Part shown: one piece after another, positions 1-64,000 of the stretch
Layout of the letters: every line of letters starts with the position of its first letter
Position numbering within the stretch: position 1 is the first letter of the stretch
DNA from: Alphaproteobacteria bacterium
GTDB taxonomy: Bacteria; Pseudomonadota; Alphaproteobacteria; MPNO01; UBA830
Assembly (NCBI GenBank): GCA_965243135.1
Contig: OZ251539.1
Coordinates: 1,952,001-2,016,000, forward strand
Length of the DNA stretch: 64,000 nt
Direction of reading: 5' to 3'
Made by a program: the position numbers and the translations under genes
The notes under the pieces: generated by a model
Seen by the model: the letters and a program-made list of their open reading frames with translations, nothing else
What the model was told of the DNA's origin: nothing
The model's database searches: none

Positions 1-695
1 ACCGCGTCCAGCTCCGCGTCCGTGCAGCCGCAAATGTCCGAGAACTCCGGCGCCAGCGTGATGTCGTTCAGGTTGTTCAGGCCAGAGAACAGGCCCGCTT
101 TCGAGAATTTGCTCACCCCCGTCAGGAAAACGAAACGGAGCTGCCTGTCGCAGTCCTTGATCATCGCGTAGAAGCCGCGCAGGAAGTCGCGGTTGGCCGC
201 CGCCAGTTCCCGGTTGCCGAGCACGTCCAGAATCGGCTTGTCGTATTCGTCCACCAGAACGACCGCCCGCTGTCCGGTGCGCTCGTGCAGCGTCCTTATC
301 AGGTGCCGGAAACGGACCGCCGCCCCGGCGGGACCCGGTTCGAGGCCGGCCAGCCGCTCCGTCTCCTCCAACTGGTCTTCCACGTTTCCCCGAATGAGAT
401 CCGGGGAGTCGAAATGGCCCCCGCCGAAGCTGATCCGCACGACAGGATGGCGCGCCGACCAGTCCCACTTGTCGTGCACGGCGAGGCCCCGGAACAGCTC
501 CTCGCTTCCTTCGAACAACTCCTGCAGCGTGTCCACCAGCAGGGTCTTGCCGAACCGGCGCGGACGCGACAGGAAATAGTAATCGCCCTCTTCGACGAGG
601 CGGCGCACATGGTCCGTCTTGTCGACGTAGTAGCAGTTCCTCGTCCGGATTTTCCGGAGGGAGGTCATGCCGATCGGAAGCATGCGTTTCGCCAT
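1..695 (-). CDS. AAA-ATPase-like / PD-(D/E)XK nuclease family protein, copy A (3' part outside window)
   Basis: Reverse translation MAKRMLPIGMTSLRKIRTRNCYYVDKT...FLSRPRRFGKTLL (Walker A)...VLVDEYDKP (Walker B); paralogue of the full copies downstream. Confidence 0.85.
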   Translation of the reverse strand, partial: MAKRMLPIGMTSLRKIRTRNCYYVDKTDHVRRLVEEGDYYFLSRPRRFGKTLLVDTLQELFEGSEELFRGLAVHDKWDWSARHPVVRISFGGGHFDSPDLIRGNVEDQLEETERLAGLEPGPAGAAVRFRHLIRTLHERTGQRAVVLVDEYDKPILDVLGNRELAAANRDFLRGFYAMIKDCDRQLRFVFLTGVSKFSKAGLFSGLNNLNDITLAPEFSDICGCTDAELDA

Positions 696-730
696 CGGAA
701 GAGATTAGGCCGCCGCGCCGGAGCCGTCAA
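696..730 (-). promoter_or_regulatory. sigma70-like promoter, probably leaderless
   Basis: TTGACG-17 bp-TAATCT-6 nt-ATG on the minus strand; same layout at other paralogues. Confidence 0.6.
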
Positions 731-742
731 GAAGTCGGCGGC

Positions 743-796
743 GGGGGTGAGCAGGCCATGAGCGTTTGGTACCGGACATATCGTCTGTTACTGACA
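743..796 (-). mobile_element. Remnant: IS1202-like left end plus left end of the IS110-derived element
   Basis: Minus strand TGTCAGTAACAGACGATATGTCCGGTACC-AAA-CGCTCATGGCCTGCTC matches 33263-33325. Confidence 0.65.
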
Positions 797-1158
797 GCCT
801 AAAAAAGCCGAGCGCGCCCAAGAAATGACGTTAGCCAACCGGTCTCGGACCCTTGAACTCTTGCGGCGGCGGGCCGAGGCGAGCAAGGTTCCGAAATGAG
901 ATCCCTGCGAAGCGCTACACAGACGCTCGGCAATCTCCGTCGCGAGGCGGGCTTCGCAGCGAGTCAAGCGTCCGCCCCCTCGTCCAAGGCCGCCGTGCGG
1001 CGTTCTTCGCAACGGCAGCGCGTTCCCGGATCTCTACGCTGACCCCAAAAGGCGCATTCCCGCTACGCTTCAGGCACCTACCGGTCGGCCGACGCGCGAG
1101 CGGCAAGCGCTGCCGCCGGGCAGCGCAACCGCAAGGCTGGCCGACGCGCGGCGGCGAC

Positions 1159-2370
1159 TCACGCCGCCGCGGCGGCGCGCCTTTCCGGCACCAGCAGGGC
1201 AAAGACCCCGGCGAGTGCGGCAAGCGCGACCGCGATCCACCAAAGTCCGTCGTATCTCGCGGTCAGATCGAAGATCCATCCGCCGAGCAAGACCCCTGTC
1301 GCCGCGCCCAGGGAATGGCCGCCGAACAGCAGCCCGAGCGTAAGGCCCATAACTCGCAAGCCGATATGCGTCGCGACGATATTGGCGATCACCGGGAAGG
1401 TGGCGAAGTTGAGAACGCCGAAGAGGGCCGCGAAGAGAAACAGGACGGAGATGTCGGCCGCGACGAACAGCAGCACGACGAAGGCCAGAGCGCGGCCGAA
1501 GAACATGCTCGCCAGCAGTCGCGGGCGATGGACATGGTCCGCCATCCACGAAAACAGGACGACGCCGGCGAGATTGCCGATCCCGTGAACCCCGTAGGCG
1601 GCGGAGCCCTCGACGAGGGTGAAGCCGCAGGTCAGGGCGTAGGGAATGAAGTACACGTCGATTATCCCGGCCGTCGTGAAGCCGCACAGCGCGAAGGCGG
1701 CGAGCAGCAGCAGAAAGGTCCGTTCCCGAAACAGGGACTTCAGGCGGTCGGACAGGGAACCGTCGCCTGCCGCCGCGGCGGCGGGCGGCGGCGGGTTTTC
1801 CGGCGGCGGCCTGAAACGAAGGACGACCAGCAGGGAGAGCGCCGCCATCGCGGCGCCCAGGATCAGGTAAGAAGTCCGCCAGCCGAGCGACGCGATCATG
1901 ACGCCCAGAAGCGACAGGACCGGAAGCTGTCCTCCGGACGCGCCCGAAACGGCGAGGCCGACCGCCAGTCCGCGCCCGCGAACGAAGTAGCGGGAAACCG
2001 CGGCCGTGACCAGCGGCAGCGAGACGGCCGCCCAGCCGGCTCCGCCCACGAGTCCGAACAGAAGGTAGTAGTGAAGCGGTTCCGCGGCGAAGGCGGTGCC
2101 GCCGATGCCGGCAGCGAGGGCGATCAGCCCCGCGGCGAATATCGGCTGCGCTCCGTAGCGGTCCATCAGGTTGCCCGCCACCGGCGACCCGACGGCCATC
2201 ATGACCAGAACCAGGGAGGCGCCCGCCGACGATTGCGCTCCCGTCCACCCGAGTTCCGACTGCCAGAACGGGAGAACCATGCTCACGGACGACCGCGCGC
2301 CGAAAGTGAAGGCCAGCGCGACGAAGCAGGTCGCGACGACGATCCAGCCGGTGCGCGTCTGGCCGCTCAC
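1159..2370 (-). CDS. MFS transporter
   Basis: About 12 hydrophobic segments, GNLMDRYG motif A, RGRGLAVGL; start uncertain (GTG 2370, ORF open to 2469). Confidence 0.85.
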   Translation of the reverse strand: MSGQTRTGWIVVATCFVALAFTFGARSSVSMVLPFWQSELGWTGAQSSAGASLVLVMMAVGSPVAGNLMDRYGAQPIFAAGLIALAAGIGGTAFAAEPLHYYLLFGLVGGAGWAAVSLPLVTAAVSRYFVRGRGLAVGLAVSGASGGQLPVLSLLGVMIASLGWRTSYLILGAAMAALSLLVVLRFRPPPENPPPPAAAAAGDGSLSDRLKSLFRERTFLLLLAAFALCGFTTAGIIDVYFIPYALTCGFTLVEGSAAYGVHGIGNLAGVVLFSWMADHVHRPRLLASMFFGRALAFVVLLFVAADISVLFLFAALFGVLNFATFPVIANIVATHIGLRVMGLTLGLLFGGHSLGAATGVLLGGWIFDLTARYDGLWWIAVALAALAGVFALLVPERRAAAAA

Positions 2371-2479
2371 CGGAGTCGCGCTCCCGCGCCGCGCCGCCCG
2401 GCGAAACGCCGAAAACCCGCCCCGGCGCCGGCCGCGAAACGGCGCGCCGCCGAAAAGGGACGGCCGCAAAAGAGCCGCG

Positions 2480-2971
2480 TCACAGGAAATCGCGCAGCAT
2501 GGCGATCAGCGGGCGGTCGGCGGGCGGCATGGGGTAGGCGCCGAGGCGCGCCGGCTTCACCCACGCAACCTGCTGTCCTTCCATAGGGTTCACGCGGCCT
2601 CCCCATTTCCGGCAGACGTAAAGCGGCATCAGCAGATGAAAATCGTCGTAGCGGTGAGACGCGAAGGCGAACGGCGAAAGGCAGCTCTCCTCGACGTCGA
2701 CGTCGAGTTCCTCCCGAAGCTCCCGGATCAGCGCCCGTTCCGGCGTCTCCCCGCCGCCGATCTTGCCGCCGGGGAATTCCCACAATCCCGCCATGGACTT
2801 GCCCTCCGGCCGCCGCGCGATCAGAACGCGCCCGTCGACATCGAGGAGGGCCGCCGCGACGACGAGAACGACCGGTTCTCCCGCCCCGCGGCGCGGCGCG
2901 GAACCCGGAGGCGCGCCCGGCCCGCGAACGCCGGGCGGAGCGCTTCGCGCTTCAGGACCGGTAATCGGCAT
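2480..2971 (-). CDS. mutT: NUDIX 8-oxo-dGTP diphosphatase
   Basis: GLWEFPGGK...ETPERALIRELREELD Nudix box; overlaps the argJ 3' end. Confidence 0.9.
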   Translation of the reverse strand: MPITGPEARSAPPGVRGPGAPPGSAPRRGAGEPVVLVVAAALLDVDGRVLIARRPEGKSMAGLWEFPGGKIGGGETPERALIRELREELDVDVEESCLSPFAFASHRYDDFHLLMPLYVCRKWGGRVNPMEGQQVAWVKPARLGAYPMPPADRPLIAMLRDFL

Positions 2972-4181
2972 TGATGGAGATATAGTCGTGGGTCAGGTCG
3001 CAGGTCCATACGGTGGCGCGGCCGCCGCCGATGCCGAGGTCGACCTCGACGTCGATCTCCTCGCCCTTCATGTGGGCGGCGACCGGCGCTTCGTCGTAAC
3101 CCGGAACCGCCCTCCCCTTGTCGGCGACCGGAACGCCGCCGATGCTGATGCGCAAACGGTCGCGGTCGGCTTCCTCTCCCGCCTTGCCCACCGCCATGAC
3201 GATCCGCCCCCAATTGGCGTCTTCTCCGGCGATCGCCGTCTTCACCAGCGGGGAATTGGCGATCGAGAAGGCGACGTTGCGCGCCGCCCGGGGCGACGCC
3301 GCGCCGGTCACGGTGACGGCGACGAACTTGCTCGCGCCTTCGCCGTCGCGAACGATCTGGTGCGCGAGATCGAGGAGGATTTCGTCGAGGGCCGAGCGGA
3401 ATTGCCGCAGGCGCGGATCCGAGGCGTCGACGACCGGGTCGTGCCCGGCCGCGCCGGTCGCGAACAGCAGAACCGTGTCGCTGGTCGAGGTGTCTCCGTC
3501 GACGGTGATCGAATTGAAGGACTTGTCGGCGCTCCGGGACAGAAGCCGCCGGAGCGCGGCGGCGCCGACCGCCGCGTCCGTGAAGACGAAGGCCAGCATC
3601 GTCGCCATGTCGGGCGCGATCATGCCGGATCCCTTGGCGATGCCGCAGACGACGACTTCGGCGTCTCCGACGCGCGTCTTTCTCCACGACCCCTTCGGAA
3701 AGGTGTCGGTGGTCATGATGGCCTCCGCGGCCTCTTTCCAGCCGTGCGGGGCCAGGGAGTTCCGCAGGCTTTCCAGCGAGTCCCGGATGCGCTCGTCGGG
3801 AAGGGGCTCGCCGATCACGCCGGTCGAGGCGACGAGCACGTGGGATCCGGAGCACGACAGCACGTCCGCCGCCTTCTCGACGGTGCGTTCGACCGACTTG
3901 CGGCCCTCGAGTCCGGTGAAGGCGTTGGCGTTTCCGGCGTTCACGATCAGCGCCCGGGCCTCGCCGGCTTCGAGCGCCTGCCGGCACCAGTCGACCGGCG
4001 CGGCCGCCGTCCGGGATTTGGTCAACACGCCGGCCGCCCTGGTGCCGGGCGCGAGCGACGCGAGAAACACGTCCAGCCGTCCGGCGTAGCGCAGGCCGCA
4101 ACAGGCGGCCGCGAGCGAAACGCCCGGAACGGGCGGCATGTCCGGAAAGCCGCCGGGGGCGAGCGGCGAGAGCTTCTTCAT
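2952..4181 (-). CDS. argJ: Bifunctional ornithine acetyltransferase / N-acetylglutamate synthase
   Basis: VNAGNANAFTG, STGVIG, IMTTDTFPK, KGSGMIAPDMATML, DGDTSTSD, INADYRS; start MKKLSPLAP at 4181. Confidence 0.95.
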   Translation of the reverse strand: MKKLSPLAPGGFPDMPPVPGVSLAAACCGLRYAGRLDVFLASLAPGTRAAGVLTKSRTAAAPVDWCRQALEAGEARALIVNAGNANAFTGLEGRKSVERTVEKAADVLSCSGSHVLVASTGVIGEPLPDERIRDSLESLRNSLAPHGWKEAAEAIMTTDTFPKGSWRKTRVGDAEVVVCGIAKGSGMIAPDMATMLAFVFTDAAVGAAALRRLLSRSADKSFNSITVDGDTSTSDTVLLFATGAAGHDPVVDASDPRLRQFRSALDEILLDLAHQIVRDGEGASKFVAVTVTGAASPRAARNVAFSIANSPLVKTAIAGEDANWGRIVMAVGKAGEEADRDRLRISIGGVPVADKGRAVPGYDEAPVAAHMKGEEIDVEVDLGIGGGRATVWTCDLTHDYISINADYRS

Positions 4182-4551
4182 GCGCCTGTCCGTTCTCTCA
4201 AGCGGCCCGCAACGGCCGTATCGTTCATGCGCACCCGTCCGGCGTAACGCAGGCCGCAACAGGCGGCCGCGAGCGAAACGCCGGGAACGGGAGGCATGTC
4301 CGGAAAGCCGCCGGGGGCGAGCGGCGAGAGCTTCTTCATGCGCCTGTCGACTCTCTCAAGCGGCCCGCAACGGCCGTATCGTTCATGCGCACCCGTCCGG
4401 CGTAACGCAGGCCGCAACAGGCGGCCGCGAGCGAAACGCCGGGAACGGGAGGCATGTCCGGAAAGCCGCCGGGGGCGAGCGGCGAGAGCTTCTTCATGCG
4501 CCTGTGGACTCTCTCAAGCGGCTCGTAACGGCCGTATTGTTTATGCGCACC
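4081..4551. repeat. 3 x 158-bp tandem repeat covering the argJ 5' end and upstream region
   Basis: Units start at 4081, 4239 and 4397 (ccggcgta...gcgcacc), with a few substitutions. Confidence 0.9.
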
Positions 4552-4601
4552 GAAACTAGGTTACTGCAACCTCCGCAAAAACAAATCATTCCATAGTGGC
4601 A

Positions 4602-5447
4602 TTATTGCGCGGTGCCGGTCGGCGCAGGGCGCAAACGCTGAAACAAGCCGTCGGGCTCGTAGCGCCTGATGCGGGCGCTTTCGATCAGCCTTTCGGCGAG
4701 ATCATCCGCGATTTCCCGCGACATGTTCTCGAACAACTCCTCGCGCGCCTCCTCGAAAGAGGGCGGCTTGAGTCGCCGCCTGTCCTCCAGCTTGATCACG
4801 TGCCAGCCGAAGGGAGACTGGACCGGCGCCTTCGTCGTCTCGCCTTTTCCGAGCGCGAACGCCGCCGCTTCGAACGAAGGCGCCATCTGGCCGCGTCCGA
4901 AGTAGCCCAGATCGCCGCCCTTGTCCCTGGACGGGCCGATCGAGTTCTCGGCCGCGAGTTTCGCGAAATCGGCGCCCTCTTCGAGGCTCTGGATGATCCG
5001 GGCGGCTTCCGCCTCCGATCCGACGAGGACGTGGCGGACGCGAATCTCTTCCGCGGCTTGCTCGACCGTCTTCTTGTAGCGGGCCCGCAGGGCTTCTTCG
5101 TCGATGCGGGCGGAGACTTCCTTTTCGAGGAGCATCTCGCCGAGCAGCCGGTCCGTCAGCACGGCCAGGCGCTGTCTGTATTCGACGCTTGCGTTAAGCC
5201 CTTGTGCCCGCGCCCGGCGCACGAAGAGCTTCGTCCGGATCAGCCGGGCGAGGAGGGATTGATAGACCTCCTCCAGCGGCAGATGCCGGTATCGTTCGGG
5301 GAGCAGCACCCGGGCGGCCTTGAGGTCCGACAGACGCAACTGGTGGCCGTTCACCTCGGCGACGACCGGGTCTCCGATCTGCGCCTGGGCCGGCAGGGCC
5401 AGGAACAGCGCCGCGGCGACAGCGACGACGGCGCGGGGAGGTTTCAA
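4602..5447 (-). CDS. PpiC/parvulin-type peptidylprolyl isomerase with signal peptide
   Basis: VRHVLV...GADFAKLAAENSIGPS...GGDLGYF...PVQSPFGWHVIK; AQA cleavage-like site. Confidence 0.9.
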   Translation of the reverse strand: MKPPRAVVAVAAALFLALPAQAQIGDPVVAEVNGHQLRLSDLKAARVLLPERYRHLPLEEVYQSLLARLIRTKLFVRRARAQGLNASVEYRQRLAVLTDRLLGEMLLEKEVSARIDEEALRARYKKTVEQAAEEIRVRHVLVGSEAEAARIIQSLEEGADFAKLAAENSIGPSRDKGGDLGYFGRGQMAPSFEAAAFALGKGETTKAPVQSPFGWHVIKLEDRRRLKPPSFEEAREELFENMSREIADDLAERLIESARIRRYEPDGLFQRLRPAPTGTAQ

Positions 5448-5510
5448 TCGGGGATCCTCCGGTTTCGGGGGCGGCGGGGAGGCGGGCCGGGGCGGCCCGC
5501 CTCCGCGGTT

Positions 5511-8500
5511 TCAGAAGCGCACGGCGAAGTTGACGCCGCCGTCGAACGCGCCGTTGCCGCTGCCGCGCGCCGCGTATCCGGCGGCGGCCCGCAGCGCGTA
5601 GCGCCCGTCATCCCAACTGCGCGAGCCGCCGATCCCGACGCGGGCTCCGGTCTTCCGCGCCTCGGTCGTCTTCAGCGTCGCGTCCGAGATCGTCGCCGTC
5701 CGCTCGTCCGAGAACTCGTGCGTCGCCTCGACCGAGCCGAACAGCTGCAGGCCGTCCTCCATCAGCGCCTCGACCCGCGCGCCGACGCGGCCCATGAGGC
5801 TCCGCGCGTCGTCCACCGACACCTGCTGCCGCGCCTCTCCGTTGATCGTTTCCGCGAAGTCGAGCGACACTTCCGACCACGCCAGGCCGACAGCGGGCGT
5901 CACCGTCAACCCGTCGCCCACGTCCGTCCGCCGGCCGACCTCGAGGCTCATGGCGAAGCCCCGGCCGTCCGCGCCGTCCGTCAGCACCCCCATCGTCCCG
6001 GAGGTGAGCTTGACGTCGTACCAGGTCGCCATCGCCTGCCCGTCCACGTGGAAGCCGTCGCCGAGGAACGCCGTGCCGTGCACGCCCGCGCCGACACCCG
6101 ACAGCTCCATCTCGCCGCCGGAACCCGACATCTCCGCCGAACCCTGCAGCCCGCGCAACGACACGCCGAACCGCCCGTCGCCGTCCATCGCGAGGTCCAT
6201 CCCCGCCTGCACGCCGTACCGGCGGTAGTCGAAGGCCGCGTTCGGCGAATTCTTCGCCTTCCACTCGCCGCCCGCGCCGTCGATCCGCGCCCAGCCGCCG
6301 TTGCCGTCACGCGCCGCCGACATGCGGTCGCCGTAGGTCGGCAACCCGTTCATCGCCAGCAGCGCCGACGGCAGCGCCTCGTAGAGGCGGCAGCGCTCCA
6401 TCCCGCAATCGGAATCGAAGGAAAGGCCCGGGCCGTCGCCGCGGTCAGGCATCATGTCGCCGTCGCCGTCGCCATCGCCATTCGGCAGGTCTTTCGTCGG
6501 CATCGCGCATTCGCCGCTCTCGTCAAGCTCCCGCCCCCTCGCGCATGCTTCCAAGTCTGCGAACGAGTCATTCAGCCTAGGGTTCGCCATGCCGCCGCCG
6601 TCAGGCACGGGCGCGGACAGATAGTAGCCGGTCTCGCGACCGCTGTCCCGATCCGTCTCGGCGACCCGGACAGCGACTCCTTGCGCGCCGCCAGGTTCGC
6701 TGACGACGTCGCCCCCGACGGCGCCCAGCCTCTCCGCCGCGTCGTCGGTGCCCTCCCGCGTGAGGCGGCCTTCGCTGTCGGCGAGGAGGGGATCCTGGCG
6801 CACGGTCACCATAGTCTCGCCATTGGCTCTGAGCGAAAGCGTCGCGCCGTTGGCCGCTATCCGGCCCTTCGGACCGACGGTGACGCTGCCGCCGCCGTCG
6901 AGATCGACCGCCGCCCGCGCGCCCGCGCCGCCCCTGACCTCGCCGTCGATGCGGATCTCCGCCCGGCCGGGATCGTTGACCAGGATCGCCCGGCCCGAAG
7001 ACCCGGCGTGCACCTTGCCCATCTCGCCGACCGTCAGCGTGCCGCCGCCCACGAGATGCACGGCCGCGTCCGTGCCGCCCGTCACCATGCCGTTCACGGT
7101 GACGGTCTGCTTCAGGATGCGCTCGGCGCCCGTTCCCGTGGCGCCCGCGTTGGCGACGTAGATGCCGGCCCTGTCGCCCTCAACGGTCGCGTCCGCGGCC
7201 ACGGTGACGTCGATGGCGCCGTTGTTGACGTGATGCGTCGCGTAGTAGGCGCGAATGCCGTCGCCGCGCGAGGCGATGGAGCCGCCGTTCATGGCGACGC
7301 GGATGCCGCCCGGGTTGTAGCGGCCGATCAGCGCCGTCACCTTGCTCCAATAGTCCTCGTCATCGGCTTCGTCGTCCGTGAAGCCCGCCGCCGTGAGCGC
7401 GTCCGCGAGGTCGTCCGCGTCGGCGCCCGTCGACAGCGCCGCCAGCACGTCCTTCTCCCCCTCCGAGAGGCCCAGCGCCAGGATGTTCCGCAGCAGGGCT
7501 CTCGTGGGCGCGTCGTTCGTCTGGAGATACGTCACGATCTCCTCGTCCGTCACGCCGGCCAGGCTCGTCGCGGTCGAGTCGATGGCCTCGAACACCGACG
7601 TCGCGATGTCGAACCGAGCGTCCCCCAGCACCGCCCTGAACTGCGCGACGTAGGCGTTGTTCGCGGCGGTGGCGCCCGTCGGCACGGCCGTCATTTGCGC
7701 CGTATTGTCCGCGAACGCGCCCGGGTCGTCGCCCAGCGCCACTTCCCTGATCACGTCGCGCCGGGACATGACCTGGGCCTCGACCCCCGCCGCCCCGCCG
7801 TAGACGCCCTCGGTGGCGTCGTCGCCCTCCAGGGTCTGCATGGAGAAGAGCATCGTGTTGGCGAACGTCCCGGAGAACCTGCCTGCGTCGCTCTGGGAGA
7901 CCACGTCCTTCTCCGCGTCCGTCACCCCATGCGAGAACGAGCCCGTCCACGTGACGTCGATCACGTCGGACTTCCCGTCGTCCCGCGTCGCGACCGTGTA
8001 GTCGGGCGCGTCGCTGAAGACGCTGTGGCCTCCCACCCTGGCGTAGAGGCCCGTGCGGCCCATGATCGCGCCGCCCTGGGAGATCTTCACCTGGTTGTCG
8101 GGCTCCAAGTCTTCGAACAGCGTGGCGTAGACGGCGTCCCCCGACTCGGAGATGAGGGTGGCGTCGGCACCGAAGGTATGGAGGACGTCGCCCGTGCCTC
8201 TGTTGAAGGCCTGGATGGCGTTGCCGGGGGAGCGCAGCGTCCCGCCCATGACGTCGACCGTCACGTCGCTCGAATCGCCGGACTTGTTCCGGGCGGAGAC
8301 GGCGCTGTACACCGTGCTCCGCACGGTTCCGCCGGTGTTGGTGACGGTGACGGCACCCTCGCCGTTCCTGGTGACGACGATGGGGCGCTGCGACGTGATG
8401 TCGCCGCCGTTGGAGATCGTGACGTCGCCCGTGTGGTCGTCGGTGTCCGTCACCCAGATGCCGTAGTCGTCCCCGAAGATCGAGCCGCCGGTGGTCGTGA

Positions 8501-10280
8501 TGGTGACGTCGCCCCCGGCCGCGCCCCTCTGCTTCTCGACCCGGATGCCCTTCTCGTGCATGTCGTCCGCCGTGCCGATGTTGCCGCTGTTGCGTACCGT
8601 GACGTCCCCCGTGCCGAGATCCTCGACCAGGATGCCGTCCCAGTCCGCCGCCGCCGTCTTCTTGATGTCGCCGCTGTTGGTGACCGAGATGGCCCCGGTC
8701 CCGGTGGGCGCGCTGCGCCGGACGAAGAGGCCGGTCTTCGGGGTGGTGATCGTTCCCGCGTTGTCGATGGTGATGTCGCCCACCCTGTTCGCCGACGGAA
8801 TGTTGGCGAAGATGCCGTGCTGGGCCGTGGAGGTCAGCGTGACGCCTTCGGAGACTTCGAATATGACGTCGCCGGCCTGGGAGTGCGACGCCTCCAGGAT
8901 CGTGTCGCGCGACTGGATCGATCCGCCCGTGACCATGATCCTGATGTCGCCCGTGTTGTTCGCGGCGACGTCGTCGTTGTCGGCGATGTTCGCTTTGATG
9001 CCGCCGGCGGCGGAGACCACGATGTCGCCGGCCGAATGGGTGATGGAGATGCCGACGGCGCTCCCGGCGATGTTCTTGTTCCTCACGTTGACGTTGATGC
9101 CCAAGCCGGTCGACGTGATGTCGCCGCTGTTGGTCACCGTGGCCACCTTGGTCGCGGGGGCGACGAGGCTTCCCTGTTCGAACAGGAAGATGCCGAACGA
9201 GCTGGCCGCGGTGGCGGTGAGGGCGCCGCTGTTGGTGATCGAGGTGGTGCCCCCCCTGCCTCCGTAATTGAGATAGATCGCGTGGCCCGCCGACGCGACG
9301 GCGGCGGTATTGGTGATCGTGGCGTCGCCCGTGGCGGTGCCGGCGCGATTATTGTAGTTGAGATAGATGCCGTACCCGCCGGTGGCGCCCGAGCCGTAGG
9401 TGATGGCGCCTCTGTTGGTGATCGTGGCGTCGCCATGCCCGCGATCGTAGTCCAGCTCGATGGCGCCCTGGTTCCCCGTTCCGGCGTTCTTCGTGAGGAC
9501 GCCGCTGTTGGTGATCGTGGCGTCGCCGGTGGTGGTCGACATGGTGTTGCCGCCGCTGCCGGTCGTGTCGCCGGCGAAGTAACGCAACTGGATGACCCGC
9601 GTTCCCGCCGTGATGGCGCCGGTGTTGGTGATGGTCGTGGCGGCAGTGGTGTCGGCGCTGTCTCCCCTGTTGACGTAGATGCCCGCGCTCACCGAATGGA
9701 TCGCGCCATGGTTGGTGAACGTGGCCGCGCCGGTGCCGAGCCATACGTTGGCGCGGATGCCGTGGCTGCGCATCGGGGCGCTCGACGTCCCGATGGTCAC
9801 GCCGGCGTTGACGGTCAGCGTCGTCGTGGACGCGCCCGTGCGCTGCTGGTTGACGTAGATGCCGTTGCCGGCGTCGCCGGTGTCCGTGTTGGTCGCGTGC
9901 CGAGCGATGGCCACCTGGTTGGCGGTGGCGCTGGCGCCGCCGACCGTGAGCGCGAGGCCGCCGGCGGCGGCGCCGTCGCTGTCCAGGGTGATGGCGTTCT
10001 TCCTTTCGTTGCCGGAGCCGGCCGCGGCGGTGACCGCCCACGGCGTCGAGCCGCCCGGCACGACGACCGTGGCGACGTTGTTCGCGCCGGGCGCCGCATT
10101 GACGTACAGGATGCCGCTGCCGAAGGTGCCGCTGCCGCCGCCGTGGGTCGCGGTGCAGGTGGCGGTCTGCGCCGTGCTGGAGATCGTCCCGCACTCGTTG
10201 TCCGCCCGCGCCGCCTCCGGCGCGAGGAGAAGAAGAAAAGGTACCGCCGCGCAGGCGGCGCGCATGACGAAGCGTTTCAT
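5511..10280 (-). CDS. Autotransporter adhesin-like protein 1 (~1589 aa)
   Basis: Signal peptide MKRFVMRAAC...AARA, T/G/N-rich beta-helix repeats (ITNSG.I), C-terminal beta-barrel ending VNFAVRF; GGAG RBS upstream. Confidence 0.85.
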   Translation of the reverse strand: MKRFVMRAACAAVPFLLLLAPEAARADNECGTISSTAQTATCTATHGGGSGTFGSGILYVNAAPGANNVATVVVPGGSTPWAVTAAAGSGNERKNAITLDSDGAAAGGLALTVGGASATANQVAIARHATNTDTGDAGNGIYVNQQRTGASTTTLTVNAGVTIGTSSAPMRSHGIRANVWLGTGAATFTNHGAIHSVSAGIYVNRGDSADTTAATTITNTGAITAGTRVIQLRYFAGDTTGSGGNTMSTTTGDATITNSGVLTKNAGTGNQGAIELDYDRGHGDATITNRGAITYGSGATGGYGIYLNYNNRAGTATGDATITNTAAVASAGHAIYLNYGGRGGTTSITNSGALTATAASSFGIFLFEQGSLVAPATKVATVTNSGDITSTGLGINVNVRNKNIAGSAVGISITHSAGDIVVSAAGGIKANIADNDDVAANNTGDIRIMVTGGSIQSRDTILEASHSQAGDVIFEVSEGVTLTSTAQHGIFANIPSANRVGDITIDNAGTITTPKTGLFVRRSAPTGTGAISVTNSGDIKKTAAADWDGILVEDLGTGDVTVRNSGNIGTADDMHEKGIRVEKQRGAAGGDVTITTTGGSIFGDDYGIWVTDTDDHTGDVTISNGGDITSQRPIVVTRNGEGAVTVTNTGGTVRSTVYSAVSARNKSGDSSDVTVDVMGGTLRSPGNAIQAFNRGTGDVLHTFGADATLISESGDAVYATLFEDLEPDNQVKISQGGAIMGRTGLYARVGGHSVFSDAPDYTVATRDDGKSDVIDVTWTGSFSHGVTDAEKDVVSQSDAGRFSGTFANTMLFSMQTLEGDDATEGVYGGAAGVEAQVMSRRDVIREVALGDDPGAFADNTAQMTAVPTGATAANNAYVAQFRAVLGDARFDIATSVFEAIDSTATSLAGVTDEEIVTYLQTNDAPTRALLRNILALGLSEGEKDVLAALSTGADADDLADALTAAGFTDDEADDEDYWSKVTALIGRYNPGGIRVAMNGGSIASRGDGIRAYYATHHVNNGAIDVTVAADATVEGDRAGIYVANAGATGTGAERILKQTVTVNGMVTGGTDAAVHLVGGGTLTVGEMGKVHAGSSGRAILVNDPGRAEIRIDGEVRGGAGARAAVDLDGGGSVTVGPKGRIAANGATLSLRANGETMVTVRQDPLLADSEGRLTREGTDDAAERLGAVGGDVVSEPGGAQGVAVRVAETDRDSGRETGYYLSAPVPDGGGMANPRLNDSFADLEACARGRELDESGECAMPTKDLPNGDGDGDGDMMPDRGDGPGLSFDSDCGMERCRLYEALPSALLAMNGLPTYGDRMSAARDGNGGWARIDGAGGEWKAKNSPNAAFDYRRYGVQAGMDLAMDGDGRFGVSLRGLQGSAEMSGSGGEMELSGVGAGVHGTAFLGDGFHVDGQAMATWYDVKLTSGTMGVLTDGADGRGFAMSLEVGRRTDVGDGLTVTPAVGLAWSEVSLDFAETINGEARQQVSVDDARSLMGRVGARVEALMEDGLQLFGSVEATHEFSDERTATISDATLKTTEARKTGARVGIGGSRSWDDGRYALRAAAGYAARGSGNGAFDGGVNFAVRF

Positions 10281-10578
10281 GGCAAAAACTCCCTGATTCG
10301 CCCCCGCCCCCAAGCGCGAAACGCAGGGAAGGCAAGGCAACTAGGCATGTTGACGGGCCGCAACATACACGCGTTCCCATGCCCGCGCAAGCCCAAATTT
10401 CCGACGCGCTTCCCGCCGCCGCCCCGAACGGATCCAGCGCTCCGCAGCGCCGCCTCGTGTGCGCCGAAAACCGCCCCCGCCCGGCCGCGAAAGCCGAACG
10501 CGACACGCCGCCGTCAACGCGGCGGGCGCGAAGGCCGCCGGACTGCGGGCCGGGGATTTCCGGCCCGCCGCGGCGGTT

Positions 10579-13500
10579 TCAGAAGCGCAACGCGAAGCTG
10601 ACGCCGCCATCGAACTCGCCGTTGCCGCTGCCGCGCGCCGCGTATCCGGCGGCGGCCCGCAGCGCGTAGCGCCCGTCCTCCCAGCTGCGCGAGCCGCCGA
10701 TCCCGAGGCGGGCCCCGGTCTTCCGCGCCTCGGTCGTCTTCAGCGTCGCGTCCGCGATCCTCGTCGCCCGCTCGTCCGAGAACTCGTGCGTCGCCTCCAC
10801 CGAGCCGGACAGCCGCAGGCCGTCCTCCATCCGCGCTTCGACCCGCGCGCCGACGCGGCCCATGAGGCTCCGCGCGTCGTCCAGCGACACCCGCTTCCGC
10901 GCGTCTCCGTTGATCGTTTCCGCGAAGTCGAGCGACACGTCCGACCACGCCAGGCCGACGGCGGGCGTCACCGCAAGCCCGTCGCCCACCTCCGTCCGCC
11001 GCCCGACCTCGAGGCCCATGGCGAAGCCCCGGCCGTCCGCGCTGTCCGTCAGCACTCTCCCGGAGGTCAGCTTGACGTCGTACCAGGTCGCCATCGCCTG
11101 CGCGTCCACGTGGAAGCCGTCGCCGAGGAACGCCGTGCCGTGCACGCCCGCGCCGACCCCCGACAGCTCCATCTCGCCGCCGGTCCCCGACATCTCCGCC
11201 GACCCCTGCAGCCCGCGCACCGACACGCCGAACCGCCCGTCGCCGTCCATCGCGAGGTCCATCCCCGCCTGCACGCCGTACCGGCGGTAGTCGAAGGCCG
11301 CGTCGGTCTTCGCCTTCCACTCGCCGGACGCGCCGTCGATCCGCGCCCAGCCGCCGTTGCCGTCCCGCGCCGCCGCCATGCGCTCCCCGTAGGTCGGCAG
11401 CCCGTTCATCGCAAGCAGCGCCGACGGCAGCGCCTCGTAGAGGCGGCAGCGCTCCATCCCGCAATCGGAATCGAAGGAAAGGGGCGGGCCGTCGCCGCGG
11501 ACAGGCATCACGTTCTCTTCTTTGGGAGGCGTCGCGCATTCGCCGCTCTCGTCAAGCTCCCGCCCTCGGCCGCAGGGTTCCAGGCTAGCGTACGACTCAT
11601 GCCGTTCGGGTTCCGCCACGCCGCTGGTTTCGTTGAGAGGCGCGGGCAGATAGTAACCGGTCTCGCGACCGCTGTCCCGATCCGTCTCGGCGACCCGGAC
11701 GGCGACTCCTTGCGCGCCGCCACGTTCGCTGACGACGTCGCCCCCGACGGCGCCCAGCCTCTCCGCCGCGTCGTCGGTGCCCTCCCGCGTGAGGCGGCCT
11801 TCGCCGTCGGCGAAGTCGGGATCCTGGCGCACGGTCACCACGGTCTCGCCGTTGGCTCTGAGCGAACGCGTCGCGCCGTTGGCCGCTATCCGGCCCTTCG
11901 GACCGACGGTGACGCTGCCGCCGCCGTCCAGATCGACCGCCGCCTCCGCGCCTTCACTGCCCGTCACCGTGCCGTCGATGCGGATCACCGACCGCCCGGG
12001 ATCGTTGACCAGAATCGCGGGCTGTCCGGCACCGGCGAACACCATGCCCGTCGCGCCGACCGTCAGCGTGCCGCCGCCCACGAGGTGCACGGCCGCGTCC
12101 GCGCCGCCCGTCACCATGCCGTTCACGGTGACGCTCTGCTTCAGGATTTCGTCGTCGCCCGTTCCCATGGCGCCGGCGTTGGCGACCCAGATGCCGGCCC
12201 TGTCGCCCTCAACGGTCGCGCCCGCGGCCACGGTGACGTCGATGGCGCCGTTGTTGACGTGATGCGTCGCGTAGTAGGCGCGAATGCCGTCGCCGCGCGA
12301 ATCGATGCTCCCCCCGGTCATGTTGACCCGGATGTCGCCGACGTTGTAGCGGTCGAGCAGAGCCCTCACCGCCGTCTTGTAATCGTCGGAAAAGCCCGCA
12401 TCCGCGTCATCGAGCGCGGTGGTAAGACCGGCGCGGTCGTCCATCGCCAGCGCCTTCAGCACCCTCTTCTCCTTGTCCGAGAGGCCCAATCTCATGACGT
12501 TGCGCAGCAGGGTTCTGGCTTCGTCGGTGCCCGCGCTCAGATACGCCGCGATCTCCTCCGCGCTGTACTCGTTGTCGTCGTTGTCGTCGATGTCGTCGAT
12601 GGCCGCGGCGAGCTCGCTCCTCTCTCCGACCGCGACGTCGTCGTTCTCGAGGACCGCCTTGAACTGCGCCACGACGGCGTCCGACCGCGCCTTGAGGGCC
12701 GCGTCGGTCGAACCGGTATCGAACGCCATGGCCCGCGCCGCGTCGTCCGCGAGCTCGCCCGGGTCGTCGCCCGCCGCCACTTTCCGCGTCATCTCGCCCC
12801 AAGACATGACCTGCGCCTCGATGCCCGCCGCCGAGCCGTAGCGGATGGTCTTTTCGGTCTCCACCTCCCGATGGGTGGTGAGCGCGCTGGCGGCGTTCTC
12901 CGCCACGAACCTGCCCTCGTCGGTCGGAGCGACCATGGCTGTCGTCCCGTGCGAGAACGTTCCGCTCCAGGTGACGTCGATCAGCGGCTGGGCCGACGCC
13001 GCCCGCGGCGTCACCGTCTCGGCGGTGGTCCCGTGCGCCACCCGAACGTAGACGCCCGTGCGGCCCATGATCGTCCCGCCCTGGTCGATATCGACCTGGT
13101 TGGCGGGCGCGTCGCCGAGGGGCGCGAAAAGCCCCGCGGCGTGCTTCGAGATCAGCGTCGCGCCCGCGGCGATGGCGACGGTGACGTCGCCCGTGCCCCG
13201 GTTCCACGCATGGATGGCGGGCTTGCTCTGGCCCATGGACTGGACCGTTCCGCCCTCCGCATTGACCGTCACGGTGCTGGCGTCGCCAGCCTTGTTCGCG
13301 GCGAAGATGCCGGGCTGGGTCATGCTCAGCACGGTCCCGCCGGTGTTGGCGACCGTGACGGCGCCCGAGCCCGACCTGTCGACGCGGATGGGGTGCTCCG
13401 CCGTGACGTCGCCGCCATTGGAGATCGTGACCTCGCCCGTGTGGTTGGCGTTGTCCCTCACCAAGATGCCGTTGTTTTCCGCGGTGATCGAGCCGCCGGT

Positions 13501-15480
13501 GGTCGTGATGGAGATGTCGCCCGAGTTCCCCGCGTGCGACGCCAAGATGCCGTAGTCTTCTCGAAAGTCTGTCACGGTGATCGAGCCGCCGGTGGTCGTG
13601 ATGGAGATGCTGCCCGAGTTCCCCGCGTGCGACGCCCAGATGCCGCGTCTGTTAGCGAAGATCGAGCTGTCGGTGGTCGTGATGGAAATGTCGCCCCCAT
13701 CCCCCGACTTGTCGACTCGGATGCCGCGCTCGTGCCGCTGGCCGGCCGGCCCGAACAACCCGCCCGCCTCGCCGATGTCGCCGCTGCTGGAGACCGTGAC
13801 GTTCCCGGTTCCGCTGTCGTCGACCAGGATGCCGTCTTGGTTGGCTGGGTTGTTGTTCCTCTTGATGTCGCCGCTGTTGACGATCGAGATGGCCCCGGTG
13901 CCGGTGGCCGCCTGGCGCCGGACCCAGATGCCAATCGCTGGGCCGGTGAGATCCGCCGCGTTGGTGATGGTGACGCCGCCCATCATGTTCGCCGACGGAA
14001 TGTTGGCGAAGATGACGTGCTGGGCCGTGGAGGTCAGCGTGACGCCTTCGGAGACTTCGAATATGACGTCGCCGGCCTGGGAGTGCGACGCCTCCAGGAC
14101 CGTGTCGCGCGACTGGACCGATCCGCCCGTGACCATGATCCTGATGTCGCCCTCGTTTCTGTCGGCGACGTCGTCGGCGTCGGCGATGTTCGCTTTGATG
14201 CCGCCGGCGGTGGAGACCACGATGTCGCCGGCCGAATGGGTGATGGAGATGCCGACGGCGCTCCCGGCGATGTTCTTGTTCCTCACGTTGACGTTGATGC
14301 CGAGGCCGGTCGACGTGATGTCGCCGCTGTTGTCCACCGTGACCACCTTGGTCGCGGGGTCGACGAGGGTTCCATGTTCGAACAGGTAGATGCCGAACGA
14401 GCTGGCCGCGGTGGCGGTGAGGGCGCCGCTGTTGGTGATCGAGGTGGTGCCCCCTCTGCCTCCGTAATTGAGATAGATCGCGTGGCCCGCCGACGCGACG
14501 GCGGCGGTATTGGTGATCGTGGCGTCGCCCGTGGCGGTGCCGGCGCGATTATTGTAGTTGAGATAGATGCCGTACCCGCCGGTGGCGCCCGAGCCGTAGG
14601 TGATGGCGCCTCTGTTGGTGATCGTGGCGTCGCCATGCCCGCGATCGTAGTCCAGCTCGATGGCGCCCTGGTTCCCCGTTCCGGCGTTCTTCGTGAGGAC
14701 GCCGCTGTTGGTGATCGCGGCGTCGCCGGTGGTGGTCGACGCGGTGTTGCCGCCGCTGCCGGTCGTGTCGCCGGCGAAGTAACGCAACTGGATGACCCGC
14801 GTTCCCGCCGTGATGGCGCCGGTGTTGGTGATGGTCGTGGCGGCAGTGGTGTCGGCGCTGTCTCCCCTGTTGACGTAGATGCCCGCGCTCACCGAATGGA
14901 TCGCGCCATGGTTGGTGAACGTGGCCGCGCCGGTGCCGAGCCATACGTTGGCGCGGATGCCGTGGCTGCGCATCGGGGCGCTCGACGTCCCGATGGTCAC
15001 GCCGGCGTTGACGGTCAGCGTCGTCGTGGACGCGCCCGTGCGCTGCTGGTTGACGTAGATGCCGTTGCCGGCGTCGCCGGTGTCCGTGTTGGTCGCGTGC
15101 CGAGCGATGGCCACCTGGTTGGCGGTGGCGCCGGCGCCGCCGACCGTGAGCGCGAGGCCGCCGGCGGCGGCGCCGTCGCTGTCCAGGGTGATGGCGTTCT
15201 TCCTTTCGTTGCCGGAGCCGGCCGCGGCGGTGACCGCCCACGGCGTCGAGCCGCCCGGCACGACGACCGTGGCGACGTTGTTCGCGCCGGGCGCCGCATT
15301 GACGTACAGGATGCCGCTGCCGAAGGTGCCGCTGCCGCCGCCGTGGGTCGCGGTGCAGGTGGCGGTCTGCGCCGTGCTGGAGATCGTCCCGCATTCGTTG
15401 TCCGCCCGCGCCGCCTCCGGCGCGAGGAGAAGAAGAAAAGGTACCGCCGCGCAGGCGGCGCGCTTGACGAAGCGTTTCAT
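10579..15480 (-). CDS. Autotransporter adhesin-like protein 2 (~1633 aa)
   Basis: Paralogue of 5511-10280 with near-identical N-terminus; barrel ends VSFALRF. Confidence 0.85.
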   Translation of the reverse strand: MKRFVKRAACAAVPFLLLLAPEAARADNECGTISSTAQTATCTATHGGGSGTFGSGILYVNAAPGANNVATVVVPGGSTPWAVTAAAGSGNERKNAITLDSDGAAAGGLALTVGGAGATANQVAIARHATNTDTGDAGNGIYVNQQRTGASTTTLTVNAGVTIGTSSAPMRSHGIRANVWLGTGAATFTNHGAIHSVSAGIYVNRGDSADTTAATTITNTGAITAGTRVIQLRYFAGDTTGSGGNTASTTTGDAAITNSGVLTKNAGTGNQGAIELDYDRGHGDATITNRGAITYGSGATGGYGIYLNYNNRAGTATGDATITNTAAVASAGHAIYLNYGGRGGTTSITNSGALTATAASSFGIYLFEHGTLVDPATKVVTVDNSGDITSTGLGINVNVRNKNIAGSAVGISITHSAGDIVVSTAGGIKANIADADDVADRNEGDIRIMVTGGSVQSRDTVLEASHSQAGDVIFEVSEGVTLTSTAQHVIFANIPSANMMGGVTITNAADLTGPAIGIWVRRQAATGTGAISIVNSGDIKRNNNPANQDGILVDDSGTGNVTVSSSGDIGEAGGLFGPAGQRHERGIRVDKSGDGGDISITTTDSSIFANRRGIWASHAGNSGSISITTTGGSITVTDFREDYGILASHAGNSGDISITTTGGSITAENNGILVRDNANHTGEVTISNGGDVTAEHPIRVDRSGSGAVTVANTGGTVLSMTQPGIFAANKAGDASTVTVNAEGGTVQSMGQSKPAIHAWNRGTGDVTVAIAAGATLISKHAAGLFAPLGDAPANQVDIDQGGTIMGRTGVYVRVAHGTTAETVTPRAASAQPLIDVTWSGTFSHGTTAMVAPTDEGRFVAENAASALTTHREVETEKTIRYGSAAGIEAQVMSWGEMTRKVAAGDDPGELADDAARAMAFDTGSTDAALKARSDAVVAQFKAVLENDDVAVGERSELAAAIDDIDDNDDNEYSAEEIAAYLSAGTDEARTLLRNVMRLGLSDKEKRVLKALAMDDRAGLTTALDDADAGFSDDYKTAVRALLDRYNVGDIRVNMTGGSIDSRGDGIRAYYATHHVNNGAIDVTVAAGATVEGDRAGIWVANAGAMGTGDDEILKQSVTVNGMVTGGADAAVHLVGGGTLTVGATGMVFAGAGQPAILVNDPGRSVIRIDGTVTGSEGAEAAVDLDGGGSVTVGPKGRIAANGATRSLRANGETVVTVRQDPDFADGEGRLTREGTDDAAERLGAVGGDVVSERGGAQGVAVRVAETDRDSGRETGYYLPAPLNETSGVAEPERHESYASLEPCGRGRELDESGECATPPKEENVMPVRGDGPPLSFDSDCGMERCRLYEALPSALLAMNGLPTYGERMAAARDGNGGWARIDGASGEWKAKTDAAFDYRRYGVQAGMDLAMDGDGRFGVSVRGLQGSAEMSGTGGEMELSGVGAGVHGTAFLGDGFHVDAQAMATWYDVKLTSGRVLTDSADGRGFAMGLEVGRRTEVGDGLAVTPAVGLAWSDVSLDFAETINGDARKRVSLDDARSLMGRVGARVEARMEDGLRLSGSVEATHEFSDERATRIADATLKTTEARKTGARLGIGGSRSWEDGRYALRAAAGYAARGSGNGEFDGGVSFALRF
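13485..13700 (-). repeat. Internal ~27-30 aa tandem repeat in autotransporter 2
   Basis: (D/S)ISITTT(G/D)(G/S)SI three times, two followed by GI(W/L)ASHAGNSG. Confidence 0.7.
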
Positions 15481-17126
15481 GGCAAAAACTCCCTGATTCG
15501 CCCCCATCCGCAAGCGCGAAACGCAGGGAAGGCAAGGCAATTAGGCACGTCGACGGGCCGCAACATACACGCGCTCCCATGCCCGCGCAAGCCCCAATTT
15601 CCAGCGCGCTTCCCGGCGGCGCCCCGGCCGCCTCGAACGAACCCGCCCGGGCGCTCCGCGCCGCCTCCCGGCGAGCGCCGAAAACCGGCGCCCGTCCTCC
15701 CGGCTGCGCGCGCCCCCGAATTTCGGTCCCCGGCTTTCCGCGCCTCGGCCGTCTCCAACGTCGCGTCCGTGCCCCTCGCCATCCGCTCGTCCGAAAAGTC
15801 GCGCGCAGGCGCGGCCACATGAGGCTCGGCGCGCCGCCCGCCGAAACCCGCTCCCGCGCCTGTCCGTTGATCGTTTCCGCGAAGTCGAGCGACGCCTCCG
15901 ACCGCGCCAGGCCGATGGCGGGTGTCGCCGCAAGCCCGCCGCCCGCCTCCGTCCGGCCTCGAGGCCCATGGCGAAGCCCCGGCCGTCCGCGCCGTCCGTC
16001 AAAGCCTCGTTCCGGCCGGAGGTCAGCTTGACGTCGTACCGGGTCGCCTGCGCGTCCATTATGGAAGTTGTCGCCGAGGAACGCCATCCCGTGCACGCCC
16101 GCGTCGACCCCCGACAGCTCCATCTCGCTGCCGGAACCCGACATCTCCGCCGAACCCTGCAGCCCGCGCGACGACACGCCGAACCGCCCGTCGCCGTTCG
16201 TCGCGAGATCCGTCCCCGCCCGTGCGCCATACTGGCGGTTTGCGCGTAGTGACGGCCAACCCCTACCGCTCCGTCCCCGCCCGCACGCCGTACCGGCGGT
16301 AGTCGAAGGCCGCGTCCGGTCTTCGCTTTCCGCCCGCCGCGCCCGGCCGCCGTTGCCGTCCCGCGCCACCGACATGCCCTCCCCGCAGGTCGGCAGCCCG
16401 TTCATCGTCGACAACGCCGACGGCAGCGCCTCGCAGAGGCGGCGGCGCTCCGTCCCCGCTTCGCAATCCTCGGAATCGAAGGAAAGGCCCGGGCCGTCGC
16501 CGCTGTGAGGCGTCGCGTCGTCGCCGCCATTCTCGCGCGGCGTCGCCGTTCTTGAGCGCCCGCCCCTCGCGGCAGGCTTCCAGGCTTGCATACGGGGCAT
16601 TCTGTCCGGGGTTCGCCGCGCCGGCGCCGGAAGGCGCGGGCGCGGACGGAAAACAGCCGATCTCGCGACCGCTGTCCCGTCTCGGAGACCCGGACGACGA
16701 CTCCTTGCGCGCCAAGTCCGCTGACGACGGCACCCCCGACGGCACCCAAGCTCTCCGCCGCGTCCGTCCCGCCCGTCGCTGTGCCGTTCACCGCCACGGC
16801 CTGCTGTCGTAGGCGGTCCCGCCCCGCTCCAGGGCTGCGTTCGCCGCGTAGACGCCGGCGCCGGTCGCGGGCGTCCCCGCGGCCTGACGGCCCCGTTGTT
16901 GGCGTCGCGTAGCAGGGCCGTCGTCGCGGGAGGAGCCTCCGGTCACGGCGATGTTGCCCGGGTTGTAGCGGTTCGGCAGCGCCCGCGCCGCTGTCTTGCA
17001 GTCGTCGGAGAACGCCGCGTCCGCGTCGTCCAGTGCGGCGTCGAGGCCGGCGTCGTCGCCCGTCGCCAGCGCCTTCAAAACCGCCTCCTCCGCCTCGGAG
17101 AAGGTGCTCGTCGGAATTTGCGGCAG

Positions 17127-18763
17127 CAGAAATTCCCGCTAACTCGTAGTGGTCCTGCTAAATCAGATGCAAAGGACTCTCTCGACAGGAGGCACGACCG
17201 TCAGGACAGACGTCTAACGTTCGGCTTTATGGCCGAGCTTTCGTTGGTTATGTTTCCCCCTGAAGAACCTGCTACACACTTCGAAAATTTATTATGTCAG
17301 GAAGTATCGTAAGGTTCCAAAATCGGTTTCTTATATCCGAACGCTATCGCACGATAAAGCGTTTCCCAGCTTGGTAGTGAAAAGTTGAAGAACATAGCCC
17401 TCAACTTCTCCCACAAGTAGATGGAACGCTCGGCTTTCTTCCGTGCTCTTTGAAACAGATTGCAACATCTCTGCTGAATCTGATCGATCAGGAAAGCCAG
17501 CATCATCAAGTTAGCAAAGACATTCGACAGATGCTTGTAACCATGACCGAAGTTGTGTTCGAAGTTGTAACCTTGGTTCTTCAGGGTGTTGAAGGTCTCG
17601 TTTTCGATACGCCAACGCGCACGTCCGGCGCGCATTATCTCCATCAGGTTGTGATCTCCTACTGGCAGATCCGTAACCCAAGAGAAGCGTTGCTTTCTGC
17701 CGTCGGGATGCTTTTCCCAGTATTCAACAAAGTTGACTTCAAGGTCGAAATTCGCATCGTTGAGTGGTGCCTTGTTAAGATATCTGAATTCGTGCATTAT
17801 ACCTTCTTTATCGGAGAATTCAGCACGTTTCACAGATCGTGACCTGTCCACTAAATCAAACAAAAATTTATGATCTCCCGGCTTCGCGCCCAGTATGAAG
17901 CGAAGGTTCAACTCCTTGAGATGCTTGACATGCGGGCCGTTCGAGGCAAGTCCGTCTTCTACCACTATCAATTTCAAAAACGGATGCTCCCGCCGCACAT
18001 CGCGCAACAGTCGTGTCGCTGCGTTGCGTTCGCAATCGTTTTTCTTCTTTCCATCTTTCTTGGTAATCGGCTCCGGTGCAAGAGGGAAAACTTCCTTTTG
18101 GCGCACGAGAACTGCCCCCAGCATCTGGTGGTAGTACGTGATTGTTCCGTTCCTGTGATGCTTTTCACAGCAGCTTTTACAGTGCACCTTGTGAGATGAA
18201 AAATATCCCGTTCCGTCAACGGATAAAAGATAATGCCCGCCTAGACAGGTGTAACCTTCCAGACCCTTTCCACGCTGAAGCAACTGGAACATCTTCGTGA
18301 AAGCGGGACGTAAACTACGGGGGTCCACGTCGTCCAGACGCTCGCGCAACCTGCTGTCGGAAGGCGCTCTCTCTATCCCGTACAACGTCGCAAGATTATT
18401 GCGAACCGTTTCATCAAAACGTGCGTCGCGATCAAACTTTAAAAGAGATTTGTACTTCAAACCAAATACCGCAATCCCCGACATCAGGCAGTCCGAAAGA
18501 GCGACGCCTCGACTCGCCGTCAGATCCTCAATGCCGTCAAAAACCTCCCGGAGCGCCTTCAGCAATCCCGGAGCGCTGAGCGTCTTGCGCATGCCTGGCA
18601 TTCTGGCCATTTTGGTACAATCCCGCCTCGCCTTCGGACCACTTTCCAGAGAAAGATGCTCCGCTCGAAGGCAAATAGCCCCGAATCACCTCGAAAAGTC
18701 TACGAAAAATTTTTTTCGGACTCCATATTTTCCACGGGTTTCGAGCCTTAGCGGGAATTGCTG
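17127..18763 (-). mobile_element. ISNCY/IS4-superfamily insertion sequence, 1637 bp
   Basis: 16-bp TIR CAG(A/C)AATTCCCGCTAA; 9-bp TSD TTGCGGCAG (17118-26, 18764-72); empty site at ~37880-37900. Confidence 0.92.
17297..18610 (-). CDS. DDE transposase (ISNCY/IS4-like)
   Basis: SVDGTG, VEDGL and RARWRIENETFNTLK motifs; lower GC than the flanks. Confidence 0.9.
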   Translation of the reverse strand: MARMPGMRKTLSAPGLLKALREVFDGIEDLTASRGVALSDCLMSGIAVFGLKYKSLLKFDRDARFDETVRNNLATLYGIERAPSDSRLRERLDDVDPRSLRPAFTKMFQLLQRGKGLEGYTCLGGHYLLSVDGTGYFSSHKVHCKSCCEKHHRNGTITYYHQMLGAVLVRQKEVFPLAPEPITKKDGKKKNDCERNAATRLLRDVRREHPFLKLIVVEDGLASNGPHVKHLKELNLRFILGAKPGDHKFLFDLVDRSRSVKRAEFSDKEGIMHEFRYLNKAPLNDANFDLEVNFVEYWEKHPDGRKQRFSWVTDLPVGDHNLMEIMRAGRARWRIENETFNTLKNQGYNFEHNFGHGYKHLSNVFANLMMLAFLIDQIQQRCCNLFQRARKKAERSIYLWEKLRAMFFNFSLPSWETLYRAIAFGYKKPILEPYDTS

Positions 18764-18994
18764 TTGCGGCAGCACGGCTCTGCAGGCGTTGTCGAGCGCG
18801 CTGCGCCTCGTCGCGGCTCGCCTTCCGTGCCGTCGGTGTCGGCGATGACGGCGATGACGGCGATGACCGCGCTCGCGGTCCTCGTCCTCCAGCGCCGCCC
18901 TGAATCGCGCCGCGAGGGCGTCCCCCTGCGCCTTGACGCTCGCAAGAGAGCCGTCGGCGAACGTGGCTGCTGACCCAACCTCTATGTAATTTTT

Positions 18995-19488
18995 GCTGTG
19001 TAACTACCCCCGAACTGCCGGCCGCGCGAGACCGTTCCGCGGGATTTTTTCGCGGCGGCGCTCGCCGTTCGAGAGGAGCGTGACGCTGAGGACTACCCCG
19101 TATAGCCCTGTTGTGAGCAGTCACGATAATCGGCAGTTTCAGGTGCAAAATAATCGAGGGCGTCTGATCCACGCCTGGAAGGATGGCGTTTCCGTTTCCT
19201 CTCACGCCTGAGGGAAATCGGGCCAGAAAATACTGTTTTCTTTCAGCATGGTTCTGCAGCACCATGGTTTGGCCCTGAAGGCAACCAGTGAACTCGCAGG
19301 ATGGCCGCTGCCAGAACCTATCGTATTTTGATCGAATTCTCCAAATGTTTCCATCGATTATCATGTCCGTGCACACCCTGTCTTCGCGCCGCGACGCCCG
19401 AACGCGGAACGGTTATGTCGGCGAGCGGCGCGAGGGCGGGAGAACCACCCTCGAAGTTACATGCTACGGGGCGAGCAGGCCATGAGCG
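18995..19488 (-). mobile_element. IS110-derived MITE copy 1, interrupted
   Basis: Ends match the IS110 ends at 33301 and 34982. Confidence 0.8.
19112..19375. mobile_element. 264-bp TGT...ACA MITE
   Basis: 6-bp TSD CCCTGT; imperfect 21-bp TIR ending GATAATCG; decayed copies at ~47235-47365 and ~50412-50540. Confidence 0.8.
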
Positions 19489-19944
19489 TTTAACCGGGCA
19501 GCACTGCGCCCCGACGTCTTCGTCCGCGTTACGCGCCCGGTAGATGCTCGCGAAAGAGTCGCTCCACGCGCGTGCGCGGCTCAATGAAGCGGCGCGGGCG
19601 CGGTGGCCATGGTTCGACGACTTGTCCCATGGCGCGAACCGGGAGCCGCCGCCGCGCGATTGGAGAACTATTCGCAATTTTCGTCGATTATCTGAGAGAA
19701 CGATCTGCGCGGGCCGCGCTCCAGTCTTCGTAAGCGTTCGGTCGTGGGGTGGCGACATTGAAGCCCTGCCTTCAGGCAGGGGCTTCAGCCAGACCTCCTT
19801 GATCGGGAGAACGCGTTCGTTTCGGGTACTGCCGCGGTCTGCGCCGCCCCTCTGGTTGGCGGCCCGGTAGCAGGTTCCTCGCGAAATCTCGAAGAGTAAG
19901 CGTTCGGGCCGAGAAGCGGGCTGTCGAGCCTGGCGAATCGCCTA

Positions 19945-21153
19945 GTGCATTGTCGTAATAAAAAGATAGACATAGTCCACTATATTTTCTATTGAGTGTC
20001 TTGATACAGGCTACAGAAAGGCACTCCCATGTACAAGAAGTACATCGTCCGGCTGACGGCTGAGGAACGCGACACTTGCCACGAGACCATCCGCAGGCTG
20101 AAGGGGAGCAGCGAGAGGGTCCGCCGCGCCCAGATTCTGCTGAAGGCGGACGCCGACGGGCCGGCGTGGACGGACCGGAAGATCGCGGAGGCGTTTTCGT
20201 GCCGGACGAAGACGGTCGAGAATGTCCGCCAGAATTTCGTCGAGGGGGGTTTCGAGCGAGCCCTGGAACGGAAGCGGCGGGAGACGCCGCCGGTGCCGAA
20301 GATCCTCGACGGCGAGGCGGAGGCCAGGGTTATCGCTCTGTACCAGGGGCAGCCTCCGAAGGGGTACGCCAACTGGTCGTTGCGGTTGCTGGCAGGTGGT
20401 GGAACTGGGGATCGTGGACGCGATCAGCCACGAAACGGTGAGGCGGACGCTAAAAAAAACGGCTTCACCTGCAAGAGGAAAGTCCGGTACTGGGTAGCCC
20501 GACGCCGACGCGGAGTTCGTCGCGCGCCAAGTGCTTGAAATTTATGGAAAACCTTACGACCCCGAGCGTCCGGTGGTCTGCATGGACGAGCAACCCGTGC
20601 AGCTCATCAAGGAAACGCGCGTGCCGATTCCCGCCACCAAGGATCATCCGCGACGCGTCGACTACGAGTACGAACGGGCGGGCACCGCGTCGATCTTCAT
20701 GTTCTGCGAGGCCCTGTCCTCATGGCGCCGGGCGACGGCCCGCAAGCGCCGGACGAAAGTAGACTGGGCCGAGGAAGTTGCCGACCTTCTGGAGGGCCGT
20801 TACGCAGACTGCGAGAAGATCACCTGCGACAACCTCAACACCCACACGCAGGGGGCTTTCTACGAGGCGTTCGAACCCGCGCGGGCGCGGGAACTGGTCA
20901 AGCGAATCGAGTTCTGCTACACGCCGAAGCACGGGAGCTGGCTGAACATCGCGGAGAACGAACTCAGCTCCATGACCCGGCAGTGCCTGCGCCACCGTCG
21001 GCTCGGCGACATCGAAACCCTCCAGGCCGAAATCTCGGCGTGGGCCGTCGACGTCAACGAGCGGCAGCGGGGCGTGGACTGGCAAATGAAAGTCGACGAT
21101 GCCCGTTGCAAGTTGAAGTCGGTTTATCCTAAGATTGTATTGTGATGAAGCAC
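19945..21153 (+). mobile_element. IS630-family element
   Basis: TA duplication at 19943-44 and 21154-55; HTH ORF from 20029 and DDE ORF 20531-21145 (CMDEQP, CDNLNTH, PKHGSWLNIAE); A-run slippery site ~20452. Confidence 0.88.
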
Positions 21154-21174
21154 TAGGCTTGGACACTCTTCTTT

Positions 21175-21408
21175 GCTGTGTAACTACCCCCGAGCTGCCG
21201 GCCGCACAAAACCGTTCCGCGAATCGAAGGTTTTTCGCGGCGGCGCTCGCCGTTCGAGAGGAGCGTGACGCTGAGGGCTGCCCCGTATAGCCCTGTCTTC
21301 GCGTCGCGACGCCCGAACGCGGAACGGTTATGTCGGCGAGCGGCGCGAGGCCGGGAGAACCACCCCCAAGTTACATGCTACGGGGCGAGCGGGCTCCGAT
21401 CATGAGCG
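21175..21408 (-). mobile_element. IS110-derived MITE copy 2 (complete, 234 bp)
   Basis: Flanked by TTT on both sides; empty site ctcttcttttgttc at ~54269-54282. Confidence 0.85.
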
Positions 21409-22456
21409 TTTGTTCTTGTATACGGCCGCCATGGCGGTCGAATCTGCACGCGCGCTTTCCGAGACCGAGCTGTCGGGCGACGGCCAAGCTCTGGCTGCGG
21501 CGTGCCGAACGAATGCGGCTCTCTGCCAGGCGCTGGAGAGCGCGAAAGCGGAGAAGTTTCGCCGCGACGCCGAGAGGTGGCAGGGAGCTTTCCACCGGGC
21601 GATGGCGCTGATCCTGAAAAAGAGACGCGAAGCACCGCCCCGAGAGACGGCAGAGAACGAGAGTCTGAAGTCCCGCAGCCGCAAGTTTGCCCGGGAGTTG
21701 TTCGGGCGCCGCAGCGAGCGGCAGCCTGCGGCAACTGGCCGACGCCGGGGGCGCAGTCAGGGAACGCTGTCGCACGGCCGCACGCCGCACCCCGAACTGC
21801 CCGTTCGCGAGGAGGAGTCGATTCCGGACGAGCGCACGTGCCCGGACTGCGGCAAGGCCTGGATCTCAAACGGTTGGAAGGACGCGGAGCTCGTCGAGGT
21901 CGAAGTCGCCGCCCATGTCCGGAGGACGGAAGCGGCTGCGCCCGACCTGTACCTGCCGACCGGAAAAGGAGGTTGTCGGCCCGGCTCCGGTGCGGCTGTT
22001 TCCGAACACTCGGTACGGAGTTTCCGTCTGGGCGTTCGTCCTGGCGGAGAGGTACGGCCTGCACCGTCCGCTGCGTTCGGTCTGCCGCGCGCTGGGCCAG
22101 CACGGGCTCGCTATTGCGCCCGGCACGTTGGCGGACGCCCAGCGACGGTTCCTACGCCTGGCAGCTCGACGAAGAGAGCTCCCGGCGCCTGTCGGAGGCG
22201 CCGATCGTTCACGGCGACGAGACAGGGTGGACGGGAGTTGGGCGAGGAAGACGGCGGCAACGCCCGCGCCTGGGCCGCCCGGGCGGCGGACGCGGTCCGC
22301 ATCGTTGCCGTCGCGCAGCGCGGAAGCCGCTCTTGAACTGTTCAGGGGTCTCGGCTCGCCCGAACAGGCGGCTCACCTGGTCTGCGACCGCTACTCCGCC
22401 TACCGGAAGCTGGCGCGAGTCATGGAGGGGTGCATCGTCCTTTCATATTGTTGGGT

Positions 22457-22860
22457 TTATGTTGTGGATCCAGTTATGTTGCGGAATGGTTGCAACGTAC
22501 TGAAAAACAATAAAATCAGATCCATTTCCGCAACATAATATTTTGCAGTGCATCAAGAAAGGCCGTAAACCTTTTGTTCTCTTTCCACGGGCGAACCGAC
22601 TCTGCGCAATGCCTGAGACAGTTCAGGCGTTCCTCAAGCAGCGGTGCGGCGCGAGGCTATGGCGCCGTGATCGACAAACAGATCCTCGAACATGGTCGTA
22701 TCTCCTTGTGGTCGGAGACATGACCATGGCAAACGAATGCGAATCCAAATATTATGTTGCGGAAATGCGTTTGGTTCCGTTGTTTTTCAAGTCGTTAGCG
22801 CTCCTCCGCAACATAACTGGATCCGCAACATAAGCCCAGTTATGTTGAATTCAACATAAC
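22457..22860 (-). mobile_element. Internally deleted RIT (recombinase-in-trio)-like element
   Basis: ~85-bp inverted ends with repeated TTATGTTG; RBS plus MFEDLFVDHGAIA..APLLEERLNCLRHCAES at 22693; TGGGT on both flanks; empty site ~55351-55365. Confidence 0.7.
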
Positions 22861-24221
22861 TGGGTCCACGCCAGGCGCGACTTCGTCAACCTTGAGACCG
22901 GCTACCCGAACCTCGCGCGGTTCGCCCAAAAGTGGCTTCGTCACGCATTATACCGTCTCAACGCCAGGCGTCTGGCGCGCCCGGGCAACGCCGCCGCCCA
23001 GCGGCGGCTCGCGAGGTTTGCCGGAGCGTTCTTCGCGGCGGCGAAAAAGGCACGGGACGCGCTCCCGGAGAGCGCGGCGCAACGCGGCCCCCTGAACTCC
23101 CTGCTGCGCCACCGCGACGGCCTGACAGTGTTCGTCGACAATGCAGCCGTTCCCATGGACAACAACCCCGCCGAACGCGGTTTGCGCGGCCTCAGCCGGA
23201 AGCTCTCGTTCGGGTCGCGTGGACGGAGCGCGGTTGGCAGGCATGTCCATCTTTGGCACGCTGGCCGGCGTCTCGCCGCACCGCTGGCTGCTATGCCTGC
23301 GCCCGTCGTCCGCCGCCCGAAGGCCCTGCTGCCTGGCTGCCGTGGGGCGCGGGCGAGGAGCGTCTGCGTTCCTGGCCTCTCCCCCAAGGACCGTGAACGG
23401 CGGCCCTTGCCGCTACTGCGGGCGCGACTTCTCCGAGGACGAGATCGACCCGCTCCCTGATCGCCAGGGGCGGCCTCCACCGCCGGGCGCTGTCGCGGGA
23501 GGTCTGTCGGCGCCTCGACTGGCGCAACGGCGGCCTAAAGGAGCGCGCGCGTCGCCATGTTGCGTATGCACCGCGACGGCCGTCCTGCCGCCGCCAAGGC
23601 GCGCGCCGGTCGTCCGCCGTCCGCTCGTGCCCGGTCCCGCGACCGACAGGGCCTTGTTCCCGACCCCCGAACGTCTCGCCGATGTCCAACCCGTCGCCGC
23701 GGAGCCTGTCCGGAACGCGGGCGAAGGCCGCCTCTGGAACGAGTTCATCGCACGCTATCTCGGCTACTCGACGCTGCCCGGCGCGGCGCTACTTTGCGCG
23801 CACAGCCGACGGCGAACCCCTCGCCGTCCTCGGCTTCGGCGCCGCAGCCTGGAAGATCGCGCCGCGGGACAAGCTCGTCGGATCCCGAGACCCGCCGCCG
23901 CACCGCTAGTGGTCAACAATGCCAGGGCCTTGCCTTGGATTCGGATCAAAAATCTCGCGTCCCCTCGCTCTGATCGAACGACGGCTGCCGGACGACTGGG
24001 AGCACCGCTACGCCTTGCGTCCGGTCCTGCTCGAGACCTTCTGCGAGAGCACGCGCTTCGAAGGAAGCTGCTACCGGGCCGCCAGCAGGGTCGGCAAAAC
24101 ACAGGGCCGCGGCAAGACCCGGAAAGAACGCGCTCTCCCGGTCAAGGACGCTGAAGCCCCTGCGGCGGGACTGGAGGCGAATCCTCAACGAATGAGCGTC
24201 ACCCCACGACCGAACGCTTAC

Positions 24222-25561
24222 CGAGACGTTGGGTTCACAAAGGGATATGAACGCAGGTGGCGGTTACCGCGAACATGGAACGTCCAGAAAGATGTTCCAG
24301 CTGGAAAAGGATGCCCGCAAGCAACTCTGCATGCTTTCCGATAATAAGATCTGGAACTGCAAGACATTGAACGTAGACGAGATACCGGATCACGGGGAGT
24401 CTGTACGAGTATTTAAGTACGGTGCAGGACTTCCGAAGTCGTCGCGGTCAGCGCTTTGGCGACGGTTCTCGCGATAGCGGCGCAACTATGCGGTTTTTTC
24501 AGTCTGACCGCCATAGCGGACTTTTCCGGGAAGTTGAATCAATCGCAGCTGGCGGAGGTGCGCTCATGGATGAAAGACGATGGAATCCGGACGGCTCCGA
24601 GCTACCTTTCATCGTGTCCTTTCGAATGTCGATCCGGAAGCCCTTGACAAGGCTTTGCATGAATGGAGCGCGCAATACCAGAATCCCGACGGTATCCTCG
24701 ACGGGAAATCCGTGCGCGGAGCGTCGCGGCAGGGAGACGGATGTCGTCGGTGCCGTCGAGCACGAAACCGGTTGCGGTCAGGTGAAAGTCGCAGACAAGT
24801 CAAACGAGATTCCGGCTGCGCGAAAGCTGTTGCGGAGCATGCAATTGTCCGGGCGTATTGTGACCGCTGATGCCCTCAGGTCGAAACAACCCAGTTGATC
24901 TTGGACAAGGGAGCCGACTATGGTTGTCAAGGGCAACCAGAAAACAATACTCGACGAAAGCAATTGACTGGAACGGAGGTTGGTAAAAGCGAAACGATGG
25001 AAAAAACGCATGGTCGAATTGACACTCGCATTTGTCTGGTCGTCGAACTCGACAAAACTTGGGATGGGTACGTCGAACTGCCCGGACGACGGCAGGCGTT
25101 CCGTGCGCACACGGCAGAAACTCAGAAAGGGAAAGATCGTCGGGACAACTTCGGAGATCGTTTACGGAGTAACTTCCGTCCCGCCGTCGCGTGGAGGACC
25201 TGCCGAAATTCTTGCTCGCCGTCACTGGGAAATCGAGAACCGGGTGCACCATGTTCGCGACATGACTTACGACGAGGATCGCCGCCGCAACCACGTCGGC
25301 GGCAGTGCCCGTGCACTGGCCCGCAACGCCTCCATCGTTCGGTTGCGCGGACCTGCCGCAGGCTCACCGGCACTACGACCTGCGCCAGGCCGTTCGAGAG
25401 CTGACCACGGAGCTCTTCTGACGTCCGACCGGTGGCCTCGCCTCTCGCGCCGCCGCCTCCCGCCGTCTCTTCGCCCGCCGCCGTCTCGCCGATCTCGCGC
25501 CGCTGACGCCTCCTCTCGGGCAGTGCTTGGCAACGACCGCGCCATTCTTGAATTCGCCCTG
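24222..25561 (+). pseudogene. ISAs1-family transposase remnant (possible DUF4338 tail at the N-terminus) with right end
   Basis: DFRSRRGQR, LDGKSVRG, KSNEIPAA, VTADAL, EKTHGRIDTR, RRHWEIENRVHHVRDMTYDED; terminus ATTCTTGAATTCGCCCTG. Confidence 0.8.
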
Positions 25562-26141
25562 GCCAGAATGTTCTCCGGATTGACGGCGTTCTCGTGCCAT
25601 GCGGTAGTAGCCGGTCACCAGAGCGCCCCTCCCCTGCGCCGCGGCGAAAAAGGACGAACCGGGATGCTCCGCCTGGACCGCGGCGCTCGCCACCAGCCGC
25701 CGGGTCAGCCGCTTGTCTCCCAGCGGCGCATCTCCGAACTCGTTCTCCGCCCAACTCTCCCGGTCGAGACCGCCCGCCGGGCCGAGCGGCACGCTAACCG
25801 GCGACGGCACGCCGAGCAACCGCCGCCACTTCCGGTCCAGCGCGTACATGTAGATCGACTTCGCACCGACCGGCGTCGCGCCCGGCGCTCTTGCCGACAA
25901 GTTGCCAGTTGGCGGCCCGCAGGCTGGCGCCGTCGTGGCGCGACAGGTCGACGAAAGTCTCCACCAGAAGCGGACGGTGCCCGTACCGCTCTTGGAAGTC
26001 CCGACCGACCCTGCCCAGGCAAAGGCCGAGCGCCGTCGAGGCGAGGTTCTGGCAAGGTGCGCGGAAGCGGCTCAGGCCGAGAACGCGGTGCAGATGCCGC
26101 TCCCGCGTCTCCCTGTCCCACCCGGGCGTCCCGCGCCGCAA
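25562..26141 (-). pseudogene. DUF4338-IS4 (IS50-like) transposase fragment
   Basis: CQNLASTAL...YGHRPLLVETFVD...GASLRAANW, then WAENEFGDAPLGDKRLTRRL. Confidence 0.75.
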
Positions 26142-26149
26142 GACGCTGC

Positions 26150-26590
26150 GACGGAGGCGGCGCGCGTCAAACCCTCGTTCCGGGCCGCGTTCGCCGCCCG
26201 CCGACTGACCGTTCCCGGTTTCCGAACTCCCGAGCGTCGGCGAAGCCAGTCCGGACGTCGCGCCTGCACATCCCCAGGAGTCGGGGCCTGCCCGGGCCGG
26301 GCGAGGCCCATCGGCGCGGGGACTGCCTGCGGACGACCCACGCTCTGTCCCCCGTCTACGCTTTCTGCCCGGCCCTTCCGGCCAACCGCAACGGATTCCG
26401 GGCCCCGGCTACGTCCCGCCGTCTTGGTCGCGCCCGCCCTCGACGAGGCCGGGCGCTTCTGCGACAGGCTCGACGAACGCCTCGACCGTGCGGCATGGAC
26501 GGAACTCGCCCCATGTTCGCCGGAATCGGCAAGAGCCGGGTGATCCGCGCAAGCCCCGGGGAGGAACCGCCGCCGGAATCCGGCGGCTTG
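26150..26590. repeat. ~440-bp dispersed repeat of unknown origin
   Basis: Second copy at ~44990-45420. Confidence 0.7.
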
Positions 26591-27211
26591 TCGGCGTTAT
26601 GCCCGAAGGCCGGTCATTTCTTCTTGGGCGGGTTGTTGTCCCGGCCGCCGCCGGACGGCTTGCCCTTGGTTTTGGAGGGCCAACCGGCGCCCTGCTTCCC
26701 GCCGCCGCCTTGTTTCGCCATGGCTGCTTCCTTTCCGAATCGGTCTCGTCGCGAGAGGACTCTCGCCATGAAACATATGCCCGGAACGCGATGCAACCCT
26801 CGCGAGCCGACCGCCGGACCCGAAACCATCCCCGGTCCAACGCCCTCTGGCCGCTCGCCGCCATCTTCCAGGTTCCGGCGTCCGCCGCCGGAACTTGGCG
26901 CCGCCTGTGCGCCGTAAAGGTTTTGCTGAACTCCGGCCGGCCGGTTCGTTACGGCGCCCGGCATGGAGTTCCGGAGTCCTGGTTCGGCAAAGCCTTCGGG
27001 ACGATTTCGCGCGCTTGCAGGGGTTGCTGGCGAAGAAGGTCTTCGCCTGCCGCAGCGAGGCCGTGCGTGCGCAGCGTTCGGGTTTCGGGACGGACTTGGC
27101 CGCCTGCAGCGAGCGGGCTGCCTGAAGGCGTCGGCGGAATTTCGAGGCGGCGGGCTGCGCTGCCGTCGCCGACGCGGGATGGCGTGCGGCGTCCGCGGCG
27201 CCTTGCGCTGC

Positions 27212-29374
27212 CTGTCCCCCACAAATCGATACTGAACTTCTGGGAGCCGATTCGCTACGGTGCCCGGCATGGAGTTCCAGAATCAAGTCAGTCTTCGGAG
27301 CGACGGCTGCGGGAGGTGCGTGGGGTCAGTCGCAACCAATTAGCTGGTTTGCGCGGCGTTCGGGTTCCGGGACGCCCGCGGTCGCTTGCAACGCATGACC
27401 TGCCTGAAGGCTTTGGCCGGAGGCGGAAGGGCACATTGCGTTGCCGCCGAGCCGCAGCGTTTGCCGACGGCAAAAGCGCGTCGCCGGTGGCGCCGGCGTG
27501 CGACGTGCCGGACGCAGTCGGCGCAGTCGAGGATCTGAAGCTGGTCCTGGTTGCGCGGCAGCGTGCGATCTGGAACGGACTGATGGCGCACGAGCACCCA
27601 CGTGGTGCCGGGCCGTTCGTGGGCTGTCAGCTCCGTTATCTCGTGGGGTCCGCGCATGGTTGGCTGGGGGCTGTCGGGTTCGCGGCCTCGGCACGCCGCT
27701 GTCGCGACCGCCGGCTGGAACGACGACCGACGGCGCGCTTGCCTGCACCGGGTCTTGTGCCTGTCGCGCTTCCGCCCCGGCATCGAGTGCCGCAATCTCG
27801 CCTCGCATGTGTTGAGACGGGTGGCGGGCGTGGCAGGGGACGATTTCGGGGTGCGCTACGGCTACCGCCCTGCTGGAGACCTTTGGATGGACAGCATACG
27901 GTGGATGGACAGCATACGGGAGCGAGTTTCCGGGCCGCGAACTGGCGATGGGTGGGGAAGACCAGCGGTCGCTCAGGGGGCGCGGCGAAGACACCGAAAG
28001 CGGTGTACATGTACGGCGCGGCGGGAGCACCTACGGGGTCCCGAACCGCGTTTTGCGCGGCTGGAGGCCGGGGCCGGCCTGGACCGGAAGAGCTGGGCGG
28101 AACAAGAGTTCGGCGGCGCGCCGCTGGGAGACGCACGCCTGAGCGCACGGCTGGTGACTTGCGCCCGGATCCAGGCGGACGCGCCGGCGTTCACGGGTGC
28201 CGCGAGGGGGGAAAGGCTTACTACCGTCTGCAAGCCGGACAACGAAGCGGTAACGGTGGAGAACATCCTGCAACCGCACCGGCGCTGCAAGCAGGGGGAG
28301 AAGACGGTGTTGTGCGTGCAGGACGGCAGCACGCTGAACTTCGCGAAGCGTGGCAATGGGTTGGGAATCAGGAACCAGACCGCCGCCGCCGCCCGAGGCC
28401 TGCACCTGCACGCCACGGTGAACACGGATGGGTTGCCGCTGGGGGTTCTGCGAGCCGCGTTCGACGCCCCGCAGCTGGGCGCGGAGAAGAACAAGCCTCG
28501 CGAGGAGAAGAAGCGCCGAGGGTCTTCGCGACAGTGCCGAGGCCGCCGCGGCTCTCGACGGCGTGCAAGTGGTCGGCGTCCCGGGAGGCGGACTTCGTCG
28601 ACCTGTTCGTCGAGCGGCGCGAGCGGACGCCGGGAGTGGAACTCTTGGTGCGGGCGAAGACCAACCGCGTCCTCGAAGAGGACGACAAGCTGTTCGACAA
28701 GGTGCGGAAGAGCCCGGCGCAGAGCAAGATGACGATCAAGCGTCTGAGCGCACGCGTCAAGGCCAGCAAGCAGGCCGCGAAGGCCACCTCACCGTCAGGC
28801 CATCGTCAAGCTGCGTTATCTCAAGGTGAAGTTGCCGGCGAAGGGCAAGGATCCCGTGACGATCCTGCATGTCCGCGAGGAAAACCCGCCAACCGAAGCC
28901 GCCCGGCGGTTCCTGTTGACGACGCTGCCGGTCGAGGGTGCAGCAGACGCCGAGCGCACGTGGTACGGTTTGCGCTGGAGAATCGAAGATTATTTCCGCG
29001 TCTTGAAGTCCGGCTGCCGAGGAACTTGAGAACCAAACGGCCGAGCGACTGCAACGCGCCGCTGCCATGGTCATCGCCTGGCGCATCCACGGCCCGCCTC
29101 GGACGGGAACTGCCCGACCTACCGCCCGAGCTTCTGTTCTCGGACGTCGAACTCAGGGTACTGGCGCTGTTCGCCGCGCAGCAAGGATGCGCCGAAAAGC
29201 CTCGCGGAAGCGGTTGCCTTGGTCGCAAACCTCGGCGGCTATTTCAAACGCAAGCGGGATCCGCCAGGCGCGGAGTTGATGTGGTTCGGCTACGCCCAAC
29301 TCGCCGCTATGGCTTTTTTTCGGGAACTTGAGGATGAATATCAATAATGTCCAAACGCCATTTATGGGGCACAG
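27212..29374 (+). mobile_element. IS4 (IS50-like) element with DUF4338-fused transposase pseudogene (27269-29347)
   Basis: TIR CTGT(C/G)CCCCA(C/T)AAAT; QLRYLVGS, RNLASHVL, WAEQEFGGAPLGDARL, WYGLRWRIEDYFRVLKSGC; frameshifted. Confidence 0.8.
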
Positions 29375-29659
29375 GCAGGCCTTGCGGGGCCGGTTCCTCC
29401 GCCAAAGAGCGCGCCGGAGGGAGCGGCCGAGGGTCTGGGGTTGGTGCCGGTGACGGGCATCGCCAGGAGTGGAACTCCTGGTGCGGGCAAAGACGAGCCG
29501 GGTTCTCGGCAAGGACGACGCCGACAAGCTGAAAATGCGGAAAAGCCCGGCGCAGGGCAAGCGGGTCGTCAAGCGTCTGAGCGCGTGCGTAAAGGCAAGC
29601 AAGCCGCGAGGGCCGTGCGACCGGAGCGCCAGACCACGGTCGAGCTAGCTGCCTCAAGG

Positions 29660-29860
29660 TCGACTTGTCGGCGAAAGGCGACGTCGAGTGCCGATCCATG
29701 GCCTGGGCGACGGCCTCCGAGCCGTAGACGCGGCGTGCGCGGCCTCCACCTCCCGGGCGGATAAGAGCGCCGGCGTTCGACCCGGCGAGGCGCCCAGCCG
29801 CATCGTGCCGCCGTGTCCGCCATCCCGTGCGAGAACGAGCCCGTCCACGCGGCGCCGCGT
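29660..29860 (-). pseudogene. Small autotransporter passenger fragment
   Basis: WTGSFSHG segment as in autotransporter 1. Confidence 0.45.
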
Positions 29861-30002
29861 CCCGGCGGGCGGGCGGCGCGCAAGGCGGCGACCCGGCGGA
29901 AACAACGGCCGTTCCCGGCGAAGGGCACGGCGACCTGCGGCGCGGTCCGTCGACGCCTTTCGCGGAGTCGCCGGCTGCGTCCGAACGGAACGGCTCCCGG
30001 CT

Positions 30003-31550
30003 TCAGACGGTCTCGAACTCGAACCCGACGATGTTGCGTTCCTCCCGGCCGAACTCCACCCCGATCAGGTGGACCTGTACGCCCGGACGCCGGTACTTGT
30101 CCGCGTAGCCGCGCTCCCGAATCTGCGCCAGAGCCCGGCCTTCCGGCTTCCCGTCCGCGACCTTGAACTCGAACAGGTAGACGTTGCCGCCGTACAGGAC
30201 CGTCAGGTCCGAGCGGCCGCGCGCCGTGCTCTCCTCGGCACGGACGTCCATCCCCGCCGCCACGAAGTGCGAGTAGAACACGCTCGCGTAGTGCGCCTCG
30301 TAGCCCGCCATGCCCGTGTTCGCGTACCACTCGTTCGGGATGCTCGCCAGGAACGCCCGGAACTGCCGCTCAAGGCCCGCGAAGTCGTTCGTCCGCAACA
30401 GGCGGCGCAGCTCCCGGCTCTCCGCCGCGACCGCGACGTCCGGCACCATCGCGCGCAGCAGCCTCCTGTTCAGGCTGAGTTTCACCTCGTAGTTCGGGTA
30501 GTCCAGCCGGTAAAGAAGCGCGTCGTCGTCCAGCTCCTCGTCGGCGATGGTCAGGTAGCCGGTCTGGAACAAAAGCGCTTCGGTCGAGATGTCGTCGACG
30601 TCGAAGGTCGAGAGCAGCTCGTCGTCCGCGATCATGCCTTCCAGGGCCGGCGCCGCGACCCGGCGCCGCGCCAGAAGGTCGGCGAGGAAGGTCGGCGTGC
30701 CGGTCCGGAACCAGTGCGCCTCGAACTGGCGGCGCCGGAAAAGCAGCAGGACATCGTACGGGTTGTAGAGTTTCTCCGCGCCGCGCCAGTTGTAGCCGTT
30801 GTACCAGCGGCGGACCTCGTTCCGGTCCAGGCCCTCGAGTTCCGGGGCGAAGACCGCGTCCAGTTCCGCGTCCGTGTAGCCGCAGATGGACGAGAACTCC
30901 GGCTCCAGCGTGATGTCGATCAGGTTGTTCAGGCCCGAGAACAGGCCCGCCTGCGAAAACTTGCTCACCCCCGTCAGGAAAACGAAACGGAGCTGCTCGT
31001 CGCACGCCTTGATCACCCCGTACAGGCTGCGCAGGAAGTCGCGGTTGGCCCGCGCCAGTTCCCGGTCGCCGAGCGCGTCCAGGATCGGCTTGTCGTATTC
31101 GTCCACCAGAACGACCACCTGCCGCCCGGTGCGCTCGTGCAGGGCCTCGATCAATTCCCAGAAACGAACCGACGCTTCGACAAGGCACGGTTCGAGGCCG
31201 GCGCGTCTTTCCGCCGCCGCCAGTTGCCTTTCCACGGTTACGCGAACCCCGTCCGGGGCGCGGAAATCGCCCCCTCTGCTGAAATCCAGCCGCACGACCG
31301 GATGGCGCGCCGACCAGTCCCACTGGTCGTGCACGGCGAGGCCCCGGAACAACTCCTCGCTTCCCTCGAACAGCTTCTGCAGCGTGTCCACCAGCAGGGT
31401 CTTGCCGAACCGGCGCGGACGCGACAGGAAATAGTACTTGCCCCTCTCGACGAGGCGGCGCATATGGTCCGTCTTGTCGACGTAGTAGCAGTCCATCCCC
31501 CGGATCTCCCGGAGGGAGGTCATCCCGGTCGGCAGCATGCGTTTTTCCAT
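30003..31550 (-). CDS. AAA-ATPase-like / PD-(D/E)XK nuclease protein, copy B
   Basis: RPRRFGKT, DEYDKP, EAHYAS, GRSDL..YLFEFK; upstream TTGACC-18-TATTCT-6-ATG. Confidence 0.9.
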   Translation of the reverse strand: MEKRMLPTGMTSLREIRGMDCYYVDKTDHMRRLVERGKYYFLSRPRRFGKTLLVDTLQKLFEGSEELFRGLAVHDQWDWSARHPVVRLDFSRGGDFRAPDGVRVTVERQLAAAERRAGLEPCLVEASVRFWELIEALHERTGRQVVVLVDEYDKPILDALGDRELARANRDFLRSLYGVIKACDEQLRFVFLTGVSKFSQAGLFSGLNNLIDITLEPEFSSICGYTDAELDAVFAPELEGLDRNEVRRWYNGYNWRGAEKLYNPYDVLLLFRRRQFEAHWFRTGTPTFLADLLARRRVAAPALEGMIADDELLSTFDVDDISTEALLFQTGYLTIADEELDDDALLYRLDYPNYEVKLSLNRRLLRAMVPDVAVAAESRELRRLLRTNDFAGLERQFRAFLASIPNEWYANTGMAGYEAHYASVFYSHFVAAGMDVRAEESTARGRSDLTVLYGGNVYLFEFKVADGKPEGRALAQIRERGYADKYRRPGVQVHLIGVEFGREERNIVGFEFETV

Positions 31551-32029
31551 CCGGCTAGAATAGGCTGCCGCAACGGAAACGGTCAATTGGTTCGAGGCGT
31601 TTGCCACTGCGCCCTTTTTCGCGCCTGCTTCCGCTTTCCGGCTGCCTGAACGCGGGCCTGTCCAGCCGGGAGAGCGCCGGGGCGAGGCGCCGCTCGTGCA
31701 GCTCGGCGGCGCCTGTCGCGCGCGACGGCAACTATGAGGGTTTGTTTCGCCGTTTGGCGCCCCCTCAAGCTTGAAGCGCAACATGCATGGCGGCCGGCCG
31801 ACCTGCAGCGGAAAGGTCAGGCGGTCAATCTCCGTCGATGAACGGCAAGGAGACATGGCCAAAGGCTGCCGACCCGTCGCCCTGAAGGGCAGGCCGAACC
31901 GCGAAGAAGCCGCTCAAGAGCCCGTCCTCGACGCCGGAAACTGCGTCGCAGCCGACGGTCGCGGACGCCGGCGACCGCAATAGTCGCTCGACTTCGAGGT
32001 CTCGCCGGCGGCGAACGGCGTCAGGTGCC

Positions 32030-32309
32030 CCTTGTTCGCGCCCGGTCCGTCGGCGGCGTTCGTTCAGCGACGGTTTCCGGCGCAGCGGCCTGGCGATCGG
32101 CGCCTTGAGCGTCGTCATGTTCTCCTCGTGGCGGCTTCTCCTCGTGGCAGCGTTTTTCGGTTTCGCTCTGCTGCTGCGTGGCCGCGCGCTGTTGTTGCCC
32201 GCGTTCGTCGTTGGCGCGGACGCCATACGCCGACGGCCGCGAGGACGGCCGCGGCCGCGTTGGCGGGAGCGACGGCGAGGCTGGCGATCTCGAAGGCGGC
32301 CATGAGCAT
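32030..32309 (-). pseudogene. Small membrane-anchored coiled-coil protein family, decayed
   Basis: MAAFEIASLAVA.. and RRHEENMTTLKA; paralogues at 47.7-48.0 kb and 50.9-51.2 kb. Confidence 0.5.
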
Positions 32310-32924
32310 CCTTTCCAGAGACGGTTTCAGAGACAGTATCCGCAGCGCCGATCGTCAAGGAAGATTTTTTGCCGTCCCGTTTCGAAGGCTTTCGGCGGCG
32401 TCGCGCAGGCTACGCGCCATCTCGCTTGACCGTCAAAAGGGGATGGAGACCATTCTCTCCTGCCGTGACGCCTTGCCGACGCGGTGCCGAACTCCCCCCT
32501 TTCTTCTCTTTTCCGCTTCCCCCTCTCCCTGCCTCCCCGAAACAGCATCAAAAAAACCGCCGGCCATGCCGCAGGCACATCTGGTTCACCGGTTGGGATC
32601 AACGCGACGCGCAAAAATGGGATAGACCTGTCTTGTCTCGAAGTCATTCGCTTTGCGGCTGCGAATCGGCTCCGTGTTGGACTATGCCGCCCGGACGAGG
32701 CGGATTGAATCCTGTTCTCTGCGATGCACGCGAGAAAGCAACTTTATCCTGCATGCTGTAGATTGAAATGCGCACCGTCGCGTTGCCCGGATCCAGGGTG
32801 CCCGAACGACTGAACAAAGCTTCTCGCCGTGAGCTCACTGCGAAAGGACCGATACCTACACTCAAGGCTCCGGGCGACCTCACGGATTTAGCGGGCGCTC
32901 GGTTCCGTTCGCACGGCCTCGCAA

Positions 32925-33262
32925 CGGAAAATCCCGCTAATGCCACTCTCGTCTCGACTGTTTCACGAACGAAGCGGAGCTGCTTGTCGCAAACCTTGAC
33001 CGTCCCGTACGGGCAGCGCAGGAAGTCTCGGTTGGCCAGCGCCAGTTCCCGGTCGCCGACCGCGTCCGGAATTGGCTTGTTCGTCCACCGGAACGACGAC
33101 CTGTTGCCCGGTACGCTCGTGCGGCGTCAGGTGCCGGAAACGGATCGCCGCCGCGCTCGGTGCCGCCGTCCGTCATTCGAGGCTTTTGAGGTTTCGTTCC
33201 GCTTCTCGGGCCAGTTTCACGTTGCCTGCCTTTTGGGCAAGAGCAATGGCAACCTCGAAATC
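32925..33262 (-). repeat. Duplicate of 51860-52197 (TPR gene 3' end plus AAA gene remnant)
   Basis: Near-identical sequence, cut at the IS1202-like end. Confidence 0.85.
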
Positions 33263-33297
33263 TGTCAGTAACAGATGATATGTCCGGTCCATGTACC

Positions 33298-34985
33298 AAA
33301 CTCTCATGATCGGCGCCTGCTCGCCCCGTAGCATGTAACTGGTGGTTTTGCTGGCGTCGTGCCTGCCCGACGATCATTGGGTTAGACTGTTGGCAGGCAC
33401 GTGGACGATTTCTTTGCGGTGAACGCTGGTTTCCCGAAACCAAACTGTACCCGGACCGACGGCCTCGAGCCCCGTATTGTTCCCGGCCCCGCGCTGTGGA
33501 CGCACAACAAAATGATCCGCGCCGAACCGGTGCGTGACTTGCGTTCCGAAGGTCCCCCGCCCAACTCTCACATGGAGGCGTCGATGCTAACCGACAAAAT
33601 GCATGTCGTCCACCCGTGCGCAGCGGGTCTGGACGTTCACAAGATGGAGATCACCGCGACGGTGCGATTATGTTCGCCGGAGGGCGGCGATCCCGAGACC
33701 GAGACCGAGGCTTTCAGCACCCTGGAAAGCGGAATGCGCGATCTCGTGGCGTGGTTGCGTGGTCACGGCGTGACCGCCGCCGCGATGGAGGCGACCGGCT
33801 TGGGAGCTTCCGCGCTGGAAGACGCCGGCATCCACGTTGACCTGTTGCACGCGCAGCACGTCAAACAGGGGCCGGAAAACGGATGTCGCCGACAGCATGT
33901 GGCTGGCCTGCCAGTTCGGTCTGGCGGCTCCGAGTCTGGTCCTGCCGCGCGAGTTCCGGCGTCTGCGCGTGCTGAGTCGTCATCGGCGACGGATGATCGA
34001 CGACTGCGCCCGACTGCGCAACCGCGTTCACAAGATCCTGGACCGCGACGGCATCGGCGGGGTGCTCTCGGACGTGTTCGGCGTCAACGGGATGCGCATC
34101 CTTCGCGGAATGGTCGACGAAGAGCCGCGGGAGGAAATCGTCGCGTCCCGTCATGTTGCGGACAAACGCGATACGCGAAGCCCTTGCCTACAACCTCGCC
34201 CCGTACAGTCGGCAAATTCTTGGCGACTTGCTGCCACGACTACGCGAGCCAGAAGATCGCATGCTACGACAAACTCATTCGGGAAGGCCTCGACGGCTTC
34301 GAGAAGCAACTTCTTCTCTTGCAGACGATCCCCGGGCAGGGAATCGGCCTGCGCTATCCTGATCGGTCCCGACATTGGCGTATTCGGTTCCGCCTTGCGC
34401 CGCCTGGTCCGGCGTGTGCCCCGGCAACGACAAAAGCGCCGGCAAGCGGCGCAGCGGACGAAGCCGTAAGGGCAACCCGACGCTGCGCAAGGTGCTGGTG
34501 TGCGCACGGCGCAGCGCGAACCGACAACTGTCAGTTCCAAGGCTACCACAAAGCGCTTCGGGTCCGCTGCGGATCGCGCCATCGTCGCCACTGCGCACAA
34601 GCTGCTTCGCGTGGTCTACTGCGTCCTTCGGACCGGCAAGCCTTACCGGGACCCCGAGACCGACTACGAAGCGATGATGGTGAAGCGCAACGCTCCTCGG
34701 TGGATCCGCATGCTCGAAACGTACAACGTCGCGGGACGACGAAGGTGCGTGTCAAGCCGCAACGGGCGGCGCGGCGGCAACGGCGGGCACGGGCGCTGCA
34801 GGCAGCCTGAGCGCTGCGACATAACCGTTCCGGGTTCAAGCGGCGCGGCGCGAAGACAGGGCGTTACGGGGCAGCCCTCAGCGTCGCAATCCTGAATTCT
34901 CGAACGGCGAAGACCGCCGCGAAAAAATCTTCGATTCGCGGAACGGTTTCGTGCGGCCGGCAGCTCGGGGTAGTTACACAACAAA
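33298..34985 (+). mobile_element. IS110-family element; recombinase pseudogene ~33584-34810
   Basis: AGLDVHK, AMEATG, RKTDVAD (DEDD), PGNDKSAGK; AAA at both junctions; long noncoding ends. Confidence 0.85.
33355..33575 (+). ncRNA. Candidate IS110 bridge RNA region
   Basis: Noncoding left end with stems; CACAACAAA (33503-11) equals the element's right-end junction 34977-85. Confidence 0.45.
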
Positions 34986-36226
34986 GGAGGTGGCGGCGGA
35001 CGGAACAACGACAGGGACTGATGAAGTTCGAAGAGGTGTCGCACTGGGTGTGCTGAGCCAGGGCGAAGCAGCAGAGGGCGTTTCGGAACGCACCTTCCGG
35101 CGCTGGCGCTACGAGGCGGAGGGCGCGGAAGGGTTGTACGACCGCCGCCTGGGCCGGGTCTCGGCGCGCCGGGCCGGCGCGGACGAGGTGGCGCAGGTTC
35201 TGGAATTGTTCGACACCCGGTACTGGGACTTCAACGCCAGGCACTTTCACGAGAAGCTGGTCGCCTGCCATGGCGTCCGGCGCAGCTACAACTGGGTCCG
35301 GCTGACCTTGCAGGCCCATGGCCGCGTGCGAGCCGCGCCGCGCCGCGGCGCCCACCGGCGCAAGCGCCCGCGGCGCGCGCTGCCCGGCGCTGCACCAGGA
35401 CGGCTCGCGCCACGAGTGGGTGTCCGGTCGGCAGTGGGCGTCACCATGGACGACGCCACCAGCGAGGTCTACTCGGCCTTCTTCGTCGCCGAGGAAGGCA
35501 CCCTTTCCAGGCGCTTCGCGAGGTGATCGGCGAACGCGGGCTGTTCTGCTCGCTCTACACCGACCGCGGCAGCCACTACTTCCACACGCCCGAGGCCGGC
35601 GGCAAGGTCGACAAGGACAACCCGACCCAGGTCGGGCGCGCCCTTCGCCGGCGTCGAGCACATCGCCGCCTACTCGCCCGAGGCCCGCGGGCGCTCGGAG
35701 CGGGTGTTCGGCACCCTGCAGAAACGCCTGCCCCAGGAACTCAGGCTCGCCGGCGTCGCCGACATGGCCGAGGCCAACCGCTTCCTCAAGGAGGTCTACC
35801 TGCCGGGCCACAACCGGCGCTTCGCCACCCCACCCGAGGGGGTCGGCCTTCGTGCCCTTCGCCGGCACCCTGGACGACATCCTCTGCGTCCACGAGGACC
35901 GTCTCGAACGACACGCGGTACAAGGGACGCACCCTGCAGATCCCGGCCGACCGCCACCACTACGTCAAGGCCAAGGTCCGGGTCCACGAGTACCCTGACC
36001 ACACCCTTGCCGTCTTCCACGGCCCCAGACGCCTCGCTCTCTACCGGGCCGACGGGGCTCCGTTCGAAACCGCAACCCGGAAGGCCGCGTGACCCGCTTC
36101 GACGCGATTTTCCGGAGGCCTGAAGTGGACAGCCGCTTCGCGCCTGACCACTTCCCCACAGGCCCAACCACCACAACGGAAGCGGTCAATTAATTTGGTA
36201 CCTACCAGTTCAAAATGTTCTTGACA

Positions 36227-38114
36227 GCCCCAATTTCCAGCGCGCTTCCCGGCGGCGCCCCGGCCGCCTCGAACGAACCCGCCCGGACGCTCAGCAGCGC
36301 CGCCCCCTTGCGCGCCGAAAACCGGCGCCCGTCCTCCCGGCTGCGCGCGCCCCCGAATTTCGGTCCCCGGCTTTCCGCGCCTCGGCCGTCTCCAACGTCG
36401 CGTCCATGCCCCTCGCCGTCCGCTCGTCCGAAAAGTCGCGCGCAGGCGCGGCCACATGAGGCTCGGCGCGCCGCCCGCCGAAACCCGCTCCCGCGCCTGT
36501 CCGTTGATCGTTTCCGCGAAGTCGAGCGACGCCTCCGACCGCGCCAGGCCGATGGCGGGTGTCGCCGCAAGCCCGCCGCCCGCCTCCGTCCGGCCTCGAG
36601 GCCCATGGCGAAGCCCCGGCCGTCCGCGCCGTCCGTCAAAGCCTCGTTCCGGCCGGAGGTCAGCTTGACGTCGTACCGAGTCGCCTGCGCGTCCATTATG
36701 GAAGTTGTCGCCGAGGAACGCCATCCCGTGCACGCCCGCGTCGACCCCCGACAGCTCCATCTCGCTGCCGGAACCCGACATCTCCGCCGAACCCTGCAGC
36801 CCGCGCGACGACACGCCGAACCGCCCGTCGCCGTTCGTCGCGAGATCCGTCCCCGCCCGTGCGCCATACTGGCGGTTTGCGCGTAGTGACGGCCAACCCC
36901 TACCGCTCCGTCCCCGCCCGCACGCCGTACCGGCGGTAGTCGAAGGCCGCGTCCGGTCTTCGCTTTCCGCCCGCCGCGCCCGGCCGCCGTTGCCGTCCCG
37001 CGCCACCGACATGCCCTCCCCGCAGGTCGGCAGCCCGTTCATCGTCGACAACGCCGACGGCAGCGCCTCGCAGAGGCGGCGGCGCGGCGTCGCCGTTCTT
37101 GAGCGCCCGCCCCTCGCGGCAGGCTTCCAGGCTTGCATACGGGGCATTCTGTCCGGGGTTCGCCGCGCCGGCGCCGGAAGGCGCGGACGGAAAACAGCCG
37201 ATCTCGCGACCGCTGTCCCGTCTCGGAGACCCGGACGACGACTCCTTGCGCGCCAAGTCCGCTGACGACGGCACCCCCGACGGCACCCAAGCTCTCCGCC
37301 GCGTCCCTCCCGCGCGAGGCGGCCTTCGCCGTCGTCGAGACCCCGGCGCACGGTCACCAGGGTCTCGCCCTCTGAGCGAAAGACTCGCGCCGTTGGCCCC
37401 TGCCCTTTGGACCGACCGCGGCGCTGCCGCCGCCGTCGACCGCCGCGGCCGCGCCTTCGCTGCCCGTCACCATGCCGAGACCGCCGGCCGCCGTTGACCG
37501 GGGGCCGGCCGGCGCCCGCACGGCCGCGTCCGTCCCGCCCGTCGCTGTGCCGTTCACCGCCACGGCCCGCTGTCGTAGGCGGTCCCGCCCCGCCCCAGGG
37601 CTGCGTTCGCCGCGTAGACGCCGGCGCCGGTCGCGGGCGTCCCCGCGGCCTGACGGCCCCGTTGTTGGCGTCGCGTAGCAGGGCCGTCGTCGCGGGAGGA
37701 GCCTCCGGTCACGGCGATGTTGCCCGGGTTGTAGCGGTTCGGCAGCGCCCGCGCCGCTGTCTTGCAGTCGTCGGAGAACGCCGCGTCCGCGTCGTCCAGT
37801 GCGGCGTCGAGGCCGGCGTCGTCGCCCGTCGCCAGCGCCTTCAAAACCGCCTCCTCCGCCTCGGAGAAGGTGCTCGTCGGAATTTGCGGCAGCACGGCTC
37901 TGCAGGCGTTGTCGAGCGCGCTGCGCCTCGTCGCGGCTCGCCTTCCGTGCCGTCGGTGTCGGCGATGACGGCGATGACGGCGATGACCGCGCTCGCGGTC
38001 CTCGTCCTCCAGCGCCGCCCTGAATCGCGCCGCGAGGGCGTCCCCCTGCGCCTTGACGCTCGCAAGAGAGCCGTCGGCGAACGTGGCTGCTGACCCAACC
38101 TCTATGTAATTTTT
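36227..38114 (-). pseudogene. Second copy of the decayed autotransporter, without the IS
   Basis: Near-identical to 15591-17126 + 18773-18994. Confidence 0.85.
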
Positions 38115-38193
38115 GCTGTGTAACTACCCCCGAACTGCCGGCCGCGCGAGACCGTTCCGCGGGATTTTTTCGCGGCGGCGCTTGCCGTTCGAG

Positions 38194-40112
38194 GTAGAGT
38201 CGAGGACTGGCGCGTTAGTTTTAGGGTCCGGTGGATGTTCCGTCGCTTTCGCTCCGGGCCTCAGTCCGGCTCCCTTGGCCACGTTTCCAGTCCCCGCTCG
38301 TCAAACCGGACGTGCGGATTTCCCGCGCTTCGGTCAAGATCATGCCTTCGCCCACGGAAAGTTCTTCGTTCGCGTTTTAAGGCGCGTAAGACCTATTTCA
38401 TTCCATTCGTTTGGAAAGTGCGCATACTTTCCTTTACGCACCTTGTGCTTGCGACAGAACCATTGGCGCAGCCGACGGGCTGCGTGTAGATCAACGGCGG
38501 TGTAGGCAGGGCTAACCTGTCCCAATACGAAGTAATTTCCCCATCCAGCTATTACCCTGTTGAGGCGTTTTACCATCTCGTCCGGTTCAAGTTGTCCGTT
38601 CCTTTTCGCCGTCATTTCGCTATCGGCTTATGCTCTGGACGCTTGCCGGGTTGGGACGCGTTCCAATGTAGGATCGTCCCGTGTCCCGACGGTAGTTGCG
38701 TCCAATTCGGTACCCGAGGTACTCTAGTGGTTTCTCAGGTACTCGTAAGCATTGGGTCTTCTCCGCGTTTATCGGCAGTTTCAGCCTTTCCATGAGTGCT
38801 GCCGCCAGCATCTTGCTGGCCGACGCTTTGCCGAGCACTACGCTGTCGTCGGCGTAGTTGACGATCTTCGCGCAGAAGTTTTGAGCGTGCACCTTCCAGC
38901 CCAGAATGAAACGACGCATGGTTGCTGAGTAAAGGGGAGATTGGCGCCCCTTGCGGGGTGCCTTTCCTTTCCCTGCGCGCCCGGTTCGTGCGGCGTTTGC
39001 CGCCTTTGCCGTCGTCCTCCTCCACTGCCATTTCCAGCCATGCCTTGACCCAGCCCAGCATTCGTCCGTCGCTTACGCGACGGGCGACGGACTTCATCAG
39101 TTCCACATGAGGGGCCGAAGTAGTCGGACAAGTCCGCGTCCACCACCTCATGGTGGCCTTGTTTCAACAACTGGTGCACCCGATTGACCGCGTCGAGTGC
39201 GCTTCTTTCCGGTCTGTAGGCGTACTGCTCCGGTTGCAGGTCGGCTTCGAAGATCGGCGACAGTATAAGCATCGCCGCCGTTTGCGCCACCCTGCGCAGG
39301 GGATCCCCAGGGGCCGGAATTTTCCGCGTTGTTTCTTCGGGATCAGAACTTGCCGTACCGCGGCCGGTCGGTAGGTTCCTTCTTTCAGGTCCCGCGCCAG
39401 TTCCTCAAGCCACTGGCCTACTCCTTGCGCTTCCGCTATCGTCGTTCCGTCCGTCCCGGCAGTTCCTCCGTTTCGACGGACGTCCTGCCAGGCTGTGAAC
39501 AGCACTTCGTAGCTCCATACCTTGTCGCATAGCGAGTAGAACCGGAAACTCGGGGATTCCTTCGCTTGTAACGCTGTCTGGAGTCTCCGAACCTTCTCCG
39601 AGGCTGCTAGGCTTCTGCCAGTCCTCATGTCCTTTCCTCCTTCCAACGCTTCTCTTGACCCAAGGCCCCTTTCCTCCACCGGCGTTACCCGGCTTCCCCG
39701 GTACTACGGGCCTCTCCGCCACCCTGCCGGCCCGGCCTGCCCCTCGCGGGGTTCCGGTTGACTCGTGCGCGTCACCGACAGGGCTTCCCGTGTTGCTGCT
39801 TCCTTCATCTTCCATGCGTGCCGACATCACTACCCCGGCGGAAACGGTCGGTGCTCTTGTCGTTCTCTTCCCGACCGTCGGCGGCTTTCCTCTTGCTCCT
39901 GGAGGGTCAGCTTCCGCATTACGCGTTTCGAGGCCTGGTTCACTCGCGTTTCGGCCCGCATGTTTGCTGAGCGGCCTTCGCCGCCCTTTTTGTCCAGAGT
40001 GCTTCAGCCTACATCGTTACCTCCGTAAACCGCCCTGGCTGCTACCAACCGGAACGACAGTTGTTGGGTGGGATTCGCACCCACCAGAAGAAAGCGCCTT
40101 TCCACGGCGCAC
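38194..40112 (-). mobile_element. Group II intron (1919 nt)
   Basis: 5' GTGCG, 3' CTCTAC; domain V-like GCGGGAAATCCGCACGTCCGGTTTGACGAGCG. Confidence 0.9.
38340..39628 (-). pseudogene. ltrA: Group II intron reverse transcriptase/maturase, frameshifted, no endonuclease domain seen
   Basis: RPLGIP, QYAYRP, DADLSDYF, GTPQGAPISPLLSN, YADD, GWGNYF. Confidence 0.85.
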
Positions 40113-40261
40113 AGGAGCGTGACGCTGAGGACTGCCCCGTATAGCCCTGTCTTCGCGCCGCGACGCCCGAACGCGGAACGGTTATGTCGGCGAGCGGCGC
40201 GAGGGCGGGAGAACCACCCTCGAAGTTACATGCTACGGGGCGAGCAGGCCATGAGCGTTTA

Positions 40262-41560
40262 ACCGGGCAGCACTGCGCCCCGACGTCTTCGTCCGCGTTA
40301 CGCGCCCGGTAGATGCTCGCGAAAGAGTCGCTCCACGCGCGTGCGCGGCTCAAGAAGCGGCGCGGGCGCGGTGGCCATGGTTCGACGACTTGTCCCATGG
40401 CGCGAACCGGGAGCCGCCGCCGCGCGATTGGAGAACTATTCGCAATTTTCGTCGATTATCTGAGAGAACGATCTGCGCGGGCCGCGCTCCAGTCTTCTTT
40501 GTTGTTCTTCCTGGTAGTCGGCAATGTCTTCTTCCAGATCCTCTGCCGTTTCCGCCTTCATTTTCCATAGCCTCATTTCACTTTTCATGGAGGAAATTGT
40601 CCACCTGTCGTTCGACATGAGGGCCGCTCTGTATCGGCGTTCCATGTCGTCCAAATCCAGTGATCGCAATTCTTCCTTCAATTGTTGCAACCGGACCTGT
40701 TGTTCTTGATACGATCTTTCCCTTTCGGCTCGGGCCAACGCTACCGCTACGTCGCCGACCGTTCCAGGAACTTGCAGGATTCCCTTTCCCCTGTAATAGC
40801 AGCCGCCGTCTGCGGTTCTCTGGCCTTTCCCGCAAGAAGCCGTGCCGATCATGGCGACGATCAGCACATAGATATTCATCGAAACTCCGCGCCTCTACTC
40901 ATTGCACCAAAAATGGTTGCAACGAGCGAGTTCGTAATGATTCTTCGCGCCGGAAAAATAGTACTGCCGCTCGGCCATTGCGCGGGTCGTGCGCGCCCGG
41001 TCCGAGCCGGCGGGTGCGGAACCAAGACCAATCATCCCTGTGTTTTCTCGCGATATCCCCCCACAAGCTTGAGATAGCGTACGGATCGTAGCCGGCAAGA
41101 GCGGCATAGACGACGCCGATCTTGTCCGCCTCGTTCTCGTTCAGAACGCTGTACGCGAAGCTGGATCCCCTGGCGGGCTTGCCTTTCAGCGCAAATTCCG
41201 CTAAGGTGATCATTAGTTGTTGTTCCATATGATTGGCTGCCACGTGTCCGATTTCGTGGCCGATCACCGCGGCGACGGCCGCATCGTCCCGCACTTCGTC
41301 CATCAAGCCCCGGAAAACGGCCACTTGGGTTCCGCCGGTCACGAAGGCGTTGAAACCGTCCTCCGGCAATAGGAAGGCATTCCAGCTTTCATGGGCAAAG
41401 TGGCTTACTGCGTGAACGCGATTGAAGATGCTCAAAAGCCGGTTGTAGGAACCGCGGTCGACTTTCTGGTTCAGGCGGTCGTATTTCCTCAGAACCCGCC
41501 TCATTGCGGCATTTCCTTCTGCGATTTGTTCGGTGCGCGAATGGAAACTGGCCGTGCGTT
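40262..41560 (-). pseudogene. M48-family metallopeptidase and downstream ORF, frameshifted/truncated
   Basis: FNAFVTGG..VFRGL..VIGHEIGH..ENEADKIG; 3' part duplicated at 19492-19729. Confidence 0.7.
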
Positions 41561-41696
41561 GTCCGGTGATCGGAGGCCCCGAGGCGGCGTCCTCGGCCGG
41601 GCGGCCCGTCAAGCCGCGCGACGAACCGGCGGCTGCCGCCGCAGGCCGAACCGCGGGCGGCGTTCTTTCGCGGAGGCGGCCGTGACGGGAAGCCGT

Positions 41697-43235
41697 TCAG
41701 GCGGCCTCGCAGTCGAACCCGACGACGTTGCGCTCCTCGCGGCTGAACTCCACCCCGATCAGGTGGACCGAACGTCCAAGATGGCGGTACTTGTCCGCGT
41801 AGCCCTTCTCCCGCAGTTGCGCGAGCGCGATCCCCTCCCGCCCGCGCTCCACCACCTTGAACTCGAACAGGTAGACGCGCCCGCCGGCGCGGATCGCCAT
41901 GTCGGCGCGCCCCCGGCTGCCGCTGTCCTCGGCCACCGGCTCGAGGCCCTCCATCAGGAAGCAGCTGTGGATGACGCTCGCGTAGTGGGCCTCGTACTTC
42001 GCGACCGGGCTGCTCGCGTACCACTGGTGCGGGATGGCGGCGAAGACGCCGCGGAACAGGGTTTCGAGACGCTTGAAGTCGTTCGCCGCCAGCAGTTCGC
42101 CCAGCCGCAGGCACGCCGTCTTCTTGCGCGCCTCGACCGGGAGCAGTTCTTCCAGCAAGGCCTCGCCCAGGCTCTGGCGCACCTCGAGGTTCGGGTAGTC
42201 CAGCCTGTAGCGCCCGTCCTCCTCGCCGGCGATGGTGAGGTAGCCGGTCTGGAACAGAAGCGCCTCGACCGAGACATTGTCCACGTCGAAGGCCGAGAGC
42301 AGGCTCTCGCTGCCGATCATGCCGTCCAGGTCGGGAGTGGGCAGGTCGCGGCGCGCCAGCGTCTCGACCAGGAAGGTCGGCGTGCCGCTATGGAACCAGT
42401 AGTTGCCGAACTTGCGTTTGTCGAACAGCAGCAGGAGGCCGAACGGATTGTAGAGCTTCTCCGGCCCGCACCAGTTGTAGCCGTTGTACCAGCGGCGGAT
42501 CTCGTCCCGGTCCAGGCCCTCGAGTTCCGGGGCGAAGACCGCGTCCAGTTCCGCGTCCGTGCAGCCGCAGATGGCGCCGTAGCGCTCGTCCAGCGTGATG
42601 TCGTTCAGGTTGTTCAGGCCCGAGAACAGGCCCGCCTTCGAGAATTTGCTCACCCCCGTCAGGAAAACGAAACGGAGATGCCTGTCGCAAGCCTTGATCA
42701 CCCCGTACAGGCTGCGCAGGAAGTCGCGGTTGGCCCGCGCAAGCTCCCGGTCGCCGAGCGCGTCCAGGATCGGCTTGTCGTATTCGTCCACCAGCACGAC
42801 CGTCCGCTGTCCGGTGCGCTCGTGCAGCGTCCTTATCAGGCGCCGGAAACGGACCGATGCCCCGGCGGGACCCGGTTCGAGACCGGCCTGCATCTCCGTC
42901 TCTTCCAACTGCGCTTCTACGGTTTCCCGAACCCCGTCCGGAGTGTCGAAATCGCCCACGCCGCTGAAATCCAGCCGCACGACCGGATAGCGCGCCGACC
43001 AGTCCCACTTGCCGTGCACGGCGAGGCCCCGGAACAGCTCCTCGCTCCCCTCGAACAACTCCTGCAGCGTGTCCACCAGCAGGGTCTTGCCGAACCGGCG
43101 CGGACGCGACAAGAAGTAGTAATCTCCTCCTTCGACGAGGCGGCGCAGATGGTCCGTCTTGTCGACGTAGTAGCAGTCTCTCGTCCGGATTTTCCGGAGG
43201 GAGGTCATGCCGATCGGAAGCATGCGTTTCGTCAT
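41697..43235 (-). CDS. AAA-ATPase-like / PD-(D/E)XK nuclease protein, copy C
   Basis: Same motifs; C-terminal type ending GFDCEAA. Confidence 0.9.
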   Translation of the reverse strand: MTKRMLPIGMTSLRKIRTRDCYYVDKTDHLRRLVEGGDYYFLSRPRRFGKTLLVDTLQELFEGSEELFRGLAVHGKWDWSARYPVVRLDFSGVGDFDTPDGVRETVEAQLEETEMQAGLEPGPAGASVRFRRLIRTLHERTGQRTVVLVDEYDKPILDALGDRELARANRDFLRSLYGVIKACDRHLRFVFLTGVSKFSKAGLFSGLNNLNDITLDERYGAICGCTDAELDAVFAPELEGLDRDEIRRWYNGYNWCGPEKLYNPFGLLLLFDKRKFGNYWFHSGTPTFLVETLARRDLPTPDLDGMIGSESLLSAFDVDNVSVEALLFQTGYLTIAGEEDGRYRLDYPNLEVRQSLGEALLEELLPVEARKKTACLRLGELLAANDFKRLETLFRGVFAAIPHQWYASSPVAKYEAHYASVIHSCFLMEGLEPVAEDSGSRGRADMAIRAGGRVYLFEFKVVERGREGIALAQLREKGYADKYRHLGRSVHLIGVEFSREERNVVGFDCEAA

Positions 43236-43239
43236 TCGA

Positions 43240-43890
43240 AGAGGGTAGGCCGCCGCGCCGGAGCCGTCAAGAAGTCGGCGGCGGCAGGCGCGTCCCCTGG
43301 CGCGGCAAGCAGCCGGCAGTTTCCGCAGCGGTACGGCGGGGAAAGCGCGGAGGCGAGCGAAGCTGTCGCTCCGCGGAAATCCTGCTCCGCCGAGGCGAGC
43401 GCGTTCGACGCGCTCAACGCGCGGCCTGGAGGCCGCGGGCGAACGCCGACGGAAGACGCCGCCGCCAAAGGCGACGCGCGTCGACAACGACGCCGGCTTC
43501 GCGAGCCTCGACGGCAAGGTCGACGCCCTCGCCGCGGAAACCGGGGCCGACGCAACGCGACGGCAAGCGCCCTCGCCAGGGAAAGCCGCGCGCCGACGAT
43601 TGTCGCGGCAGGCCTCGCACCTGCAGCTGGTTCGGCGCCGGAGGCGCGCGACGACATGCGCCGCAAGCGGCGAGACGCCTGAACGTCGGGCAGCGGTTCC
43701 GTCGAACGAGAGCGTCGTCCGGTCGAGCGAGCGGACTTCCGCCGCCGAAAACCATGGCTCGTTCGAAGCCGTCAACCGAAGCGGCTCGCGAAAGCGAAAC
43801 CGGAAACGGCGGCGGCGGGCGTTGGCCCCCGTTTTTGAACTCACCCGCCTGACCTCTCCGCAACATGAAAACGGTCGATCAGCCACCACG
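43240..43890. repeat. ~650-bp upstream block shared (inverted) with 58905-59560
   Basis: Direct sequence similarity; includes a decayed NDAGFASLDGKVDALAAE segment. Confidence 0.75.
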
Positions 43891-43929
43891 CGCGTTGCGC
43901 TTCAAACTTGAAGGGGCGATCCGGGGAAG

Positions 43930-44063
43930 GCGGCTTAGGACCGGCGATCTCGGTTGCTTCGACGAAGACGGGTTCCCGACCGTCACCGGGCGAACCCGGG
44001 ACGTCATCATCCAGGGCGGGGTCAACATTTCTCCGCTGGAGATCGACAACGCGCTGGTTTCTG
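43930..44063 (+). pseudogene. AMP-binding enzyme fragment
   Basis: RTGDLG.FDEDG..TGRTRDVIIQGGVNISPLEIDNAL. Confidence 0.75.
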
Positions 44064-44170
44064 TGCGCCGTGGAAAGGCGCTTTCTTCTGGTGGGTGCGA
44101 ATCCCACCCAACAACTGTCGTTCCGGTCAGCCAGGGCGGTTTACGGAGCGTAGGCTGAAGCACTCTGGAC
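44064..44170 (+). mobile_element. Group II intron 5' fragment
   Basis: GTGCGCCGTGGAAAGGCGC... same as the 5' end at 40112. Confidence 0.85.
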
Positions 44171-44173
44171 AAA

Positions 44174-44617
44174 CGCTCATGATCGGCGCCTGCTCGCCCC
44201 GTAGCATGTAACTGGTGGTTTTGCTGGCGTCGCGCCGCTCGCCGACATAACCGTTCCGGGTTCGGGCGTCGCGGCGCGAAAACAGGGCTATACGGGGCTG
44301 CCCTCAGCGTCACGCTCCTCTCGAACGGCCAGTGCCGCCGCGAAAAAATCTTCGATTCGCGGAACGGTTTTGTGTGGCCGGCAGTTCGGGGTAGTTACAC
44401 AGCAAACGCTCATGATCGGCGCCTGTTCATCCCGTAGCATGTAACTTTGGGTATGGTTCTCCCGGCCTCGCGCCGCTCGCCGACATAACCGTTCCGCGTT
44501 CGGGCGTCGCGGCGTGAAGACAGGGCTATACTCAGCGTCACGCTCCTCTCGAACGGCGAGCGCCGCCGCGAAAAAATCTCGCGGAACGGTTTCGTGCGGC
44601 CGGCAGCTTGGGGTTAG
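44174..44617 (+). mobile_element. Head-to-tail dimer of the IS110-derived MITE (copies 4 and 5)
   Basis: Junction GTTACACAGC-AAA-CGCTCATG at 44394-44414; second unit lacks an intact right end. Confidence 0.85.
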
Positions 44618-45556
44618 CCCGCAACCCGAGTCCAGCCCCCTGATTCGCTCTGATGCGGGTTAGGGTCCGCACCAAACGGAAGGCGGGCAGCAGGACACAA
44701 ATCGGGGGCGCGATTGCGCTTCGCTGTCGTCGGCACCTTGCTGGCGGCGCTCCCAACCGCTGTCCCGTGGCGCAATCTTCCGCGCGGCGGCGCCGGGCGC
44801 GGCCGGCGGTTCGCCCTCTGCGGGGCGGACGAAGCGCCGGGCGCGGGCGTAAAGCCGAGGTAGCGGGAAGGCGTTCTCGGCCCTCGCCGGCGTCGGGTTC
44901 GCGGAGGACGGACCTGACGTTCGGGAGTCGGGAACAGGGGCGGTTCGAGAGACTGCGGAGCGGCGAATGGACCGGCGCTGCGGCGGCGGCGGAGACGGCG
45001 CGCGTCAAACCCTCGTTCCGGGCCGCGTTCGCCGCCCGCCGGCTGACCGTTCCCGGTTTCCGAACTCCCCAGCGCCGGCGAAGCCGGTCCGGACGTCGCG
45101 CCCGCGCGTCCCCAGGAGTTCGGGGCCTGCCGGGCGAGGCCCGCCGGCGCGGGGACTGCCTGCCGACGACCCACGCTCTGCCCCCCGCCTACGCTTTCCG
45201 CCCGGCCCTTCCGGCCAACCGCAACGGATTCCGGGCCCCGGCTACGTCCCCGCCGTCTTGGTCGCCCTCGACGAGGCCGGGCGCTTCTGCGACAGGCTCG
45301 ACGAACGCCTCGACCGCGCGGCATGGACGGAACTCGCCGGACGGCCCATGTTCGCCGGCAAGAGCCGGGCGCCCGCGCAAGCCCCCGGGGAGGAACCGCC
45401 GCGGAAACTGCCGGCTGCTTCTCGCGCGACGCAGACAGGCCTGCCGCCCAGGGCGAATTCAAGAATGGCCATTGCCAAGCGCTGCCCGCGAGGAGGAGGC
45501 GGCAGCGGCCTTTCGCGAAGGCGCCGCCTGCGTCCGAACGGGAACGGCGCCCGGCT

Positions 45557-47098
45557 TCAGACGGTCTCGAACTCGAACCCGACGATGTTGCGCTCCTCCC
45601 GGCCGAACTCCACCCCGATCAGGTGGACCGGCACGCCCGGACGCCGGTACTTGTCCGCGTAGCCGCGCTCCCGAATCTGCGCCAGCGCCCGCCCCTTTCC
45701 GTCCGCGACCTTGAACTCGAACAGGTAGACGTTGCCGTCGTACAGGACCGTAAGGTCCGAGCGGCCGCGCGCCGAGCTCTCCTCGGCGCGGACGTCCATC
45801 CCCGCCGCCACGAAGTGCGAGTAGAACACGCTCGCGTAGTGCGCTTCGTAGCCCGCCATGCCCGTGTTCGCGTACCACTCGTTCGGAATGCTCGCCAGGA
45901 ACGCCCGGAACAGATTTTCGAGGCCCGCGAAGTCGTTCGCCCGCATCAGGCGGCGCAACTCCCGGCTCTCCGCCGCGACCGTGACCTCCGGCGCCATCGC
46001 CTTCAGCAGAAGCGCGTTCAGGCTGCGCTTCACCTCCTGGTTCGGGTAGTCCAGCCGGTAGAGGCGCGTGTCCTCGTCCCGCTCCTCGTCGGCGATGGTC
46101 AGGTAGCCGGTCTGGAACAGCAACGCCTCGACGGGAATGCGATCGACGTCGATGGCCGACAGCAGGTCGTCGTCCGTGACCAGATCCTCCAGGGCCGGCG
46201 GCGCGAACCGGCGCCGCGACAGAAGGTCGGCGAGGAAGGTCGGCGTGCCGGTCCGGAACCAGTGCGCCTCGAACTGGCGGCACCGGAAAAGCAGCAGGAC
46301 ATCGTACGGGTTGTAGAGTTTCTCCGCGCCTCGCCAGTTGTAGCCGTTGTACCAGCGGCGGACCTCGTCCCGGTCCAGGCCGTCGAGTTCCGGGGCGAAG
46401 ACCGCGTCCAGGTCCGCGTCCGTGTAGCCGCAGATGGACGAGAACTCCGGCTCCAGCGTGATGTCGATCAGGTTGTTCAGGCCCGAGAACAGGCCCGCCT
46501 GCGAGAACTTGCTCACGCCGGTAAGGAAGGCGAACCGGATATGCGCGTCGCAGTCCTTGACGACGCTGTAGAAGCCGCGCAGGAAGTCGCGGTTGGCCAG
46601 CGCCCGTTCCCGGTCGCCGAGCGCGTCCAGAATCGGCTTGTCGTATTCGTCGACCAGAACGACCGTCCGCTGCCCTGCGCGCTCGTGCAGCGTCCTTATC
46701 AGGCGCCGGAAACGGACCGCCGCCCCGGCGGGGCCCGGTTCGAGGCCGGCCAGCCGTTCCGTTTCCTCCAACTGGTCTTCCACGTTTTCCCGAACGAGGT
46801 CCGGGGAGTCGAAATTGCCCCCGCCGAAGCTGATCCGCACGACAGGATGACGTATCGACCAGTCCCACTTGCCGTGCACGGCGAGGCCCCGGAACAGCTC
46901 CTCGCTTCCTTCGAACAACTCCTGCAGCGTGTCCACAAGCAGGGTCTTGCCGAACCGGCGCGGACGCGACAGAAAATAATATTGACCGCCCTCGACAAGG
47001 CGGCGCACATGGTCCGTCTTGTCGACGTAGTAGCAGTCCATCTCCCCCCGGATTTTCCGGAGGGAGGTCAAGCCGATCGGGAGCATGCGTTTCGCCAT
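45557..47098 (-). CDS. AAA-ATPase-like / PD-(D/E)XK nuclease protein, copy D
   Basis: 513-aa ORF; C-terminal type GFEFETV. Confidence 0.9.
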   Translation of the reverse strand: MAKRMLPIGLTSLRKIRGEMDCYYVDKTDHVRRLVEGGQYYFLSRPRRFGKTLLVDTLQELFEGSEELFRGLAVHGKWDWSIRHPVVRISFGGGNFDSPDLVRENVEDQLEETERLAGLEPGPAGAAVRFRRLIRTLHERAGQRTVVLVDEYDKPILDALGDRERALANRDFLRGFYSVVKDCDAHIRFAFLTGVSKFSQAGLFSGLNNLIDITLEPEFSSICGYTDADLDAVFAPELDGLDRDEVRRWYNGYNWRGAEKLYNPYDVLLLFRCRQFEAHWFRTGTPTFLADLLSRRRFAPPALEDLVTDDDLLSAIDVDRIPVEALLFQTGYLTIADEERDEDTRLYRLDYPNQEVKRSLNALLLKAMAPEVTVAAESRELRRLMRANDFAGLENLFRAFLASIPNEWYANTGMAGYEAHYASVFYSHFVAAGMDVRAEESSARGRSDLTVLYDGNVYLFEFKVADGKGRALAQIRERGYADKYRRPGVPVHLIGVEFGREERNIVGFEFETV

Positions 47099-47708
47099 TC
47101 GAAGAGGGTAGGCCGCCGCGCCGGAGCCGTCAAGGAGCCGGCGGTCGCAAGCAGGGCGAGGAACGGGGCGGTCATGGCCAAGCGCTGCCCGCGAGGCGGC
47201 AGCGGTGCGGGAAGCGGCAGCGTCGGGAGGTCAAGTGTAAGCGGTAACCGGCAGTTTCAGGTGCAAAGCCGCGCCTGAAAGGAAGGCGTTTCCGTTCCAC
47301 GCCTGGTCAGGCCGGAAAATGCCGCGTGCTTTCAAGCGGTTCCGCAGCACCATGTCGTGGCCCGTCAGCGTTCGCGTAAGCGTTCGCTACCCGGAGGACG
47401 AAAAAATTTCGTCCCGGGACCGGACACGGGATCCTTCGCCCCTTTTGCTGCGACCGACGGACGAGGGGCTTTGCCGCCGGCAACGGCCCGGCGGGACGAG
47501 GCGCGCCCGGAAGCGGAAACGTCGCGCGGAGGCAGGCCGGCAAGCGACGTTACGGAGAACGCAGCAGGCGCGCCGAGGCGGCGCGCAACGAGCCGCCTGA
47601 AGTCGGCCTCTTCGGCGAACGAGCGGGCCGCCCGCGGCGAAGCCGAGGGAGCGCATCGACGAACGCGGCAGTCGCTCGACTTCGATGTCTCGCCGACGGG
47701 GAAGGGCG

Positions 47709-48030
47709 TCAGGCGCCCTTCGTTCCCGCCCCGTCGTCCGTCGGCGTCGTCCGTCGGCGTCGTTCGTTCGGCGACGGTTTCCGGCGCGGCGGTCTGGCAG
47801 CGCCTTGAGCGCCGTTATGCTCTCCTCGTGGCGGCGTTCTTCGGCTTCGCGCTGCTGCTGCATGGCTGCGCGCTGCTGCTGCATGGCTGCGCTCTGCTGC
47901 TGCGTAGCCGCGCGCTGTTGTTGCCCGCGTTCGTCGCTGGCGCGGACGCCATACGCCGACGGCCGCGACAGCGGCCGCGAGCGCGTTGACGGAAGCGACG
48001 GCGAGATTAGCGATCACGAAGGCACTCATG
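47709..48030 (-). pseudogene. Small coiled-coil protein with 21-bp tandem repeats
   Basis: MSAFVIANLAVASVNAL..; QQQRAAM repeats; EAEERRHEESITALKAL. Confidence 0.5.
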
Positions 48031-48178
48031 AGCGTCCTTTCCGGAGACCGGAGACCCGCAGCGCCGGTCGTCAAGGGAGACGTTTGCGCGAGCCGTTTGC
48101 GCTGCGCCACTTTTTGTCGGCCTGCCGCCCGGACGACGCCCCGCAAGGGCCTCGCGGGTGCTCGGTCTTCAGAACAAA

Positions 48179-48413
48179 CTCTCATGATCGGCGCCTGCTC
48201 ACCCCGTAGCATGTAACTTTGGGTATGGTCCTCCCGGCCTCACGCCGCTATCATGTGCCGACATAACCGTTCCGCGTTCGGGCGTCGCGGCGTGAAGACA
48301 GGGCTATACGGGGCAGCCCTCAGCGTCGCGCTCCTCTCGAACGGCAAACGCCGCCGCGAAAAAATCTCGCGGAACGGTTTTGCGTGGCCTGCGGCTCGGG
48401 GTAGTTACACAAC
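48179..48413 (+). mobile_element. IS110-derived MITE copy 6
   Basis: AAA|CTCTCATGATC...GTTACACAAC|AAA. Confidence 0.85.
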
Positions 48414-48749
48414 AAAGGCGAGTGTTGCCGCACCGCAAACCCGGTGCAAGCCGGGCCGTGGCCTAGCAGGCGGTCAGGGGCGGCGCCCGGCCGGCCGTGG
48501 GGTGCTGTGAAAATCGCGGTCCCGGCGCGAAGAATTCGCAGTTTCCCGTACCCGAGGAAAAAATTCCGCACCCCGGAAAGCCGTCCGCATTTCAAGGCGT
48601 TGCGGACAGCGCACGCGGCTCACCCGTTGACAGGGCGAATTCAAGAATGGCGCGTTCATCGCCAAGCGCTGCCCGCGAAGAGAAGGCGGCAGCGGCCTTT
48701 CGCGAAGGCGCCGCCTGCCGAAAGGTACGAACGGGAACGGCTCCCGGCT

Positions 48750-50274
48750 TCAGACGGTCTCGAACCCGACGATGTTGCGCTCCTCCCGGCCGAACTCGAT
48801 CAGGTGGACCGGCACGCCCGGACGCCGGTGCTTGTCCGCGTAGCCGCGCTCCCGTATCTGCGCCAGCGCCCGGCCTTCCGGCCTCCCGTCCACGACCTTG
48901 AACTCGAACAGGTAGACGCCGCCGCCGTACAGGACCGCCAGATCCGAGCGGCCGCGCGCCGTGCTCTCCTCCGCGCGGACGTCCATCCCCGCCGCCACGA
49001 AGTGCGAGTAGAGCACGCTCGCGTAGTGCGCCCCGGCCAGGCCCGTGTTCGCGTACCACTCGTTCGGGATGCTCGCCAGCAACGCCCGGAACTGCCGCTC
49101 GAGGCCCGCGAAGTCGTTCGCGCGCATCAGGCGGCGCAGCTCCTGGCTCTCCGCCGCGACCGCGATGTCCGGCGCCATCGTCTGCAGCAGGAGCTCGTTC
49201 AGGCTCCGCCTCACCTCCTGGTTCGGGTAGTCCAGCCGGTAGAGGAGCGCGTCGTCGTCCCGCTTCTCGTCGACGATGGTCAGATAACCGGTCTGGAACA
49301 AAAGCGTCTCGACGGGAATGCGGTCGACGTCGAGGGCCGACAACAGCGCGGCGTTCGCGACCGCGCCCTCCAGGGCCGGCGCCGAGACCCGGCGCCGCGC
49401 CAGAAGGTCGGCGAGGAAGGTCGGCGTGCCGGTCTGGAACCAGTGCTCATCGAACTCGCGCGTTTCGAAGAGAAGGAGGATGTCGAACGGGTTGTAGACC
49501 CTCTCCGGCCCGCGCCAGTTGTAGCCGTTGTACCAGCGGCGGACCTTCTCCCGGTCCAGGCCCTCGAGCTCCGGGGCGAAGACGGCGTCCAGCTCGTCGT
49601 CCGTGTAGCCGCAGATGGCGCCGAAACGCGGGTCGAGGGTGATGTCGCGCAGGTTGTTCAGGCCCGAGAACAGGCCCGCATGCGAGAACTTGCTCACGCC
49701 GGTAAGGAAGGCGAACCGGACATGCGCGTCGCAGTCCTTGACGACGCTGTAGAAGCCGCGCAGGAAGTCGCGGTTGGCCAGCGCCAGTTCCCGGTCGCCG
49801 AGCGCGGACCGGCTTGTCGTATTCGTCCACCAGAACGACCGTCCGCTGCCCTGCGCGCTCGTGCAGCGTCCTTATCAGGCGCCGGAAACGGACCGCCGCC
49901 CCGGCGGGGCCCGGTTCGAGGCCGGCCAGCCGCTCCGTTTCCTCCAACTGGTCTTCCACGTTTTCCCGAATGTGGTCCGGGGAGTCGAAATTGCCCCCGC
50001 CGAAGCTGATCCGCACGACAGGATGACGTATCGACCAGTCCCACTTGCCGTGCACGGCGAGGCCCCGGAACAGCTCCTCGCTTCCCTCGAACAGCTTCTG
50101 CAGCGTGTCCACCAGCAGGGTCTTGCCGAACCGGCGCGGACGCGACAGAAAATAATATTGACCACCCTCGACAAGGCGGCGCACATGGTCCGTCTTGTCG
50201 ACGTAGTAGCAGTCCATCTCCCCCCGGATTTTCCGGAGGGAGGTCAAGCCGATCGGCAGCATGCGTTTCGTCAT
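48750..50274 (-). pseudogene. AAA-ATPase-like / PD-(D/E)XK protein, copy E, frameshifted
   Basis: Deletion after DEYDKP (~49805) splits the ORF; further small deletions near the C-terminus. Confidence 0.85.
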
Positions 50275-50870
50275 TCGAAGAGGGTAGGCCGCCGCGCCGG
50301 AGCCGTCAAGGAGCCGGCGGTCGCAAGCAGGGCGAGGAACGGGGCGGTCATGGCCAAGCGCTGCCCGCGAGGCGGCAGCGGTGCGGGAAGCGGCAGCGTC
50401 GAGAGGTCAAGTGTAAGCGGTAACCGGCAGTTTCAGGTGCAAAGCCGCGCCTGAAAGGAAGGCGTTTCCGTTTCACGCCTGGTCAGGCCGGAAAATGCCG
50501 CGTGCTTTCAAGCAGTTCCGCAGCACCATGTCGTGGTCCGGTAAGCGTTCGGTCGCGGGGTGACCTGCCTGTTCCGCCTCCAGGCGGGCTCACGCTGGTT
50601 GCATGTTTCCTCAGGCTTTCCGCCCATGGCCGAACCCTGGAGGTTCGACGGGTTCGCTTCGCTCGACCGGACGACGCTCCCGTTCGACGGAACCGCAGCC
50701 TGGAGTTCAGGCGTTTCGCCGCTTGCGGCGCGCGCCGCCCATGCTGCCGCCCCGAGGACGGAGCCTGGCGATGAACGCCGCCGCCCCGTTCTCGCCCTGG
50801 CGCAAACGTCTCTCTTGAGTTCGCATCGGCACCGCGGATACTTCCGGAACCTTCTCTGGCAAGGACGCTT

Positions 50871-51241
50871 ATGACCGCCTTCGAGATCGCCAACCTCGCC
50901 GTCGCTTCCGTCAACGCGCTCGCGGACGCCGTCGCGGCCGTCGGCGTATGGCCGCGATGGTCCGCGCCAGCGACGAACGCGGGCAGCAGCAGAGCGCAGC
51001 CATGCGGCAGCGGCGCGAAGCCGACGAACGCCGCCACGAGGAAGCGATGGAACGGCAGCGCGCGGCCATGCAGCAGCAGAGCGCAGCCATGCGGCAGCGG
51101 CGCGAAGCCGACGAACGCCGCCACGAGGAGAGCATGACGGCGCTCAAGGCGCTGATAGCCGGCCGCCGGACCGCCGTGCCGGAAACCGTTGCCGAACGAA
51201 CGACGCCGACGGACGACGGGGCGGGAACGAAGGGCGCCTGA
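50871..51241 (+). pseudogene. Small coiled-coil protein with a 78-bp internal duplication
   Basis: MTAFEIANLAVASVNAL.. then QQSAAMRQRREADERRHEE twice in another frame. Confidence 0.55.
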
Positions 51242-51289
51242 CGCCCTTCCCCGCCGGCGAGACCTCGAAGTCGAGCGACTGTCGCGGTC

Positions 51290-51860
51290 GCGCGGGGCGC
51301 AAGCCCCCGCGCCGGGCGCTGCACGGCTCGCGCCACGAGTGGGCGCCGGCAGTGAGCGTCACTATGGACGACGACGCCAGCGAACCGGCCTTCTTCGTCG
51401 CCGAGGAAGGCGCCATGTCGACTTTCCAGGCGTTTCGCGAGTTGGTCGGCGTGCGCGGGCTGTTCCGCTCGCTCTACCGCGGCAGCCACTGCTTCCGCAC
51501 GCCCGAGGCCGGCTCAGCTTCGGCAGGGGCAATTTCGTCGTCCCGGACGGGGTAACCGTGGAACGGCAGCTGGCGACGGCGGAGAGACACGCCGGCCTCG
51601 AACCCGTCGAGGCCCGTTTCGGGGAACTGATCAGGGGCTTCCATGCGTGCCGGCGCCCCGGCGGAAACGGTCGGTGCTTTCGTCGTTCTCTTCCCGACCG
51701 TCGGCGGCTTTCCCCTGTCCTCGGGAGGGTCAATTTCCGCATTGCTCGTTTCGAGGCCTGGTTCACTGCTCGTTCCGGCCCGCATGTTCGCTGAGCGGCC
51801 CTCGCCGCCCGTCTGCCAGAGTGCTTCAGCCTACGCCTCCGTAAACCGCTCTGGCTGACC
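51290..51860. other. Patchwork of remnants: IS1202-like transposase, AAA gene, group II intron domain I
   Basis: VTMDD..FFVAEEG; NFVVPDGVTVERQL; 51640-51860 matches 39810-40053. Confidence 0.7.
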
Positions 51861-54297
51861 GGAAAATCCCGCTAATGCCACTTCCGTCTCGACTGTTTCA
51901 CGAACGAAGCGGAGCTGCTTGTCGCAAACCTTGACCGTCCCGTACGGGCAGCGCAGGAAGTCTCGGTTGGCCAGCGCCAGTTCCCGGTCGCCGACCGCGT
52001 CCGGAATTGGCTTGTTCGTCCACCGGAACGACGACCTGTTGCCCGGTACGCTCGTGCGGCGTCAGGTGCCGGAAACGGATCGCCGCCGCGCTCGGTGCCG
52101 CCGCCCGTCATTCGAGGCTTTTGAGGTTTCGTTCCGCTTCTCGGGCCAGTTTCACGTTGCCTGCCTTTTGGGCAAGAGCAATGGCAACCTCGAAATCCTG
52201 CCGCGCCTGCCCTGTTCGGCCAAGGCCGCGATTTGCCGCCCCCCGGTTATTGTGGGCGTCCGCGTAATCCGGCATGAGCAGGATCGCTTGGTCGCAGTCC
52301 GCCAGCGCGTCATCATATTCATCGAGGCTGTTTCTCGACTCTGCGCGGTTGCTCCAGGCCTCGACGTAATCCGGACGCAGCCGAATTGCCGCGTCGTAAT
52401 CTTCGATCGCTTCCAAAAAACGGGCAAGATGGTGCTTTGCTGCGCCCCGGTTGTTGTAGGCGTCCGCGAAATCCGGTTTGATCCGAAGCGCCTTGTCGCA
52501 ATCCGCGATGACTTCCTCGTACCGTCCGAGGCGATGTTTTGCCGAACCACGGCAGCAGTAGGCCTCGGCGAGGTCTGGAGCCAAACGGATCGCTTCGTCA
52601 TAGTCGATGATCGCTGCTTCGTGCTGTCCGAGTTCCTTCTTGGCGAGGCCGCGGTTGACGTAAACTTCTGCATAACCCGATCTCAGACGGATCGCCTCGT
52701 TGTAGTCGGCGATCGCAGCTTCATGCCGGCCGAGTTCCTTTTTGGCGTTGCCCCGGCTGAAATAGGCTTCTGCATAACCCGGTTTCAGTTGGATCGCTTC
52801 GTCGTAGTCGGCGATCGCCTCTTCGTGCCGGCCGAGTTCGTTCTGGGCGACGCCGCGGCTTAAATAGGCTTCGGCAAGGCCCGGATTGAGCCGGATCGCC
52901 TCGTCGTAGTCGGCGACCGCGGCGTCGTGCTGTCCGAGTTCCTTCTTGGCGACGCCGCGGTTGACGTAAACTTCTGCATAACCCGGTTTCAGACGGATCG
53001 CTTCGTCGTAGTCGGTGATCGCCTCTTCGTGCCGGCCGAGATTTGCCTTAGCGTTGCCCCGGTTGAAATGGGCTTCGGCAAAGCCCGGTTTCAGACGGAT
53101 CGCTTCGTCGTAGTCGGCGATCGCAGCTTCGTGCCGGCCAAAGCCGTCTTTCGCAGTGCCTCGTCCATTGTAGGCATTGGCGAAACCCGGCCTCAGACGG
53201 ATCGCTTCGTCATGGTCCGCCACCGCGTCCTCGTTCCGGCCGAGCGCGGATTTCGCAAGGCCGCGATTGGCGTAGGCCTCGGCATAGTCCGGCTTCAGAC
53301 GGATCGCCTCGTCGTAGTCCGCCACCGCGTCCTCGTTCCGGCCGAGCGCGAATTTCGCAAGGCCGCGATTGAGGTGAGGCTCCTCACGGTCCGGAGCCAG
53401 CCGGACGGCCTCGTCGTAGTCCTTGATCGCCTCCTCGTGCCGGTCGATCCGCCTCTTGGCGTTGCCGCGGTTGTAAAACGCTTCCGTGAAGTCGGACCTC
53501 AGCCGGATCGCCGCGCCGTAGTCTGCTATCGCCTCGTCTATCCGGTCGAGCCCACGCTGTGCGAGGGCGCGAAAAAAATATGCTTCGGCGACGTTGGGCC
53601 GTGCTTGGATGAATTTTCCGTATGCCGCGACCGCACTGGAGTAGTCATCCTGCGAAAAGAACAAGCTCGCCTGATGAAAGAGGGCATCGGGATCTTGCTC
53701 CTCCATAGAACCGGGACGGTCGATCGGAGATCGTACGTTTTCTCCCTGCGCGAAGCCGTACAGATCCCGGAAAAGAGTCGTTCCGCTGACGTCCAAACGC
53801 TTCAACATCTCCCGCAATTCCTGTTTATGCTGCCGCTGGATCAGGATTTCGCGGATGGCGTCCTTGGGAACTGACGGCCGTCCAATTATGAATACGCTGC
53901 GCTGCACCAGAATCCTCTGCATCGCATCGCCGCTGAGCGTGGGTTCCCAATACAACAGCGCGGATTCGTCCTCTCCAGGAGAAAATATTTCCTCGATATC
54001 CAGTCCCTCGTCCGCCCGCAACGCGCGCCCGATATCGTCCGTATTCGTAAGCGTTCGGTCGTGGGGTGGCGACGTTGAGGCCTGCCTCCAGGCAGGGGCT
54101 TCAACCAGACGTCCTTGACCGGGAGGGCGCGTTCGTTTCGGGTACTGCCGCGGCCTACGCCGCCCCTCTGGTTGGCACCCGGCAACAGGTTTCTCGCGAA
54201 GTCCCGGAGAGTAAGCGTTCGGTTGCGAAGCGGGCTGTCGAGCCAGGCGAATCGCCCAGGCCTGGACACTCTTCTTTTGTTCTTGTATACGGCTGCC

Positions 54298-55944
54298 ATG
54301 GCGGTCGAATCTGCACGCACGCTTTCCGGGACCGAGCTGTCGGGCGACGGCCAAGCTCTGGCTGCGGCATGCCGAGCGAATGCGGCTCTCTGCCAGGCGC
54401 TGGAAAGCGCACTCGATAAAGCGGAGAAGTTTCGCCGCGACGCCGAGAGGTGGCAGGGAGCTTTCCACCGGGCGATGGCGCTGATTAGAATCCTGAAAAA
54501 GAGACGCGAGGCGCCGCCCCGAGAGACGGCAGAGAACGAGAGTCTGAAGTCCCGCAGCCGCAGGTTTGCCCGGGAGTTGTTCGGGCGCCGCAGCGAGCGG
54601 CAGCCTACGGCAACCGGTCGACGCCGGGGGCGCAGTCAGGGAACGCCGTCGCACGGCCGCACGCCGCACCCCGAGCTGCCCGTTCGCGAGGAGGAGTCGC
54701 TTCCGGACGAGCGCACGTGTCCGGACTGCGGCAAGGCCTGGGTCTCGAACGGTTGGAAGGACACGGATCTCATCGAGACCAGGACCGTCACCTATGTCCG
54801 GAGGATTCGACGGAAGCGGCTGCGCCCGACCTGTACCTGCCGACCGGAAAAGGAGGCCGTCGGCCCGGCTCCGGCGCGGCTGTTTCCGAACACTCGGTAC
54901 GGAGTTTCCGTCTGGGCGTACGTCCTGGCGGAGAGGTACGGCCTGCACCGTCCGTTGCGCTCGGTCTGCCGCGCGCTGGGTCAGCACGGGCTTGCCATTG
55001 CGCCCGGCACGTTGGCGGACGCTCAGCGGGGATTCCTGCGACTGTTCGAGCCGCTCGACGATGAGATCTCCCGGCGCCTGTCGGAGGCGCCGGTCGTTCA
55101 CGGCGACGAAACAGGGTGGTGGATACGGGAGTTGGGCGAAGAAGACGGCGGCAACGCTCGCGCCTGGGCATGGATCGCCCGGTCGGCGGACGCGGTTCGC
55201 ATCGTTATTCTGCCGTCGCGCAGCGCGGAAGCCGCCCTTGAACTGTTCAGGGGGCTCGGCTCGCCCGAACAGGCGGCTCACCTGGTCTGCGACCGCTACT
55301 CCGCCTACCGGAAGCTGGCGCGCGTCATGGAAGGGTGCATCGTCCTTTCATATTGTTGGGTCCATGCCAGACGGGACTTCATCAACCTTGAGACCGGCTA
55401 CCCGAACCTCGCGAAGTTCGCCCAAAAATGGCTTCGTCACATTGCGGCATTGTACCGACTCAACGCCAGGCGTCTGGCGTGTCCGGGCAACGCCGCCGCC
55501 CAGCGGCGGCTCGCGAGATTCGCCGGAGCGTTCTTCGCGGCGGCGAAAAAGGCACGGGACGCGCTTCCGGAGAGCGCGGCGCAACGCGGCCCTCTGGACT
55601 CCCTGCTACGCCACCGCGACGGCCTGACAGTGTTCGTCGACAACGCAGACGTTCCCATGGACAACAACCCCGCCGAACGCGGCCTGCGCGGCCTCGCGAT
55701 CGGCCGGAAGCTCTCGTTCGGGTCGCATAGCGTGGACGGAGCGCAGTTGGCGGGCATGCTCTATTCCATCTTCGGCACGCTCGAGATGGCCGGCGTCTCG
55801 CCGTACCGCTGGCTACTCGGTTATCTCGATGCCTGCGCCCGGCATCGCGGTCCGCCGCCCGAAGGCCCTGCTGCCTGGCTGCCGTGGGGCGCAGGCGAGG
55901 AGCGTCTCCGCTCCTGGCGTCCCGCTCTCCCCCAAGGACCGTGA
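54298..55944 (+). CDS. IS66 transposase (TnpC-like)
   Basis: LFGRRSER, CPDCG zinc finger, HGDETGW, CDRYSAY, CWVHARR, DNNPAERGLR. Confidence 0.9.
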   Translation: MAVESARTLSGTELSGDGQALAAACRANAALCQALESALDKAEKFRRDAERWQGAFHRAMALIRILKKRREAPPRETAENESLKSRSRRFARELFGRRSERQPTATGRRRGRSQGTPSHGRTPHPELPVREEESLPDERTCPDCGKAWVSNGWKDTDLIETRTVTYVRRIRRKRLRPTCTCRPEKEAVGPAPARLFPNTRYGVSVWAYVLAERYGLHRPLRSVCRALGQHGLAIAPGTLADAQRGFLRLFEPLDDEISRRLSEAPVVHGDETGWWIRELGEEDGGNARAWAWIARSADAVRIVILPSRSAEAALELFRGLGSPEQAAHLVCDRYSAYRKLARVMEGCIVLSYCWVHARRDFINLETGYPNLAKFAQKWLRHIAALYRLNARRLACPGNAAAQRRLARFAGAFFAAAKKARDALPESAAQRGPLDSLLRHRDGLTVFVDNADVPMDNNPAERGLRGLAIGRKLSFGSHSVDGAQLAGMLYSIFGTLEMAGVSPYRWLLGYLDACARHRGPPPEGPAAWLPWGAGEERLRSWRPALPQGP

Positions 55945-56813
55945 GCGGCAGCCCCCGCCGCTACTGCGGGCGCGACTTCTCCGAGGACGAGGTCGACATG
56001 ATCCGCGGCCTGATCGCGAGGGGCGGCCTCCACCGCCGGGCGCTGTCGCGGGAGGTCTGCCGCCGCCTCGACTGGCGCAAGCCCGACGGCGGCCTAAAGG
56101 ATATGAGCGCGCGCGTCGCCATGTTGCGCATGCATCGCGACGGCGTGATCGTCTTGCCGCCGCCAAGGCGCGCGCCGGTCGTCCGCCGTCCGCTCGTGCC
56201 CGGTCCCGCGACCGACAGGCCCCCGTTCCCGACCCCCGAGCGTCTCGCCGATATCCAACCCGTCGCCGTTGAGCCCGTCCGGAACGCGGGCGAAGGCCGC
56301 CTCTGGAACGAGTTCGTCGCTCGCTACCACTATCTCGGCTATTCGACGCTGCCCGGCGCGCAGATGCGATACTTCGTTCGGGCCGCCGGAGGCGAACCCC
56401 TCGCCGTCCTCGGCTTCGGCGCCGCGGCCTGGAAGATCGCGCCGCGGGACAAGCTTGTCGGGTGGGATCCCGAGACCCGCCGCCGCAACCTGCCTCTCGT
56501 GGTCAACAATGCAAGGTTCCTGATCTTGCCGTGGGTCCGGATCAAAAACCTCGCGTCCTGCATCCTTGCCATGGTTGAATGTCGCCTGCCCGACGATTGG
56601 GAAGGCCGCTACGCGTTGCGCCCGGCCCTGATGGAGACCTTCTGCGAGAGCACGCGCTTCGAAGGAACCTGCTACCGGGCCGCCAACTGGACCAAGGTCG
56701 GCAAAACGCAGGGCCGCGGCAAGCTCGATACCCGGAAAGAACGCGCTCTCCCGGTCAAGGACATCTGGCTGAAACCCCTGCGCCGGGACTGGAGGCGGCT
56801 CCTCAATGAATAG
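55941..56813 (+). CDS. DUF4338 (DruA-like) domain protein
   Basis: WNEFVARYHYLGY..GAQMRY..VVNNARFLI..NLASCIL..ETF..GTCYRAANW..GKTQGRG; GTGA overlap with the transposase stop. Confidence 0.82.
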   Translation: MSGSPRRYCGRDFSEDEVDMIRGLIARGGLHRRALSREVCRRLDWRKPDGGLKDMSARVAMLRMHRDGVIVLPPPRRAPVVRRPLVPGPATDRPPFPTPERLADIQPVAVEPVRNAGEGRLWNEFVARYHYLGYSTLPGAQMRYFVRAAGGEPLAVLGFGAAAWKIAPRDKLVGWDPETRRRNLPLVVNNARFLILPWVRIKNLASCILAMVECRLPDDWEGRYALRPALMETFCESTRFEGTCYRAANWTKVGKTQGRGKLDTRKERALPVKDIWLKPLRRDWRRLLNE

Positions 56814-57639
56814 GCCATCACCCCACGACCGAACGCTTACCCGTATTCAGCACGAACAACTTGCCGTCGCGCTCGGGATTTTCGCTGGCGAACCACAAGG
56901 CGACAAGAGCGCTCCATGTGAAATCAAGCAATCCGGTCGCAGCGCCGAAATGCTGGAGCTTCGCAAGCAGCTGAAGCGGGGTCGCTTCCTTGCCATGTTC
57001 CACTCCGAAACCGTCCCGCCGTGCCCGCCCGATGATGTCACGGTGGTAATCGATGCAATCCTTCGCCGAAACCTGTCTGTCGCTGCGCTTCAGACGGCGG
57101 ACGGCGGACGACTCCAGATCCCAGCCGGAATCCGCCTGACCTCTGAAAGCGTATGACCCCGGACTGGACGTGTTGTCCAAAATTTCGTTCAGATAGCTAT
57201 CGAGCATCGGTTGACCCCGGAACATGCGCCCGAACACGTGAAGTGGTTGGCTTCCTCCGGCTCCTGTGTGCGTTCCGATGATTGCCGGTTCGAGAAGGGC
57301 AGAGGCCGGGAACTGGACAGGCTGACGTACGCCTCGCGCAGTGCCTGCCGCCTGTCGGGTTCACGCAGACGCCGCTGCCGGTCGCCGGAAACCCGCGACT
57401 GTAAATGCGCGATCCGCTCGGCCGGGCATGACAGTTTGTGAGAGCTTCGGGATTCATGGCGCCGCGGACGCAATGGTTGATGTTGGCGGCCATCCGTGAG
57501 TTCGCCATTTCGTCGTCTCTCTCTTCCGCCGTTTGATGACTTCATCCAGCGGAACCTTCGGGAAGCCATTGACCGGCCGCATGCTCTTGGCAGGCGGACA
57601 TGCTTTCCGTTTCCCGCCGCTCGGCGCAATGCATTGTCA

Positions 57640-57875
57640 TTCGCCGCCCAGGAAGTCCACAGCTTTCGTCGCGAAGCTTGCCCCGTTCCTGACCTCGCAT
57701 TCCCAAATTACGAGAACATCCCATTTCGCGCAACTGCGCCTGGTGTTCGGCGTCTCGAACGGTGTTCCTCTCCAGTTTCGGCAGCCAGTAATCCCGGTTC
57801 GACCCGGGCTGCCGGGAGATCCTGCAACCGGGGTGCTGACGCCGGAAACGGCCGTGCACGAAGATTGCCTTCCTC
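57640..57875 (-). pseudogene. vsr: Very-short-patch repair endonuclease fragment
   Basis: AIFVHG..RQHPGC..PGSNRDYWLPKLERN..RD..VIWECE. Confidence 0.7.
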
Positions 57876-58229
57876 CAGAAATTCCCGCTAAGGTGGCCGC
57901 CCTTTGCGAAAGGCGCGTCGAGATAGCGTCGTTACCGAGGGACCAGCCGCCGCGACGCACCTTCCCCGCTTCGGCTTGGCGCCGACTTAGCCTTGACCAT
58001 CCTGTTTCCCCTGAAAAACTTGCTTTGGCACATTCGGTCACGGTGCCAGGTCAGGAGGTGTCGTAGGGAATTCCCGCTGCTTTCCGGTATCCAAACGCGA
58101 TCATAGAGCGTTTCCCAGTCCTTCAGGAAGTACTCGAGAAACAATCCCCGCACCTTTTCCCAGAAGTAAATGGACCGCTTGGCCTTCGTTTTCGCCTGTT
58201 GGAACAGTTTGCAACATCGCTGTTGAATC
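57876..58229 (-). mobile_element. Truncated relative of the 17127-18763 IS (3' end only)
   Basis: Same TIR CAGAAATTCCCGCTAA; YFWEKVRGLF..WETLY. Confidence 0.8.
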
Positions 58230-58905
58230 GTAAGCGTTCGGTCGAGGGGTGATGGCCTATTTGTTGAGGAGCCGCCTCCAGTCCCGGCACAGGGGCTTCA
58301 GCATCCTTGACCGGGAGAGCGCGTTCGTTCCGCACGTCGAGCTTGCCGCGCCCTTGAGTGCGGCCAGCCCTAGTCCAGTTGGCGGCCTGGTAGCAGGTTC
58401 CTTCGAAGCGCATGCTCTCGCAAAAGGTCTCCGCCGGGCGTAACGCATAGCGGCCTTCCCAATCGTCGGGCAGGCGACACCAAGGCAAGGGGATGCGAGG
58501 TTTTTGATTCGGACCCACGGCAGGGCCCTTGCATTGTTGACCACGAGAGGCAGGTTGCGGCGGCGGGTCTCGGGATCCCACGAGCTTGTCCCGCGGCGCG
58601 GTCTTCCAGGCTGCGGCGCCGAAGCCGAGGACAGCGAGGGGTTCGCCGCCAGCGGCCCGGACGAAGTGCTGTGCGCCGGGCAGCGTCGAGTAGCCAAGAT
58701 AGTGGTAGCGGGCGACGAACTCGTTCCAGAGGCGGCCTTCGCCTGCGTTCCGGACAGGTTCCACTGCGACGGGTTGGACATCGGCAAGGCGCTCGGGGAC
58801 CGGGAGCAGGGGCCGGTCGGTCGCGGGACCGGGCACGAGCGGACAGCGGACGACCGGCGCACGCCTTGGCGGCGGCAGGACGGCCGTCGCGGTGCATGCG
58901 CAACA
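58230..58905 (-). mobile_element. Third IS66-DUF4338 copy, right-end fragment
   Basis: GTAAGCGTTCGGTCG end and frameshifted DUF4338. Confidence 0.85.
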
Positions 58906-59565
58906 TGCGTGACGGCTGACCGACCGTTTGCATGTTGCGGAGAGGTCAGGCGGGTGAGTGCAAAACCGGAGGCCGACGCCTGCCGTCACCGTTTCCGGTT
59001 TCGCTTTCCCGAGCCGCTTCGGTTGATGGCTTCGAACGAGCCCATGGTTTTCGGCGGCGGAAGTCCGCTCGCTCGACCGGAGGACGCTCTCGTTCGACGG
59101 AACCGTTGCCTGGCGTTCCGGCGTTTCGCCGCTTGCGGCGCTTGTCGTCGCGCGCCTCCGGCGGCGAACCAACGCAGGGGCGGCGAGGCCCGCCGCGACG
59201 ATCGTCGTCGGAGGCGCGCGGCTTGGCGAGGGCGCTTGCCGTCGTGTTGCGCCGGCCCTGGTTTCCGCGGCGAGGGCGTCGACCTTGCCGTCGAGGCTCG
59301 CGAAGCCGGCGTCGTTGTCGATACGCGTCGCCTTTGGCGACGGCGCCTTCCGTCGGCGTTCGCTTCCGCCCGCGGCCTCCTGGCCGCGCGTCGAACGCGC
59401 TCGCCTCGGCGGGGCAGGATTTCCGCGGAGCGACAGGTTCGCTCGCCTCCGCGCTTTTCCCCGCCGTGCCGCCGCGGAAACTGCCGGCTGCTTCTCGCGC
59501 GACGCAGACAGGCCTGCCGCCGCCGACTTCTTGACGGCTCCGGCATGGCGGCCTACCCTCTTCGA

Positions 59566-61101
59566 ATGACGAAACGCATGCTTCCGATCGGCTTTTCCTC
59601 CCTCCGGGAGATCCGGGGGATGAACTGCTACTACGTCGACAAGACGGACCATGTGCGCCGCCTCGTCGAAGGGGGCAAGTACTATTTCCTGTCGCGTCCG
59701 CGCCGGTTCGGCAAGACCCTCCTGGTGGACACGCTGCAGAAGCTGTTCGAGGGAAGCGAGGAACTGTTCCGGGGCCTCGCCGTGCACGACAAGTGGGACT
59801 GGTCGGCGCGCCATCCGGTCGTGCGGATCAGCTTCGGCGGGGGCAATTTCGACTCCCCGGACCTCGTTCGGGAAAACGTGGAAGACCAGTTGGAGGAAAC
59901 TGAGCGGCTGGCCGGCCTCGAACCGGGTCCCGCCGGGGCGGCGGTCCGTTTCCGGCGCCTGATAAGGGCGCTGCACGAGCGCGCCGGGCAGCGGGCGGTC
60001 GTTCTGGTGGACGAATACGACAAGCCGATCCTGGACGCGCTCGGCGACCGGGAACTGGCGCTGGCCAACCGCGGCTTCCTGCGCGGCTTCTACGCGATGA
60101 TCAAGGAGTGCGACGAGCAGCTCCGTTTCGTTTTCCTGACGGGGGTGAGCAAGTTCTCGAAGTCGGGTCTGTTCTCGGGCCTGAACAACCTGAACGACAT
60201 CACGCTGGACGAGCGTTACGGCACTATCTGCGGCTGCACGGACGCGGAACTGGACGCGGTCTTCGCCCCGGAACTCGAGGGCCTGGACCGGGACGAAATC
60301 CGCCGCTGGTACAACGGCTACAACTGGCTCGGACCGGAGAGGGTCTACAACCCGTTCGGCCTCCTGCTGCTGTTCGACAAACGCAAGCTCGGCAACTACT
60401 GGTTCGAGAGCGGCACGCCGACCTTCCTGATCGAGACGCTGGCGCGCCGCAACCTGCCCACTCCCCGCCTGGACGGCATGATCGGCAGCGAGAGCCTGCT
60501 CTCGACCTTCGACGTGGACAGGATGTCGGTCCAGGCGCTTCTGTTCCAGACCGGCTACCTCACCATCGCCGGCGAGGAGGACGGGCGCTACCGGCTGGAC
60601 TACCCGAACCTCGAGGTGCGCCAGAGCCTGGGCGAAGCCCTGCTGGAAGAACTGCTCCCGGCCGAGGCCCGCGAGGAGACGGAGAACCTGCGGCTGGGCG
60701 AATTGCTGGCGGCGAACGACTTCAAGCGCATCGAGACCCTGTTCCGCGGCATTTTCGCCGCCATCCCGCACCAGTGGTACATGAACAGCCCCGTCGCGAA
60801 GTACGAGGCCCACTACGCGAGCGTCATCCACAGCTGCTTCCTGATGGAGGGCCTCGAACCGGTCGCCGAGGACAGCGGCAGCCGGGGGCGCGCCGACATG
60901 GCGATCCGCTCCGGCGGGCGCGTCTACCTGTTCGAGTTCAAGGTGGTGGAGCGCGGGCGGGAGGGGACCGCGCTCGCGCAGCTGCGGGAGAAGGGCTACG
61001 CGGACAAGTACCGCCGTCTCGGGCGTTCGGTCCACCTGATCGGGGTGGAGTTCAGCCGCGAGGAGCGCAACGTCGTCGGCTTCGACTGCGAGGCCGCCTG
61101 A
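59566..61101 (+). CDS. AAA-ATPase-like / PD-(D/E)XK nuclease protein, copy F
   Basis: ATG follows TTGACG-17-TACCCT; full motifs. Confidence 0.9.
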   Translation: MTKRMLPIGFSSLREIRGMNCYYVDKTDHVRRLVEGGKYYFLSRPRRFGKTLLVDTLQKLFEGSEELFRGLAVHDKWDWSARHPVVRISFGGGNFDSPDLVRENVEDQLEETERLAGLEPGPAGAAVRFRRLIRALHERAGQRAVVLVDEYDKPILDALGDRELALANRGFLRGFYAMIKECDEQLRFVFLTGVSKFSKSGLFSGLNNLNDITLDERYGTICGCTDAELDAVFAPELEGLDRDEIRRWYNGYNWLGPERVYNPFGLLLLFDKRKLGNYWFESGTPTFLIETLARRNLPTPRLDGMIGSESLLSTFDVDRMSVQALLFQTGYLTIAGEEDGRYRLDYPNLEVRQSLGEALLEELLPAEAREETENLRLGELLAANDFKRIETLFRGIFAAIPHQWYMNSPVAKYEAHYASVIHSCFLMEGLEPVAEDSGSRGRADMAIRSGGRVYLFEFKVVERGREGTALAQLREKGYADKYRRLGRSVHLIGVEFSREERNVVGFDCEAA

Positions 61102-61174
61102 ACGGCTTCCCGTCAGCCGCCTCCGCGAAAGAACGCCGCCCGCAGCGCGGGACAGGCCTGCCGCCGCCGACTTC

Positions 61175-61209
61175 TTGACGGCTCCGGCGCGGCGGCCTAC
61201 CCTCTTCGA
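61175..61209 (+). promoter_or_regulatory. sigma70-like leaderless promoter
   Basis: TTGACG-17 bp-TACCCT-CTTCGA-ATG; no Shine-Dalgarno. Confidence 0.65.
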
Positions 61210-62742
61210 ATGACCAAACGCATGCTGCCGATCGGCTTGACCTCCCTCCAGAAAATCCGGGGGGAGATGGACTGCTACTACGTCGACAAGACGGACCATG
61301 TCCGCCGCCTTGTCGAGGGTGGTCAATATTATTTTCTGTCGCGTCCGCGCCGGTTCGGCAAGACCCTGCTGGTGGACACGCTGCAGAAGCTGTTCGAGGG
61401 AAGCGAGGAACTGTTCCGGGGCCTCGCCGTGCACGGCAAGTGGGACTGGTCAACGCGCCATCCTGTCGTGCGGATCAGCTTCGGCGGGGGCGATTTCGGC
61501 GACCCGGACGGAGTTCGGGAAGAAACGGAATCGCAACTGAAGGCGGCGGAGAGGCTAGCCGGCATCGAGCCGGGCAGCGCCAGAGTTTCGGTCCGCTTCC
61601 GGGAACTGATCGCTGCCCTGCACGAACGCACCGGGCAGCGGACAGTGGTTCTGGTGGACGAATACGACAAGCCGATCCTGGACGCGCTCGGCGACCGGGA
61701 GCTGGCGCGGGCCAACCGCGACTTCCTGCGCAGCCTGTACGGGGTTATCAAGGACTGCGACGAGCATCTCCGTTTCGTTTTCCTGACGGGAGTGAGCAAG
61801 TTGTCGGGTCTGTTCTCGGGCCTGAACAACCTGCGCGACATCACGCTGGCTCCGGAGTTCTCGGACATCTGCGGCTGCACGGACGCGGAACTGGACGCGG
61901 TCTTCGCCCCGGAACTGGAGGGCCTGGACCGGGACGAAATCCGCCGCTGGTACAACGGCTACAACTGGTGCGGGCCGGAGAAGCTCTACAATCCGTTCGG
62001 CCTCCTGCTGCTGTTCGCCGAGCGCAGGTTCAGCAACTACTGGTTCGAGAGCGGTACGCCGACCTTCCTGATCGAGACGCTGGCGCGCCGCAACCTGCCC
62101 ACTCCCCGCCTGGACGGCATGATCGGCAGCGAGAGCCTGCTCTCGACCTTCGACGTGGACAGGATGTCGGTCCAGGCGCTTCTGTTCCAGACCGGCTACC
62201 TCACCATCGCCGGCGAGGAGGACGGGCGCTACCGGCTGGGCTACCCGAACCTCGAGGTGCGCCAGAGCCTGGGCGAGGCCCTGCTGGAAGAACTGCTCCC
62301 GGACGAGGCCCGCGAGGAGACGGAGAACCTGCGGCTGGGCGAATTGCTGGAGGCGAACGATTTCAAGCGTCTCGAAACCCTGTTCCGCGGCATTTTCGCC
62401 GCCATCCCGCACCAGTGGTACATGAACAGCCCCGTCGCGAAGTACGAGGCCCACTACGCGAGCGTCATCCACAGCTGCTTCCTGATGGAGGGCCTCGAGC
62501 CGGTGGCCGAGGACAGCGGCAGCCGGGGGCGCGCCGACATGGCGATCCGCTCCGGCGGGCGCGTCTACCTGTTCGAGTTCAAGGTGGTGGAGCGCGGGCG
62601 GGAGGGGACCGCGCTCGCGCAACTGCGGGACAAGGGCTACGCGGACAAGTACCGCCGTCTCGGGCGTTCGGTCCACCTGATCGGGGTGGAGTTCAGCCGC
62701 GAAGAGCGCAACGTCGTCGGGTTCGACTGCGAGGCCGCCTGA
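61210..62742 (+). CDS. AAA-ATPase-like / PD-(D/E)XK nuclease protein, copy G
   Basis: 510-aa ORF, tandem with F. Confidence 0.9.
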   Translation: MTKRMLPIGLTSLQKIRGEMDCYYVDKTDHVRRLVEGGQYYFLSRPRRFGKTLLVDTLQKLFEGSEELFRGLAVHGKWDWSTRHPVVRISFGGGDFGDPDGVREETESQLKAAERLAGIEPGSARVSVRFRELIAALHERTGQRTVVLVDEYDKPILDALGDRELARANRDFLRSLYGVIKDCDEHLRFVFLTGVSKLSGLFSGLNNLRDITLAPEFSDICGCTDAELDAVFAPELEGLDRDEIRRWYNGYNWCGPEKLYNPFGLLLLFAERRFSNYWFESGTPTFLIETLARRNLPTPRLDGMIGSESLLSTFDVDRMSVQALLFQTGYLTIAGEEDGRYRLGYPNLEVRQSLGEALLEELLPDEAREETENLRLGELLEANDFKRLETLFRGIFAAIPHQWYMNSPVAKYEAHYASVIHSCFLMEGLEPVAEDSGSRGRADMAIRSGGRVYLFEFKVVERGREGTALAQLRDKGYADKYRRLGRSVHLIGVEFSREERNVVGFDCEAA

Positions 62743-62840
62743 ACGGCTTCCCGTCAGCCGCCTCCGCGAAAGAACGCCGCCCGCAGCGCGGGACAGGCCT
62801 GCCGCCGCCGACTTCTTGACGGGCGCGGCGGCCTACCCTC

Positions 62841-64000
62841 TGACGAAATGCATGCTCGGCTTGACCTCCCTCCGGAAAATCCGGACGAGGGACTGCTACT
62901 ACGTCGACAAGACGGACCATGTGCGCCGCCTCGTCGAAGAGGGCGATTACTATTTCCTGTCGCGTCCGCGCCGGTTCGGCAAGACCCTTCTGGTGGACAC
63001 GCTGCAGGAGCTGTTCGAGGGAAGCGAGGAGCTGTTCCGGGGCCTCGCCGTGCACGGCAGGTGGGACTGGTCGACGCGCCGCCCGGTCGTGCGGATCAGC
63101 TTCGGCGGGGGCAATTTCGACACTCCGGACTTCGTTCGGAAAGATGTGGAGGACCAGCTGGAGGAGACGGAGCGGCTGGCGGGCCTCGAACCGGGGCCTG
63201 CCGAGGCGTCGATCCGTTTCCGGCGCCTGCGCTGCACGAGCGCCCCGGGCGGCGGGCGGTCGTTCTGGTGGACGAACAAGCCGGTCGCGCTCGGCGACCG
63301 GGAACTGGCGCTGGCCAACCGCGACTTCCTGCGCGGCTTCTACGCGATGATCAAGGACAGCGACAAGCATCTCCGTTTCGTTTTCCTGACGGGGGTGAGC
63401 AAGTTGGCTGGCCTGTTTTCGGGCCTGAACAACCTGCGTCACGCTGGCTCCGGAGTTCTCGGACATCTGCGGCTGCACGGACGCGGAACTGGACGCGGTC
63501 TTCGCCCCGGAACTCAAGGGCCTGGACCGGGACGAAATCCGCCGCTGGTACAACGGCTACAACTGGCGCGGGCCGGAGAAGCTCTACAATCCGTTCGGCC
63601 TCCTGCTGCTGTTCGCCGAGCGCAGGTTCGGCAACTACTGGTTCGAGAGCGGCACGCCGACCTTCCTGGTCGAGACGCTGGCGCGCCGCGACCTGCCCAC
63701 TCCCCGCCTGGACGGCATGACCGGCAGCGAGAGCCTGCTCTCGACCTTCGACGTGGACAGGGTCGAGGCGCTTCTGTTCCAGACCGGCTACCTCACCATC
63801 GCCGGCGAGGAGGACGGGCGCTACCGGCTGGGCTATCCGAACCTCGAGGTGCGCCGGAGCCTGGGCGAGGCCCTGCTGGAAGAACTGCTCCCGGCCGAGG
63901 CCCGCGAGGAGACGGAGAACCTGCGGCTGGGCGAACTGCTGGAGGCGAACGACTTCAAGCGTCTCGAAACCCTGTTCCGCGGCATTTTCGCCCCGCATTT
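62841..64000 (+). pseudogene. AAA-ATPase-like / PD-(D/E)XK protein, copy H, eroded
   Basis: Colinear with G but with multiple frameshifting deletions; promoter spacer shortened. Confidence 0.85.

Follow-up and report, generated by a model that had tools for sequence, protein, structure and literature searches.

Classical bacterial MITEs, which derive from ISs with DDE transposases, are miniature, non-coding, multi-copy internal deletions that depend on a parent IS; they carry terminal inverted repeats, are flanked by target duplications of fixed length and require a protein alone. The IS621/IS110 bridge RNA system (Durrant et al. 2024, PMC11208160) combines a DEDD recombinase with a bridge RNA encoded in the left end, whose left target guide (LTG) and left donor guide (LDG) are oriented like the left target and left donor, including the core, and no target duplication arises; as described there, a 22-bp donor suffices experimentally when the bridge RNA is provided in trans. 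A short relative of such elements has been reported from Pseudomonas putida KT2440, where MITEPpu9, the counterpart of ISPpu9 of the IS110 family (NAR 2025, PMC12288879), lacks recombinase and bridge RNA, has IS110-like ends, occurs away from the IS as well, is proposed to move with the transposase in trans, and forms minicircles. It carries the sRNA gene ssr9, is present in 8 copies (5 still beside tnp) and inserts into REP sequences (PMC12288879). Finally, two preprints describe recombination on half matches and the tandem growth of IS110 loci (bioRxiv 10.64898/2026.08.31.748434; 10.64898/2026.08.14.744561), in which a match to half of a bridge RNA loop is enough and tandem IS110 modules show left-donor-only matches at unit boundaries, with no target immunity.

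We analyzed a ~235-bp repeat in a 64-kb window (that is, the whole stretch of DNA under study) and across its source genome (G000). The host is a sponge-associated bacterium. The repeat is non-autonomous and very probably descends, by internal deletion, from a 1685-bp IS of the IS110 group, having been copied with recombinase and bridge RNA supplied in trans. A non-autonomous IS110 module is already known from Pseudomonas putida, as reported for MITEPpu9, and the kind is therefore not new (PMC12288879). Unlike MITEPpu9, however, the present element arose by simple internal deletion, no RNA gene being detectable in it, and exists in ~60 dispersed copies; its left half-site spans 6 nt, it forms dimers, and it has persisted longer than its parents. 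In contrast to classical MITEs, it shows neither terminal repeats nor a target duplication, and it would need a guide RNA in addition to a protein. The two preprints on tandem expansion treat full or expanded elements that retain the recombinase, and the portions of them on which we draw contain neither miniatures devoid of recombinase and guides nor insertions into the guide DNA of a parent.

The parent element in the window, ISwin (33301-34985, + strand, 1685 bp), is degenerate, its recombinase frame being broken by several frameshifts. Its left-end segment (33301-33372, +), which is kept in the MITE, contains TGTAACT, the left member of the subterminal inverted repeat, as well as the right-donor side (CTCTCATGA...), while the right-end non-coding segment (34817-34985, +), also kept, has at its terminus the right subterminal repeat (AGTTACA), left donor (ACAAC) and core (AAA). 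Between them lies an IS110 recombinase pseudogene (33584-34800, +, end approximate), with DEDD and Tnp fragments in three frames. The DEDD (RuvC-like) domain PF01548 was recognized in window fragments (1.2e-8 and 1.8e-4), in a scan of the source genome (3.9e-8) and in an intact relative (1.8e-24), and the C-terminal Transposase_20 domain PF02371 in a window fragment (1.6e-7), at 6 places in the genome scan and in the relative (1.7e-22); intact relatives from genomes of the same genus match NF033542, "IS110 family RNA-guided transposase", at 2e-81. Judged by this homology, the IS110 membership of the pseudogene copies stands. An open reading frame at 33401-34810 was rejected as the gene of the IS, having no Pfam match, the gene itself being frameshifted. 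Each of the three full-length IS copies requires several frame changes, and no intact recombinase frame occurs in the genome, where the intact relative protein used as query finds fragments at four loci only.

In its layout the parent agrees with the IS110 group: terminal inverted repeats and target duplications are absent, donor and target have a short core in common, and the recombinase is preceded by a left end encoding a predicted bridge RNA, the LTG of which matches the left target and the LDG the left donor. Two traits depart from it, namely the right end of ~170 nt and a subterminal inverted repeat of 7-8 bp (TGTAACT/AGTTACA in the source genome, TGAAACAG/CTGTTTCA in relatives), located 33 nt inside the left end; the IS110 group is described as having a short right end and a subterminal repeat of only 2-3 bp (PMC11208160). 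On sequence grounds, the long right end and longer repeat are an IS1111-like trait upon an IS110-type layout. In these respects, as in its dead recombinase copies, the family differs from IS621.

The repeat itself consists of nt 1-72 of the IS joined to its last ~169 nt; by blastn, repeat nt 3-72 correspond to window positions 33303-33373 and nt 70-233 to 34817-34985. The first-pass annotation had read the repeat as a fusion of IS110 ends that lacks the recombinase and most of the left non-coding region. This reading is borne out, as ISwin and a second copy, IS33, lie between unrelated flanks yet agree at ~100% along their whole 1685 bp, and the deleted part held both the PF01548/PF02371 gene and the predicted bridge RNA; only the retained left part, put at 50-65 bp, was underestimated, its actual length being ~72 nt. 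The genome-wide search for copies and an intact parent that the annotation had proposed gave 86 blastn matches (39 near-full, 21 partial, 17 fragments and 9 on parent IS copies), but no intact parent. MITE copies are 220-247 bp long and span 70% to 99.6% identity, with a median pairwise identity of 82% among independent copies; one pair is 99.6% identical with unrelated flanks. When joined, their two ends form the donor site, which reads ...AGTTAC-ACA(G/A)C-AAA on the right, giving the 3' terminus ACA(G/A)CAAA, and C(G/T)CTCATGA... on the left. Like MITEs, these copies are small, non-coding, multi-copy and dispersed, and have ends in common with a parent IS. Terminal inverted repeats are absent, since the termini CGCTCATGA... 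and ...ACAGCAAA are unrelated and the miniature retains only the 7-bp subterminal repeat; "MITE-like" is therefore the accurate label. Among 78 genomes of the order, the source genome alone carries the MITE. Two extra matches in this search, at E ~1e-3, are short and probably due to chance. Two pattern scans of metagenome contigs gave 0 stretches each, and a search for an analogous family in the G004 genome found just 5'-truncated solo right ends with no left end adjoining.

Within the window, all copies listed by the first-pass annotation were recovered with blastn. Its six copies are all real, but two of them (its "18995" and "38115") represent one segmentally duplicated locus, whose flanks and element are 99.7% identical. 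The first of this pair (18992-19488, - strand) is split by an unrelated 264-bp repeat (19112-19375), and the second (38112-40257, -) consists of the halves 38112-38193 and 40113-40257, separated by a group II intron of ~1.9 kb (38194-40112, Rfam RF02003). A contiguous, full-length copy with the left flank AGAACAAA lies at 21172-21408 (-) and is 91% identical to the reference copy. The latter (44174-44406, +, subfamily A, contiguous, left flank GGACAAA) forms unit 1 of a tandem dimer, followed by unit 2 (44407-44614, +, subfamily B), which is contiguous and has a degenerate right terminus. Another contiguous, full-length copy (48179-48416, +) sits in a different repeat family, of which empty paralogues exist elsewhere in the genome. 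The stub that the annotation had placed at 743 is a left-end remnant at 744-764 (-), corresponding to the first ~21-27 nt of the element and reading CGCTCATGGCCTGCTCACCCC after ACCAAA; by BLAST alone it is weak (E 0.4 and 4.9), yet it shares the 6-bp deletion of a subfamily found in the genome. Some copies with common flanks are located in other repeats or in segmental duplicates, so that not all copies are independent events.

Insertion sites were compared at the 38 independent left junctions that were left after de-duplication. The left flank reads RACAAA, with CAAA at 32 of these junctions against a background of 0.15% per position, and the most frequent hexamers are GACAAA (11), AACAAA (9) and ACCAAA (6), which are the LTG variants of IS371, IS299/IS3825 and ISwin/IS33, respectively. 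On the right, no signal appears in 28 flanks (information content below 0.33 bits at all 20 positions). Both features set the family apart from IS621 as described (PMC11208160), as the common core here lies within CAAA rather than being CT and a right-target signal is missing. Of 26 loci tested, 9 have paralogues in which the two flanks adjoin, separated by 1-6 bases (resolved base by base for 6 loci); examples are the window copy at 48179 and the MITE at genome position 1376718, for which ~20 empty paralogues of this kind exist. Filled and empty sites differ by the element plus one CAAA. Judged by these exact empty paralogous sites, insertion is real transposition. The first-pass annotation had noted AAA at the junctions without a longer target duplication: there is indeed no duplication beyond the common CAAA, both junctions showing this invariant motif alone and no variable duplication of fixed length, but AAA is part of the longer signal RACAAA.

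The guides that would read these sites lie in the part of the parent that the MITE has lost. A search of the whole window against Rfam at the gathering threshold returned the group II intron only and no bridge RNA family, and a search of the IS with E up to 10 gave nothing credible; the bridge RNA was therefore predicted from our own alignments, using compensatory base pairs across 20 related left-end sequences. In the resulting consensus structure, 97.4% of cells are paired and both sides change in 10 of 29 pairs, a result attained by 0 of 500 shuffled controls, with slid controls at 0-3. The predicted region (33400-33575, +), supported by these compensatory pairs, contains a putative LTG, GAAACCAAA (33436-33444, +), co-oriented with ACCAAA, the left flank of this IS, and a putative LDG, CACAACAAA (33503-33511, +), identical to the right end of ISwin. 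The LDG equals the right end in every lineage in which both are readable, through five states (CGGCAAA, GCAGCAAA, CAGCAAA, ACAACAAA and ACAGCAAA), and the LTG and the left flank agree over 6-9 nt in 16 of 17 lineages and over 4-6 nt at the CAXXVO locus; in a truncated G004 copy, examined in a separate 5-copy alignment, the match covers CAAA only. The sense of the guides agrees with the published rule (PMC11208160), while the donor guide of the predicted RNA lies in a multi-branched domain, which again differs from IS621. The right target and right donor guides (RTG and RDG) of IS110-family bridge RNAs are complementary to the top strand; no consistent pattern for them emerged across lineages, and the right flanks hold no signal to match. 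In the source genome only, a tentative, discontinuous RDG can be drawn between TGA..GCGTT (window 33535-33545) and AACGC..TCA, and it would suit CGCTCA, the left end of the MITE type, better than CTCTCA, the version found on the ISs themselves.

Since repetitive extragenic sequences are reported as insertion sites of IS110-family elements (cited in PMC11208160 and PMC12288879), the 235-bp repeat might instead be a pre-existing, REP-like host repeat targeted by a 1443-bp IS110 element, in which case the apparent IS ends would be the halves of the target. A core of 1443 bp is indeed a typical IS110 length, and all three full IS copies are bounded at the same repeat positions, ~nt 72 and ~nt 70. 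We nevertheless regard this as highly improbable. ISwin and IS33 are identical right through their repeat-like ends, outside of which identity drops to background, whereas independent repeat copies differ by ~18%, and a third IS copy is ~87% identical along its whole length; identity up to the ends between unrelated flanks means that these ends belong to the IS and not to a targeted host repeat. The guides contradict the host-repeat reading too, as the LDG matches the outer right end of the repeat and the LTG matches sequence outside the repeat rather than its interior at nt ~72, and homologous ends also occur on related ISs of other genomes in which no such repeat family exists. Even less credible, with hardly any probability left to it, is the proposal that the copies arose by segmental duplication or recombination of a few loci with no transposition, which the first-pass annotation had named as the outcome that would overturn its reading. 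It holds for the pair at 18992-19488 and 38112-40257, and several other copies have common flanks; these, however, belong to other repeat families of which exact empty versions exist as well, and the flanks are otherwise mostly unrelated, with base-exact boundaries falling consistently after CAAA (as counted, at 32 of the 38 independent left junctions). For the family as a whole, segmental duplication is thus contradicted.

A different kind of alternative concerns the ~170-nt right end, which could encode a small RNA, or a site for regulation or protein binding, that aids spread or retention, in the manner of the Ssr9 module of MITEPpu9, for which an sRNA gene is reported (PMC12288879). This part is well conserved among copies, includes a 12-bp inverted repeat (AACCGTTCCGCG...CGCGGAACGGTT) and is kept by intact relatives too. 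We consider such a function unlikely, as the MITE shows no excess folding energy as RNA on either strand (z -0.03 and -1.32), compensatory changes in a 29-copy alignment (alifold) are not convincing, Rfam has no match for the right end, and a scan of the dimer for promoters and terminators gave 0 and 0.

Derivation from the IS with mobilization in trans, which we favor, would proceed as follows. Full-length elements would supply recombinase and bridge RNA in trans, with the donor loop of the RNA reading the joined element ends, presumably on a circular intermediate, and the target loop reading the short left half-site RACAAA. Recombination inside the common CAAA would leave no target duplication, because this motif is common to both sides. 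In line with such a scheme, MITE flanks agree with the LTG variants of the parents, and a recombinase-defective IS was itself copied to a new site matching its own LTG: ISwin and IS33 have a frameshift in common but occupy two separate sites, each preceded by ACCAAA. A helper would have to be lost or unsampled, the source genome holding no intact recombinase. As all four recombinase loci are frameshifted, we infer that the family is probably frozen at present and its mobility unlikely.

If left-side recognition dominates, the right end of a resident copy (ACAACAAA) would itself serve as a target, as would the LTG-coding DNA inside parent elements, and head-to-tail dimers of unrelated units would result. 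The window dimer, for which the first-pass annotation had noted a right end-AAA-left end junction, has exactly this sequence at 44404-44407, and such junctions make up 5 of the 52 left junctions genome-wide. Formally, and by its sequence, the dimer junction equals the donor (circle) junction LD-core-RD; since this arrangement is already chromosomal, reads that span it would be no proof of circles. Contigs from four public sequencing runs that align to the dimer are too short to bridge it. Tandem duplication of one copy, through recombinase by-products or replication slippage, would produce the same arrangement, and it has precedent: an E. coli assay of IS110 systems reportedly yielded tandem cargo repeats in 3 of 96 colonies (bioRxiv 10.1101/2025.10.25.684509), and the relative genome G078 contains arrays of identical full-length ISs, with a period of 1768-1769 bp and up to four consecutively. 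The units of the three dimers in the source genome are, however, just 76.5% (the window dimer), 83.8% and 89.2% identical to each other, and in 2 of the 3 the first unit has its nearest relative at another locus, at ~97% identity. The dimers thus join different subfamilies and represent second insertions, and we give tandem duplication little chance of explaining them.

Bridge recombinases are under development as programmable genome-writing tools, and the family offers a natural record in which a few dozen bases per donor end were copied ~60 times with recombinase and guide RNA that would have come from elsewhere. A left half-site of six bases seems to have sufficed for integration in vivo, which bears on off-target risk, and element ends and guide-coding DNA may act as pseudo-targets that yield tandem arrays and self-insertions. 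The parents, the defective full-length copies putatively moved in trans and the miniatures of graded identity also provide a dated fossil series of the decay of an RNA-guided transposon. More speculatively, and with rather less than even likelihood, reading half-site targets almost only on the left would make the LTG-coding DNA of every bridge-RNA gene in this clade a full target and could act as a built-in self-targeting brake, whereby guide-less miniatures inserted at least twice independently into guide DNA and destroyed the guides of their parents, while right ends used as pseudo-targets built the arrays. If this were general, non-autonomous derivatives could drive an autonomous element extinct, as is its state in the source genome, and the head-to-tail arrays would preserve intact donor junctions in the chromosome. 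The miniatures concerned are two MITEs at genome positions 3710377 and 3825626, both of which are located exactly in the LTG-coding DNA of parent copies.

The source genome is a single contig of 6.10 Mb with 65% G+C; its relatives are uncultured Alphaproteobacteria, and the public runs with the window stretch are sponge metagenomes. With window positions 44174-44406 (233 nt) as blastn query, we found 86 matches to the repeat across this genome: 9 on copies of the insertion sequence (IS), 39 covering at least 205 of the 233 nt, 21 covering 100-204 nt, and 17 shorter. Among near-full copies, identity to the query ranges from 70 to 100% (median 84.8%), and the median identity between pairs of copies is 82%, i.e., independent copies differ by about 18%. 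Twenty-eight full-length copies start with C(G/T)CTCATGATCGG and finish with GTTACACA(G/A)CAAA. In the window, contiguous copies lie at 21172-21408 (minus strand) and, on the plus strand, at 44174-44406 (the query), 44407-44614 and 48181-48416 (start elsewhere given as 48179). All copies listed in the first-pass annotation were recovered by blastn, and its stub at 743 is a short minus-strand remnant of the left end of the repeat; the copies it counted separately at 18995 and 38115, however, are two instances of a single locus that was duplicated together with its flanks (99.7% identity). Both duplicates are split (18992-19112 with 19376-19480, and 38112-38193 with 40113-40249), reach 19488 and 40257, and are members of a subfamily that has lost 6 bp close to the left terminus.

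The duplicates carry different interruptions: a repeat of about 264 bp from another family in one, and a group II intron in the other. This repeat (19112-19375) belongs to a second miniature family with 19 blastn matches in the genome, itself counted, which are 72-91% identical; about 6 bp were duplicated at its insertion. The intron (about 1.9 kb, 38194-40112, minus strand, in sense orientation within the copy) starts with GTGCG, ends with CTAC and matches Rfam RF02003 (D1-D4, 76.3 bits) at 39944-40086. No Pfam match was obtained for three of its minus-strand ORFs, so the intron may encode a degenerate reverse transcriptase. Directly upstream of the dimer, at about 44063-44140, there seems to be the 5' fragment of a similar intron.

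Two half-matches, at 33303-33373 (query nt 3-72) and 34817-34985 (query nt 70-233), enclose 1443 bp in which both IS110 transposase domains are present as fragments in three different frames. The IS copy that they delimit (ISwin, 33301-34985) and a second copy (IS33, genome 331574-333263) are ~100% identical over all 1685 bp, repeat-like ends included, with background identity directly outside; a third copy (genome 2995520-2997177) is ~87% identical, evenly over ends and interior. We considered that the repeat might instead be a host sequence targeted by the IS. Since independent repeat copies are about 18% apart, the ends would not be identical if the IS had entered host repeats twice independently, which argues against this explanation. 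Judged from these alignments, the mobile unit is the 1685-bp element, and the repeat is a miniature derivative (MITE) of it that lacks nt 73 to about 1516.

Intact relatives of the IS occur in two same-genus genomes (G002 and G004), with ORFs matching PF01548, PF02371 and NF033542 (“IS110 family RNA-guided transposase”), and a scan of species-representative genomes gave 79 related loci in Alphaproteobacteria, Vicinamibacterales, Pseudomonadales and Rhodobacterales MAGs. The second IS copy of G002 (L025/L031) carries an insertion of about 1.45 kb, probably of a different IS type, with a 7-bp duplication, in the bridge-RNA region away from the left target guide (LTG). G004 also contains several solo right-end fragments of its IS (L112-L117) that start near IS nt ~1531-1534 and have a normal right terminus without a left end, candidates for one-ended products or for copies that have decayed.

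In an alignment of some 20 left-end sequences from related lineages, the noncoding region 5' of the recombinase start codon proved to be conserved. The bridge-RNA consensus structure has 29 pairs (97.4% of cells paired), 10 of which are changed on both sides, a number reached by none of 500 column shuffles; sliding the structure by 1-3 columns as a control left 0-3 such pairs. By the published rule (PMC11208160), the LTG and left donor guide (LDG) are read in the sense of the top strand of left target and left donor, respectively, with the core as part of the match. Two single-stranded segments of the aligned RNA behave as guides under this rule. The putative LTG, after CCCGA, matches the element's own left flank over 6-9 nt in 16 of 17 lineages (e.g., ATCTAAA, ACTAAA, CACCAAA, GACAAAA, GTTGAAA and CCTAAAA); the match is 4-6 nt at the CAXXVO locus, and CAAA only in a truncated G004 copy from a separate five-copy alignment. 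The putative LDG, after GGACG, is identical to the right end in every lineage readable for both, in five states (CGGCAAA, GCAGCAAA, CAGCAAA, ACAACAAA and ACAGCAAA). In ISwin, the LTG is GAAACCAAA (33436-33444; flank ACCAAA) and the LDG is CACAACAAA (33503-33511; right end ACACAACAAA). A discontinuous candidate for the right-hand guides was seen in the source genome only. The bridge-RNA region (about 33400-33575) falls wholly within the MITE deletion, so that the MITE has neither enzyme nor guide. What it keeps is the first 72 nt of the IS, including the left subterminal repeat TGTAACT, and the whole right end of about 170 nt, with AGTTACA, left donor and core.

The target preference of the MITEs matches the guides of the IS remnants. 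Once dimer junctions and flanks common to several copies had been excluded, 38 independent left flanks remained, 32 of them ending in CAAA (background 0.15% per position). The commonest hexamers, GACAAA (11), AACAAA (9) and ACCAAA (6), are exactly the LTG variants of the IS remnants in this genome: the copy at genome 3708777-3710741 has AAGACAAA, those at 2995520 and 3825504 have AAAACAAA, and ISwin and IS33 have AACCAAA. The 28 right flanks compared are uninformative, with no more than 0.32 bits at any of 20 positions. For 9 of 26 MITE loci tested, empty paralogues elsewhere in the genome have abutting flanks (gap 1-6 bases), and at the six loci compared base by base the filled site equals the empty one plus the element and one CAAA. 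The MITE at 48179 is one of these; its empty sites carry one A more than expected, which probably reflects that they are paralogues rather than the ancestral site. One MITE pair is 99.6% identical with unrelated flanks, so the last transposition events were fairly recent. An intact, recently amplified relative in G078, a MAG labelled Alphaproteobacteria, likewise has only a left-side flank motif, RACAAAA, which equals its LTG; left-dominated recognition would thus characterize the clade rather than reflect decay, in line with the “half-match” activity described for IS621 (bioRxiv 10.64898/2026.08.31.748434). In two other MAG lineages (L038-L045, L086, L089, L090), unlike in the source genome and G078, both IS flanks are conserved (left ...CCAGCTCATATAAA, right CCGGACAGCAGTGGACT...), and the same IS clade has a specific host repeat as its target, on both sides.

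Five of 52 left junctions in the genome join a right end to a left start: three MITE-MITE dimers, a degenerate dimer at genome 39548, and a right-end fragment adjoining the IS at 2997177. In the three clear dimers, the units are 76.5% (window), 83.8% and 89.2% identical, and in two of three the first unit's closest relative, at ~97% identity, lies at another locus. The dimers thus go back to second insertions beside a resident copy rather than to duplication. A simple reason would be that the resident right end ACAACAAA, which contains the target hexamer AACAAA, is itself used as a target; half-matching by the donor loop is an alternative account of such second insertions. The first-pass annotation equated the dimer junction with the circle junction, which is formally right, and for that very reason reads over the junction are no proof of circles. 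Full-length IS copies in G078 form arrays of two to four in a row (1768-1769-bp spacing), and head-to-tail arrays are a trait of this clade; tandem products have also been observed experimentally (10.1101/2025.10.25.684509) and reported in surveys (10.64898/2026.08.14.744561). The G078 element (L046-L079), a close relative of the IS, is undergoing a recent burst: the 40 right ends listed are all 100% identical, and 198 first-look candidates were reported.

The guide-coding DNA has itself been a target. Two MITEs (genome 3710377-3710615 and 3825626-3825870) lie inside IS-remnant left ends, at the precise point where the CAAA of the LTG would meet the next CTGT; the uninterrupted counterpart is present in the IS copy at 2997034. 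They are 89% identical to each other and closer to copies elsewhere (97.5% and 92.7%), and hence look like independent insertions into guide-coding DNA.

ISwin and IS33 share a frameshift after ...HAQHVKQ but occupy different genomic sites, both preceded by ACCAAA, the match to their own LTG. This pattern indicates that a recombinase-defective IS with its own guide was mobilized by protein from another copy. Family scans and a query with the protein of an intact relative found recombinase fragments only, at four loci, and no intact gene in the source genome. The MITE was not found in any of 77 further genomes searched from the same order, and two exact-pattern scans did not find it in metagenome contigs. 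Unless unsampled strains provide a helper, the family has probably become immobile in this genome.

Among published elements, the nearest counterpart is MITEPpu9 from Pseudomonas putida, described as having ISPpu9-like ends without transposase and bridge RNA, an ssr9 sRNA gene, 8 copies, and minicircle formation (PMC12288879). The present family is a new, much larger example of this type of non-autonomous IS110 element, without cargo; full-text literature searches (main texts, mostly at the level of listings) turned up no other publication in which a non-autonomous IS110 or IS1111 element is named. The family offers natural evidence that a half-site can direct targeting, that dimers form by re-insertion, and that the guide DNA of the parent can be hit. 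To specialists it would be a neat natural confirmation rather than a surprise, since a 22-bp donor with bridge RNA in trans already works in the laboratory (PMC11208160).

The window contains further repeats. A gene with AAA-ATPase_like (PF09820) and PDDEXK_9 (PF08011) domains has five paralogous copies within 50 kb, with MITEs in between: 30003-31862, 41697-43889 and 45557-47098 (minus), and related stretches at 1-720 and 48737-50296. Two very long plus-strand ORFs (2001 and 1787 aa, 4596-15822), with internal repeats spaced ~5 kb, gave no Pfam match and may not be real, since long chance ORFs are common at high G+C. A 102-bp tandem repeat (52378-53595) lies within a TPR-rich minus-strand ORF (52108-55281), and a ~1.6-kb unit present three times (59615-63992) overlaps a minus-strand ORF (58123-61434) with a weak DruA (Druantia) domain match.

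Follow-up and report, generated by a model that had tools for sequence, protein, structure and literature searches.

A 64-kb stretch of an alphaproteobacterial chromosome, which we analysed as a whole and call the window, carries many copies of one gene whose segments occur in incongruent combinations. How such mosaics arise, and what kind of protein they build, are the questions that this locus raises. A six-frame motif search combined with translations located eight family copies (A–H), each corresponding to a unit of ~1.64 kb. Six of them (A, B, C, D, F and G) are intact and two (E and H) are pseudogenes. The copies and related features are as follows:

1..744 (−): copy A, coding sequence at 1–695, truncated by the window start; conserved 5′ leader to about 744
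30003..31550 (−): copy B, intact, 515 aa, type 1 (FEFETV end), identical to database protein P0022
32968..33155 (−): decayed family fragment, about 77% identical to gene positions about 370–570
41697..43235 (−): copy C, intact, 512 aa, type 2 (DCEAA end)
45557..47098 (−): copy D, intact, 513 aa, type 1
46334..46360 (−): RRWYNGYNW block of copy D; equivalents at 30786–30812 (B), 42471–42497 (C), 49515–49541 (E), 60301–60327 (F), 61942–61968 (G) and 63540–63566 (H)
48750..50274 (−): copy E, pseudogene, type 1
51510..51604 (+): short decayed family fragment, about 72% identity
51903..52090 (−): decayed family fragment, covering the same gene part as 32968–33155
59566..61101 (+): copy F, intact, 511 aa, type 2, matched by database protein P0101; opens the head-to-tail array F-G-H
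61102..61209 (+): F–G spacer of 108 nt, made up of the 3′ tail of the preceding unit and then the conserved 5′ leader of its successor
61210..62742 (+): copy G, intact, 510 aa, type 2, 100% identical to database protein P0089
62790..64000 (+): copy H including its leader (copy proper from 62840), pseudogene, truncated by the window end

Copy A is intact on the chromosome and of the DCEAA type, as a database protein of 509 aa (P0078) is identical to it across 231 of 231 residues. The frame of E is broken by a 5-nt deletion just after VLVDEYDKP, and three in-frame 6-nt deletions accompany it. H has lost its ATG (now CTG), has deletions in its upstream motif and contains three frameshifting deletions. 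The 5′ end of G is similar to that of D and E, and one in-frame 6-nt deletion is common to G and H. The window is also rich in IS fragments and carries a split PDC-S15-like gene.

All window copies match PF09820 (AAA-ATPase_like; E-values 1e-39 to 1e-62) and, wherever the C-terminus is present, PF08011 (PDDEXK_9, formerly ‘DUF1703'; 1e-12 to 1e-19), which bears out their preliminary description as paralogues of this architecture. The domain layout agrees with that given in passages of Knizewski 2007 (PMC1913061). From these matches, each gene is predicted to encode a stand-alone protein in which a helical linker joins an AAA+ ATPase module at the N-terminus to a PD-(D/E)XK nuclease at the C-terminus. 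STAND-like Pfam models (AAA_16 and AAA_22) gave sub-threshold matches only (E about 0.01), and Pfam found no transposase-type domain in the family unit. The Walker A motif has the unusual form RPRRFGK[ST]. Walker A G50-K51, Walker B D150-E151 and the nuclease residues D448, E461 and K463 do not vary among the family sequences compared (44 of 44); copies on the chromosome keep K51 in 68/68, D150 and E151 in 73/73, D448 in 69/71, E461 in 72/72 and K463 in 72/73.

Long blocks of the protein are common to the window copies. FLSRPRRFGKTLLVDTLQ and GLFSGLNNL are present in all eight, and VLVDEYDKP in seven, being missing in H where a deletion and frameshift fall on the site. RRWYNGYNW and LLFQTGYLTI are each found in seven copies, the missing one being A, which the window start truncates. 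RRWYNGYNW lies within a 29-nt DNA run that is invariant among the copies tested and is the final common anchor ahead of a type-specific 3′ part. Between such blocks lie discrete variants, and translations confirmed those listed in the preliminary description: REIRGM (B, F), RKIRTR (A, C, H) and KIRGEM (D, E, G) in segment 1; RSLYGVIK (B, C, G), RGFYSVVK (D, E) and RGFYAMIK (A, F, H) in segment 3; and EPEFSSICGY (B, D), DERYG (C, F) and APEFSDICGC (A, G, H) in segment 4, to which a fourth variant, DPRFGAICGY in E, must be added. The C-terminal halves split into two types that are only about 70% identical in DNA. Of the earlier assignments, FETV in B, D and E and DCEAA in C, F and G hold; the own C-terminus of H, which had been placed with the latter, lies outside the window, and its DCEAA assignment comes from alignment columns 831–1280, where H groups with C, F and G.

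We analysed the DNA of the eight window copies for recombination. The pairwise homoplasy index (PHI) test gave p=0.0005, the floor of 2000 permutations, in six of six subsets; with all eight copies (86 informative sites) the observed value was 0.362 against a permuted mean of 0.463. Trees built segment by segment disagree in grouping. The 3′ half supports (B,D,E)|(C,F,G) at 100/100, and the 5′ segments support (D,E,G) at 93/91 (segment 1), (D,E,F) at 97/97 (segment 2) and (B,D,G)|(C,E,F) at 85/93 (segment 4). Incompatible site pairs amount to 46% in the 5′ half compared with 6% in the 3′ half. Partitions in the 5′ half switch every 10–100 nt and its variants reassort in tracts of roughly 10–180 nt, with identical DNA tracts of 40–90 nt reaching across types (76 nt with 39 polymorphic sites for D–F, 91 nt for E–G and 53 nt for A–F). 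Together, PHI, the segment trees and the shared tracts indicate that paralogues have recombined or converted one another, as had been proposed, and that this produced the incongruent combinations.

Trees give weaker evidence of incongruence than PHI does. In the approximately unbiased (AU) test, the 3′-half grouping (B,D,E) was rejected in only two of five 5′ segments chosen post hoc (p=0.025 and 0.0086), the other three giving p=0.10, 0.21 and 0.17 and the entire 5′ half p=0.052. At the protein level, with 80 rows, N-half trees constrained to unite B and D or C, F and G were not rejected (p-AU 0.72 and 0.71).

The family extends far beyond the window. The 6,103,318-bp contig that we take to be its source, because the window's own proteins are flagged on it, carries at least 71 clusters at 90% identity (58 + 13) and at least 97 distinct sequences, counted from annotated proteins with one representative per cluster among the best 120 matches listed. 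Ten clusters that were looked up contain 36 distinct sequences, and the family numbers roughly a hundred copies on a single bacterial chromosome. Sixty-six of the 71 representatives are at least 450 aa long and five are shorter.

Module analysis across 60–73 cluster rows located the exchange. Within the AAA+ module (residues 1 to ~285) the copies behave as a single shuffled pool, linkage being lost within ~6–15 residues: r2 falls in the N half from 0.31 at 1–5 residues to 0.07 at 6–15, while in the C half it stays at 0.31–0.51. Seventeen of 24 combinations of the main segment classes are present among 60 rows (Cramer's V 0.28–0.37). Identity is unimodal in the N half (median 81% aa; copies overall are 65–95% identical) and bimodal in the C half, with a correlation between halves of r=0.16; the N half forms one cluster and the C half three types (33/28/11, plus 1 singleton). 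Sites up to residue 195 show an association with C type of about 0, those from residue 286 on one of 0.8–1.0. Exchange is therefore confined to the AAA+ module, and the part from about residue 286 on comprises three non-exchanging types.

Variant classes recur in many combinations among 110 clusters on other contigs, and PHI is significant in other genomes (p=0.0005 for nine copies in OZ241901.1; p=0.004 for five copies in JAJDVZ01). The strong contrast between N and C halves is absent in both of these genomes and may therefore be particular to the window's lineage.

Exchange had been proposed to diversify the family; its net effect in the 5′ half is homogenisation as much as diversification. 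Synonymous divergence (dS) in this half is 0.19–0.34 across all 10 pairs, compared with 0.07–0.16 within and 0.46–0.53 between types in the 3′ half, values read with a GC3 of about 0.9 that compresses dS and inflates dN/dS. When 75–78 outside homologues were added to the trees, the window copies came out as a single clade by their N-halves (SH-aLRT 100, paths 0.18–0.38), and the C-half types stand 1.08–1.17 apart, comparable to their distance from other phyla (1.01–1.16). Within-genome variability in the 5′ half is mostly lower than family-wide variability. There is no rigorous sign of positive selection, pN/pS exceeding 1 in only 7 of 34 windows of fifteen codons, where counts are small and the same GC3 bias applies. 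We lean towards the view that reassortment is mostly a neutral by-product of many similar copies, with some diversity maintained at segments 3 and 4.

The mosaics are most simply explained by ectopic gene conversion that depends on homology between tandem and segmental duplicates. Such duplications have enlarged the family: F, G and H lie head to tail, the pairs D/E and C/F share additional flanks (for D and E, about 275 nt upstream and about 100 nt downstream; for C and F, about 600 nt upstream) and one spacer motif flanks D and E on both sides. Copies swap DNA, probably by ordinary RecA-type ectopic conversion and unequal crossing-over. DNA identity of 84–95% among all window copies and frequent invariant runs of 24–31 nt characterize the AAA+ module; invariant runs of at least 18 nt occupy columns 123–151, 189–219, 264–287 and 801–829, among others, of the 5′ half, and of the 12 such runs in the five intact copies compared, eight are in the 5′ half and only four in the 3′ half. 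Conversion would halt where identity falls too low, and RRWYNGYNW, the last long common block, may act as the hinge that couples any ATPase mosaic to any nuclease type. The direction of transfer is not readable from the window or chromosome data. E, H and the small fragments would be decaying members of the family rather than dedicated donors.

Each intact copy may be expressed from its own conserved leader. In the F–G spacer the leader reads TTGACG-N17-TACCCT and ends 6 nt ahead of the ATG; it is also found upstream of A, C, D, E and F, with a diverged form upstream of B, so that all intact window copies have the motif in common. A promoter scan rejected the leader in F–H and accepted B's version alone (1 site found vs 1.1 expected).

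We were interested in the role of this protein. Its domains and neighbourhoods suggest a nuclease that is cytoplasmic, under NTP control and active in defence or genetic conflict, and a defence role is plausible. Among 78 loci in other genomes, cas genes flank 15, restriction-type genes 7 and transposases or integrases 8, while at 49 the largest neighbours are only housekeeping genes or genes of no known function. The cas-adjacent relatives belong to other phyla, and the gene directly follows CRISPR arrays in two of eight loci checked. Plasmid copies have toxin-antitoxin and restriction genes as neighbours. On the tree, linkage to cas appears at scattered places (14 of 75 rows are cas-adjacent, requiring 10 changes), a pattern compatible both with genes gathering in defence islands in general and with a specific partner relationship. 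PADLOC models, RADAR and PARIS included, gave zero matches at E≤0.01, searches of NCBIfam and PDB found no relative, and no constant partner gene, deaminase or other, lies beside the copies in the window and related loci. Taken as a whole, we consider it probable that this is a duplicating paralogue family undergoing ectopic conversion in its AAA+ module and encoding such a nuclease.

We entertained the possibility that the unit represents a selfish element, mobile or homing, which spreads and converts through breaks made by its own nuclease. The copy number is very high, phyla are intermixed on the family tree in a manner indicating horizontal transfer, the gene takes varied positions within and beside cas loci, and it is found on some plasmids; a DUF1703 homologue is also stated, in a passage of PMC6387759, to be part of the Tribolium Medea selfish element. 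However, terminal inverted repeats pairing the unit ends are absent in four of four units examined, homology boundaries vary from pair to pair, some pairs having the long extra flanks described above, and the copies are too diverged to be called near-identical. Head-to-tail arrays with spacer relics suit unequal crossing-over, the unit is without a transposase-type domain, and plasmid records seldom carry the gene (66 of 72,556), as is true of phage records (27 of 50,697, all unannotated metagenome fragments). We regard this explanation as unlikely.

The preliminary description favoured cassette-like variation with pseudogene donors, diversifying a sensor-nuclease repertoire that is possibly anti-phage. 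Under such a model one or a few expressed genes would be rewritten one-way from silent copies, as in pilE/pilS and vlsE. Discrete multi-residue variants do reassort between invariant blocks, and E, H and the three fragments carry variants also present in intact copies. Yet most copies are full-length with catalytic residues kept almost everywhere, intact genes far exceed the possible silent donors, and the upstream motif is common; these features argue against a single expression site fed by silent cassettes and against pseudogenes as its donors. No site-specific recombinase or copy-linked special sequence was found, the nearby transposases belonging to IS elements; the common tracts are short and have since acquired point differences, leaving no recent directed event to be seen; and N-termini unlike signal peptides leave no surface antigen to vary. 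Programmed variation of this kind is quite improbable.

A different function, secreted effector nucleases in host association as proposed for Cardinium, would leave the evolutionary mechanism unchanged. Passages of PMC6387759 describe expansions in two insect symbionts, together with a signal-peptide prediction for 10 of the 25 Cardinium paralogues, and eukaryote-like repeat proteins neighbour relatives at three loci (ankyrin at L052, WD40 at L062, kelch at L079). The same passages report two other Cardinium strains without signal peptides, none of the six intact window copies has a hydrophobic run of at least seven residues within its first 45, and the ATPase fold begins at residue 7. As cas, restriction and toxin-antitoxin neighbourhoods indicate conflict over nucleic acids inside the cell, we hold a secreted role to be very unlikely.

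Graph-based short-read assemblers can misjoin at invariant DNA blocks of 24–31 nt, and the mosaics might be artefacts of an assembler jumping between paralogues. The contig nevertheless spans at least 71 such repeats unbroken, which would be hard without long reads; the variant classes recur likewise in many combinations in the 110 clusters from other contigs, and PHI signals come also from the paralogues of other genomes and from published genomes. The deletions in E and H, at 5–11 nt, are unlike homopolymer slips, and tracts switch at many points beyond the longest common blocks, making misassembly highly improbable.

Least credible of all is zero exchange, with stronger purifying selection on the 5′ half and parallel substitution at a few tolerant positions: invariant blocks are kept family-wide, within-genome variability follows family-wide variability (Spearman 0.58) and strong GC3 bias cuts synonymous divergence in blocks rich in two-fold codons, but compatibility and linkage vary with distance as a single genealogy with homoplasy cannot make them, multi-site tracts are identical across two types with synonymous sites included, N-halves fall into a single short-branched clade whereas the depth between C-halves matches that between phyla, and between-type dS in the 5′ half is about half that in the 3′ half.

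Ectopic conversion within a duplicating family, the reading that we prefer, has counterparts among known systems. Neisseria pilE/pilS and Borrelia vlsE each comprise one expression site and many silent, promoterless cassettes, with one-way transfer that varies a surface antigen. Variable segments between conserved blocks, segmental conversion and pseudogene-like partial copies are common to these systems and the window family, which differs in consisting mostly of complete, apparently autonomous genes for a predicted cytoplasmic enzyme. Concerted evolution by ectopic gene conversion is known from rRNA operons, tuf and IS copies, and here too conversion depends on homology, leaves mosaics and halts at high divergence; in the window family, however, copy number is far above that of usual bacterial protein families, and several discrete variants per segment stay at intermediate frequency instead of being homogenised away.

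NLR and STAND families, in plant R-gene clusters and bacterial STAND NTPase expansions, diversify by unequal crossing-over and gene conversion. Like them, the window family is large, tandem and fast-evolving, fuses an NTPase module to an effector and gains new combinations by exchange, and a passage of Knizewski 2007 (PMC1913061) compares the architecture with that of an Mrr nuclease joined to a NACHT ATPase. Unlike them, it is without a repeat-type sensor domain (LRR, TPR or WD40), and the shuffled part is the ATPase module itself rather than a sensor. A review table in PMC10952713 lists a PF09820-type ATPase domain in RdrA, PARIS and Old-tin proteins. The window family has this domain in common with RdrA of RADAR, where the ATPase controls the effector; RADAR has a separate RdrB deaminase, whereas the effector of the window family is fused.

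The closest case in the literature considered here is that of Siozios et al. 2019 (PMC6387759), whose passages describe DUF1703 paralogue expansions in Cardinium cCpun and a midge Rickettsia, with intragenic recombination detected by PHI, RDP4 and network analysis. Those families resemble ours in their two-domain architecture, in the many diverged paralogues per genome and in their partial copies; horizontal acquisition was inferred there, and the function is not known. The window copies are without the signal-peptide-like N-termini reported for Cardinium, and their relatives often lie beside cas genes. Average identity is 39% in cCpun, against our N-half median, and exchange confined to the AAA+ module alongside three types of linker plus nuclease is a pattern that these passages do not describe. 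Recombining DUF1703 expansions are therefore already published, and the present case is much larger in scale, with the clusters counted here set against 25 paralogues in cCpun.

A six-frame motif search of the window (GC content ~0.67) located the five near-invariant blocks of the preliminary description at eight places, which were then translated. Each is a copy of a ~1.64-kb unit encoding an ATPase half (PF09820, AAA-ATPase_like) and a nuclease half (PF08011, PDDEXK_9), the architecture formerly called DUF1703. This family has been defined as an AAA+ domain joined to a PD-(D/E)XK domain, with the unusual Walker A motif RPRRFGK[ST] (Knizewski 2007, PMC1913061).

Copies of the ATPase-nuclease unit in the window
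1–695, minus strand: copy A, cut by the window start
30003–31550, minus strand: copy B
41697–43235, minus strand: copy C
45557–47098, minus strand: copy D
48750–50274, minus strand: copy E, pseudogene
59566–61101, plus strand: copy F
61210–62742, plus strand: copy G
62840–64000, plus strand: copy H, pseudogene, cut by the window end

The reading frame runs unbroken from start to stop in B, C, D, F and G (510–515 aa), and A is whole on the chromosome, being identical over 231 of 231 residues to a database protein (P0078) of 509 aa; six of the eight window copies (A, B, C, D, F and G) are intact. The pseudogenes are damaged in different ways: E has a 5-nt deletion that shifts the frame and three 6-nt deletions that do not, and H has lost its ATG and bears three frameshifting deletions. 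PF09820 scores 192–211 bits in the six copies with an unbroken ATPase domain, 141 bits in E and 136 bits in H, against a cut-off of 26.1. PF08011, scored only where the C-terminus is present (those of A and H lie beyond the window), reaches 47–69 bits in B, C, D, E, F and G against a cut-off of 25.5. Walker A, Walker B (DEYD) and the nuclease residues E...D...ExK...Q were all found in the window translations and show no variation across 44 of 44 family sequences; nearly every row from the chromosome retains the catalytic residues, each motif being present in 68–73 of 73.

The C-terminal halves are of two kinds, one ending in FETV (type 1: B, D and E) and one in DCEAA (type 2: C, F, G and A, the last as read from its complete protein). 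The earlier placing of H in the DCEAA type stands for its middle part, which groups so; its C-terminus itself lies outside the window. Between the invariant blocks of the AAA+ half are variable segments (residues 14–20, 91–135, 172–183, 214–225 and 271–285), described beforehand as discrete variants in incongruent combinations. Translation bore out every assignment of these variants and added a fourth segment-4 variant, DPRFGAICGY, in E.

We aligned the eight units with MAFFT (1669 columns, the 5' half being columns 1–830). PHI gave p = 0.0005, the floor of 2000 permutations, in six of six subsets, including the five intact copies alone, and the proportion of incompatible site pairs was 0.46 in the 5' half versus 0.06 in the 3' half. 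Partitions in the 5' half switch every 10–100 nt (DE, DEG, BF, ACH, BC, BG, BCG, AFH, CF(E), AGH, BD, FG), and beyond column ~830 they are nearly always BDE|CFGH. Maximum-likelihood trees are likewise incongruent: the 3' half yields (B,D,E)|(C,F,G) at 100/100, segment 1 groups (D,E,G) at 93/91, segment 2 groups (D,E,F) at 97/97 and (B,G) at 77/80, and segment 4 yields (B,D,G)|(C,E,F) at 85/93. AU tests on five 5'-half segments, picked after seeing the data, rejected the 3'-half grouping in two (p = 0.025 and 0.0086) and not in the remaining three (0.10, 0.21 and 0.17), and the whole 5' half gave p = 0.052. At the protein level, the 3'-type groupings were not rejected in the N half of 80 rows (p-AU 0.71–0.72), in a comparison where the quick free search missed better trees. 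Copies of different 3' types share identical DNA tracts (D–F, 76 nt with 39 polymorphic sites; E–G, 91 nt; A–F, 53 nt; B–C, 47 nt). These shared tracts carry no polarity, and since no cross-type identical tract exceeds 176 nt, nothing points to large exchanges of very recent date.

The mosaic extends far beyond what could be seen from the window. A protein search with copy D returned at least 7,999 proteins at E ≤ 1e-50, and 58 of the best 120 clusters have a 6,103,318-bp contig as their longest, four of these being the window's own proteins. A search with G added 13 further clusters on the same contig, bringing the total to at least 71 clusters at 90% identity, above the ten paralogues per genome asked of a recombining DUF1703 expansion. 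Ten multi-member clusters comprise 36 distinct sequences on this contig, each present in NCBI and ENA, which brings the chromosome to no fewer than 97 distinct proteins or fragments of the family. Across the chromosome the discrete variants of the window recur. Among 60 rows, 17 of the 24 combinations of three segment-3, four segment-4 and two C-terminal classes occur, with weak association between classes (Cramér's V 0.37, 0.33 and 0.28; permutation p 0.042, 0.094 and 0.146). Linkage between common amino-acid variants of the N half falls from r2 0.31 at 1–5 residues to 0.07 at 6–15 and 0.02–0.06 beyond, and stays at 0.31–0.51 in the C half. With PHI at its floor, linkage decaying with distance and segment trees in conflict, recombination between paralogues, as the preliminary description had proposed, is well supported, and its mosaic observation is confirmed.

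The exchange has a sharp limit. Identity over 73 chromosome rows is unimodal in the N half (median 0.81) and bimodal in the C half, the two being correlated at r = 0.16; the N half forms one cluster, and the C half splits into three types of 33, 28 and 11 sequences with one sequence left single. As far as residue 195, association with C type is ~0; it rises to 0.1–0.3 at residues 196–285 and to 0.8–1.0 from residue 286 on. Set against the published domain layout (Knizewski 2007, PMC1913061), the boundary lies between the AAA+ lid ('YNP' sensor-2 region) and the helical linker. Proteins of this type would have four domains: an AAA+ alpha/beta domain, a helical lid, a helical linker and a restriction-endonuclease-like domain.

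Divergence differs correspondingly between the two halves. DNA identity in the 5' half is 0.84–0.95 for all pairs, whereas in the 3' half it is 0.885–0.97 within a type and 0.68–0.71 between types. Synonymous divergence, whose values are compressed by a GC3 near 0.9, spans 0.19–0.34 in the 5' half across the ten pairs of intact copies, against 0.07–0.16 within a type and 0.46–0.53 between types in the 3' half. In trees with 75–78 homologues from other genomes (L029, L052 and L070, wrong ORFs among the 78 loci, were left out), the window copies are united in one clade by their N halves (SH-aLRT 100), with paths of 0.18–0.38 among themselves and ~0.7–0.8 to the nearest outsider. For the C half, paths between the two types (1.08–1.17) match those to other phyla (1.01–1.16), and a joint clade of both types has a support of 7.7. 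These contrasts in identity, synonymous divergence and phylogeny indicate that the ATPase halves are kept alike within the genome and that the nuclease halves are old lineages. Variability of the N half within the genome is mostly below that of the family at large (for example 0.09 versus 0.47 bits at residues 151–165), but equals or exceeds it at residues 166–180, 211–225 and 256–285, a weak hint of maintained diversity at segments 3 and 4. The ratio pN/pS exceeds 1 in 7 of 34 fifteen-codon windows (codons 16–30, 211–225, 271–285, 346–360, 376–390, 406–420 and 451–465), reaching 2.05, on small counts and with recombination and GC3 bias confounding the ratio; we draw no claim of positive selection from it.

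RecA-dependent exchange needs ~20–30 identical base pairs and is suppressed by mismatches. Runs of 24–31 nt identical in all copies tested occur in the 5' half (columns 123–151, 189–219, 264–287, 801–829 and others), and among the five intact copies 12 runs of at least 18 nt are invariant, 8 of them in the 5' half and 4 in the 3' half. The identity requirement alone would suffice for the observed pattern: exchange would be free in the 5' half, where long identical runs are frequent, would stop where the types are only ~70% identical, and would have the RRWYNGYNW block as its hinge. Programmed machinery is not needed, and no programmed recombination machinery was found in the window, where the nearby transposases are IS66, IS630, IS110 and IS4/Tn5-like remnants.

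Mobile-element features of the window
39944–40086, minus strand: group II intron RNA, domains D1–D4 (Rfam RF02003, 76 bits), part of an intron remnant
38738–39151, minus strand: reverse transcriptase fragment of the same remnant
54115–55941: IS66 transposase
55884–56810: DUF4338/DruA-like ORF in the IS66 element
16000–29700: IS4-like DDE_Tnp_1 remnants and, at 20029–21142, an IS630-type HTH and DDE_3 pair
25376–25900 and 27602–28729: Tn5-like Tnp_DNA_bind fragments

The preliminary description had proposed cassette-like conversion with pseudogene copies as donors. Neither part of that model is supported: six of the eight window copies are intact with the same leader rather than silent and truncated, and 66 of the 71 cluster representatives reach at least 450 aa. 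Systems of the pilE/pilS and vlsE kind combine one expression locus with many silent, truncated, promoterless donors and one-way transfer, whereas here most copies are complete and all intact window copies have the leader. A diversity-generating retroelement was rejected because the reverse transcriptase fragment at 38738–39151, which adjoins group II intron RNA, belongs to the intron; the segments, moreover, are shared as discrete variants. Rfam gave no match in the window beyond the group II intron.

Self-BLAST places the start of unit homology 27–61 nt upstream of the ATG and its end at the stop codon between types or ~42 nt past it within a type. F, G and H stand head to tail, separated by 108-nt spacers that consist of the tail of one unit and the leader of the next, and the same spacer motif flanks D and E on both sides, as expected of tandem-array relics. 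Additional homology extends ~600 nt upstream in C and F, and ~275 nt upstream and ~100 nt downstream in D and E. No inverted repeats pairing the unit ends were present in the four units examined, in contrast to the neighbouring IS66 element with its perfect 22-nt terminal repeats. The head-to-tail arrays, shared flanks, spacer relics and lack of paired end repeats together point to spread by tandem and segmental duplication, not transposition. The unit as an insertion sequence or transposon was rejected, there being no terminal inverted repeats in the units examined and no constant ends, transposase domain or near-identical copies. G (~61790) and H (~63390) have in common a 6-nt in-frame deletion (alignment columns 658–663; VSKLSGLF versus VSKFSKAGLF), which makes them the most recent tandem pair despite their different 5'-end variants.

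All intact copies keep the motif TTGAC(G/C)-N17-TA(C/T/A)(C/T)CT, ending 6 nt upstream of the ATG, which would suit the promoter of a leaderless transcript. A promoter scan accepted the site of B alone (one found versus 1.1 expected), and since this is no better than chance we put the promoter no higher than putative. The hairpins between F, G and H that resemble terminators are not on the strand these genes would require.

The window has further features of its own. The IS66-family element occupies 54047–56840, with perfect 22-nt terminal inverted repeats at 54047–54068 and 56819–56840, and splits an FRG-domain gene matching the PADLOC candidate PDC-S15 (56821–57237 and ~52111–53919, both minus strand); profile positions 48–164 and 193–264 are parted by the insertion, and a long TPR region follows in the gene. 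Another IS66 transposase survives as a fragment, with a DruA/DUF4338 fragment nearby (21687–22535 and 23919–24341), suggesting that the DUF4338 ORF is a regular IS66 passenger. From 16000 to 29700 transposase remnants are dense and recognisable intact genes few, with a GC content of 0.58–0.62 at 16–20 kb. Two autotransporter genes stand in tandem on the minus strand (5514–10340, 1609 aa; 10582–15540, 1653 aa); 73% identical overall and nearly identical over their first ~360 residues, they are another partly homogenised paralogue pair. Between the genes for ArgJ and a PPIC-type isomerase, a 158-bp unit is repeated three times at 96% identity (4077–4551).

A scan of species-representative genomes yielded at least 515 relatives, and the best 80, from metagenome-assembled genomes, are 57–62% identical. 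They come from Latescibacterota, Vicinamibacterales and other Acidobacteriota, Gammaproteobacteria, Binatia, Gemmatimonadota, Spirochaetia and Myxococcota, and the intermixing of phyla in the tree indicates that the gene moves horizontally. Three pairs of loci from different phyla (L045/L066, L038/L077 and L037/L074) are nearest neighbours on very short branches; a Gemmatimonadota copy, for example, is nested among Latescibacterota copies at 0.016–0.036 changes per site. Such short cross-phylum branches imply recent transfer between phyla. Further full or truncated copies lie within 3 kb at 13 of the 80 loci. Recombination among paralogues is seen elsewhere too (PHI p = 0.0005 for nine copies on OZ241901.1, p = 0.004 for five on JAJDVZ01), in sets that have no strong contrast between N and C halves. 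Plasmids carry the family in 66 of 72,556 records, with no annotation beyond 'ATP-binding protein' or 'AAA family ATPase'; toxin-antitoxin genes surround one copy, and a methyltransferase/HNH pair adjoins two copies in tandem. Among 50,697 phage records it occurs only in 27 unannotated metagenome fragments.

At each of 78 loci we scanned the largest ORF on either side, 139 ORFs in all (L074 and L080 were left out). By raw count, cas genes adjoin 15 loci, restriction-type or similar genes adjoin 7, and 8 have a transposase or integrase beside the family gene; at 49 of the 78 the neighbours are only other or unknown genes. In relatives from at least four other phyla the family gene runs in the same direction as the cas genes, within or at the edge of their loci; in two loci it comes immediately behind a CRISPR array, with 5 and 14 repeats respectively.

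Arrangements of the family gene at cas loci of relatives
Cmr5, RAMP, Csm6 HEPN, family gene, GSU0053, GSU0054: two loci
Cas3 HD, family gene and truncated copy, Cas2, Cas4/Cas1: gene between Cas3 and Cas2-Cas4/Cas1 in two loci
Cas4/Cas1, Cas2, array, family gene
Cas-linked related loci: L006 (2526–2864), L009 (1355–2404), L049, L022, L051 and L041

Cas adjacency is dispersed over the tree, taking 10 changes for the 14 cas-adjacent rows among 75, and the window itself contains no CRISPR array. Literature searches found neither a functional study nor an account of cas linkage for the PF09820/DUF1703/PDDEXK_9 family, and the main text of a survey of CRISPR-linked genes (bioRxiv 10.1101/270033) has no mention of AAA, endonuclease fold, PD-DExK or RecB, its sole passage on ATPases concerning other proteins.

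An anti-phage role, raised as possible in the preliminary description, is a reasonable guess. PF09820 is listed by one review in RADAR RdrA, PARIS and Old-tin (PMC10952713). RADAR pairs its ATPase with an adjacent adenosine deaminase, RdrB, and the window copies lack such a neighbour: no deaminase domain was found in the window ORFs or the 139 flanking ORFs, and PADLOC gave no RADAR match. For D and G, PADLOC-DB v2 returned no family at E ≤ 0.01. NCBIfam has no model for the family, PDB searches by sequence and profile gave nothing below E = 0.4, and the one PHROGs match, to an uncharacterised family of 64 residues, was marginal (E 6e-4). Pfam AAA_22 and AAA_16 matched at E ~0.01, below their cut-offs, and the middle region alone (213 aa) had no match.

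Recombining DUF1703 expansions as a kind are already in print. Nine copies were counted in Methanospirillum hungatei (Steczkiewicz 2012), and at least 25 paralogues in Cardinium cCpun 'readily recombine' by network, RDP4 and PHI analyses, with the same signal in a midge Rickettsia and ten or more copies in 9.8% of species in Pfam (Siozios 2019, PMC6387759). What is new here is the scale, the sharp modular limit of exchange that goes with three nuclease types, and the recurrent location of relatives near cas genes. The DUF1703-type ATPase-nuclease is among the more widespread two-domain proteins without tested function, and this genome is an unusually rich natural experiment, offering ~100 copies with catalytic residues intact on one chromosome, a clean modular exchange boundary at the AAA+/linker junction and three nuclease types. 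Were it a defence system, current catalogues would gain a class they lack, a single-gene ATPase-nuclease, as well as a bacterial immune repertoire maintained through paralogue recombination; were it not, it would still be a clear case of sequence identity limiting concerted evolution within a gene.

The Cardinium and Rickettsia expansions offer the closest comparison in kind. Function was left open there, with secretion suggested for 10 of the 25 Cardinium paralogues (Siozios 2019, PMC6387759). Signal peptides were predicted on part of those paralogues, whereas none is apparent in the window copies, the six intact ones having no hydrophobic run of at least 7 in their first 45 residues by a crude test. 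We also entertain, as an improbable but far-reaching reading, a germline repertoire of ~100 autonomous ATPase-nuclease immune genes, possibly acting alongside CRISPR-Cas, in which conversion would reassort AAA+ surface segments onto three nuclease modules, giving the cell many simultaneous pairings of trigger and effector. Segments 3 and 4 would then be maintained specificity sites, since diversity there equals or exceeds the family-wide level and the rest of the N half is homogenised. A literature search on gene conversion of bacterial NLR-like anti-phage paralogues gave nothing related among the matches listed; such a repertoire would be a bacterial counterpart of plant NLR clusters.
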